A DNA stretch of 58,071 nucleotides from Rhizaria sp. SCN 62-66 (GCA_001724265.1 MEDY01000397.1:1-58071), one strand, 5' to 3'. Positions 1 through 58,071 are shown, numbered from the stretch's first letter. Numbers and translations are program-made. Notes: a model not told the origin generated them from the sequence alone.

Positions 1-474
1 AGCCATGGTGGCCATGAGGCGCTTGTTGGTGTCGAAGTCGAAGGTGAGCTTCGAGTAGTACTTCTCGATGATCTGGCGCGAGGAGCGCTTGACGAGCTTG
101 TTACGAACGCGACCCTGTGAGCCGGGCAGAAACAACAACAGCAGCGGAGCAGCGGGGGTTGTTGAATGGCGAGAGGGCGAGCGAAGAGGCGAGACAAGAG
201 ACACAGGGAAAAGCAAAGAAGAAGGACGTGTGAGGGCGAGTCAAGGCAGAGGGCGTTGGTACGGAGTGGAGTAGAAAGAACAGAGTGGTGTGACATTTAG
301 GAAATATATACCAGGCTCAGATGGAGACATGCGGGTGCATATCGGGTCGGCAAGAGTGGGGAGGATAGAGACTGGCTTCCAGGGAGGAAATAAGACTCGA
401 CCACAGGCCCAAATGCGCGACTGGGAGAGACATGAGTAAAATACAAGGGAAATATAATGCTAAAAACGTACCAT
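1..474 (-). CDS. RPS17: 40S ribosomal protein S17 (eS17), 5' part. Exon 1 = ATG only (474-472), intron 471-115, exon 2 from 114 running off the window start
   Basis: The minus strand reads [39 protein letters not shown], matching the eS17 N-terminus (MGRVRTKTVKK...IIEKYY...DFHTNKR). Splice sites are ATG|gtacgt and cacag|GGT. Confidence 0.95.
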
Positions 475-1357
475 GTTGTTAAACAGAGAACCTGCAGTTG
501 CTGGCAACGGCCGTATTTCGCTTCTCAAGATCGTCTTCAGGGACCGCGGTTCGCAGGCCAGCAGCACCGCGGTGGCCCAAAGTCAAGCCGCAGTAGCCCC
601 AGGCACGGTTCCGAAAAAGTCGCCGAGACTGATGAACTCAGAACAACAATATCTCATTTTGTAGAATAAAACAGACTCGGCTGTTCTTGAAACTGAAGCA
701 TATTCTACTACAAGTACAGAAATACGCGGATTAAAATGTGTTATATGTATCAGGTGTCATATTATGACAGCATCCGCCTTGATCGAGCGCTCTGCTGCTT
801 TTGATGGTTAAATAACGCACACATCACCGCGAAAAGCCCCCGACAAACCATCGGTCAGGCCCCGCAAAGTGCATGTGAGTTGTTTTGTCGTTATTTTTTT
901 AAGTAAAAGGTAAAAAAACAAAAAGAGGAAGTCGCATCCTTACCCCTGCCCTCGAGAGAAATAAAACGAAAAAAGGAAAAGCAGAGCCTTAAAGAGCATT
1001 CAGCTGCTTAGCAAACGGCTAAGAGTTGTGAAAGCGCTCTCAGTGCAAGTCTTACAAAGCTCACAGCAAAGCTAATAGTAATGGAGCTTTGTTGTGGCTC
1101 TGGCAGACTCGAGATAAATATACGACAGGTGCTTTGTGAGGCGTCCTAGTCGCGAGACAAAACGAAGCTGTGACGAAATGTTTTCATACAAATCAATCTA
1201 CAAGCGCGCATCTGGCTCTAATTAGGACCACAAAGCGTTATTTAGTGTTATTGCAGTGTTGTACACTGCTAACATGCTATAAACTAAGGAGAATGTTCTC
1301 CCATACAAAGAAAAGCTCCGTTGAGCGTAGCTCTTGCTTGGACATTAATGAAAGTGC

Positions 1358-2023
1358 TTAGTAGGTGGTGACCTTCTTCTTGGAGCCCTGAGCGGGATCC
1401 CAGCGCTCGTACGCACGGGGGCGGATCTTGACGTCAGCCTTGATGTCGTGGGGACGCGCGATGTAACCGGCGGGGACGTAGTTGGCCTCAGCACCGAGGT
1501 TGGACATCAGAGTCTCCTTGTGGTCAACCTACGAGAAAGAAAAAGCAATAGAAATAAGTATTTGAGAACAATATGTTAGCGCCTAGTGATATATTTTCAC
1601 CTATATGAATTATACGTAGTAAAGCGTGTTATGGTAGAAAGACAGCGATATAGGAGATTACTTGCGCGTATAAATAAGGCGTACCTGGTAGATGGGGTTG
1701 GAGCGAGCCTCCTCGACTGGGGTGGTGTTGGTGGTGTAGTGGAGCCAGTTGTGCCACTCAGGGGGCACGTTAGCACCGTTAACCTCAGTCTTGCGAGTGA
1801 CCTTGGTGTACTCGACCCAGCGGGAGCGCGTGTAGACGTTGTAGTCAGAGCCGTCCTGGTAGTACTTGTTGCCGAACTGGTCCTCGCCCTTGAAGACGCC
1901 CTGGGTGCGGATGCCGTTGTTCAGAAGGTGGTACTTAATGGCGCCCAGAACGCCGGCAGTCTTGATCTTAGACATAACCGACTTGGTGGCCTGCTTCATG
2001 AAGTCCATGGGAAGAACGCTCAT
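1358..2023 (-). CDS. NDUFA12: NADH:ubiquinone oxidoreductase subunit A12 (B17.2). Exons 2023-1685, 1528-1358
   Basis: Motifs GEDQFGNKYY, RSRWVEY and VPPEWHNWLHY. Intron CAG|gtacgc...cgtag|GTT. Ends YERWDP...TTY-TAA. Confidence 0.93.
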
Positions 2024-2827
2024 CCTGGAACGGGACTGCGAGCACGCACGCAGGGAGCAAATGGTTGGTGACGGAAGCGATGGAAAAGACAGCAAAAAGT
2101 GGGCGCAAGAGAAGAGGCGCAGGGAAGCAGATGAGACGCGTGGAGCTATGCGAATATTAGAGGTGATAGAAAAGCGACGGGAAAATTCGGTGAAGCAACT
2201 GCAAATCTGTTTGATGACGACAAGGTGCTGCTTGAGCCCGCAAAGTTGACTGACAAATTGCCTCTTGGCTCAGGCCGGCATAAATACATTTCGACTTTTT
2301 ACGAACACGTCAGATTCCACCACACAAACTTCCCGATCTCACAAAATCGCATCGCATACATCACAAACAAGTCTCCATGATGTATAATTAGCATTATGTG
2401 TGATTTACATGAGAAACGCATATGAGAATAATGTGAATTCTCTATTGACGGATGTTGTGTCTCTGTAGAGCGCTTGGCGACCTCGAACATGGCCTCAACA
2501 CGCTGTTGTCGAGAACAATAGAGTCTACAGACGGTCGACACAGCGTCCACAGGTGGAGGCAGAGTGTCTCGCCACGTTGGCGTAGTGTTTCGCAATATAT
2601 ATAAGTTGCAGATATGCAACTTTGAAAATAATATACGCCCCTATGTGCCTCGAGACGCACAACCTGAGACTGAAGAGGACCTCGGCGTCGAGCTTTACAG
2701 CCGTCACTAGGGTGACCATGGAGTTTTCACGCATATTCTCACCATAGCATTATCTCTTACAAGCGTCGCACTCATTTTTGTTTGCTTCCTTTCACTGCAG
2801 CTGTAAGTCACAGCAGCATCCTTACTA

Positions 2828-4077
2828 ATGTCCTCAGTCGCAAACGCAAGCAGCGCCGAAGCAACTCCTTCAACAAACCCCACTGCCCCGACCACAGCAA
2901 CCACGGCCGCGAATGTGGAGCACTTCGACGTATTGACCCCTTCTGGCGCTCTTACTGGCGTCTCCAAGCCGCGCCCTTGGGTGCACAGGGACGGAGACTG
3001 GCACGGATGCGTTCACGTGTGGGTCTACGATGCAGACACTGACTCCGTACGTACATATCTCCATTTATAATGCTTAAGACAAACGCATCATTATGTAATG
3101 CGCCACTCAATTATTGACTAGTTAACCTAATATAACATGTCTGGTTTTTGTTTTGTTATATATAGGTCTTAGTGCAATATCGTGTTCCTACGAAAGACAC
3201 ATGGGGAGGGTTCTGGGATGTCTCATGCGCGGGGTACGCAAAAATCACCCCATCATTCACTTATATATTCTTAGGATCGAATGAAATTTAACTAACGCAT
3301 GGATAATATAATATTCTCACTGTATATTTTTAATCTGTGTTGATTCGCGTGCGTATATATAGACATATCTCGGCTGGTGAGACCGCAGATCCGAGCGCCC
3401 TGCGTGAGCTTGAAGAGGAGCTCGGCCTTGCTATCGAGCCGGCGAGCGCTCTTGAATTCACTGGGCGGTTACCCCAAACCCACATGCTACCTGTCACGAG
3501 TACCCGTGCGTCCGCGGTGTTTGACCGCGAGTACGCGTCTCTCTACCTCTGCCGCTATAACAACAATAGGACCAACTACGACGGCACTGAGGCCAACGAG
3601 TCATTGTTAGGCAAGGCTCCGAAAGTGACTGATTTGACACTGCAGCCTTCTGAGGTTGCAGCTGCTCGTTGGGTCCCCTTAGCTGTTCTCACACGCGTCT
3701 ATTGCGCTGATGTCACATCAAAATGTGATCACAACAACAACAACATTAACAACACGAGCGAAAGCAACACAGATGCTGTTGATGCCCTCTTGTTAGGCTG
3801 CCCCTGCGGTGGTTCCTGTGGCTGTCTCTCAAGTATCTCTGGCACGGACGTCAAGCCGCCGCGCGTACGCCCTTGCGCGGCCGAACGCGTGGGTCTCGTG
3901 CCCTTAGACGCGCCGGCACGGTACTTATCCGCCGCGTTCCCCGGCTTAACTTCCGCGCAGAAGACAGTCACGACTGCATTGCAGTCTGCATAGCCACGCG
4001 AGCCTACGCAAGAGGATGTGTGGTGGTTTAGGGCACCGACAGAGGAAGAGTTGGAGGCCGCTAAGTCCAAAGCATAA
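2828..4077 (+). CDS. Nudix hydrolase (IDI-like / plant NUDT3-like). Exons 2828-3046, 3166-3233, 3363-4077; in-frame TAG at 3991-3993
   Basis: The spliced product gives VHRDGDWHGCVHVWV...KDTWGGFWDVSCAGHISAGETADPSALRELEEELGL (Nudix box). Both introns are gtacgy...ag. Coding-like sequence continues 27 codons past the TAG to TAA at 4075-4077. Confidence 0.85.
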
Positions 4078-4594
4078 GTGCAACAGCTTCATAACAGTGA
4101 ATGGCTTGCTGACTGGACATAGCGCTTCAAGTCGTCAAAGTGGGATTTAACAAACATAATCGCGCCAAGAAACACATTAATGTCTGTCATACCGTGTATA
4201 TAACTGGAATAACTTGATATCTAGAATTTTAATGCTATACCTACGAAATACAAATAGTTATTGCTTGACTTCACCTGAAGTGACTGCTACAGGCGGTTTC
4301 GCGAGTCGAGCCCTTCTGCTTGCCCTCATTCGCCAGTCAGACCTGATCGACTCTGACCGTCAGATCAAATTCCCTATTAATCCCAGATAAAAAGCATGGT
4401 TTTTAACATGTCCTCAATTTCATTTCTCATCAAGTCATTTCCACATACCACGATTCATCTTAATCGCTCACCCACGTCCCCAGTTCCCTCCAGCGCCCGC
4501 TTGCCTGCGCGCCCTCCCCAGCCCCACCCAGCGCTTGCTTCTCTCTGCTTTCCCCTCGCCGACCTTCCGTCGCGCGTGTTCTTTTCTGCGCATT

Positions 4595-7500
4595 ATGCCG
4601 ATGGACAAATTTTGCTACATCTGCGGCCGTGGCTTCGGCAAGGCTTCCATCGCTATCCACGTCCCCAAGTGCCAGGAGAAACACTTGCTCCACATGGCTA
4701 CCTTGCATCCGTCTGAGCGCCGTCCGCTGCCGCAGATGCCGCCCGGGTACGAGCGCAACGTTCTTGGCATTAAGCCCGACCCCTCGACGCTCCCGCAAAA
4801 GGGCGCCGGTGGTGGCAGCGGCGGCGGCGGCGGCGGCGGCTACGGCGATGACAACCGCGCCCTCGGCTCTGGCTCTGGCTCTGGTTCTGAGCCATATGAC
4901 TCGTCCAACGTCATCTATACCGCTGGCACACCCTGTGGCATTTGCGGCCGCATGTTTGGCTTTGACCGAGTCGCCCGCCACGAAAAGGCATGCAAGCAAA
5001 CCCCGGCTCTGAAACGCGGTGCGGGCGCAATCGCAAAGCAGTATATCGAACCCATGCAGGTACGTCTACTTTTGTGAACAAATCTCATAATGTGAATTGC
5101 CTAATGTGAATTGCTTTCTTTTTTATGTTATACCTTGAACTTAACTTTGTTTCTCTTTATTCGCGATCTACACGCTCACCTTCGTCCAATTTCCACACCT
5201 CAGCAGCAGCAAGTCGCGCGTCAAATGGAGCACGTCCTAGCACAACACGGCCTTGCCCCACGCTCTCCTCAGCCCCCCAGCAGCAACGACTCTGGCTACG
5301 GTTACGGCTCTGGCGCTGGCCCCCGCAGCGCCGCCGCCCGTTTCCGTGAAAGCAACAACAATAACAATAACGGCAGCGATGGATGCAACTCAGGTGATTT
5401 CTCTCCTGCGCCCCCGTCCGCCTCTCAACGCCCCGCACCCAACATGCTCCCTCACAAAATCGGCGGCGGCAGCGGTGGTGGCAGCTCAAAGAGCGAGAAG
5501 CGTGCCGAGTTCTTAGCCGCAATGCGCAGCGCTAAGGCCGTCACAGCCCACCTCAAAGCCGGCGGCTCTCTACAAGACCTGCCGCCGCCGCCGCCGTCGA
5601 AGCCCCGGGAGGACTTGACCCCGTGTCCGCACTGCGGCCGTCGGTTCGGAGACGAAGCCGCTGCGAGGCACATCCCCAAGTGCCAGAACACGGTCAATAA
5701 GCCCCGGCCGCCACCGCACTTGCGGTCGGCGCGCGATCAGGTACGCGAAATTTACTCTCTTTAAAACATGTAAAACCACTCTAAAGCAACGATATATCTC
5801 ACTACAACTGTGATTCCACACCGTAATGCTTAATTGTAGTGTATTTATGTGTTGTATCAGTTCAGCTTTGATTTGAGTTTATCTCCGTGCTTATATCCCG
5901 CTATTGGTGTGTTTCTTTGCTTGTTTTTGTATTGCTATAGGCTTATGGCTCCGGCTTCGGTGGCGGTGGCGGCATCGGCTACACAGCAACTCAAGGTGCA
6001 CGCGGCGCCCAAGCGCTGAACAACAACACTGCGAATGATCTCTACGCTAACTACAGCTCCAGTGGATGTAACAACAATAATAACCATAGCAGCAGTGAAG
6101 CACCGACCCAGCGCTCCCACTACAACACCACCACGACCAACAACGCGAGTAATGTCAGCAAATACACTGCTCAACTGACCGGCGGCGGTGGCGGCGGTCG
6201 GCAGCCGATGCCCCCTTCCCGTGGAGTCGGACCCATGAGTACTAGTGGTGGGGGACCCATGGGTTCCCCAGGTGTCCGCCGCGTGGCGACTCAGGGTGCC
6301 GGTGCAACTCCAACCAAAGCCACAGCTATCGGACAGCATCAACAGCAGCCACATCGGCGTGCGGCGGCGACGGCGACGGTGACGGAAGGCGCTGAGGAGA
6401 TTGACAACTACGGCAATGATAACTATAGTAATGATCCGTATAATGGGAACTATGGTCAGCAGTCTCGCTCTGGCCCGGCGACCAACTGGAATGGCAATAG
6501 TCAGAACAACAATAGCGGAGTCAATAGCAGCGGGGGCAACAGGTGGCCTGGCGCTGGGGCCGCCAGTGCTGTCGGCGGCGGTTATAACAACAATCACAAT
6601 AACAATGCGACTATGCGGGGATATAACACCGATGCTGACATGCAGACGCAGCGTGGCCGCGCTTTCGCCACTGCGGGCGCTGCTGCCGCGGGCATGGGCG
6701 GTGGCAACAACAGTCTCAGCTCTGCTGGGGCGCTCAACAGGTCTGCGGTACGTCTCAATCACGAAATCGCATATATATATATATATATCAATTTTATCTT
6801 GATCGGTGACATTGAAACGCAACTTACAACTGGAGCATGTATAATTCAAGTTATATGCTGAATATACTCTCACTAGGTGTTGATGTCGCCTATTTTTCAT
6901 GAAATATGTTTTGTGTTTGCAGACGACTCGTGCCGCAGTGCAACGAGTGCGCTCACAGTCTCAGCCCCGCCGCGCCGCCGCCCCCCTGGCCGGCCGTCCT
7001 GCGTGGCGTGACACCGCTGATACCGCCGGCTCTGGCTTTGACTCCGGTTCGGGCTCTACTATGGGCGGAGGCGGGGGCGGCGGAGGCGGCTTAGCTGCCT
7101 CGAGTGACCGTGAGCGCGCGCGCTTGACCCGAATGATGGAAGCACACGACCGCCGCCAAGGACTTCTCACTAGTAATAACAATAACAACAATGCGAGTGT
7201 AAGTGGAGGGGGACATGCTGGTGTAAGTAGGCCCGCCGCCGCCGCCGCTGCGGACCCGTGGGCACCGGTTCCCCGGTCGCAGACTATGCGGCAACGTATG
7301 TATGATGAGCATTACAGCAACAGTGGCCACGGCGGCTCTCTGGGCGGCGGCGCTGGCCCCGGCGGCGCGGCTGCTCTTAGCCACAACAGCAATAACAACA
7401 TCGGTGGTGGTGGTGGTGGCGGCGGCGGCGGTGGTGGTTCAGGTGGTGGTTTAGGCGGAATTGGCCGGGGACCGTCTAGCCTCGGTCCTGGTATGATTCC

Positions 7501-7668
7501 CCGCCAAAGTACTATGCACAACACGCCCACAGGTCACCCCATGAGTTCCTCTGGCAATAATAATAGTAGTAGTTCTTCGATGTATAGCGCCGAGTCAATG
7601 CAGGCTTTGCACAACGCGCGCGCTGCACAGCAAAACGCCGGGTTTGGCTCGCCACATAGGGCCAGTAT

Positions 7669-7702
<34 letters not shown>

Positions 7703-7969
7703 TTAGCTTCTGGGTGGAGCGGCCGACCTGGCCCTAGCAACAGCGGCAGCGGTGGAAATGCCTTCCCTGGTCAAAACATGAGCGGCGGCGGTGGTGGTAG
7801 CAGCTTCGCAACCCCACCTCGCCCTTCTGGCGGTGGTGGTGCGTTTGGCGGTTACGGCGCCGGCGGCAGTGTTGCCTCACAGCAGCAACAGCAGGCGCAG
7901 TCAGCGGGGCCTGTGCGGAGGACGGGGACGCACCGCACGTCGACCGGCGAGTATGGGAACTTTTACTGA
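4595..7969 (+). CDS. C2HC-type zinc-finger protein (zf-C2HC_2 / ZC2HC1-like) with a Gly/Asn-rich tail. Exons 4595-5059, ~5204-5740, 5941-6747, 6923-7969
   Basis: Three fingers: CYICGRGF...HVPKC, CGICGRMF...HEKAC and CPHCGRRF...HIPKC. Three gtacgy introns keep the frame. TGA stop. The first acceptor is a CAGCAGCAG run, so its exact position is ambiguous. Confidence 0.8.
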
Positions 7970-8308
7970 GAAGGGATATAGCGCGCGGCTGTATCGTCCA
8001 AGCGAGATTTTAATTATTGAATTAAGTTGTATTTGGACTGATTTAGACTAACATTGTGCTGTGGTGTGTTTTTGTTGTGAATTGAATCACCTTTTGAGCT
8101 GTTTGTGAAAGGCAGTCAGTTTGTGTGTGACCACGATTTATTTTTCAAGTTGCAGAGCAGCCATACAAAATCAAGTTTGTTCTTCAATCAACTTTAGCAC
8201 CGAAACGTGCCCGACATAAGAAAATTCAAATCAACAATTCTGAACGATACGCACTATATTTGCTAAACTTGCACCCCACGCTCTCTGCTTCGATTGCTTT
8301 CCCAGCAT

Positions 8309-11300
8309 ATGTCGCAGCCAACGGCCAAGAGGCCGCGGGTTGCCTCAGCGAAGCCAGTCCCTGCTTCCTCGCCCGCGGCTCCCACGCGAACGCCTCTGTC
8401 AAAGCCTTCCGCTAACACTAACACGTTTTCTTCGGCTTCAGTGACCGTTCTGCGCCCTTCGCGCCGCGCCGCTGCGACAGTAAAGCCTTCTCCTCGCGCT
8501 TCCACTGCGGTGACAGCAGGACAAGAGAACGACGTGTATGAGCCTCCTTCCGACCTCTCTGAGTCGACCAGCACTAACGCATCTTCAGCCACAGCATCGA
8601 CCGAAAACTCCTCGACAGCCAAGGCACTTAAAGCCGCCAGTGCAGGCTCGGGCTCGCTTTTGCTTCGGCCTCAGACCACCGACAGTGCCAAGCCCCTCTC
8701 AACCACTGCGAGCAAGAAAGCCACCACTGCCGCCACCGCCGCCGCTGCCGCTGCCGCTGCCTCTGGGGCAGCAGTGCAGCAGCAGCAGCAGCAGTCGGAG
8801 GTGGCGCCCGCGTTGTTTAGCGCGTCGCATCAGCGCTACTACGCAGGCCGCGCCGCCCTGAGTCTCAACGCCGCATCAGCCGCCGCCGCCAACACAGCCA
8901 ACACGCACACTCACACTCACGCTCGCAATCAAACTCACGCAAACTTAAACCATAACAGCGTTAGCAATGGAGGTAACGCAAGTGCCGCTCTGAGCCTCTT
9001 ACGCGTCAACACTGGTAACATCAACATCAGCCTCAACACGGGTACTGGTACCGGTGGCCGCATGTCACCCATCGGAGTAGGTGGTTTGGCTTCCGGCGGC
9101 GGCTTACCTTCCTTTTCGAGCGGCCTAACTTCCGCTGGACCTGTTCGTGGCAGTCTCCGTACACTTCGTCCTCTCCCCCAACTGCAACAACAGCAGCAGC
9201 AGCAGCAGTAGCAGCAGCAGTCTCAGCAACACCAACAACTGCGACAGCAATCGCAGGTGCTGTCACTGCCACAGTCCCCCGGTGCGTTGCGCGTGCTTTT
9301 GCAGGGAACACGGGCGCAAAACGCGGCTCTCGCGGTTCAGGCCACTGCAGCTGCGCGGGGCGCACAGGCGCTGGCGCTACGGCTTAAGACGATGGACGCG
9401 GCGTCGAAGCAAAAGGACATTGCGATTGCACTGCTGCGCTCGCAAAGCACCAACGGCAGTGTAAGTGGCGGTGCGTGCTGTAATGATGTTCAGGAGCGTT
9501 GTGTGGCGCTGGAGAGTAAGTGTGCAGCCTTAGAGGCCCAACTTGAAGAGAAATCACTCCAAGTCACGCATCTTCAAGCCCGACTTCAAGTTCTTGAAGG
9601 AACGCAACTACAGCAACAACAAGCACAGCTACCCAGTACTCATGCTACTCCGGCTGTTGTACAATCCCAGCGCTCACGGTCACAACGCGCACAGACACCG
9701 TCAGTTGCGCATGCTACTGCGACCCACAACGACAATAGCATTAGCTCTAATAACAACAACAGCAGTAGCCTTAGTAGCAGCATTGGCACCAACAGCAGCA
9801 ACAGCAGCATCACAAGCAGTCTCGTTAGCAACAACAGCACCAGCGTTACGAGCAATGAAGACAACCCCGCTCTCCTGCGCGCGGCCCTTGTCGCCGCCCT
9901 CGCCGACGCCGCCGTCGCCCGCGCCGGCGCCAGTGACCGCGAGTCGCGGCTACGGGCGAGCGTGGCCGCGGCCGAGGCCGCCACTGCAGTCGCGGCGGCG
10001 GCAGCGGCGGGGGGCTGTCATCGCAGAGACTGAGACTAAGTACAAGGCTACTGAGGCTGATGCTGATGCTGAGGCTGAGACTGGAGACACGGTTTGTGCT
10101 GCTGTTGCAGTTGCTCCAGTTGTGGAGAAGACGTCTAAAGACAAGGGTTCGAAACGTAGCCTCTTTTCTAAGGTTGTCGCTGAGACTGAGGGTGTGACTG
10201 TAAGTCCCCTTGGTGGCGGTGCAAGTACCATTAGTGGTGTAAGTGCCAATGCTTGCCGTCGTAGCAGTCGTCGTCCGGGTATGAACGCAAGCGGCTCTAG
10301 TGAAATCTCCAGTGCGAGTGCAAGTGCGACTGCCAGTGCAAATTCGAATGCTGATGCTGTTGACTTCGGCGTTGATGCTGATGCTGGCGCTGGGCCGGTT
10401 GATGTTGACGTCGACAGCATGATTGCCAACGCACTCGCTGCGGCGGCCGCTGCCTCTGTCGCAAGCACGAGCCCCGACCGCAGCCATCGCAACAACAGCA
10501 ATGACAACAGCAATGACAACAGCGTTGACAGCAATAACGCGCATGGCCGTGAGCAGTTGGATGGCTACGATGGTAATGCGGCTTTTGCTGGCATCGGTTG
10601 CATTGTGACTCGCAACTTGAACACCGTGTTCTCCCAAGCTCAGAACAACAACATCAACATCAACAAAAAAAACAGTAGCAGCAGCATCAACTCTATCTCA
10701 GGCGCGAGCTCTAGCTCGAGTGCAGACGCTGCTGCCGCTGCCGTTGCTACTGCCACCGCCGCTGCCGCTGCTGCTGCTGTTGCTGCCACTGTTGTTGTTG
10801 TTGGTGCCAGCGATGCCCCGACTCGTGGCCGCAAGAGCACGCGCGCGGCTCTAGCTGCGAGGAAGTCAAGCCGTGTTGACACAAAGTCAAGCCGTGCTGA
10901 GCTGATGTTAAGCCGCCGCGCGACTCGCAGTAGCCAGCGCCGCCAGATGACCGACACCGATACCGATGACGGCGACGACGACAGCAATGATGCTAACAAC
11001 TACGCTCTCATTCCTCGCCTGAATGAGAACGAACATGATGACAACAACAATGATGATGATGATGATGATGATGATGACGCGTATTAGGTAAACCGGCCTC
11101 GTATCAGCAACAGCAGGCGCAACATCGGCAGCCGCGGTTTCACCGGCCGCGTCATCGACGGCAGCCGCACCCGCAGTTGCACCAGCACTGTGAACCCACG
11201 CGGCGGCGTCGGCCGCAATACTCTTGCTGGCACCGCCGCCAACGGCTATACGACACCAGTGCGCCGCGCACAGTCATTGCCACTGCCAATCAACCGTGAC

Positions 11301-12272
11301 TCCAATGTCAACGCACCGAACGCGCCCACTGCGACTGCGGCTGTGGCTGCTGAGGCTGGGGCTGAGTTTGAGACGGAAAGCGTGGCCGTGACCGTGAGCG
11401 TCAGTGAGCTGCGGCGGCGGCGCTGTCTGTGGGCGCCGCAACGCCGCGTCACTCACTCTCACTCTAAGACGGACGCTTTCTCGGTGCAGTCACATGGGGT
11501 GACGCCGCTTCGCTTAACAAATCCCGTTTCCACTGCTGCCACAGCCGCTGCGAGCGTTGTGCCCTCGCTATCACCGCTGCCAAAGCAACCGGCACTGCAA
11601 AGTCAAAACCAGCAACAGTACAGAGCAACGAGTTACCGTAGGCAGAGCGACAGCGCGCAGAGGGACCAGCGTGAAATGGCTGCGATGCTTGTGTTTCACT
11701 ACTGGAGCTGTGGCCACAGTGAAAACTACGATAACAGCAACAACGGCAACCGCCTCACCCGCAGCAGCAGCTGTGACGGCGACAACGGTAGCAGCGGTGG
11801 GGATGTTGACTGTCGCTGCGACGCAGTATCAGCAGCGACCGCGCAGGCTCTGCAGCTGCCATTACCCTCGGCAGCTTTGCTAGCAGCAACAGCAGCTCAA
11901 ACGCAAGTTTGGGCGGACGCACTTGCGCAGTCACTCGCGCAAACAGGACACACACAGTCAAGTAGCGGCACGAGTTCAACTGCGCATGTCACTGCAAGCC
12001 CATTCTTAGACTCAGATAATCGCGATAACGCAAGCGTGTCAGCCACCGCAGCTGTGAACACAACTGCGAGCGCGAGTGCATGCGGCAACGACGCCAACAG
12101 TGTCGATGGCCGTGACGCTACCAGCGACAACGGCGATGCAAAGTTGTGGCTGCCGCAATGGGTGCAGCGACAGTGGTTGCCGTTGCCGCTGCAGCTGCAA
12201 CTGCAGTCTCTCCAAGAGCAACAACAACTGAAAAGCCCAAACCTCACAACTGCAGCGGCAACAGAGGCGTAA
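8309..12272 (+). CDS. Large low-complexity / coiled-coil hypothetical protein. In-frame TAGs at 9209-9211 and 11085-11087; apparent frameshift at the G6 run 10009-10014
   Basis: ORFs 8294-9211 and 9257-10033 are in the same frame and joined by a TAG inside poly-CAG. ORFs 9543-11087 and 11190-12272 are in the same frame and joined by TAG. Heptad segment ERCVALESKCAALEAQLEEKSLQVTHLQARLQVLE. Coding-like composition is continuous. TAA stop. Confidence 0.65.
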
Positions 12273-13010
12273 ACAGCCTCCATGACAAAAACTAGATTTA
12301 TACATTTGAGTAACGTAACACTACTCAATCATACTTCAATATCTACCGTCCAATCTACATATAATAGTATCGTCAATATCCAGTGAAATGTTCTTTGTAA
12401 ATACAATACAGCATCTTAATCATACAAATCAACCCAGATATCACCGCTCATCACCAGGTATCAGCGAAGATTAATAGTCAGCTTACGACAACCACACACA
12501 AGCGTACTAATACATGTACATGTACTCTGAATACGCTTTCGAGGCGCAACAAGCATGAGCGCTGCGCAATTTTACATCGATCTTGTTGGCGAATGTTCGC
12601 AAACAGGTGCAGTTTTGTTATTGCTTAACTGTAAGGTTTATGTTTATTGCTGGTCATCCCATAAGATCAATGCAACGCCGCATTGCGTGGTCCGGGGAAC
12701 CTTGAGTTTTGTTAATTGTGTTTCATGTTGTTCAATTGCGTTGCTATCGATCGAGCACGCAACGTTAAATACTACTTATATACGAATAAAATGTTATCAA
12801 TGCTATCATCATTTCCACAACTTATCAACCCTGCTTGAGTTTGGCTCTGATTAAGTGCTTGAAAGAGTAGGCCTCATCGTCATGTATCATCACGCTCTCG
12901 GCATGTTGACCTCGATGATATGCTTATAGAGCCTTCAAGCAGTCCTCATTGGTCAATACGCGAATTCAAGAGTGGTGAGCTTTTGCTGCGATACTAAGTA
13001 CTGTTCGCAC

Positions 13011-13653
13011 TTAGAAGCCGAGGTGGGAGAGCCAGTTGCGGAGCTGCGCAGTGTGGTTGCCCGCGATTGAGAGGGAGCCCGCACGCATGTCGATGCGGGT
13101 GCCAGGGCCGACGATCGACTGAATCTGGTCCTTGAGAGCCTGTGCAAAGCGCAAACAAACGGACAAAACACAAAAGGGAAAGTATAGGAACATCAGAGAC
13201 AAGAGACAATTGAGTATAAACGGCATCGTGTGACATTAAAACTAAAATACATCATAGTCGGATGAAGTTAATGTCAAAATGTAGCAGCGAAAGCTTTTCA
13301 AGTGCACATTTTAAGGAGATATATGATGGAAAGTGGAATAATGAACGTACCCACATGTCGCCCTCGACACGACGCACCACAGTGAGCTTCGTGTTGCCAG
13401 CAGACTTGAACTCAGAGTAGACCGGAAGCTGCTTGCTGGCCGTGCGCGTCACACGCCACGTCAGCGGCTCGCGGACAACGCGCACAGGCTTCGCAGCAGC
13501 GGCAGCATCAGCAGCAGGCTTGGCAGTGGCAGCCTTAGCAGCAGGGTTGACAGAGACGGTGTTGAGCTTGGCAGCGACGGAGGAGGCGGCATCGGTAGAG
13601 AAAGCGCGGAGGCTCACAACGCGGGCGCCGAGGAGACTGCGGAGGGCAAGCAT
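13011..13653 (-). CDS. MRPL49: Mitochondrial ribosomal protein L49/Img2. Exons 13653-13351, 13139-13011
   Basis: Presequence-like N-terminus, then WRVTRTASKQLPVY...TVVRRVEGDMW|ALKDQI...LRNWLSHLGF-TAA. The terminal GF matches the family C-terminus. Confidence 0.9.
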
Positions 13654-14036
13654 TGGAGAGATGGAAAGAAACAACAAGCGCAGACGACGCGGACGCGAGG
13701 CAAAGGTGGTGTTGTGTGCTGAGTGTGGGCTCGGTCCGACGGGAACGGCTGAGGCGAGCGAAACCTGGGCTCGGGGGCGCATGCGAATAAATGCAGAAAG
13801 AGTTGAGGTGAGTGAAAATACGATATTATTACGATATTGTTATAACACGGATGCAAGGGATGTTTTGAAGAACTCAAAGTGGGCGCCGCTTCCCAAACCG
13901 CTCGTCTCGCTCTCTGCGCGACCAACCGACCGACTTTTTGCGAACCGGACTCGGTCCGAATGCGATTCACCACAAAACCAGACCCCATATTTGAAATCGC
14001 TGTTCAAGTGCTTGATCACCGTAAAACGAATCAACA
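13654..14036. promoter_or_regulatory. Compact divergent (bidirectional) promoter region between MRPL49 and the PSMG1-like gene
   Basis: The two start codons are head-to-head with 383 nt between them. Confidence 0.55.
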
Positions 14037-15689
14037 ATGGTACGTCTAGCATTTCTTTTTAGGTTTTTTGTTGTATTGTTTATTGGTAGTCTTCGGGCGC
14101 CTTATTAACCCGCCGTAGATCTGCTGACTCGCTCTGCCTGCGCCTCTCACTCATTGTCACCCCGATCTGACCTTGAATTCGCACCTCAACAGAGCTGCTC
14201 CAACCCCAAGGCTGGTGACCCGTTCCCCGACGACTGTTCCGATAGCGAGGAAGAGTTCCTCGCCACCACGCCCGCTGCCGTCGCCGCTGCCATTGCCCAC
14301 GAACAATCTAGCTCCTCCCAGTCCACTTCCTCTACTCAGCAGCAGTAGCAGTCTAAGACCAAGCGCAGCAACCGCTACTTCTTCCGTCCCCCCGTCTTCA
14401 CCCTCGCACCCGGCGTGTCCACTAGCGAGCTCTCATGCGATGTCTTGCTCCTGGCGACGTGCGTTGCTTCGACAGCGCTGGTCACACGTTCCCTCGCGGC
14501 GATGTCACAAAAGCTCCAGCTGAAGACGCTCGGCCGCATCATCTATCACCCACGCTCCGACAACAACATCACCAACAACAACACTTACAGTGCGAGTGCG
14601 TCTATCAGTGACAGCAGCAGCAACAGCAAGGTCGGTCTCAGTACAGCAAGTACTGGTTCCAGTCCAAATGCCTCTAGCTCGTCTTCTGAGCAGTGGGTGA
14701 CTGTGAGCGCGGTTGTATCTGCCACCCCCACGGGTACCGACGCCGGGGTCACGAGTACTGGTGTGATCGTCCTCAGTACACATGCTGCGATCCCGACCGA
14801 GTTTGCTGGTCCCCTCGCCGCTACCCTCCTCGGCACACCCAATCTCACCACATCCGCAAATCACCACACTATTAACGTTACATCTGCGTCGGATGCGGTG
14901 GTGGTGACGCCCAAGTGCGTCATCGCGCTGTCTGCGATCCCATACACGACGTTCACTCTTGCTCCTGTCGCCCGCGCCACGGACCCTGCTTTCCTCTCCT
15001 CTCTCGCAGGGACCGTGAGCAGCGGCAACGGCAACGGAGGTCCTGAGGAGGAGACTCAGCTTCAGCAGCAGCAGCAAGTGGCCGTGGGCAAGGCTCTCAA
15101 GCGTGCCCCGCTGCTGCGCTCTCCGGACCCGGCGTGCCCGCCCCTGCTCTACTCCCTGCTTTCGCCCGCTGCTGTCTCTCTCCTCAGCAACAACAACAGC
15201 ACTAACGATGCCAACAACGGTGGCGCGGGAAGTCAGCTTGCGCGGGTACCGATGCTTCCCCCGCCGACGGTCCTTTTCGGCCTTGACGCCGCCCTTGCGG
15301 CCCAAGCCACCGTTCTTTCGCTCCCGTTTTTCCTCTTTGCGTCGGTTGATAACGCGCACCATTACGCGGGTGAGACGCTTCTCGCGTGGTCCCGCGGCGC
15401 TGGCGCGGCGGCGGAGGCGGCGGCGGCGGCGGGAGCCACGGCCGCGACGGCTGCCGTTGTTTCAGCTGCGCTCTTGACCGCTGACGACGCTTTCCTTCCC
15501 CCTGGAGCGATCGCCTCCTCCGGGGGCGCGCAAAAGGTGAGTGAGGTGACTCGTGTGCGTGCGTACCGTGCGTGGCGCGCGGAGGCTGAGGCCGCGGCAC
15601 CCAAGGTGTCGCTGAAAAACCGCGATGTGGGGCAGCACAAGTATGCGCGGTTTGCCAACAAGGCTATCCCTCACGGCATCTTCGCGTAA
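14037..15689 (+). CDS. Proteasome assembly chaperone 1 (PAC1/PSMG1)-like. Exon 1 = ATG (14037-14039), intron 14040-14192, exon 2 14193-15689; in-frame TAG 14346-14348
   Basis: Splice sites ATG|gtacgt...caacag|AGC. Acidic N-terminus. PMLPPPTVLFGLDAALAAQATVLSLPFFLF resembles the PAC1 core (PLLEQPNIVHDLPAAVL...IPAILY). The C-terminal GIFA-TAA resembles the HbYX tail. Confidence 0.6.
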
Positions 15690-16282
15690 AAGTGCTAAGA
15701 TATCGCTGGTATATCGTAGTAGCGCTGATATTGTCTTTGTTCTGTCTTTTTCTGAATTAAATAGTTCTTTATTGATGTAAATACATTCTTTTTAGCTTTG
15801 TCATCGACAACTATCAGTCGAAATTGATAGCAAGAAGCTCGGCATCATCAGACTTGAAAATAATATCTCCCACAAAGTATGACTTCATTTCCGGACTTTA
15901 AAGAGTAAAAGCAAGTTATCTTGATAAAGAAATGCGTATCCGCCTCTTTTATGGTTGTTACTTTGTCATGTGCGTTGCTCAAAGGTGCATATTCTATGAC
16001 AGAATGAACTCACCACAAATAGTTTCCGTAAAGGGGAGTGAGCGACGTGAAGTAGGTTTTGAACCTGACGACAACCGATGAATACGCCGTTAAATCGACG
16101 TTATGTGCGATAATTCTCTATGAACTGTGATCAATCAATTAATATTGTCATTTAATTTGTTTCACATCTTTCTTTAGCGGAACTAACCTTGTCTATTTCG
16201 GCAAATTCTGCAAGCCTCGTCTCACCTCAAACTATCTCCGTTTTAACTTCCGCTTACTACGTTTTAGCGTCGTCTCCCCGCG

Positions 16283-17782
16283 ATGGACAGCCTTCTCCGC
16301 AGGGCGCTGGACCTGGGCAGCACGGGTTGCCAACACGTCTGCACAGGCGCTGCCTACTGCTGTGAGTTCGTTGCCGAAATCTTCAAGTTCGTCCGCAACT
16401 ACCTCTTCGCCACTCCCGCCAACGACCCCGTTTCCGCCGCTATTGCAGCCGGCCACGGCCATGGCCACGTTGCTGCCGCCGACAACAAGAACGGCGCTCT
16501 TGTGCTGAGCAGTGACGCGCTGTTTGTCAACAATGCAGCTGGCTTATCCGCTGACCACGCGCAACTGAGCGCGCAGGGGCTAGGGGGAGCTCTCATGGAC
16601 CACCATGCGCAAGAGCTCCAGAGCCAGGGTCAGCAACATGAGCAGCAGCAGCGCTCGGTTGTTCCAAGCGAGGGCGACGTTGAGAGCAACAGCAGCAGCA
16701 GTGGCAGCCTTGATGCTGATAGCGCGTCCGACGACGCTGGCTCTGGCTCTCAGGCTGGCTCTGACGCTGACCCTGACGCTGACGCTGACGCTGATGCTGA
16801 GTCGATCAGTGTCGTTGTCATTGCTGCTAGCGCTGCTGCTGCCACTGCTGAGGCTGGCGCTGAGGACAACGCTGCTGTCGACGTCTCTGCTTCTACTTCT
16901 GCTGTTGTCGCTGACGCTCGTTCCGCTGCTGTTGCTGACGCTGCGGAAGATGTGAATGCTCGTGTCACCAGCTTCTCTAGCCCTTCTTGCAGTGAATTTG
17001 CGCTCACTCTGGTTAACAGCGATGACGCCTGCAGCAACAACAACAACAACAGCAACAACAAGGCTAACGACGCGGTCAACGACAGTGTTGGTAGCAACAG
17101 CTCTAACATCTTTGTCATCATGTCTCCTCCTGACGCTGGCAGCGCTAACAAGTGCAGCGACAGCAACAGCAACGGCATCGGCAGCGGCAACGGCGCCGGT
17201 GCCGGTGCGAACAGCGACGCGGGCAGTGACAGTGGCAGCGACAACGGCAGCGACGGCAGTGTGACTGGCACGGTTGAGTCTGACGCTGGCTCTAGCTCGA
17301 GCTTTGCCTCGATCTCTGCTGTCTCTGACATCAATAACAACAACAACAGCAACAACAACAACGGCAGCAACAACGGCAGCAACACTCTTGTTGGCTCCGG
17401 TTCTGGCTCTGTCTCTGGCTCTGTTGCGTCTCGCCCGCGCTCACAGTCTCTCTCGCACTCACTGTCACGCTCGCACGCGCACTCGCAGCTTTCGCAGTCT
17501 CAGTCTCAGTCTCACTCACAATCTCGCTCGCACTCGCAGTCGACTGTGAGTGACCGTGAGCAACGCATCGATGAGCTGCTGCTAAGCCAGCGCAACGGCG
17601 TCGTTGTCGTGAGCCCGACTGACAGCCTTATCAGCAGCTTCATCGATGACAGCAACAGCAACAACAACAGCAACAACAGCAGCAACAGTAACAGCAACGA
17701 CGCCGGTGCTGCTGTCCCCGTGGTTCTTGCGAGTGCTGTTGGCAGTGATGAGGTGGCTCATGAGTTCGAGCTCGTCGACTAA
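16283..17782 (+). CDS. Hypothetical acidic Ser/Ala/Asp/Asn-rich protein, intronless
   Basis: 499-codon ORF with coding-like composition between AT-rich flanks. TAA stop. No recognisable domain. Confidence 0.7.
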   Translation: MDSLLRRALDLGSTGCQHVCTGAAYCCEFVAEIFKFVRNYLFATPANDPVSAAIAAGHGHGHVAAADNKNGALVLSSDALFVNNAAGLSADHAQLSAQGLGGALMDHHAQELQSQGQQHEQQQRSVVPSEGDVESNSSSSGSLDADSASDDAGSGSQAGSDADPDADADADAESISVVVIAASAAAATAEAGAEDNAAVDVSASTSAVVADARSAAVADAAEDVNARVTSFSSPSCSEFALTLVNSDDACSNNNNNSNNKANDAVNDSVGSNSSNIFVIMSPPDAGSANKCSDSNSNGIGSGNGAGAGANSDAGSDSGSDNGSDGSVTGTVESDAGSSSSFASISAVSDINNNNNSNNNNGSNNGSNTLVGSGSGSVSGSVASRPRSQSLSHSLSRSHAHSQLSQSQSQSHSQSRSHSQSTVSDREQRIDELLLSQRNGVVVVSPTDSLISSFIDDSNSNNNSNNSSNSNSNDAGAAVPVVLASAVGSDEVAHEFELVD

Positions 17783-19311
17783 GGACCTCAACTAAGTACC
17801 CCCTTAGAGAGAGTACGCGTGGGAGGTCATCAAGTACCGATGGGTACTGATGACGATCATGTGTGACTCGACAAACGATATTTGTACTTAGATCTTAAAA
17901 AATCTCAGTATTGTCCAGATATTACATAAGAAGTGTGGAAATGATAAGACCATGCCTTGCCTGTGTCAAAACACACCAAAATAGCAAGAACAAAATCGAC
18001 TGACACAAAAGCAAGACAAAGGCAGTGGCATGAGATGATAATCACACTAGTGGTGGATTGTATTGTCAGCTCTCAGAAGCTATTCTCTTTCCGGTTTAAC
18101 TTCTGAGCGCTGATTTATCTTATTTACGTAGCATTTTAACTCTGATAGCCCCGAATAAAGTAACGATAAAGTAACACCAAGGCAAAACTTCTGAGTCCAA
18201 AGCGTCAGCTAATTGCATGTTGGTTGTTTCCGATTCACTCCTTTTCCGCGTTGCAGGTGGCGTGGTGTTCACCACAAAAAAGACTTTGACGTGTCTAATT
18301 TAATTTATTGGTGCCTACTACATCATTGCAAAAGTGAACATGCTTCCGCCAACGCTGTCATTAGTATGATGCCAGCAGTAACTCAGTTGTCAAATATGTA
18401 AATCCCAAGGTTGCGCGACAACAAACACAGTGAAAAGTGATATCTTACATCACAATATATTCAAGTGTTTTGTATGCGTTAATTGTGCAAGTAAACCCAT
18501 AGCCTTTGAATCCACGACGCCAAATGCGTATTTAGACGCGCTTCAGTCTTTGACCGGTGTTTGTGGTGAAGGGCCGAACACGGTGAGGGGCCGAAAAATG
18601 CGGCGGCAACCAAAATGGTTGTGAGATTGAAGTGCAGGCGGAGTTGCGGGTCACTTCCCCGCCGCCAGCGTAGGTTGATTTGGAAATTCAATTGACATCA
18701 TAGCGCATTTCTGCTCGTACTATTGTTGTGGCATTGTGCCTTATTTGGTCGTGGCGTGCCTCGCCCGCGGGATTCCGTTTTCAATTTCGGGGCGTGTGAT
18801 TTGGCAGGCGGCTTCGGGCTTCACTTCGCGTCCTTATTCGCTCCTCACGGCCCCGTAGATGCGACACAACTTTGGTCTTGAGCGTTCCCCCACCTTGCGC
18901 TCTATCAGTTCATTTGTGTTTTGTTTCGCATCGCTTTGCGTCACACCCCGCACGGCGCGTGTTCGCACTTCGCGACAAACCTGTGGCGAAGCGTGCAAAC
19001 TTGAGACCAACGTCGAAAGCACTAACACAGCACCGACAGACGGCCAGGCTGCACCTGCTCTTCCCACGCGTTGTTGCACGTGGGTCTCTTTCTTCGTCAC
19101 TCTTCACAGTCTCGTCACAGACCCGCTAACGCTCGTCTTCAGTCCTCACCCTAAACCTAACGCCCACGCCACCACAAACTCACTCTCTCCTCGTTTCCTC
19201 CCTGTGTTTGCACTCTCCTCGCTCTACTTCCCCCATCGCCCTCCCGCATCTTGCTCTCGCCTCTCCCTGTGCGTGTCTTTTGCGTCTGTCTCTTAGTTTC
19301 CCGCGCCCACC

Positions 19312-20163
19312 ATGCCGCCCAAGAAGCAATCAAGCGTCAACAAGATCTGGCTCGCCGTCGGCGCTGCCGCCGGCGCTGTCGGTCTCTCCTACCTCGCGTA
19401 CAAGTTCTTCTTCAAGCGCACCCGCACCCTGGAGCTTTAGGAACTGATCAAGATCATGACCGAGCTCCACCAGGCTTTCCAGGAGGTTCTCGAGGGCATG
19501 AAGGATCTCCACGCCGAGCTCAACGAGAAGGCCCAGAACCTTCCCGAGGACAAGGTCGCTGAGCTCCAGCGCTCCTTCACCGAGACGTTCCACGAGCGCG
19601 TCAACCGGCGCGAGGTCGAGATCTGCAAGAAGCACGGTGTGTCGTCTGAGGAGCTCTCCGCGTCGCTGCTCGTGCACCAGGAGGACCCTTCGCTGGCATA
19701 CCTGGTCCAGTCGCTCGGCCGCTTCTACGGCGACGACGACGAGGACGGCGACAAGGGCGACGGCTCCGAGGACGTCGACGAGAGCGAGTTCCCCGCCATG
19801 CCCGAGGTTGTCAAGGCCATGGGCACTGTGCTTGAGCTCTCCATCGTCGTCATGGAGGAGGTGTTCAAGCAGGTCGCTGCTAAGCTCGACCCCGACGCGG
19901 TTGCCGCGGGCAAGACCCCCAAGCTCACCCCGCAGTTCGTGTCGGTGCTGAACCGCAACTACACCGAGCAGTTCATGCGTGTGCGCGCTGAGGTGTTCCA
20001 GCGCATGGGCATCACTGAGCGCGTGCTCACTGCGGCCTCGGTCAAGTACCAGAACGCGCCCGAGTTTGTCGCGATGCTCAAGAACCACGCGGCCGAGAAG
20101 GCGCGTCGCTTTAAGGCGCTGGGTCTCGCGCAGATTCAGGGCGAGTCGAACGATGACGAGTAA
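19312..20163 (+). CDS. Hypothetical helical protein with an N-terminal transmembrane anchor and an internal duplicated domain; in-frame TAG 19438-19440
   Basis: From cacc-ATG: MPPKKQSSVNKIWLAVGAAAGAVGLSYLAYKFFFKRTRTLEL*ELIKIMTELHQ, in frame with ORF 19456-20163. Strongly C/G-ending codons. TAA stop. Confidence 0.8.
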
Positions 20164-21434
20164 ATCAAACCCTAAAAGGATTACTCACTCATCAGCGCTC
20201 CGCGTGCAGGCGCAAGCGCGCTTAGAGAAAATGAACAGAAAAGAAATGATATAATAAGCTAAGAAAGAAAAAAATATTAAATAGGGAGGCGGAAGAGTCA
20301 AAAGGCAAATAGTTTGTTGCTGTTGCTTTCTTTACTTTTGCGCTTTGCTGTTGTTAGTTAGTTGGTGGGACGCTAGCAAGCAAGCTTTTTTAGCTACTCT
20401 GTTGTTCATACGTTACACACACTCAATAATGCAGAGATGTTTCAGAGCTTTTGCTGGCGCTAAGTTGAAGTGATAGATAAGAAGAGAAGCAAGTAATCAT
20501 CAAACACAACACGAAAGCGCTCATGCTTTTGTGCTGTCTTGGTTGCACATATCTTTGAATGTTGTTTGTTGTTTGTGATTTGTGTTATTTGGTTGGTTGT
20601 TTGTTCTCTGTTGTTGTGATTGCGTTGCACTGCGCTGCTGCCTGCCTGTCCCCGTGTCTATTTATGGGTAGTGTGCGTGCTCACAGTCACCTATCTCCAA
20701 CACAAACAACGACAACAACAATAATAACAACAATGTACGCGTACAACATCACAGTGCCTGCAACAGTCAAGGTCACTCGCGAAGAGGGAGTGTTCTTGCG
20801 CTTGTGTTGCGTGTTTAGCTCTTGTCTATCTGGGTGGTATTTGGGTAACTCGTAGTAGTAATAACAATGGGATCCTCAACATCAAAAGTCTGTTTTAAGA
20901 ATATCAGACTTGTGTTTGTGTGTAGGCAAATCTTAAAAGTTGTTCTGGTGCGAAGTCCACTATTGTCCACGGTATTTTATTCTAGAAAGAAGGCTTCGAG
21001 TGGCGATTTATATTTCATACACACTTGATCCGTTACATTGGTAAACTATAAATAGCGCGTTTAACTCTCTAGCTATTGATACATCGTGTGTACTCGATGC
21101 TTTGCTTTTCGTCCTTGATTGGCAAGTTGGCGGCTAGACTTCGCTAGAGAATGCAGTTCTTGTTTTCTTCGCTTCAATGGGCGAATCTTCGAAGCTATAT
21201 AACTCGTCCTGTGATTATCAGCCGTGTTTCGCAATCATTCGTGTAAATTGCCACACTTTGCCAATTAATACACTATTTCGATATGTGCCCCCATGGCCGA
21301 GAAGGTCTTCAACGGACCCCCTTTTAAAGCCTCCTTCTGCCTCTTTGCCCTCACACTCTTGACTTGCTCTTTCTCACCCTTGGTGTGCTGCGATTCTACT
21401 CTGTTCACAGGTGTGGGTTTGCCCAAACGCAAGA

Positions 21435-22943
21435 ATGCGCTTCAGTTTTCTTGTGATGATGGCTGCCATGGTGCTCGCTGCCAGCACCCTCCTCGCCGTC
21501 CAGGCCCATGATGGTACGTCACTTCACCTCAAGCCACAACATAGCTCGCCTGAGGACGCCCCTAGGAGTATTCAGTCTTTATTGTCTGAACACGAGGACC
21601 GATCGTAGCATTCTCTGGAAGTTACCGACCCATTTTTACTTGTGTAATCCAATTACATCCCCTCTATATCTCCCACAAATCTTCGCAAACCACCAACTCA
21701 CTCTTCTCTCCCACTCGAACACACGCTCGCTCTTGCTACCTGCACAACGTGTACAGACCTGAACGACCAGATTGGCACGCTCAAGGGCAAGTTCTTCGCG
21801 TCTTATGCTAAGTCCCTGCAGCGCCTGGAGCACGAGACGACCTCCCACGTCACCCGCGCCCGCGCCGACGCTGCTGCCAAGAACGGCATTCACGAGGTTC
21901 TCCTGATCCAGATGCAGGAGGCTGCGCTCCACAGCTCGGGCGCCGCGCAGCAGGAGGACTCGTCCATCGCCCCCGCGCAGCCCGTGGCGCTCCACAAGCC
22001 CGCCATTGTGCCGTCTATCCCCGCCAACGGCGCCGTGATCATGACTAACAGCGGCGGCATCCCCATGCGTTCCGCCCCCGGTACCCCTGGCGGCTTGACC
22101 TCCTCCCTCACGGCTCCCGACTACGTTTCCGCCGCCGCCAGCTCCGCTGCCGCATCCGCCGAGAAGACCGCTCAGCTCCCCAACTTCGCCGAGCCATCGA
22201 TGGATCCCCGTTATATCCAAGCCCGCGCCGCTTTCGCCGCCTCGGACTCGGCAGCCGCCGCGTCCGCCGCCGCCGCGCACAACGCGTACTACTCCCGCGA
22301 CGCCGACGCCTCGTACACGCCGCACCCGCGCCAATACGCGCGCGCCGCCCGCCGTGCCACCGCCGCGTTCAACGCGCTCACTGGCGCTCCGCCCTCAGCC
22401 GCGCACGCCACTGCCCGGTCCCAACTCTTCACGGCGGGCCCCGGCGCCGTTGAGGCCTCGCTCGACGCCACGGGCCTCGCCGTCGCCCGCTCCGCGCACT
22501 GGGGCCGCCGCGACCACGTCACTGCGCGCCACACGCTTGGTCTGTCGTCCCGCGGCGGCGTCATCGCTGCGACGGCGGGCGATCAGGAGGATTTCGCTCG
22601 CACTGTGCTGACCCCGACCCAGCGCGTCACCGCCGCCGTCTCCGCCATGTCGATGCCTGGCGCCGGCGTCCGCCAGGACATGGGCGTCGCGCGCAACCCC
22701 GTGACCGTGGGCCAGATCGAGGCCGCTACTCGCGGCTTACCTTTGAACACCAACTCGGCCGGCGTCCCCTACCCGACCCGTGTTGTCGCCGCCGCCGCGC
22801 AGCAAGTGCGTGCGAAGCGCGCGATGGCGGCGCGCGCGGCGGCCCAGGGGCTGGATATTGTTGGTGGGGAGACGGTGCTGAGCCAGAGCACGGGATCGCA
22901 GACTGCACTTGACCGCCAGATCCACGCCATCATGCACAACTAA
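21435..22943 (+). CDS. Secreted Ala-rich hypothetical protein. Exons 21435-21513, 21757-22943
   Basis: Signal peptide MRFSFLVMMAAMVLAASTLLAVQA. A phase-1 intron G|gtacgt...tacag|AC joins it in frame to ORF 21912-22943. TAA stop. Confidence 0.75.
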
Positions 22944-23296
22944 AGGGGTTACTTACTGTTTTTGGAGTGAGTTTGCCAGAGGACGGGACGAAGTGAAACG
23001 TGAAGTGTTTTGATCTAAACACTATGACAATGTAGATAAATGAACATATAATACATCTTTATGTTTATGTTTCAAGGATACGTTTATCGCCGCTATATAC
23101 TGAATCTTGGAATGAGCTTGATATGAAACGAACACGAAGTTAATTAGTACGAACTTGTATTAAGCATGAGAGAGAACTAAAGTAATCAGGGTGCGTATTC
23201 AATGAATGCATTATCTATACGGATACAGTATTGCCTTGATAAAATGGTCATCTGTCGTGGTGCAAACATTGCACACAGGTGTTCCTGCTGCTGCTG

Positions 23297-26200
23297 TTAC
23301 TGTTGTTGTTTTGCGGACGACAGAGAGCGTGCAGCGATAATGTGCAGCAGTGGCAGCAGAGCGGACACATCTGCCCTGGCCGCCGCACCCACAGCCGCCG
23401 TCGTCAGTGGCGGACACGGTAAGTCGGGGATCGATAGCACCGCCGGCGCAGGAACAGCATCGACGCCAGGTGCAGCAGCGGAGCTCGCACTTGCACTCGC
23501 AATACTCGCATCAGAGCCAGGGACAGTAGAAGCAGAGCCAGAGTTCGTATTGTTCCGCTTGCTTCCCAGCCCCTTGCTACCGTTGTTGCTGTCGTTGCTA
23601 TTGTGAGCAGCCGCAGTTGCAGCCGCAGTTGCCGCCGCAGTCACAGTCGCGGTGCCGAGCGCGAGGGCGACGCCACTTTGAGCACCGCTGAAGCTCGACC
23701 GCGCGCTAGGGGTCGAGCTATTCGTCCCTGCTGCTGCAGTGTTGCTGCTGCTGCTGTTCGAGGAAGCGGCAGGGCGGGGGTGTGAGAGGATGAGGAAGCG
23801 GTCGGCCGCTGCGATGACGCCGGCACTGACGCCGCTCGTGCTCGGTGTGAGGCCGTTGCCGACACTGGAGCCGCGTTGCCGTCCGTGGTACTGACCGTGA
23901 GCTGCGCTAGCGTTCGAGCCACCAGTACTAGAACTTGAGCTAGAGCTAGAGTTAGATGTAGATGTCGAGATCACACCAGACACGGAAGAGTTTGTCTGAT
24001 TATCGTGGTTTGCCGTCGTGATATTTGTGTTCATGGTGGTGTTCAAGGACGGGAGCAGCGCCGGTAACGGCGGCATTGTAAGTACCTCCTTAGACCCCGC
24101 AGCGGCCGCCGACGACGAGGGCGACTGCGAAGGCGACGGCGAATAAGTCGACGACCACAGCTTCGCCCAAACACTGCGCGTCGCGACCGCAGGCGCGTGT
24201 ACCATCGCGCTTGCGACGGCCGCTGTCGTGGACGCGGTAGCGGCGGTCACGGCAGCCACCGCCGCGACGGCAGACGACGCGACGGACGTGGACTCAGGAG
24301 CCTTCGCTGCCGTCATCGTACTAGTCATCGTTGCCGTCGCCGCCGCTGCCGTCGCCCCCGCTGCCGTGGCGGCTGCGCTGCTGCCGTGGGTGTCGTCGTC
24401 GTTGTCGTACTCGTCGTAGTCATCGTCGCTGTAATCGCTGAACTCCACAGTGTTCACATCAATAGCAGTTGCGTTATTGTCGCTGCTGCTGCTGCTGCTG
24501 TTGGTGTTGGATTGCAGTTGCTGTTGCTGTTGTTGTTGTGCCCTGAGTGCTTTCAGCTTGCTATTGTGACGGTGTTGCTTGCGCTCATCAGCTTCCAGCG
24601 CTAACCGTGCGTTTTCCTTTGCAATCGCGACAGCAACATCAGCACTTGCCCTCGGATCAAACCCGACCCACCTGGGCAAACCTGCAACGCGGAGAGAGCG
24701 GGCGCTCACGGTCACAAGACCGCCGCTGCCCACAGTCACTTGCTGACGTGGCACTCCGGGGATAGAATGCGTGCCCGTGGGTACGTGGTTGCTCGCAATC
24801 AATGCGTCGGAATGAGCGCTCGTATCCGCATTGCTAGCGTTGTTGTTGTTGCTGCTGCTGCTAGAGGTAGACATGACAGTGACAAGAGGGGGTGGTAACG
24901 CGTGCCAATGTAAGTGCGGACCCGTGCCGCGACTTCCACTACTCCCGCTGTGCAGACGCAAGTCATCACGCAATTGCGACTGCGCGTGGGCGTCGGTGGC
25001 AACGCGGGTGTTATTGTTATGGCTATCGTGACGAGTGACCGTGAGCGCCGACTCAGAGCCCTCAACAGCAACGCCGCGAGGGGTGCTTACGTTCCCGGCG
25101 ACCGGGCTACTTACACTCAATGCAAGTGCGCCGAGTGTAAGTGCCGGCTGTAAGTGGGCAACAGCTGGGGTTGGAGCAGCGACAAACGCAGCCAATGCAG
25201 CGGTCATCGCGTCAACATCAGCAACAACAGAGTTTTCCGCACTGTTATTGCTTCTGCTTGCGTTGCGAACGCTTGCGTTTGAGTTGGCATTCGTGATAGC
25301 GTTAGAATTGCCATTGTTGTCACTGTTGTTGTTGCTGATGTTGTCGGGAACGATAGTGCCCATAGCAGCGACAGAGGCGGAGACTGACGCAGGTAACTCA
25401 AACGCACTGCCGCTACTGTTCCCAGCAATCACTGCAGTGTGATTGCGGGAGTTCGGCTGAATACCCATGCTTTTGCTGCTGTTGTTGTTGATGTTGTTTG
25501 CAACGGGGTTCGCGTCGGTGTCACCGTCGTAATCAGAATCGTCAGAGTTTGTCTCAAACGAGTCGGAGTCGGAGTCACAGGTCTCCCCCGTCTCCAAGTG
25601 ACCGTGCGCAGCGGAGTGACCGTGGGCAGACTTCGACAGCGGTAAACGCGCGTACGCAACAGTCCAGGCGACGGACGCACGCGCCGCTGCAACCGCACTT
25701 TCGACGAGACTCACGCTCATATTACCCGCCGTTTTAGCGCCAATAGGTGCGTTGACGTTCACATTCGCGTCATTAGAGTGCATGAAAGGATTATTGTGCT
25801 TATTGCTATTGTGTGTGTGATTGTGGTGATGGCGAGAGAGTGCGGGGCGAGGGACCGTGAGCAGAGGCAACGCATGGTCTGGCCCGAACGCAGCGACGGC
25901 ACCCAGATACACAGACCTTTGCGGACCTGCATGGTGGCGGCTTAACTTAACGCCGTCACGGCCACGGCTGCGACCGCTACTCCCACGGCTATGACTCACA
26001 AGAGCAGCAGTGTCAGCGTGATCACCATTAGCATTGTCGTCAGTGTTACTGATGTTATTGTTGTCGTTGTTGCTACTGTTGTTGTTGTAGTTCGGGATCG
26101 CGCGGGGGCGGAGCGCTGACAGCCAGAGGCGGCCACCGCCGGTGTTGTCACTACTGAGCACCGGTACTGCCACAGCCACGGTCACTTGAGACGCACCCGC

Positions 26201-27790
26201 ACCCGCACTCGGAGTTGCACTCGTACTCGGAGTTGCACTCGGAGTTGAACTCGCAGTCGCAGCGCACGCGCCGGCGCCAGTGACAGAGATGGTGAAGCGC
26301 TGCAAGGGACCGTAACCTTCAATACGCACACCGGTAATCAAGTTGGATCCGTTGGTGCAACTCGTGTTCATTAAAGCGGGGCGAGTGACAGTCTCGCCGA
26401 AACTACTCACAGACGTAATGCCAGAGCCACAGCCAGAGCTAGAGCCAGAGTGGTAAGTGATCATGTTGTTGTTATTGTTGTTGCTGGTGCAGTTAGAAGG
26501 TGGTGAATACACAAACACACCCACGACGCGTTTCCGACTGCCTCTAAGAGGGCGGGTTCGAGAAGGATTGCTCCGCCCCCTCACGGAGCTGGCAGAGTGA
26601 CGACTTGCAAGTGCCTGCAACGGCGACTGTGAGTTACTACCGTTGGCGTCAGCTGAGTTCTGAATACTCTGTTCTTTCTCTTCCTCATCCTCATCATCGT
26701 CGTTTTCGTTCACGGCACTATCCTGACTCGAGGCACTGTTGTTATACTTATAGCGGTTTTTGTTGTTGTTGATGCAGCCTCTCAACACCCTCTCAAGCGC
26801 TTCAATGCCATCCCCAACCCCTATCCCGTTATAGCCTTCAGCACCCACGCCGCCCGCGCCCCCCTCAGCCGCGTAACTATTGTTAGTATTGGTATTATTG
26901 TTGCGATTGGGGTTGGCGATTAAGCTGTGGTGGTGAGGTAAGCGCACGAGAGCGCCGTCACTCGGCGTGCCACATACGATATCGCCCCGCTTCACAGCCG
27001 CGTAATCGGCCGGTGACCGTGCCAAAACGCCGATGACGGCGACGGCGCTACGGCGGGCTGCGAGGGGCGCTGCGAGCTCGATACTCAGCCCCAGGCCCTG
27101 CGGCTGCTGAGGCTGAGGCTGAGCCTGCGCCGGAGGCAGCGGAGACGGAGACAGCTGAGACTGCGCCTGTGACGGCGAAAGTTGTGGTTGTGACTGGACC
27201 TTGATCGGGACAGCGACGATGCGCACAGTATGCGTCAAAGCACAATAGAAACCCAGCTCTAGTGGGGTGTTGCGCGTGGCCGCAGTTGTAAGTGCAGCGC
27301 GGAGGCGGGTGCTTAGATCCGCGGCGTCTAAGGGTGCAGGCTCACGGTCGATGTGGGTGAGAAACGTGACTAAGGGGACCAAGGGGGGAGATAAGTCAGC
27401 GCAAGGTGACTGTGGGGAGACATTAATAACGCTCCATGCAAGTAACGGTTGATGCTGTGCTGAAGCATCTCTGTCGAGCTGCCCCTATCCCTGCTGCCGT
27501 TGCTGTTGCTGTTGCTGTTGTTGTTGGGAAGCAGAGGAGCGTAAGTATGGGTTGTACAAGCGTAGCCGTGAGAGGAAGGAAAGCCAGGAGAAACGGGACG
27601 AGACTGCTGCGGGAGACGAGGAATCTGAGTAGTACACCGTCTTATCATAGCCACTACCGCTGTTGTTGCTGTTGTTATTGTTGCTATCACTCCGGGTTGG
27701 GTTCGATGACTGCTGACTCGATGATGCTGGCTGTTGCGGAGAGGAGTAGGACGAAGACACGGCCTCGTAAATCGACGCGGTCGCGCCCAT
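23297..27790 (-). CDS. GORASP: GRASP55/65 (Golgi reassembly stacking protein) homolog with very large low-complexity insertions; in-frame TAG 27487-27485
   Basis: MGATAS N-myristoylation-type start. Tandem PDZ-like motifs in GRASP order: WSVINVSPQSP...LVPLVTFLTHID, LGFY, GLGLSI, VIGVLARSPADYAAVKRGDIVCG, VGVFVYS and YLGAVAAFGPDHALP (cf. SLGCGIGYGYLHRIP). ORFs 27485-27790 and 23297-27382 are in frame across one TAG. Confidence 0.8.
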
Positions 27791-28411
27791 CGCAGGTCAC
27801 AAACGCTGCCTCTCAAGCAGGTCTAGTTTTGAAGCGTTGTTAGCAAACTACCAGTGGTGATGGAAATGCGCTGGTAATGCTGGAGTAAGCGAGCTGGGGA
27901 AGGCGAGTGATAGGGGGCGATGGCGAGAACAAACGGATGGATATGAGCATGATACTCGCAAATTCAAGAAAGATTATTAAAATTACAAAGACTCGAATCT
28001 AGTTCATTTTCGGAATTTCTCTGAAAATTCACATTGACGATCATAAAAGTGAAAGCAGCGATTGGGCGAATCGCCCGATTCTTGCTGACACGGCGTAATC
28101 TGTCTCCGAACAAAGTGACTGTGACTAAAAGTCATAAAACACACGATAGATGAACCAAATCGGACTATTTAGCAACTCCAACAGGGTATGTAAATATATA
28201 AGTATTTATATGTGTATAGATAAAATATAATCCCTAAATATTGTAATCACTGCCAACTAAAGTCCAAAACATCAATAGCTTCACACTGGCCATCAACGCA
28301 ACACTCACCTAAAGCAAGCACCAACACAGCAGAACATTCACACATACGTCATTAATGATCTTCCAACCGTAGTTGATGTTCTTATGTTGTCATATTTAAT
28401 GCTCATTCGCT

Positions 28412-31400
28412 TCAATAAGGCTTGCGCACGTCAGGCAAGTTCAACACATCCGCATGTTTCTTACCGCCGTTGTTGTTGTCATCATCGTCGTCAGATGACG
28501 GCGCAAAGGGATTCCTCTGCGCATCAGCCTCCGCATCCTCCTCTTCCTGCCTCTGCCGCGCCCGCCGCGCCTCGGCCTCCGCCGCAGCCGCAGCCGCAGC
28601 CGCAGTGCGCTTCGCCTCAGCTTCCTCCTTGCGTCGTTGCCCTTCGCCAGTAGTATCGAACAACGCAGCATCGGCCTCATCCTCCTCTTCCTGATTACCA
28701 CCATTACTCACACTGCCGCTTGCACCTCCCTTCTTATTCCCCTTCGCCTGAGTGTTATTGCCCGCTTTCTGGTTGTTGTTGTTGTTGCTTTTGTTTTTGT
28801 GGTCGACTGAGGCGTCACTCATTTCAAGCACACTGGCACCAACAACATCACTGTTATTACTACTACTATAGCTATTGCTCGTCACCGGAGGTAGCATCGC
28901 GTCCACCGCTGCTTCGCGGTAGTTCCTCACGCGCCCCTGCTGTTGCCGGTCCATCGCCTGTGCGACGACAACCGCAGCCTTGGCGGCCAGCGCGTGGTAA
29001 GCCATCGTGTGCGACGACGGGCTGTCAACAACCATGATAGCCGCCAACACCGCCGCGATAACGAGAAAAACAGAGAAGATGACAAACGTCCAGAGGAAAC
29101 CAAGCGCGTCAGCAACGACACCGCCGACGCCGGCGCCGATACAGAGACCGAGGCCGGACCACATACGCAAAACGCCGAGCGCGCTACTGTGGCGTGATGA
29201 CGGCACTTGGACAACCATGGCGGCGTGAAGCGCGGGCGCTAAGCAAGCCTGTCCAATGCCTAAGAGCACAGAGCCGATCGCAAAGAGAGGCATAGCACGG
29301 TGGGGCGGGGCGTCAATGAGGATGAAATGCGGAGCTGCGACGAGGTAAATCATCGAGAACGCTTCGAGAATCAGCCCGCCGACGATGAGCGCCTTCGAGC
29401 CGCCACGGTCTGAGACGTAGCCGAGCAGGGCGAGCAGGACCGCGCGGGTGAAGAAGAAAACAGCGAGCAAGAGACCGACTTGCTCGACGCGCAGGTTGTA
29501 CGACTTGAAGAGAATGGGTGAAAGACCCCATACGATTCCGTCTTTGAACGAAGAGCATGTGCTAGCAAACCAGACTGCGAAGACGTGCGAAGACGCGAAT
29601 GATAAAAGCCATGCGTGGACAGCGGTGTGTTTAAGTAAGCGCGGAAGACAGAACCAGTCAGTTTTGCCACCATTCTCATCGTCATCGTCATCGTCGTCAT
29701 CGTCGCTGTCGTAGCCGTAGTTATTAGCATTGATATCGCTGCCCTCACTGATGTTGGGATCGCTCGAACTGTCAACACTAGACCCACTCCTGAGGCCACT
29801 ACTGCTCGCGTTGTTGCTGTCACTGCTATTGTTCTGACGGCCACGGCGCTTCGCCCCCTTTTTGCCCTTAGGACCGCAGGGACCACAGCGGAGGAACCGC
29901 GGTGGCATCGCTGGCCGGTGGAGACCCACTCCAGTCAAGCGTCCAGCTTCACGGTCATCGCGGGTCACTCGGGACGCGAGACCGCGTTGTTTCTTCTTAA
30001 ACAGACTCGCACCAGAACCAGAGCCAGAACTAGAGCTCGAGTTGGAAGCTAATGGAGAGCCTGGGCCGGCAGAAATACTGGAACTAGAGCCGTTATTGCC
30101 GTTACCGCCATCGTCTGCGTTGTTATTCTCGTCGTTGTTCTCGCCTGAGTGTGCATGCGAGCCCGCGAGCCCCTCATCAGGCCAATCGTAAGCCCTTGCG
30201 AGCTTTTGCCGGACGATCGAGTGGCGCAACACCAAAGCCCCGTCGCCACGGCGCCACATCCGGCTGCCTCTCCCGCCATCAACAACGCCGCCAGAGCCAC
30301 GAGAATCGCCCCCGCGGCGGCTGCGGAGGAGCGACATACCCGCCTCAGCGTCAGAGTCAACGCCGTCGCCCCACTGCGCGTTGGCAACGCCGACGGGGCT
30401 GGCGAGGCTCCTAGCGTCGTCGTCGTCTTCGTCTTCCTCGTCAGCTAAGTCCAAGTTGTAGGCGTCGTCATCGTCGAAATCCTCCGTGGCCGAGGCCTCG
30501 GTGGTATCGGCGTCAGCGTCGGGTAGCGGGGCAGCGCCACCGCGGCGGCCACCGCGGTTACCAGCCCCGCGACGGCGACTGTTGTGCACCCCGGGGGCGT
30601 CCGACCCTGAATGGCCAGAGGTTTCACTGTCAGACGCTGCGTCCAACTGCGCGTCTTCATGTTCGAGCTCACGGGCAAAAAGCGCTGCATGACGGACCAT
30701 AATGGGGCCGTGGTCGGCGCCACGTGTTTCGGGCAGGAAACAGGAGATGGCGAAGCCGGCGATGCTGCCGGCGATGCCGATCCAGAACATCGGTGTCGTG
30801 TCGTTCAGGAAAGACTAGGAAATGACAACAAAAATAAGGGATATAAGACGATATTTTGATCTTGGTGAGTTAAAATTGATAAATAAATGTACTAGAGTTA
30901 TGCTATTCAATAAAGTTTTGTGAAGAAATCTGTCAAATCATGGTGATAAGATTGTTGTTTAAGGCGTACCTGCGTGGTGACGGCGCCACCGCGTTGCATC
31001 GATGACAGCAGTGTGATTAGCGCAACGAGAAACAGTGACACAAATTCGTTGAGACCAATCATTGTGGCCTTGTTTGCGGGTGCGGAGAGATCAACCATCA
31101 TGAAGATAGTGAGTGACCAGCACGTGCCTTGCTGCAAACCAAGCAACACGTTCGCCAAAATAACCTACGATATGAAACACAGCCGTTATAGAACAAAGAA
31201 ACATAAAATGAATCAATACTTTGCATTGGAGTAAATTACTCGTTAATATATAATTCTTTGAAGAATTAGTTCTTGATGCTCAGATATAAGTGAGATATAT
31301 CACATAGAGTGTAAAATTGTGTTACGTACCTGAGTCCAGCTCGTTGCAGTCATGACAAGCGGAAACACAGGAATACCGAGTAACCAGCCAAAACGCAGGA

Positions 31401-31806
31401 GATTCGTCCTTCCTTGCTCGTCAGACGCGAGACCGATAACGGGGGAGATAAGAGCCTTCGCCGCGCCGAACGCGACGATGAAGAGCAGGATTTCAGACGA
31501 GTCTTTGCGGTATACCACGTGGCCGATCATGGGAATCAACAGCTTCGACAGGCCGTACATCAGCCCGACAAGCGCGACGGAGAGGATCAACAGCAGCTGT
31601 TCGCGCCAGTAGTACACCGTGACCGGAAAACGCTTATGCACTGGCAAACAGCAGAGATCGTTCGCGTCGTAACCGTGTGGACGCGCGTTGAACGAAGACG
31701 GTTGTTCGAACACGTCGTCGTGTGCGGCGCGCGCCTGCAGAGACATGACGGGCGACGCGCCACCGCTGCCGGCGTCCACGTCGCTCGGGTCGCTGCTGTG
31801 GGACAT
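28412..31806 (-). CDS. Major facilitator superfamily (MFS_1) transporter. Exons 31806-31330, 31164-30970, 30814-28412
   Basis: Two hydrophobic helix bundles with motif-A-like GLASDEQGR and GYVSDRGGSK, separated by a long acidic loop. Two CAG|gtacgy introns. TGA stop. Confidence 0.88.
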
Positions 31807-33264
31807 CGCACGGCGGGAAGCGGGGGTTTGGGGGCGTGTCAATCAGAGCGGCGCAGGGGTTGGAGACGAGTTGCTACAGGAAGGCTCGCCGCTGGGGGGA
31901 GGGCGCCAGAGGGGGAAGAACGCTGCGTTACGCTCTGGTAGACAGGGTAAACGCGCAAATGTATGCGGCAACTGTTGTGGTAAGCTGTTGTAGTGAGGGG
32001 AAGTTGTTGATGGGAGTGAAGGACTGGGGCAGCGCGTGTGTAGCGCTTGTGGTCTCCTTTAGGTGCAGGGATTAAGAAGCAAGATTTCTGTGTGAAGATA
32101 AAGAGCCGTAAAAACATAACAGGGCGTTAAAGATGCAAGAGATAGTCCGATAGACGAATATGCATGTTGAAAGCTATTAAAGTGTGGATCTATGGTGTAG
32201 TGGCTAAAATATAGAGATGATATGAAGGGCTGAATGACGAGGCCTCTCGGGGCCGAGAGCAACAGCGAGGAGGCCTTCAAAACGTTTCGTGTGTAGGCGC
32301 AATGTGACCGTCAAGAGAGATTTTGAAATCAAAAACATGCATGCTGCAATAATTTGGATATTTTTGCAAACAATTAATTTGCACAGATGATGTCTGCGTC
32401 TCCCAGTTCAGTCGCGCGAGATGCACCAACCAGCACTCCAACCGGTCTCGAAGAGTCCCCCTGTGCCCTGACGCATTTCAGCCAAATGCATCACAATAAC
32501 ATTCGTGTTTAGCATTGTGAGTTGCGTTTTTGGATAATTGTTCTAATTAAGTGTTTGTCTTTGTGGGTTATACTCTGTATTATCGCGTTAATACGGCGCT
32601 ATGTGTGCAAACTGCCGCTCCGTGTCGGCTTGAATGCGCTCGCTGATGCTTCCTCCCCCGGCCTCCTTCCAGTCATATCTCGATCAAAGCAATCTATATT
32701 TGGCATCGGGTGGTGGATTTATGTATCTCAGTGTGTTATGGCATAGTGCCTGTTTTATTGGAAGTGTCCGTGACTATCTTTGTGTATCCCGACATGATCT
32801 CCTATTCATCATCTCTCACCGTCACCGTCTCCCATCACCTCCTCTTGCTCTGTCTCTCTGCATTCGCTCTATCTTCGTTCACTTATTTGCGTCTCCACGA
32901 CATTATGGCCGCAGTTGCCACTTGCACGTAAACGCCGGCCGCTCTGTGCAACAGCTCTCGTTGTTGTCTGACTGGTGTGGCTTCTGACACCAAAGCTCAT
33001 CGCAAAGATAGCAAAGTGTAGGTGCAGTGTTTATCTGCTTACACGCACTCTCGCACTCGCAGTCATTGTTGTAGCTGCCTTTGAAAACACAGCAACAACC
33101 GCTGTGACCCTTAACAACTTCTCCTTGCATCCTTAGTGTACCTAAAAACTAACACTAGAGGCTGCTTCCTGAGTTCCTGACTGGGTAACTTTGCTGTGAC
33201 TTTGCTTGGTTGTTTGAGCTTACTAGCTTAACTCTTCGGTTTGTGTATTTGTGTCGTGACGAAA

Positions 33265-36200
33265 ATGCCGTTTTCGCCGTTTTCCCTAACTGCAACCTCA
33301 CACCCAACTGATATCAGCAACGACAGCAACAACATTCGCAGCAATAGCAACAACAACGCGCTTCCTCACGGTACAGCTAATGACAACAACATTAACGCAG
33401 GCAGCACTATAAACGGTGACGACGACGACGGCGGCTCTGGTCCAAAAGGCAACACTGCTGCTCACAGTCACTTCGCTGCTCACAGTCAGTTTGGACCACC
33501 CCCTGTTGTCACCCACAGTCGATCCGCCATTGCCGCCGCTACTGCTGTTTCTGGTGCTGCTGCTGCTGCTACTGGTGGTTCTGGCTCTAGTACTTCTGGT
33601 GCTCCTGCTGGGACTGCTGGTGCCCACAGTCACGACTCGCGGGCCGCACAGCCACAGCATCCTCTGACGTCCTCCGCGTTCGCAGCGTACAAGCAGCCTA
33701 ACTTCAGCTCGGCGGGTGGGTTAAGTGCATTGAGCTCTGGGTATTTACCCGTGCAAGCGCAGAAGCAGTCGCAAGTGCAATCACACTCGCAATTGCCTGT
33801 CATTGGCGCGAGCCAAAGCCAAAGCCCCACCACCAGCACGAGCGTTCACAACAACAGCATCAGCAATCTCACTATGAGCGCAAGCACGAGCTCGAGCATT
33901 ACTCAAGCTAATTCCACTGTGAGTGGCTTTGCGGTGGGTAAATCAAGCGCTCGCAACTCACTCAGCCACTCGACCTTTAACATGAACAACAACAACACCA
34001 GCATGAGCAATGCGAACAACGCGAGCGCGAGAGCGAGTGCGAATGCGAACACTGCGGCTGCGCTAGCCGTTACCGCTGCAAGTGCGAGCGTGACGGCGAC
34101 CAACAAGAGCGCGTTGCGTGCTTTGGCGCTGCCGGTTCTGGGGCTGTATTTCGCCTACACGCTGTTTGCGCTGTTGCAAGAGTCTCTCTTCTTGCAGCCT
34201 GGTTTTGAGTATAGATACGCGTTTGCACTGACATCTGTGCAATATGCGCTGTATGTGATTCTCTCAGCAGTGCGCTTGTGGTGGCATGGTCGTGATGCTG
34301 ATTCGAACCACTCTGCTGCTCACAGTCACAGTTACGATCGCAAGGGCGACGGCGGTCAGAACGCTTATCAGTACTCTAGCCTCAGCACCACCGGTGCCGA
34401 CGACGGTGTAAGTGCTGCCAATGTAAGTGGGCTGAGTGCTAATAACACACCTCGGCACAATACGAGTCGAATGAACGATGCTGGTGCGAACGACAGCGCA
34501 ATTTCGCTCGAGAGTATTAGCATCAACACGCAAGCCAACCCCATGTTTGACGATAACGGCTATAAAAACGAGGCGGAGGGCGATGACAGCTCGACCGACA
34601 GCGCTACGACTGACTACGACAGCCATCGCAACATCTTCAACAACAGCAGCAATGACAACAATCACGATGAACACAAGACGAGCGGGAACGTTAGCCGCAA
34701 CCACTGCTATGAGTCGCAGTCCGGCTCACGGTCACGGTCACGGTCCCAGTCACGCTCGCACTCGCACTCACGCTCACGGCTGTTTTTGCTCTCACCAACT
34801 GCTGTGACACCGCTCCCGACTGGCGGCGCCTCCCCGGCGGTTCTTGCACCGCTGCTACACCCTTACAGTAGCAGTCTGAATCTAAGTACCTCCCCGACTC
34901 ACGGTCACTCGCCGTCCTCTGGCGATAAGAATGCAAGCACCTCCGCTGAGAATGACGATAACTCTCCATCATCAGAGTCAGATTCAGACTCGATCACACC
35001 GGCAGCGTGGCGTTTTTATCTCATTGGTGGCTTAACTTTCGTCTCCTCTGCACTCAGCAACGTCGGCTGCCATAATCTACCTTACCCATTGCAAGTCATG
35101 CTCAAATCATGTAAAGTTTTGCCCACAGTCGTCATCGGTAGCTTATTTTTTGGATCCAAGTACCGCCGGCTTGAATTAGCCGCCATTGGTCTCCTCACCG
35201 CAGGCGCTGCTCTAGCCGCCTTGGATGCGATTTTCTCTGCCTCAAGTGCGAAACTCGCGAAACACGCGCTGCCCATCGCGAGTTCCCCCACCGGTCCCGA
35301 CATGGGTTCTACTGTGGGTACCATGGGTACTGGGAGTACCGGTGACAATATCATCAACGACACTGGCAGCGCCGTGGCCGACGCCGTGAGTGCAACAGTG
35401 GCGATGGCAATCGACAGTGCACGTGCGTTTTACCGTCAGCAACGCGTTGATTCTGCCTCCGCTGCCGCTGCTGCTGCCACTGCTGCTGCTGGTGCTGCCG
35501 GTGTGTTTAAGACAACTGCGGTCGCGGCAGCAGAGGCTGCGGTTGAGGCAGTTGTCAGCAGCAGTGGCAACGGAGTGACCGTGAGCAGTGTTACTGCGAC
35601 TGCGGGCCTGTTTGCGGGGCTCGCAGCGTGGCTTGCGGCGAACGGTGTGCATTTACCGACTTTGATTGGCGTTGGTGCAATGCTTGCTGCGCTGTCTACT
35701 GATGCAGTCGTGAACAACTCGCTCGAACGCCTCCTCGCCAAGCACCAGGTACGTATTACTAAAACTCGCCCTTTAAGCTTTATATAATCGCTTAATGTGG
35801 TACAAGTAATGTATAATGTTGAAAATCCACACTTGAATCTTAATTCATTGCTTTTAATTCGCTAAACCTGCATATTCAATTATTTATCATGGGAAACCCA
35901 ACTTCGCTCTTTCCTCGCAGGTGCACCCCGCGCTTGTCATTTTGCGTGTCAAGACCGCCGCCCTTTGCTGTGCCGCCACAGCCCTGATTTTCTCCGGTGC
36001 TTTACCGGCTTTTGCCGCGTATGTGCGTCTACGGCCGGAAACCATGGTCAAAATGGTGTGCTTCGCACTCTGTGGTTGGGTCGGCGAGTCGTGCCTCATG
36101 GCAATCGTGGCGCAATGGGGAGCTGTCGTCGGCACTGCGCTGGCTTCAGGACGCAAAATGGGCACGATTGCGATCTCAATGCTTGTGTTCCCGAAGAAGA

Positions 36201-36586
36201 AGGGAGTTGCGTTCGTGGTGGGTGTGTGTATCGTCTTCGCGGGTGTTGTGATGGAGATTGCAGCGAAGGCGGCCGGTAAAAGCAAGGCTAAAAAGCATAA
36301 CAGTCAGAACCACAGTCATAGTCGTGCGGGGGGATATAGCCAGATCAAGAACGTCGCCGATGATAATGACGACAATAGTCGGATTACGCCGAAAGCGGGG
36401 TGTCATTTGCGGAATAATGGCATGAGCAAAGAGATGTTGCCATTGTCCAGCAACAATGCCTCGAACAATTATAACAACCACAGTTACAGCCATAATGATA
36501 CCGATCAGAATGCTGCAAGTAATGACGACAGCAGCAGTAGAGTTGTGCGATCGCGCTCTCAAAGCATCGCTGCTCTGCTGAAGTAA
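33265..36586 (+). CDS. UAA-family nucleotide-sugar/PAPS transporter (SLC35B-like). Exons 33265-35748, 35921-36586
   Basis: Motifs LQESLF, LSNVGCHNLPYPLQVMLKSCKVLPTVVIG...KY and ASGRKMGTIAISMLVFPK are typical of SLC35B. Intron CAG|gtacgt...cgcag|GTG. TAA stop. Confidence 0.85.
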
Positions 36587-37242
36587 AAGCAACAACTCAG
36601 CTCTCGACAACAACTGCGTTTCTTTACTCAGTGTATGTACGCGTTTGAATGACACTCTATTCGATCACGCGACTGTCAATCGTCGTCAGTGCGACAAATA
36701 CGTCCCCGCATTTTGCATTTTGCTAGCCCCAGTGTATCCCGTGACAATTTCTCGTGGCAACAGCGCTTTCGCTTCGCTTTGCAGCTGTTTCCTTGCTACT
36801 TTAAAAATATTTAACTATCATCGTTGATACCTAATATGATCTCATGAGAACTAAAAGATTAGTAATTTTATTGAATACATTGAATTATACGTAAAAACCT
36901 TGTTTCAGCTCCGTAATTGTTCTTATTCCCCGCATATCACTTAAAATATTATTGTCTTTAACAGCTGAGAGCCGTTGCTGTGTGTAGACGGACTCAGAAA
37001 AACGCACGAGAAGTTCAAACGACAATCATGATTACCGGCATGCGCCAATGCCTATATGCAATGATACAGTGTTAATAATACTGCATGTGTATTAATGTGT
37101 TTGTTATCTAAATTGTATTGTTATTAACGGACATATCACCCTATTTCTATCCATTCTTGCACTCGCTCCCTACCACAGCTTTCCTCTTCCTCGCGCACCA
37201 ATATCCTCGAGCCCTTCGTTACTCTCCTCAACGCCAGCGCTA

Positions 37243-40007
<2,765 letters not shown>

Positions 40008-40279
40008 GTTTTAAGCGAGAATCAAACAATTAAGCATTCTGCTGATGCGATGAAAAGAGTGAAATGTGACAAGTACCAGTGACAAGTGAAAGCAACAAAA
40101 ATTATCTTTATTATAATGACATGGCCATTTTTCCTATTTAAATTATAAAATCCAATAAGTTTGCACAGATCTATCTAAATAAACCCTCAAACGATTGGTT
40201 CATCAACAAGGTCAAAGCTGCAGCGGCTACAAGGGCTGATTAGAACTTTAAGTACCGGTGGGTCATGTGTGTCACCTGT

Positions 40280-41650
40280 TCACTGCTTAGGGAACGCAAA
40301 CTGGCCATTGGGGCCCTGGTTTTGAGGCACAAGTCCCGTCGCCGCACGAACACGCGCAATCACTTCCGCCGCACTCTCCTTATTCTTGCTGTTGTTATGA
40401 CCCACAGTCACCTCAGCACTGGTCGCCGTGCTCTTAGAAGCCTTCTCGTTATTCTTAGCCTTAGACTGAGCCTTAGACGGACTCTTGTCACTGCTGTTGT
40501 TGTTGTTAGTGACAACGGTGATGACACCGTCTTCGTCCTCCTTGCCGCAGTCATCAGCGTTCTCATCGTCGAGGTTGTTGTCGTTGGCGCTGTCATCGTC
40601 GCTGTCGTCATCTTTGTTAGTTGAGCTGAACAACAGAGCCTTCAGCCGGTCCTCAACCTCTGCCGCACTGGGGGCACCGTGAGAGGCGACTAGACTTAAG
40701 TACGGGTCGTTTTCAAACGAAGCAATCAAGTCCGCGTTGATCGCCTCATCATCATCATCGTCTTCGTCTTCGTTGTCGTTGTTGTTGTTGCTGCTGTTTG
40801 AGTGTGACTTGATTGGCTTGTTGTTCATCGCGCGCGCCATAGCGAGAGGCAGTGCGATCGAACGAGCAGCATTGCCACTCTGGTTACTGCCGAAAACAAC
40901 TCCATTGTTGTCCTCGTCCTCATCACCGTCGTCACCATCATCAGCGTTGTTGTTGTTGTCGGCGTCGAAGTCAGTCACGAAAACCTTCTTCCTCTGTTGC
41001 CTCTGCTGCTGCTTCTTACCAGCAGCCTTACCCTGTCCCATCTGCTGTTGCTGTTGCTTCTGGAGCTCTTGCTGCAACACACCGAGCGAAAGCGTCATTT
41101 GCAGTACGCTGCCACCCTGTGCAATCCTCGCTTGCGCATCCGCCTTCGTAAGCTCAAACCCATCTTCTGAGTTCTCCGCCATAGCCTGCTACTGCAGCTG
41201 TCCCATCCCCGCACTAGTAGAAGGATTACTACTGCTGTTGAGCTGGGGCATGAATGCGCTGAGACGCGAAAGGAGGTCAGATGGGGGTGCAACACGGCTC
41301 GTGAGACCAGTTGACGACGCTGGAGCAGCGCGAAAAGCCAATTCCGCTGCAGAAACCTCTGCTTCTGCGGAAGCTGTCGCGGGCACAGGCTCGCAGGCAT
41401 CGTCGTCGTCACTGTCGCTGTCACCGCTGTCGCTCTCGCTGTCTGCGTTTGCGTTTGAGGTGAAAGCGCCAGCACGGGGGTAGAGCTTCTTCAGCAGCTC
41501 GAGAGGAAACGCCGAGGGGTCGCCGAGCGCAGCGGCGGCGGAAGGTGCGGCGGGGACCGCGGGGGCAGAGCTAGCGGCGTCAGAGTCGCTGTCATCATGG
41601 GTGTCGCGGGCAGTGTGGACGTCAGAGCGACGCTTGGTGCGCTGGCTCAT
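40280..41650 (-). CDS. DUF4598 / NOPCHAP1 (C12orf45)-like protein; in-frame TAG 41191-41189
   Basis: PPSDLLSRLSAFMPQL (before the TAG) and LQMTLSLGVL (after it) match the two conserved DUF4598 blocks. Context CAG CTG CAG TAG CAG GCT ATG. TGA stop. Confidence 0.75.
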
Positions 41651-42387
41651 CTCGCGGAAAACGGCGGGTGTCGCGCGGTATAAACACGCTTGACAGCTTG
41701 TCTTGCAGAAGGTGTGAAAGTTAAACTATATAGTAGAGAATAAGATGGATGTTTTAGTTTTAAAGTTGGAAAGTGAGAATCGAAGGCGTGGGAAGGCTTT
41801 TGCGGTACGGTGTGCGAGCTGCCGAGTTGTCAACCGCTGTGGGCCAACAGTCAAAAACGAAGCGACAAAAGACATAGCTGGGGCGCGACAAGAGACCGAG
41901 ATGGAAGACTCTCGAAAATATAACAATATAACTGCGAGTATTTGTATACTATTTTTAATTTCAAATGTGGCGTTGATGATCACATGGCCGAGTTCTACCC
42001 CAATTTTCAAACGCTCTCGAGCACCGGAAGGAGACCGCCTCGCCTGCGCCTTCGCAAGCCTCTTTCACTCAATATATGTACCTCAACACGCACGTGTAGC
42101 GACAGTGTCTCACTCAATGATCTAGTGTGTCCTTTATTCTCTACTTCTGTTGCTCGTTTCTTTTCAGACCCTTGCCACCCTCCTCTGAGGTACTAAACCA
42201 AAGGAGCCCGCTCCAATCTCGCGCCTCGTCCGGTAACAGCCGCCGCCGTCGCCGCCGCCTGCCTGCACAGCACAACAACGCCGCACGCCAACGCCGGTGC
42301 TGTGGCTTGCCGTGTGACTCTTAACAACGAGCTCGCAGCACTCAACGACTTCTACAGTCGAACTCTTAACGATCGTTAACTGGAGCA

Positions 42388-43596
42388 ATGTCGTCGTGGT
42401 CGTCGTCTTCAACCACCACACAGCGCCGTTGTCGCCGGCGCTCTTTGCTCGCGTCTTGCTGCGCCCTCGCCGCTTTTGCGCTTGCTTTTGCCCCCGCGCC
42501 GGCCTCCGCTGTGTCGTCCCTGGGCCTCTCCGAGCGCAACTATGCCATCGTGACTCAAACTGTGCTTTTCGAACGCGTGACTCCGCTGTCGCAGGAAGAG
42601 TTCGGCGCCGCCGCCCGCGCGTACTGCAACGCGATGACGCCACAGCTCTGTGCTACTGCGGTTGTTTTGCGCACTGCACAGTACAACGCTCTGCCGAATA
42701 TCACGACAAGCGCTTATTCAACGGGGAAGCATATCGGATACGGTGATGGCACTTTCGCTCTCCTCTCGCCTCCTGACGACATCGCAGCTAATACCGCCGC
42801 CGCTGCTGCTGCCAACAGTGAAGGTGGTGATGTGAAGCTGACTGGGGATGAGGCGGCGGCTGCGCTGGCTATCGCTGCCAAGGCCGAGGCCGCTGCCGCC
42901 GCGGTGAGGGCCGCGGTTGCTGCAGGAGAGCTCACAAAGACTGGGTATAAACTCTCAGACCTGCTGACAACGCGCTGGGACGCCCCCGTGATGCGTCTTA
43001 CTTCCCTCTTCCGCAACACTCGCAATGTTAACAACAATAACAACAATTACCAGCAGCAAAGCTCTGGCTCTGGCTCTGGCTCCGACTCTGATGACGAGAG
43101 TGTTGTTAGTGCACTTAAGCTGCAAACGCGGCCGCTCGCAACGACTGCGATGACTTTCGGCAAGTATTTGACTGTCAACTTCGCTGTTTTCCCTCCCGAC
43201 GGCCCTTCCCCGTGGCAAGTCGCCACCCGCGTCAGCTACATCCAAACCTGGATCAACGTCAACATTGCTCTGTTGTACGGAGTCCCCTCAGTGAACCAAA
43301 CCGCGACCCCTGCCGTCGGCTACTACCCCAAGCACTGCTCCAACGGCGTCACCGACGACAATGAAACCGATGTTGACTGCGGCGGCTCCGAGCTCGTCGG
43401 CTGTGTCCGCTGCGTCGGCGGCCAGAAGTGCATCGAAGGGACGGACTGTGAGTCGCTCTCGTGCACCTCGGGTGTCTGCGATGCCGCCGCGAAGGTGATC
43501 ATCCTCGCGTCCAGTGCTCCGGCGCTTGCGGTGAGCAGTGTGGCGCTGGTGTCGACCCTCGTGGTTGCCGCTATGGCGCTTTGGGCCGGGTTTTGA
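42388..43596 (+). CDS. Secreted, probably GPI-anchored surface protein with a Cys-rich ETDVDCGG module
   Basis: N-terminal hydrophobic signal; module CSNGVTDDNETDVDCGG...CVRCVGGQKC...DCESLSCTSGVC; hydrophobic C-terminus without a cytosolic tail. TGA stop. Confidence 0.8.
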   Translation: MSSWSSSSTTTQRRCRRRSLLASCCALAAFALAFAPAPASAVSSLGLSERNYAIVTQTVLFERVTPLSQEEFGAAARAYCNAMTPQLCATAVVLRTAQYNALPNITTSAYSTGKHIGYGDGTFALLSPPDDIAANTAAAAAANSEGGDVKLTGDEAAAALAIAAKAEAAAAAVRAAVAAGELTKTGYKLSDLLTTRWDAPVMRLTSLFRNTRNVNNNNNNYQQQSSGSGSGSDSDDESVVSALKLQTRPLATTAMTFGKYLTVNFAVFPPDGPSPWQVATRVSYIQTWINVNIALLYGVPSVNQTATPAVGYYPKHCSNGVTDDNETDVDCGGSELVGCVRCVGGQKCIEGTDCESLSCTSGVCDAAAKVIILASSAPALAVSSVALVSTLVVAAMALWAGF

Positions 43597-44566
43597 GTGC
43601 GAAATCGACCTGTCTCTGTGAATATAATGGTATAGATAGTCTCCATGCGATGAAATCATGGTGTTTTAGTATTTTAGGAAATGAACCATAGGGAACTGTA
43701 CTGTTTTAGTCGTTCGAAATGGCCTGATTTACGCCAATAAAACGTTATTTTAGATCTCACCACAAATCGCTTTCTGGTGAATGACTGCCTGCTCGCTGCT
43801 CACAGTCACGGGATCGGTCTGGCTCGTTGTAGACAGCGGGCTACAAGAGAATGATAGGGCGTTCTAAAAAGGGTAACGAGGCAGTATTTCGAGGGTCCCC
43901 GTGGACTATGATATCAAATCAGGGCTGTCAATGTTGTTGTGTATCCTGGGTTAATTGCCGTGCGCGAATGTTCGATGAAATAGGCTTCAAATGAATCATT
44001 TTTGCTTTGCATACGTCGTCGGAGCTTCGTCGTGCGGCTACCTCGCTCCTTACCACCGATATCACGCCACAGACGATCTCGAAATCATGAATCCTGATAG
44101 CATCGCAATCTTCACGAAGAGAACAATGCTGCGGTGTGCATCTCAATGCTATTTGTGTTTGGAAATGCGTCGGGATTGTGTTAGATTGCTGTCCGGACGC
44201 GATCCGGCCTTCGGATCGATCGTCGTCACTCCACTGCGCCAAAGCCCACAATCAACTCTATTGCCCTCCGAACCATCCGCTAACCACCCAAACTTGAGAT
44301 CTCTTGCTAGTCTTGTCCGTGTGCTTTCAATCAGTCGCGCCTTTTGTTTCTCTGTCTAACCTTTCTCTCTCTTTGTCTCACGAACGACTCTTGGACCGCT
44401 GTGTTTGCTGCTGCTGCTGCATTCTCCCTCGTATTCCTCCTTCCCCCTTGCACTCTCTGTCTCACTCGGTCCAGTCCGTTTCCTTTCCTCGTTTCTCTCC
44501 CCCTATTTATTCGTCCTCCCCTCCACCAAAACAACACTCTCTCTCTTGTTGTTGGCTCCCGTAACG

Positions 44567-47556
44567 ATGCTCTCCCGTACCGTTCTCTCCGCCACTGCCC
44601 GCGTCACTGCCACGGCTGCCGCCGCCGCTACCTCCGCGTTCGTTCTGCCTCTGCGCTGCGCCGCTCCCCGTTTCTCCACCACCACCTCAACTTCCCCCGT
44701 TCCTCCTGTGCCCACGGTCACCCGTGAATTCGTGCCTCTCCGCACCGCTGACCCGGCGCTTTTCCTCTCTGGCACCACGCCTGCCGCCCGCGCCGCCGCT
44801 GCTGCTGCTGCCAACTAGTCGTTCGACTCACTCATGTCGTCTGCGGCTCCCAAGGTACATATCCACTCTATATATATTTTCTCACTAGCCATCTAAACCC
44901 AGTTTTATTCCCAAAGACGCACATATACCCCTCAAAATTACTCAATCAATCAATCCAATTGACCCATGCGTTCTTCATATTTATTTTTAGGGCACTCATG
45001 CCCCCGGCATCGCGAACCCGACCGCGGCGGTCGCCGAGCGCAAGGCGGCCCGCCCTTCTTCGATGGAGAAGCTCACGGTCTCCGCCCCCATCGCCTCGAC
45101 CACCGCCGTCGACGGCGCCAAGGTGACCGTGAGCGGCGCGACGATGAAGGTCGCGCTGAGTGACGCCCCCTGCGCGGCCGCCACGGCCAGCGTCGTCTTC
45201 GTCACCGAGGCGCAGTTCGCGGCCCTCGACGCGTCGGTCAAGTCCGTCCTCGCGCTCCAGGAGTTCAAGGCCGCGGCCAAGACCGTCGCCGTTGCCCCCG
45301 GCGCCACCCCCGAGGCCTTCACGGTGTACGCGGGCCTCGGCTCCGTTATCGACGGTGTCTCCACCTCCGCCACTGCCTACCTCACCCTCACGACGCTCCG
45401 CAACTCGCTCTTCGCGGCCGTCACCAAGGCCAAGACCCTCAAGGCGACGGCGGTGACCGTGGCTCTCCCGGCCGTCCCCGTCTCGGCCGCCGACAACGTC
45501 CCCACCGGCTTCGGCTGCGGCGTCAAGCCCGTCTCTCCCGCTTCAGCCGAGGACGCCGCCGCCGCTGTCGTGCCCGTCGGCACCCCCGCCACGCCCGCGT
45601 CCGTCGAGGACATCCTCGACGCGGCGGTCCGCATGGTCGTCACGGCCAACTGGAAGTGGGACAAGTACTGGAAGGCCGAGTCTTCCCAGGTACGCATCCC
45701 TTGCTTTTATCTAAAATCAATATGCTTCAATGTCATTTCCCATTAACTACTAATATTTAAAGGTTTAGTTGGCCAACAGCGAGGATTATCTAGCCGTAAA
45801 GCCAGCCAACCAACCCATCGGCAAAGGCTTGTCTGCTAAATGCAACTGTTTCATTCTCATAAGTGCATATCTCATCTAAATATCTCCGTTTCTGACACTT
45901 TTTCATGCTCTTATAAACTCTAGGCTAAGAACCCTGCTCTGGAGATCGTCAACATCTCTGTCGACACCGCCGCCGCCGCGTCCCCTTTCTCCGGCGTCTC
46001 GACCGCTGCCAAGGCTTCCTCCTTCGCTGCTTCCGTCGCCGTCGCCGAGTCTCTGCTGCTGGCCCGCGAGTTCGGCAACGAGCGCGCTGACGTTCTCACT
46101 CCGGCCGCTGCCGAGGAGCTTGCCCGCTCTCTCGTCGCTTCCCACAGCGATGTCATGAAGATCCGCGTCCTCCAGGTGCCGGAGCTGCTCGCCAATGGCT
46201 TCAACCTTATCACGGCGGTGGGCCAGTGCGCTGTGGTGCCCCCTCGTATCATCGCGATCGAGTACGACAACACGGCCGCCGCCGAGGGCGCTCTCAAGAA
46301 CCAGGTACGTCCTCTCTTCATGTTATACCTTAATAATCGCCGATAGCATGAAAGCTAGACTCTAATGTCTATTTTCTGTTTGTATATGTGTGTGTTTAAT
46401 GTTTATTTGTGTCTGTGTTTATTTTGTGCTTCAAATCTCACTTTCTGTGTCTGTATTCCTGTTTTCTTACGCTTAGGAGTTCCTTGCGCTGGTTGGCAAG
46501 GGTCTCTGCTACGACACCGGAGGTCTCAACCTCAAGCCCACGGGCTCGATGGAGACCATGTACATGGACAAGTGCGGGGCTGCTGCTGTTTTCGGCACTA
46601 TGCGTGCGCTTGCGACTGTGCGCCCTGCTACTAAGGTCGTCGGTATCCTCGCTATGGCGGAGAATGCGATTGGCGCTAAGGCGTACAAGCCTTACGCCGT
46701 CATCGACTCCCACGCCGGCTCCGTCCAGGTACGTCTATCATGCCGTAGCAAAGCGATCTACAACACCCATGTGTCTCTAAATGTCATTTTATGCAACTTG
46801 TTGCGCAAATCTGAAGGGGGAAAAAACTCATTTTATGTTTTCTTTTGCGTCCTTTTCGCTTTTTATAGGTCGGCAACACCGATGCCGAAGGCCGCCTGTG
46901 CCTTGCCGACGCGCTCACCTTCGTGCAGAACGAGTACAAGCCGACCCACGTCGTCGACATCGCGACGCTGACCGGCGCGTGCATGATTGCCCTCGGTGAG
47001 CACTGTGCCGGTCTCTTCAGCAACAGCGACCCTCTCGCCCAGTCTCTGGCCAAGGCCGGTGGCAAGCACTGCGAGCGTCTCTGGCGTCTCCCGCTGTTCC
47101 CGGAGCACACCGAGGAGATCGTTGGCGAGGACGCTGATATTAACTCGACGGGCCGCTCCCGCTACGCTGGCGCCTCGACCGCCGCCGCGTTCCTCCAGCA
47201 CTACATCCAGGTACGCCTCGAATTCCCACCCATATACGCTCTTTTAAATGTAAATATTGCTCAATAGTGTGTATAATGCTGTTTTGTTGCATAGTGCTGG
47301 GTCTTTTCGCATTTCACTCACATCTTTGCCACTTTTGCTCTCTTTTCTTGCCCTCGCTGGCGCTTTTTGCTCTGCTTTGTTTCTTTTGTTGCTGCTTTGA
47401 CGGTGAGTACAGGGTGGCGTGCAGTGGGGCCACGTCGACATCGCTGGCCCTGCCACTGGCTCCGCCGTCCGTGGCTGCCTCCCCAAGAACGCCACTGGTT
47501 TCGGCATGCAGACGCTGTACCAGCTCACTCTCGATAAGGCGGCGGGCAAGCTTTAA
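44567..47556 (+). CDS. LAP: M17 leucyl aminopeptidase. Exons 44567-44854, 44991-45689, 45924-46304, 46477-46728, 46869-47210, 47413-47556; in-frame TAG 44816-44818
   Basis: Metal-binding motifs LVGKGLCYDTGGLNLK, MDKCGAA, NTDAEGRL, DIATLTGA and WGHVDIAG. Presequence-like MLSRTVLSATARV. Five phase-0 gtac introns. TAA stop. Confidence 0.95.
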
Positions 47557-48503
47557 GGAGTAAGCCGCGAGTCACGTGCTACCCACCCGTGCCACCCACG
47601 GGTACGGGTGTGTGATGGAGGATGTGTGTTGCTTTTTTTGCGATGCTTGAGTGATGTGATGTAAAATTAGTGTAAGACACTGCTGCACATGTGTCTGCTT
47701 GCCTTTTTTGCGACATCTCGAGTATTGTGAAGTGAAACTAGTGAATGAACGACTTTTTAGTTTTGAAAATTGTGTAACAATAGAATAAAAACAAATATTA
47801 CCCAATGTAAGCCTTCTTCATCAAGCGTACGAGGAAGACTCGACACTTGGGCTGTTATTACTCGATTTCATTGAGATTACGATAGTATTTCGTTGTAAAT
47901 TAAAAGTATGCTTGTATTTTTCTGTTTTTTTATTTGAAAATACTAAAAATGCATCTGCATGCTTTAATATGTTTAAAAAATACTTGTAATGCAACTTTTA
48001 CAGTGTGCAAGAAGTTCAAATTTGAATTTTCAAAAGTATTGAACCACATGTGGTTAACATCTTTCTGTTTTTCAATAATCTAATTGGGAATTCCGATCTT
48101 AGTTCCAGCTGAAATTTGAAAGCAATGAAAAGAAGCAATCAGACAACAGTCTCCCAGATTTTACAACTTGAAAACAAGTCAGAAAAGCTCACAGGCGAGC
48201 TTGGTAGAGTATATGTGGGACATCGGCGAAGGATCTTCCAAACTAACGTGTGAAACGCACACAATATATAAAGATGCTATCATAGCTCAATTGTCTTCAT
48301 AGCTTCCGCCCTCGCGGAATCTGACCGCAGTGGTGAATTCGCTATATGTACAGTTAGACTGGATTCAAGGTGATATACACGTTTTCATTGTATTATTTGA
48401 ATATCTTACGTTCATTTGACTCATCTCTGGCCCTCACATACTTACTATTGTAACCCAAAAGTCTAGTTTCAACGCTGCATTGATGACTGTAATAAGTTAT
48501 TGA

Positions 48504-49660
48504 TCAATCGTCAGCTGCGCCGCTGCTGCCATTCTCAAGTCCATCTCCCACACCGTCATACGCTTCCTCCGCCGTGTAGAAATACCTCTTGACATCCGGA
48601 GGCGTCATCCTCGCAAACCAGCCCAGCACAATCGCAGCCACAATGCCCATGGAACCCACGACCACTTGTAACCACGCAAGGTACTCATGCGCGCCTCCCA
48701 ACTGCGACGTCGTCGCCAACACGAGCCACTTCTCGAACCCCGTCGCCGGGAACACGGACGCGATGTTCACAGTCACGCTGTCTCCCTTTTTCAGCGGTGA
48801 CTGTGACACGGCGTAGAGCTTGCGGAACGAAGACATGGCACCGACACGTAGCCACTGGGACATGTGGGGGTCAGCGGGCACGGGAAGCGCGAAACCACCG
48901 GGACCAATGCTCGTTTCGTTCCGCGCGGTATTTGCAGGACGTTCCGAGTACTTAAGCTTGTCTGAGGGCCATGGCACTTCAGGGTTGTTAGCTGCGAAAT
49001 CGCCACTTTTGGCACCAGGCGCTGACACTGAAAAAGTGTCGTTGAAGAATGAGTTGGCGATCAAACCACAGGGGTAGAGCGTTTTGCCGTTCCAGCGCTC
49101 TAGCGGGGAGCACGACGCGATGTCCTGGGTGGAATCGCCGTGCAGCTGTTCGTCGCTACGGGACTGTGCGTACACACGGTAGTTTTGGTAGAAGCCGTCG
49201 AGGCGGTAGTACAGAAACACCGGTGGAGCCATGGCAGCCGGCGCTGTGATGGTGACTGTAACGCCGCACGAGCCGGCGGAGCTCGGCTGGCAGCTCTGAG
49301 GGGTGAGGTGGTCGTAACGGACGGCCTTCTCGACAACGAGAGTCGAGGCAACGACGAGAAGAGTGATTCCGGCAGCGAGGAAGAAGATTGAGAGCACGAG
49401 CAGCGAGATGACAACGCAGCGAGAGGAGCGGACAGGGTACCACGCGCCCAGAGATTGCTGGTCAAGACGGCTTTCTTTGTTGGGCTCGTTGGGCAAACGT
49501 TGCGGCGTCGCAGAGTTGTTGTTATTGTTATTGCTGTCGTCGTTGTTGTTGTCTGCGTTGTCAAAGAACTGGGAGTACTTGCCACCACGACGCGACGACG
49601 ACGACGACGAAGATGAAGACGACGCTGAGTCAGCGACGTTGCTGTTGCTGTTACTGCTCA

Positions 49661-49661
<1 letters not shown>
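48504..49661 (-). CDS. CDC50: CDC50/LEM3 family P4-ATPase beta subunit, intronless
   Basis: Motifs QQSLGAWYP, PVFLYYRLDGFYQNYRVYAQSRSDEQL, YPCGLIANSFFNDTF and WLRVGAMSSFRKLY, plus two TM helices. TGA stop. Confidence 0.95.
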
Positions 49662-49694
<33 letters not shown>

Positions 49695-50710
49695 CGCGCT
49701 TGCTGCAAGTCGTGCTTGAAGAAAGCGCTCTGAACTTGTGGTGACACGATGAGCAAGTGTTTGTCACTGCAGCAGATGGGGGATGAGCGCTGGCTCTGCT
49801 GTTCGTCGCCAGTGCTTAAGAATGCGCGGGGGCGCTGCAAGAGGATACAGGGAGTACGAAACACAGAGAGTGCACTGGAAGGCTCTGGAGGTGCAGAAAG
49901 GAAGAAGTGCGAAGCGAAAGGGTTGAGGAGGGCAGAGAAGGAACGAGTTCAGGACATAGAAGGATGCTTTGTGAGCTTTAAAAGAAAATACAAATAGAAA
50001 ACTGCGTAAAAATAGATAATCCCTCTGTAGTTTCAGATGCTGACGGAGATAGACAGGCCTAGCGCTGATTTTCTAAGGTCTCGAATCTGTCCCCTTTGCA
50101 CTTTCGTCGAAACGGGGACGCATTTTTGCGAACCATGGCAGAAGACCAACCGCTGAGCGACCCAGCCAAAATTCAAACTTTGCCAGGCTCAAAAGACTTT
50201 GCCCTGGGCCAACACTTCGCATGATTCGTATTTTGTGCAAATATAAGATACAAAGCGCTATTTTCTATTGTTTCATATATCATTTTTGCGTTAAGCTGAG
50301 TATAACGCTTGAAATACCTAGTTTTCACGGTGCTCCCCGTCTCCTCCCGCCCTCGTCCCCCTTTCCTTTGCAGCGTCGTTTCCCGCGCTTCCCCGCTCGG
50401 CTTTCGAGCTTTTTCCCCGGCCCTGCTCTGCCTCGTGCCGCGTCCTATTTCCTTTCACTCTCTGCGCCCCGTCTGTCTGCGCACACACCGCCCTGCGACC
50501 CCTGCAGCGGTCTCTTTCCCACTTCACTGCCCTAGGCTCCGGCTTTTGTATCTTCTCGCTTGCAACCACGTGTTGTCTCTGTCGCAGCACAGCCAAGACT
50601 TCTGCGTTGCGTTTCCGAGTACCCCAGCGCGTTTTTGACACCCTAGCCGTGTTTTTAACCGCTCCGCGAGCTCTTGTGCGCATATCCCGCTTCTTTTAAC
50701 GGATACCGAG

Positions 50711-53700
50711 ATGCCTCCTCCGCCGTACATGCACCACAGGCATCCAACCTCAGCCGCTGCCTACGGTGCCGCGATGCAACAACAGCACCCGCAGCAGCTG
50801 CAGCAGTACCAGCAGCAGCTCCTCGCCACCCCGCCCCACCCACAGACCGCGTCTCTCACTTCCGTCGCAGCCGCCGCCGCCGCCTCCGCCGCCGTCGGCC
50901 ACAGCCACGGTCACGGTCACCACGGCCACCACCACTCTGCCGGTGTGTACGGCATGGGTGGCGCGGGCGACGACGACAGCGACAACGACAACTCCGACGG
51001 CGACGACGCCGATGCACGTCAACGCCGTAGGGCGCCGTGGACGGACGAAGAGGATGCCCTGTTGCAGTCGCTTGTGGACGAAAACGGCGGACCCACTGTA
51101 CGTGTTGTCTGATATAACGCATCAAATAACACATCTCACTCACGCTGCATATATCTTTGCTATTATATGCTTTGATTGCTGTATTCACTCCTTAGGCACT
51201 CGCTATGCATCGTCTCACGCCGTTACACAACCTTTTCATTTTGTCCGTTTCGCTTTATTTCGCTTGTTTTTGCTCGTTTTAAACTTGTTTTACACTCGGA
51301 ACGTACTTCAACGCATATTTACACGACGCGCCACTTTAACTGTGCGATATATAATGCTATTGTTTCACCCTAACAGTCTGACCCCAAGAGCGTCAAGTGG
51401 CAGTTCGTCGCCCGCGCCCTGCCTGGCCGCCGGCCGAAGCAGTGCCGCGAACGGTGGCAGAACCTTCTTAACCAGGCGACGTCAAAGAACCCCTGGGACG
51501 ACGAAGAGGACTACCGTATCATCGACTTGCACCAACGGTTCGGCACCAAGTGGACTGAGTTCGCGAAGGAACTCCCCGGCCGCACGGAAAACACGATCAA
51601 AAACCGCTGGAACTCAACCTTACGGCGTGTGAATCGGTACGAGCAGCAGCTGCGCAAGTCCGGTGTCAGCGCTATCAAGCGGGACACCGAAGAGCAAGTA
51701 CTTTTTCGGTACTGCCGCATCGTCCGGCTCCAAACCGATGACTCTGCGCTGCCGTTGGACGCAGACGGCTTCACTTTAGTCACGGCTGACGGCGCTCAGT
51801 TGGCGCTCGCTACCGCCACCAAACGCAAGGGTGGCAAACCGTCAATGGGGCAGGCCGGCGGCTTAACTTCGAGCACGGGTCCCTCCTCGGCGGCGGCAGC
51901 GGCGGCAGGCCTGGGTGGTTCTGCTGGGCACGCGTCGTCAAGCCTCATCGCCACTGCCTCTGCGATTGCGTCCTCCCGTGACCGGGACCGCGGTGACCGT
52001 CTGAGTCTCGGCGGCAACAACAACAACAACAGCAACAGCAACAACAGCAACAGCAACAACATCAACAATGGCAATGCTGTCGTGACCGTGGGCGGCGGCC
52101 CGACCCCCGGCGGCTTGAATTACGCCCTGGCACAACAGTCTCAGCTCGGCAGCGGCGGTGGGAATGCGAGCGTGGCCAGTAGCACCGTGAGCGGCGGCGG
52201 TCTCGGCGGGTACCCCATCAGCAGCGCGGGCGGTGCCGGGAGCCACAACATCAACAATAACGCCCATGCTGGCGGCTACCCATCTCTGCTCGGCGGTGTC
52301 GGGCCCCCCCTGACGCCCCACGGCCCCTTCCTGCCCAGCCACGGCACCAACAGCACCACCAGCGCCAGCGGCGGCGGCGGCCACAGCCACGGCCACGGCA
52401 GTCACAGCGGGCTCGGCGGCCACCACCACCCTGGCCACCACGGCCACCACCACAGCCACAGTCACGGCGGCGCCAGCGGTCTTGGCCTCTCGTCTCTCAG
52501 CACACCAAACGGCTCGACTTCCGGCGGCTTGACTTCCGCGGCGGGCGGCTTAGGTTCCGTGACGGGGGTGACCGGCGCGTTCCCGACCCACTCGCCCGCA
52601 GGGCCCGGCCTCGTGGGAACCCATGTCGCTCACGGTCACCTCGCTCACGGTCACGGTGCCCACGGTCACGGGCACGGTACGCATGGCGTTCACGGTCACT
52701 CTGCGGTGTCGTCGTCGTTGACTGCGAGTCCTGCCGAGTCCACGACCGCGGCGACGGCAGCACCGGCGCTGTCGCACTCACAGTCTCACGCGCAGTCCCT
52801 GCACGGACCGACTGGCTCGGCCCACGGTCACTCGCACTCGCACAGTCACGGTGGCCACGGCCCTTTGTCTCTGCATTCACACGCGCATTCGCATTCGCAC
52901 CCACACTCACATGCACTCGCTGCTCACGGTCACAGCCACCTTGCCCACAGTCACCAAGCACAGACCCCAACCCCTTACAGCAGCAGCAATGGCAGTAATG
53001 CGGGCGCAGGACTCGGACTCACGGGTGCTGGCCCCACCGGATCCACAGGTACCACTGGATTTATCGGTCCTTCAGCACTCACGACCTCAGCGTCCAGCGG
53101 ACTCGGTGTCACCATGACGTCCTCCGTCTCCTCCTCTCTCCTCCCCAGTGTCGGCGCTGCCGGCGCTGGCGCTGGCACTGGCACTGGCGCGCTTGGTGGC
53201 GGTTCCACACCGTCGCGCCCTCTGTCCTCACTCTCGCAAGCCGCCGCGGCGTTCTCTGCCTCTGGCAACAACGTCGTCGCCGGCGGCGGCGGTGGTAATA
53301 ATCTCTCACTCGCTGCCGCCGCTGCCGCCGCCGCTGCCGCCGCCGCTGCCGCCGCCGCTGCTGCTGCCGCTGCTGGTAGTAACGGAGCACCGCCGACACC
53401 TACCTCGGCTGCGGGTGGCTTGACTTCCGGCGGCGCCGCTGGTCTGGGTCTCAGTGTTGGCGGGGTGAATGTGAATGTGACAGGGGGTGGTACTGCTAAC
53501 GGAGGAGGTTCAACACCAACGGCGTCACCGAAACATTCGACGCTCTCTCATTCCACCGCGAATGCGGCCACGGCGGCGGCAATGACGACGACACAGTCTC
53601 AGGCGGCGGCTCTGAGGGGCCGTGCCACCCCCGCTTCAATCCTGCTTTCTTCTAACAACAATAGCAATAACCCTAATAACAATAGTGCTGTGCACAGTGT

Positions 53701-54138
53701 CTCCGTCTCCGCCTCAGGCTCCCCGTTACCTGGCTCTCAACCATCTAATCAGCAGTCTAACAACATGAACAACAACATTGCCGTTGCTGGTGGTGGGAAT
53801 GTGACTGGCACCGGGACTGGCAGCGTCGCTGCAGTGTCCTTATCCCACCACCGCCGCCACGCCTCTTTCGGCTCCGGTCCGCTTTCGCTCGCCGCCGCCG
53901 CTGCGAGCAACATCGCCAATGGCGGTGGCAGTGGTGCGCCGAACTCGCTCCTGCTCTCCGCCGCTGCCGCCGGTCACCCCCCCATGGTTTCCGCAACCGG
54001 TGGTGCTCACAGTCACCTGGGCATGGTCGCGCTGAGCGGGGCGCATTCGCAGGGCCCCTCGCCGGCGGCTGCGATGTTGGCAACGGCGCAGCAGCAGCAA
54101 CAGCAGCAGTACAACCAACAGCAACAGCTGCAGCTTCA

Positions 54139-54169
<31 letters not shown>

Positions 54170-57163
54170 AGGCCGAGGAGTGCTTTGGGAGCTTTAGGCG
54201 TTTCCACTACCGCTGCTTCTAATGCTGCTATGTCCGGCTCTAGCGCGAGCCAGAATCAGAGCCACCAACAGCAGTATAGCTCGTCCCCAGTGCTACCAAG
54301 CGCGTTGTCCCGCGTCTCCTCTCTCGCCGACTCCATCGCCGCCGCTCATAGTACCAACGCCAACGCGGGGGGGCTCGGGCTCTCTAGCAACGGCGGCGGC
54401 GGCGGGGTCACGATCGGCGGCGCTGCGAGCGCTTTCCGCCCCTCCGGCGCCGCCGCCTCGGCCTCGGCCGCCGCCGCCGCCGCCTCCTCTGCTGCAACGG
54501 GCTCAGTGCCCGCGGGCAGCGGAGCCGGTGGGAGGAGCAGTGCAAATGGCCACTCGCAGTCACCGTTAGCGGCTTATGGGTCAATCTTGGGAGCCCGTGC
54601 TGCGTCACCTACAACCTCAGGCACATCCACATCCCTCAATAACAACACCAGTAGCGGCAGCAGCAACAACCACAACGTGAGTGGTAACACTGGTAGTAGT
54701 GGGCCGATGTCGCTGTTCTCGGCTGCTATGGGCACTCCCGCCTACGCGCTCGCCGCCGCCATCCCTTTGCCCACCCCTGCCCACGCCCACGGTCACTCCC
54801 ACAGTCACGCCCATGGGCACGGCCTCGCCCACGGTCACCACCATAGCGCACCGCTATTTTCACCGGGCCCGGGCCCCGGTGCCAGTCCGTTTTGCGCGAT
54901 CACCGCCACCGCGTTGGGCAGTAACTCTCTGCCCGGCGTCGGCATCGGCGGCGGCGTCGGCGGCTCTAACACTTCCGCAGCCACCGCCGCCACAAACGCG
55001 AACAACGCCGGGTCTGGTGTCGCGTTCACGGTTACAGCTGCGACCGCGAATAACAATAACAGCAACAGCAGCTCTAGCGGTACTTCCGCTGTCAATGGCC
55101 CTGCCGGCTCAACCTTGGTGCTCCCTGCCAACGCTAATCCTGCTGCTAACCCGACTGGCACGAGCAGCGTGTTCTCAGTGCAGTTCAAACAGGGCGCTAG
55201 TAACAACAACAACAACAGCGGCAGCAGCAGTAGCAGTAGCAGTGGTAACATCAACGCGAGCGCGCTTGGGTTCGGCATCACGCATTCAACGCCGATGCTC
55301 GGCCTCGGCGCTTCGGCCGGCTCAGTCGTTGGCGCGGGCGCCGGCGCTGGGCTGGGGCTACCAGTCGGCAGTGGGCTGTTCGCCACTCCAGCACTTGCCG
55401 GCCGCGGCGGCGGTAACAACAACGTGAATAACAATAACAACAACAACAACAACAAAACCGCTGCTGCTGCTGCTGCGGCTGCAGCAGCGGCTGGGGGGAA
55501 TGGAGGTGGAAATGGAAGTGGTGCGCCAGGATCGTCGCGGCCCCTTACACGCACTGGCTCCGCCACCGCTGCCGCCGCCGCCGCGACTACGACTGCTGCT
55601 GCAAACGACGCAGCAACCGCATCGCCATCCAACTCCGCCGCCGGTAGTAATATTGCTACCGTGAACGCAAGCGTGAATGTCACGAGTGCCGCCGGTACCA
55701 CTGGCCACGAGTTCTCGACGCCTCTGCCGCCGCGCCGCCGGTCGACGTTTTCGTCTAACGCGTCATCGCTGCCGGCGAGCGGCGCGAGCACCACCAGCGT
55801 CACGAGTACCATGAGTACCGCGCCCAATTCGAGCATAAACACCAGTGGGACATCGTCCGCCGTCCCGCCCTCTGCCGTCGCCGTCATGAGTACTGCTGCT
55901 AGTAGTAGCAACAACACAAACGCAAATGCGATGACGAGCGGTGTGAGCGGCGTGAATGGCGTGATTGGGACCCGCAGCAAGCGAAGTAATCCTGCCAAGG
56001 GGCCGGTGCCAGTGCTGCCAGGCGCGAGCACTGGACTCCGCTCCAGTCAAACCAACACGGTCTCACTCATCACCAGCAGTCAAGCCAACGCTTCTGCGGC
56101 GACCGCGGCCGCTACCAGTAGCGCGAGCAAGAGCAGCAGCGTGTCCCGTAGCGCTGTGTTGCCGGTAGTGCACTCGGTCCAGTCGGTGCCGTCGACCGGC
56201 AGCAGTGATACTGACCTCGATTCGCTGGACGCTGAAGGCAACATCAGCCATGTTAGCCACAGCAGCAGCGGCCATGCGAGTCATCAGCAGAGCGGCAACG
56301 GCCGCGGCCACAGTAGCACGAACAGGCGCAGCACTAGCGTTTTGCGCGTGGGCGCTGCGTCTGCTGTCTCTAACGCTGACATTTCTGCTGCTAACGGTGG
56401 GGATGCAGGTGACTGTGAGTGCGGCCAGTGTGGGTCCTGTGTTGCGCGCGCTCTGCCGCAGCCGCGGTCGCTACAGGATGCTTTTCTCAGCGCTGCCAAC
56501 GATGACGATGACGATGATGATGGAGACAGTAACTCAGCGAATAAGTCACGCCGTCATCAATATCATCGTCACAGCACTGGTCCGCTCCCACGTTCGCCGG
56601 TCACGGTGCTTGCCGCCGTCACCGCCGCCGCTGCCCACAGCAACGACACCAACCCGAGCAATCTCAGCAACAATAACACGGTGAGTACTGTTGCGAACGT
56701 GAACGCTGTCGCTGCCGCTGCTGCTGATGTTTCTCCTGTTTCTGCTTCTGCTTCTGCTGCTGCTGCTTCTGGTATTATTGGTGGGAATGAAGAGGAAGCG
56801 ACACGCCGTACGCGTGTCCGTGGCAGCAGCCGTCTCTCATCCTCGACGTCCTCTGTTGCTAATGCAAGCGCTCTCAATCTTCTTGCGATGACGCCGGCGG
56901 GCAAGAGCGAGGGCGTGCCTGAGAGCACCTCTTCGGGCGCTAGCACTGGCTCTGGCTCTGTTGTCTCTGGCAACAGCAGAGCTCGGAGTGCTTCTATCGC
57001 TCCTGCTGTTTCGACTTCGAGCGTTACTGCTGCTAGTGCTAGTGTAAGTGGGCCGCAGAGCAGTGCGAAGCGCCGTCGTCGTGCTGATGCGAGCAATGCC
57101 AGTGGTGCTGCTGCGGCGGCGGCGGCGGCGGGGGATGAGGACGTGATGCTGCCGCAACATTAA
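50711..57163 (+). CDS. MYB: R2R3-type MYB transcription factor with a very long low-complexity C-terminus. Exons 50711-51097, 51377-57163
   Basis: WTDEEDALLQSLV...|...WQFVARALPGRRPKQCRERWQNLL and WDDEEDYRIIDLHQRFGTKWTEFAKELPGRTENTIKNRWNS. Intron ACT|gtacgt...aacag|TCT. TAA stop. Confidence 0.93.
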
Positions 57164-58071
57164 GCGATGTGACGCAGCGAAACACTTGACTCGCAACGTT
57201 TAGCCCACTCAGCGATTCCCACCGTGATGCCATTTTTCTATTCACATGTTGATAAGACTTTACGCTCACAACGAACGGAGTTCTGAGTGAAAAATTAAAT
57301 AAGATTTCGTTTGATAGTTAAATTTATAACGGTTAAGAATGATATAATACAATTCCCGGTCAATTTCTTGCTTTAATTTACCAGGCTTCAACCACATTTT
57401 CATGCTGAGTCGGCTGTGGCCGCGTCGAATGTTCGATTTGCTGCTTGAGCATGACTCCAAATTTGAAGTCGATGACGTGCTAAACCAGGTATTTGCTCAT
57501 ATTCGTACGAAGAGAGCGCGCATTTTTATAAATGAGGAGTCTCCCCTGAGGACCCATTTAGTTCCCAGTGCTAAAAACGCTGTCGCTGCTGAGATGATGA
57601 TTCGAGCGCTAGCGGCGCTGCGGCGGCGGGTCATGAAGGCGCGATACTGCCGCATGTATTAATACATTGCAACACACTAAGCGAGGCGAATGAAATACTT
57701 GAGTTGCAACAATTATTGAGTGATCGACCACAGTGTTGTTATTGCTGTCACAATGTTTGCAGTGAATACTAAATAAGATTTAGTTTGATAGGAGTCCAGT
57801 TTCCGACTAGGTCGTTATTAATGGATTAAATATCCATTAAATATTCATACAGTCCTGGCTTTTATTCCTATTCATAGTACTTGTACATGTTGTACTAGGA
57901 GCTTAAAAATACTAGTACTAGACTAGTACTTCCGTAATTACCAGGGTACATGTACGACATGTATTTAATACAATGTACCCCTGATGTAGAGGTTTATGAA
58001 AAAACGTGTTTTCCGCGATTTTCGCGCCTTGGTGCGCACTTTTCTATTTCACTACGAGCGAAATAGTCCAT

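What the first reader, a model, noticed from the sequence alone, without database searches (positions are those of the whole stretch)
3991..44818. Non-standard nuclear genetic code: TAG is a sense codon (probably Gln) while TAA and TGA stay stops
Seen: eight in-frame TAGs in seven otherwise intact genes, at 3991 (Nudix), 9209 and 11085 (coiled-coil gene), 14346 (PSMG1-like), 19438 (TM protein), 27487-27485 (GRASP, minus), 41191-41189 (DUF4598, minus) and 44816 (LAP). Each is followed by in-frame coding sequence, with no gtac...ag intron that could remove it. The 18 complete gene models end in TAA (12) or TGA (6); only the Nudix end could alternatively be TAG. TAA is a real stop, since MRPL49 ends exactly at its conserved ...GF-TAA. 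Random C-to-T errors or pseudogenisation should also create internal TAA/TGA from CAA/CGA, which I do not see. Established: nuclear UAG and UAA are usually reassigned together (ciliate code), and uncoupled UAG is rare (e.g. UAG=Gln in the fornicate Iotanema, UAG=Leu in a rhizarian, some ciliates). Inference: complex I and mitoribosome genes argue against a fornicate, so this could be an independent origin, implying a tRNA-Gln(CUA) and an eRF1 that ignores UAG.
Basis: partly seen in the sequence, partly recalled or inferred. Interest (0 to 1): 0.95.

Follow-up and report, generated by a model that had tools for sequence, protein, structure and literature searches.

The report
UAG read as amino acid
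An uncultured wastewater protist appears to read the stop codon TAG as an amino acid, most likely glutamine, while still stopping at TAA and TGA; this rare kind of genetic code is already known from a few other eukaryotes.

Summary
The window is a metagenome contig from an intron-bearing, mitochondriate eukaryote found in bioreactor and wastewater runs.

Two of the eight TAGs are shown to lie inside coding sequence.
- At 19438 and at 41191, the segments on either side of the TAG match consecutive parts of a single protein in ~50%-identical relatives.
- An RNA-library contig carries TAG 19438 unspliced and unchanged.

Of the other six, three are well supported, two are plausible and one (3991) is ambiguous.

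TAA and TGA behave as stops.
- The 18 gene ends are 12 TAA, 6 TGA and 0 TAG.
- The MRPL49 profile ends exactly at its TAA.
- The membrane-protein gene's TAA falls two residues from a homologue's end.

Glutamine is favoured only by context: 3 of 8 TAGs sit between Gln codons. That rate fits CAG and CAA but not CTG or AAG. No TAG falls on a conserved column, so leucine, as in the rhizarian exLh, is not excluded.

No suppressor tRNA or eRF1 could be examined, and the lineage could not be placed.

UAG-only reassignment to Gln is already published for Iotanema and three ciliates and corresponds to NCBI table 15. This is a probable new member of a known kind.

The parts
19438..19440 (+). In-frame TAG, codon 43 of a small membrane-anchored protein (CDS 19312-20163). 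Strongest case.
   Evidence: The 42 aa upstream match homologue P0002 residues 1-37 (E 1e-8). The 240 aa downstream match residues 46-277 of 279 (E 1e-93). The alignment is ungapped at the TAG, which aligns to K or N. RNA-library contig X5 19295-20187 has 0 differences and is unspliced. L001 is identical.
41189..41191 (-). In-frame TAG inside the NOPCHAP1 (ex-DUF4598)-like gene (CDS 41650 down to 40280, ends TGA). Strong case.
   Evidence: The Pfam NOPCHAP1 hit, residues 126-219, spans the TAG (residue 154; E 7e-6). The upstream 153 aa match P0006 residues 42-157 (E 6e-25). The downstream 75 aa match P0006 residues 181-213 (E 3e-6). Alignment A2.
9209..9211 (+). In-frame TAG inside a (CAG)n tract of the coiled-coil gene. 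Good case.
   Evidence: 314 open codons upstream and 273 downstream. Sequence ...CAGCAGCAGTAGCAGCAGCAG.... No homologue or RNA evidence. The gene has a frame break near 10,010.
11085..11087 (+). In-frame TAG in the second long ORF of the coiled-coil locus. Plausible.
   Evidence: 517 and 394 open codons flank it. No GTA donor lies within 800 nt upstream. X3 DNA contig 10059-12705 has 0 differences. There is no homologue.
14346..14348 (+). In-frame TAG in a Gln run near the N-terminus of the 'PSMG1-like' gene. Good case.
   Evidence: Model: ATG 14037-14039, intron 14040-14192, exon 2 from 14193 in frame. RNA-library contig X5 14222-15324 runs through it. Rival: the CDS starts at the Met at about 14503 and the TAG is in the 5'UTR.
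27485..27487 (-). In-frame TAG after a Gln run, between an MGxxxS N-terminus and the GRASP-like domain. Good case.
   Evidence: 103 and 1395 open codons flank it. The ORF begins MGATAS. The GRASP55_65 hit lies downstream (E 0.0016). That MGxxxS is a myristoylation motif is recalled knowledge.
44816..44818 (+). In-frame TAG in a presequence-like first exon of the M17 aminopeptidase gene. Plausible only.
   Evidence: Exon 1 reads MLSRTV...AAPK, then a GTACAT donor at 44855. Its join to exon 2 is in frame, judged by eye. The enzyme could instead start at a Met in exon 2.
3991..3993 (+). TAG 28 codons before the TAA of the Nudix gene. Ambiguous: sense codon, true stop, or acceptor of a 129-nt in-frame candidate intron.
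   Evidence: GC in the 90 nt after the TAG is 0.56, against 0.46 after the TAA at 4075. The candidate intron has GC 0.64 against 0.49 for the verified intron. PDB gives nothing for the tail.
13011..13013 (-). TAA stop of MRPL49 (Img2).
   Evidence: The last exon, 13014-13235, matches Img2 profile positions 38-84 of 84 up to its last residue.
20161..20163 (+). TAA stop of the membrane-protein gene.
   Evidence: The window's last residue aligns to residue 277 of 279 in P0002. The relative in L002 also ends in TAA at the homologous place.
21513..21755 (+). Spliceosomal intron (GTACGT...ACAG) seen spliced out in two RNA libraries.
   Evidence: The joint 21512 to 21756 is present in X5 and in X8, a polyA library. 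Sequence.
23297..23299 (-). TAA ending the GRASP-like ORF inside a Gln run (..AKQQQ TAA QQQQEH..).
   Evidence: There are 36 further open codons, then TGA. GC downstream is 0.44, like a UTR.

Best explanation
The contig comes from an uncultured, aerobic, intron-bearing protist whose cytoplasmic translation reads UAG as an amino acid, most probably glutamine. UAA and UGA remain the terminators, as in NCBI table 15.

Shown: UAG sits inside coding sequence of several genes. It is kept in DNA of independent samples and in an RNA-library contig. No gene in the window ends with it.

Inferred: the residue is Gln. Decoding would be by a tRNA-Gln with anticodon CUA, one anticodon change away from tRNA-Gln(CUG). 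[quoted passage not shown]

TAG is rare: 8 of about 12,000 coding codons, about 1.6% of Gln codons. It is concentrated in CAG tracts, as expected if it arises by CAG-to-TAG transitions that are now synonymous.
For: (1) All 8 TAGs are present.

(2) TAG 19438: the parts before and after match residues 1-37 and 46-277 of one 279-aa homologue. A second homologue has the same architecture, and the alignment is ungapped at the TAG.

(3) TAG 41191: it lies inside the Pfam NOPCHAP1 match. Both flanks match consecutive parts of P0006, and P0007 shows the same.

(4) RNA. X5 and X8 contain the spliced form of intron 21513-21755, so X5 carries RNA. X5 contigs span 19295-20187 (0 differences) and 14222-15324, through two TAGs without splicing.

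(5) DNA of other studies keeps TAG at 3991, 11085 and 19438.

(6) Composition. GC in the 90 nt after the 8 TAGs averages 0.57, against 0.43 after the 18 terminal stops (Mann-Whitney p 6e-4).

(7) Symmetric controls.
- At least 150 open codons on both sides: TAG 3, TAA 0, TGA 0.
- Codon-score test at the 90th percentile: TAG 7, TGA 4, TAA 1.
- Under random nonsense mutation, TAG would be 53-57% of new stops, so 8 of 8 has p 0.006-0.010.

(8) Stops. There are 12 TAA and 6 TGA among 18 ends, and 0 TAG. The Img2 profile ends at the TAA. The membrane-protein gene's TAA is at the homologue's C-terminus. Only 2-41 open codons follow the terminal stops.

(9) Gln. 3 of 8 TAGs are flanked on both sides by Gln codons. 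The same is true of 15.3% of 327 CAG and 12.8% of 164 CAA, but only 3.2% of CTG and 1.7% of AAG. P(at least 3 of 8) is 0.11 for CAG and 0.002 for CTG.
Against: - No TAG falls on a conserved Gln column. The only alignable site has K or N in homologues, and 41191 is in a variable linker. The residue therefore rests on three context sites.
- CAG-to-TAG transitions would put TAG into Gln tracts whatever it encodes.
- Only 2 of 8 sites are proven to be in coding sequence. Site 3991 may be a stop or an acceptor. Site 14346 may be 5'UTR if translation starts at the Met near 14503. Site 44816 sits in an unverified first exon. Sites 9209 and 11085 lie in a locus with a frame break.
- One of three differences in the X5 contig over 14346 was not displayed.
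- The ORF-flank test at 100 or more codons is not significant (8, 4 and 10).
- A TAA sits inside a Gln run at the GRASP-like end.
- The 51%-identical relative L002 shows no in-frame TAG in its two clear ORFs.
- There is no tRNA in the window, and no eRF1 or genome.
- Eighteen gene ends are few: with TAG at about 22% of stops (an assumed figure), 0 of 18 has p about 0.01.
Confidence: 0.72

Rival explanations
1. UAG is a sense codon but encodes leucine (as in the sainouroid rhizarian exLh and some phyllopharyngean ciliates) or another residue, not glutamine.
For: The best named CDC50 homologue is a cercozoan, Mataza sp., at E 5e-47. The only rhizarian with a variant nuclear code uses UAG=Leu with UAA and UGA as stops (PMC5304391, abstract and section 6). 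Reading Leu at 19438 would give a plausible leucine-rich helix, LEL-L-ELIKIM (my judgement). Mutational proximity to CAG could place TAG in Gln tracts whatever its meaning.
Against: 3 of 8 TAGs are flanked by Gln on both sides, which fits CAG and CAA (13-15%) and not CTG (3.2%; P of at least 3 of 8 is 0.002) or other Leu codons. Homologues have polar K or N at 19438. None of the 8 contexts is clearly hydrophobic. In exLh UAG is abundant, 384 in 71 genes (PMC5304391, section 6); here it is rare. The CDC50 tree places the window in an unnamed clade, not with Mataza.
Confidence: 0.1
2. The code is standard. The TAGs are true stops, UTR or intron-acceptor positions, pseudogene lesions or assembly errors, and the two homologue-supported cases reflect programmed read-through or split genes.
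For: Introns here often end in TAG. In-frame GTACG...TAG candidates exist at 3991 and 14346. A Met lies 5 codons after TAG 19438, and gene callers started there (P0001). The coiled-coil locus has a frame break. The statistical controls are only moderate.
Against: Homologues encode both halves as one protein at 19438 and 41191. The RNA-library contig keeps TAG 19438 unspliced. The TAGs are identical in independent samples. There are 0 TAG among 18 ends. Coding-like GC follows the TAGs. No comparable in-frame TAA or TGA was found.
Confidence: 0.08
3. Both UAR codons are affected, or the meaning depends on context. UAG, and sometimes UAA, would be read as Gln inside genes and as stop near mRNA ends, as in Amoeboaphelidium (UAR=Gln) or Condylostoma-type ambiguous codes.
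For: The GRASP-like ORF ends ..AKQQQ-TAA-QQQQEH.. with 36 more open codons before a TGA. The Nudix TAG lies only 28 codons before the TAA. Amoeboaphelidium protococcarum is reported to read TAG and TAA as Gln (PMC6299283 and PMC5304391, passages).
Against: TAA ends MRPL49 exactly at the end of the Img2 profile. TAA ends the membrane-protein gene at the homologue's C-terminus. TAA is the stop at 12 of 18 ends. No TAA has long open flanks in a supported coding frame. GC drops to 0.44 after the GRASP TAA.
Confidence: 0.06

Closest known systems
Iotanema spirale (Fornicata): UAG=Gln, with UAA and UGA as stops (PMC5304391; abstract and sections 6 and 8 read)
   Same: Only UAG is reassigned, and the favoured residue is Gln. 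UAA is the main terminator. UAG is a minor Gln codon, about 8% there and about 1.6% here.
   Different: Iotanema is an anaerobic metamonad. This organism encodes NDUFA12 and MRPL49. Gln there was shown by conserved-column and likelihood tests on many genes. Here it rests on the context of 3 of 8 sites.
Phyllopharyngean ciliates Hartmannula sinica and Trochilia petrani, and Protocruzia tuzeti: UAG=Gln (PMC11687900; abstract and Discussion read)
   Same: UAG alone is reassigned to Gln and UAA is retained as a stop.
   Different: There, 78-91% of genes use UAG and 87-98% end in UAA. Here, 7 of about 19 genes hold a TAG and 12 of 18 end in TAA. The window is a 58-kb multi-gene contig at about 55% GC with 130-250-nt GTACG introns. 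That ciliate chromosomes are gene-sized is recalled. No ciliate is among the best named CDC50 hits.
Rhizarian exLh (Sainouroidea): UAG=Leu, with UAA and UGA as stops (PMC5304391, section 6)
   Same: UAG is decoupled from UAA. The stop use is similar (56 UAA and 15 UGA there). There is a weak rhizarian hint for this organism.
   Different: The residue there is Leu, shown at 82 of 86 hyperconserved sites, and UAG is abundant. Here the context favours Gln over Leu by roughly 50 to 1 and TAG is rare.
Amoeboaphelidium protococcarum: TAG and TAA=Gln (passages in PMC6299283, PMC5304391 and PMC11687900; the original Protist 2013 paper was not seen)
   Same: A stop-to-Gln reassignment in a non-ciliate, mitochondriate microbial eukaryote.
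   Different: TAA is also sense there. Here TAA terminates at conserved C-termini.
NCBI translation table 15 (labelled 'Blepharisma nuclei; some phages: TAG=Q' by the tool)
   Same: It is exactly the proposed codon table. The membrane-protein gene reads open under it.
   Different: It is a table, not a lineage. Its use in phages is unrelated to this eukaryote.

Membership tests
UAG-only to Gln nuclear code (table 15 type: Iotanema, Hartmannula, Trochilia, Protocruzia) | In-frame UAG inside conserved protein-coding sequence | tested here: met
   At 19438 and 41191, both flanks match one homologous protein. The NOPCHAP1 profile spans 41191.
UAG-only to Gln nuclear code (table 15 type) | UAG aligns with conserved glutamine in homologues | tested here: inconclusive
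   No TAG lies on a conserved column; homologues show K or N, or a variable linker. Only context supports Gln: 3 of 8 sites lie between Gln codons.
UAG-only to Gln nuclear code (table 15 type) | UAA and UGA still terminate at conserved C-termini | tested here: met
   TAA: the Img2 profile ends at the stop, and the membrane-protein gene ends at residue 277 of 279 of its homologue. TGA: only weak C-terminal similarity for the NOPCHAP1-like gene (E 0.065), plus 6 ORF ends.
UAG-only to Gln nuclear code (table 15 type) | UAG not used as a terminator | tested here: met
   0 of 18 gene ends are TAG. The sample is small, and the Nudix end could be TAG.
UAG-only to Gln nuclear code (table 15 type) | Cognate suppressor tRNA-Gln(CUA) gene | not testable with these tools
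   No tRNA in the window by ARAGORN or Rfam. No genome is held.
UAG-only to Gln nuclear code (table 15 type) | eRF1 altered in stop-codon recognition motifs | not testable with these tools
   eRF1 is not in the window. No query or genome was available.
UAR=Gln code (table 6 type: Amoeboaphelidium, many ciliates, hexamitins) | UAA also read as sense inside genes | tested here: not met
   TAA terminates at conserved ends. No supported in-frame TAA was found. One TAA inside a Gln run at a gene end remains odd.
UAG=Leu code (rhizarian exLh; TARA phyllopharyngeans) | UAG at conserved leucine positions | tested here: inconclusive
   No conserved column is available. The context statistics disfavour Leu codons (P 0.002 for CTG, against 0.11 for CAG).
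Context-dependent stop/sense codes (Condylostoma, karyorelicts, Blastocrithidia) | The same codon is both sense internally and the regular terminator | tested here: inconclusive
   0 of 18 ends use TAG, which argues against this, but the sample is small. That these organisms have such codes is recalled or taken from search listings.

The most novel reading that the evidence does not exclude
This is an independent and evolutionarily young capture of UAG by glutamine in a so far unplaced, mitochondriate protist clade that recurs in wastewater and bioreactor samples. It lies outside ciliates and metamonads. TAG makes up only about 1.6% of Gln codons and sits mostly in CAG tracts, so the organism would be a natural early-stage example of how UAG is uncoupled from UAA.
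Probability: 0.5. Interest if true: 0.75.

Novelty: new member of a known kind. Interest (0 to 1): 0.62.

Why it matters
Changes to the nuclear genetic code are rare. Cases where UAG changes without UAA are rarer still: a handful of lineages in PMC5304391 and PMC11687900.

A further case in a GC-rich, aerobic, non-ciliate protist would add an independent data point on why UAG can be freed alone. With TAG still scarce, it may represent an early stage of reassignment.

There is also a practical consequence. Standard gene callers truncate this organism's proteins at TAG or restart after it, as seen for P0001 and P0005. Eukaryotic bins from wastewater metagenomes therefore need code-aware annotation.

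Tried and rejected
- Whole genome: none is held.
- tRNA and RNA families in the window: none found.
- Earlier notes of this scan: five look-ups, all empty.
- A first codon-usage score discriminated too weakly. The refined version gave only moderate contrast.
- Protein Atlas for CDC50 gave 'Eukaryota' only.
- The metagenome scan with the membrane-protein alignment returned 2 loci. One is identical to the window and one is a 3.5-kb relative without any TAG, so it gave no comparative TAG-versus-CAG data.
- Lineage placement failed:
  - The NDUFA12 search gave only animal names at 33-48% identity.
  - A cluster look-up named Mataza and Pharyngomonas for two distant hits.
  - A quick 33-row CDC50 tree put the window in a fully unnamed 5-member clade. 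I had chosen those 33 of the 120 listed hits by hand.
- PDB searches did not help. The 'PSMG1-like' protein had 0 hits. The Nudix protein had only MTH1-like hits at E about 0.5, and nothing for its tail.
- Literature searches for a published wastewater eukaryote with this code found none. Those searches cover only the held open-access library.
- Read laying covered only window 2500-22400.
- Supplementary tables of the code papers were not opened.

Full report
**What the window is.** The window averages about 55% GC. It carries about 19 genes on both strands, many with long N-, Q-, S- and A-rich low-complexity tracts.

Pfam recognises these families:
- NUDIX, zf-C2HC_2, MFS_1, UAA transporter, Kelch, Peptidase_M17, CDC50 and Myb.
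- NDUFA12 (E 4e-17), a sub-threshold NOPCHAP1 match (E 7e-6, 26.8 bits against a cut-off of 27) and a weak GRASP55_65 match (E 0.0016).
- Img2/MRPL49 (E 1.6e-11).

No genome is held for the window. It contains no tRNA and no Rfam family.

The stretch 10600-20500 is found in bioreactor, wastewater and activated-sludge runs from six studies, including RNA libraries. The source is therefore an uncultured eukaryote.

One intron (21513-21755, GTACGT...ACAG) is seen spliced out in two RNA libraries, X5 and the polyA library X8. By eye, the aminopeptidase introns have GTACG donors, and three of the four whose acceptor I read end in TAG. An in-frame TAG can therefore be an acceptor, and each site had to be checked for that.

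**Observation.** TAG is present at all eight stated positions.

**Are the TAGs inside coding sequence?** Two sites are shown to be.

Site 19438 is codon 43 of a 283-codon ORF.
- A search of 5.8 billion proteins found three hits. One is the window's own gene call, which starts at the Met after the TAG. The other two are full-length relatives of 279 and 272 aa at 54% and 50% identity.
- Both relatives carry the N-terminal membrane helix and the downstream domain in one chain. The alignment is ungapped at the TAG, which aligns to K or N.
- Taken separately, the 42 residues before the TAG match P0002 residues 1-37 (E 1e-8). The 240 residues after it match residues 46-277 of 279 (E 1e-93).
- The RNA-library contig X5 19295-20187 covers the gene almost exactly, with 0 differences and no joint. 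A metagenome contig, L001, is identical.

Site 41191 lies inside the Pfam NOPCHAP1 match, which covers residues 126-219; the TAG is at residue 154.
- An exhaustive search gave four hits: the truncated own gene call, two relatives (P0006 and P0007), and a repetitive 721-aa protein that I did not align.
- The relatives have the conserved blocks on both sides of the TAG in one protein.
- The upstream 153 aa match P0006 residues 42-157 (E 6e-25). The downstream 75 aa match residues 181-213 (E 3e-6).

Three sites are well supported but not proven.
- Site 9209 interrupts a (CAG)n tract with 314 and 273 open codons on its flanks.
- Site 27487 lies between an MGATAS N-terminus and the GRASP-like domain, with 103 and 1395 open codons on its flanks.
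- Site 14346 fits the model ATG 14037-14039, intron 14040-14192, exon 2 from 14193 in frame. An X5 contig, 14222-15324, runs through it, which argues against the rival 309-nt intron ending at this TAG. One of that contig's three differences was not displayed. A start at the Met near 14503 would put the TAG in the 5'UTR.

Two sites are plausible only.
- Site 11085 has 517 and 394 open codons on its flanks, no upstream donor, and an X3 DNA contig with 0 differences.
- Site 44816 is in a presequence-like first exon whose join to exon 2 I judged by eye.

Site 3991 is ambiguous. It could be the true stop, the acceptor of an in-frame 129-nt GTACGC...TAG candidate intron, or a sense codon.
- Composition favours a sense codon. 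GC is 0.56 after the TAG and 0.46 after the TAA at 4075.
- The candidate intron has GC 0.64, measured from three bases inside it, against 0.49 for the verified intron.

The locus holding 9209 and 11085 changes frame near a G-run at about 10,010. This could be an assembly error, a real lesion, or two separate genes. I could not tell which.

**Controls.**

| Test | TAG | TAA | TGA |
|---|---|---|---|
| In-frame stops over six frames | 922 | 1134 | 1905 |
| At least 150 open codons on both sides | 3 | 0 | 0 |
| At least 100 open codons on both sides | 8 | 4 | 10 |
| Both flanks above the 90th percentile of non-coding-frame codon scores, no other stop within 30 codons | 7 | 1 | 4 |
| Same test at the 95th percentile | 3 | 1 | 1 |

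- My hand estimate for the 150-codon row is p about 0.013. The 100-codon row is not significant.
- GC in the 90 nt downstream averages 0.566 for the 8 TAGs and 0.427 for the 18 terminal stops (Mann-Whitney p 6e-4).
- If the TAGs were random nonsense lesions, codon counts predict that TAG would be 53-57% of new stops. Eight of eight then has p 0.006-0.010. This test is partly circular, because the ORFs were delimited by TAA and TGA.

**TAA and TGA.**
- The 18 ORF ends are 12 TAA and 6 TGA. Only 2-41 open codons follow each of them.
- The last MRPL49 exon matches Img2 profile positions 38-84 of 84 up to its final residue, directly before TAA.
- The membrane-protein gene stops at TAA two residues short of the homologue's end. 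The 51%-identical relative in L002 also ends in TAA.
- Support for TGA at a conserved C-terminus is weak (E 0.065).
- One oddity: the GRASP-like ORF ends ..AKQQQ-TAA-QQQQEH... GC falls to 0.44 after that TAA.

**Which amino acid?**
- In about 12,032 codons of approximate coding segments there are 8 TAG, 327 CAG and 164 CAA with both neighbours counted.
- Three of the 8 TAGs have Gln codons on both sides. The same is true of 15.3% of CAG and 12.8% of CAA, but only 3.2% of CTG, 1.7% of AAG and less for most other codons.
- The probability of at least 3 of 8 is 0.11 for CAG, 0.075 for CAA and 0.002 for CTG.
- This favours Gln but does not prove it. No TAG lies on a conserved column, and CAG-to-TAG transitions would seed TAG into Gln tracts whatever it means.
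- Leucine is the serious rival, because a sainouroid rhizarian uses UAG=Leu with UAA and UGA as stops (PMC5304391, abstract and section 6).

**Lineage.**
- The best hits to CDC50 are unnamed environmental proteins at 41-55% identity.
- The best named hits are Mataza sp. (Cercozoa; E 5e-47; named through), Heterostelium album (2e-38), Lotharella oceanica (3e-36), Pharyngomonas kirbyi, and then fungi.
- A quick tree of 33 rows, hand-picked from the 120 listed hits, puts the window in a long-branched, fully supported clade of five unnamed sequences, apart from all named ones.
- NDUFA12 gave only animal names at 33-48% identity.
- The lineage is therefore unplaced, with at most a weak rhizarian hint.
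- A fornicate is excluded by the complex I and mitoribosome genes.
- A ciliate is unlikely given the multi-gene contig, the GC content and the introns. That ciliate chromosomes are gene-sized is recalled.

**Comparison with what is known.**
- UAG-only reassignment to Gln is reported for Iotanema spirale (PMC5304391). It is also reported for Hartmannula sinica, Trochilia petrani and Protocruzia tuzeti (PMC11687900, abstract and Discussion).
- UAG-only reassignment to Leu is reported for exLh and for TARA phyllopharyngeans, and to Ser for Scotinosphaera (PMC11687900, Discussion).
- Amoeboaphelidium protococcarum is described as reading both TAG and TAA as Gln (passages in PMC6299283, PMC5304391 and PMC11687900). 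I did not see the original paper.
- TAG=Q with TAA and TGA as stops is NCBI table 15.
- Two literature searches found no wastewater eukaryote described with this code. They cover only the held open-access library.

**Not tested.** The suppressor tRNA, eRF1, peptides, and the RNA state of 9209, 27487, 41191 and 44816 were not examined.

**Verdict.** The core observation holds. The reading 'TAG is sense; TAA and TGA are stops' is well supported for this organism. Gln is probable, about 85% given that TAG is sense. An independent origin is plausible but untested. This is a probable new member of a known kind of code variant, not a new kind.

Noticed in passing
window 9990-10035: The coiled-coil locus switches reading frame at a GCG-repeat and G-run. 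The first ORF ends at TGA 10033 and the second ORF continues in another frame. This could be an assembly indel, a real frameshift or two genes. No listed contig from the other runs bridges it.
   Followed up: partly
window 23297-23299 (minus strand): The GRASP-like ORF ends with a TAA embedded in a Gln run (..AKQQQ TAA QQQQEH..), with 36 more open codons before a TGA. It is probably a CAA-to-TAA truncation of a poly-Q tail, but it is the one hint that TAA might not always stop.
   Followed up: partly
window 14037-14192; 21436-21755; 44855-47410: Introns have GTACG(T/C) donors. Three of the four aminopeptidase introns whose acceptor I read end in TAG. One modelled intron starts directly after the ATG start codon. 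A standard-code reader would see these acceptor TAGs as in-frame stops.
   Followed up: partly
window 37800-38020: The Kelch-domain gene's two long ORFs overlap in different frames across a long trinucleotide repeat, which reads as poly-N then poly-T in one frame and poly-Q then poly-N in the other. This is a second possible frame break or an intron within a microsatellite.
   Followed up: no
window 20429-20968: An RNA-library contig (X5) covers this stretch, yet it holds no convincing ORF. It may be a UTR or an unannotated transcript.
   Followed up: no
L002 1-3502: A metagenome contig from a 51%-identical relative carries the same membrane-protein gene with no TAG and a TAA stop, plus a second ORF ending in TAA. 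It gives no sign either way of the variant code in that relative.
   Followed up: partly
window 48507-49661 (minus strand): The CDC50 protein belongs to a long-branched clade of five sequences: the window, three metagenome proteins and one from an unnamed NCBI assembly. The clade is separate from canonical CDC50 of fungi, Amoebozoa, Rhizaria and Discoba.
   Followed up: partly
window 19453-20160 and 41192-41650: Public gene calls for this organism are truncated by the TAGs. P0001 starts at the Met after TAG 19438, and P0005 ends at TAG 41191. Existing metagenome protein catalogues therefore misannotate it.
   Followed up: yes
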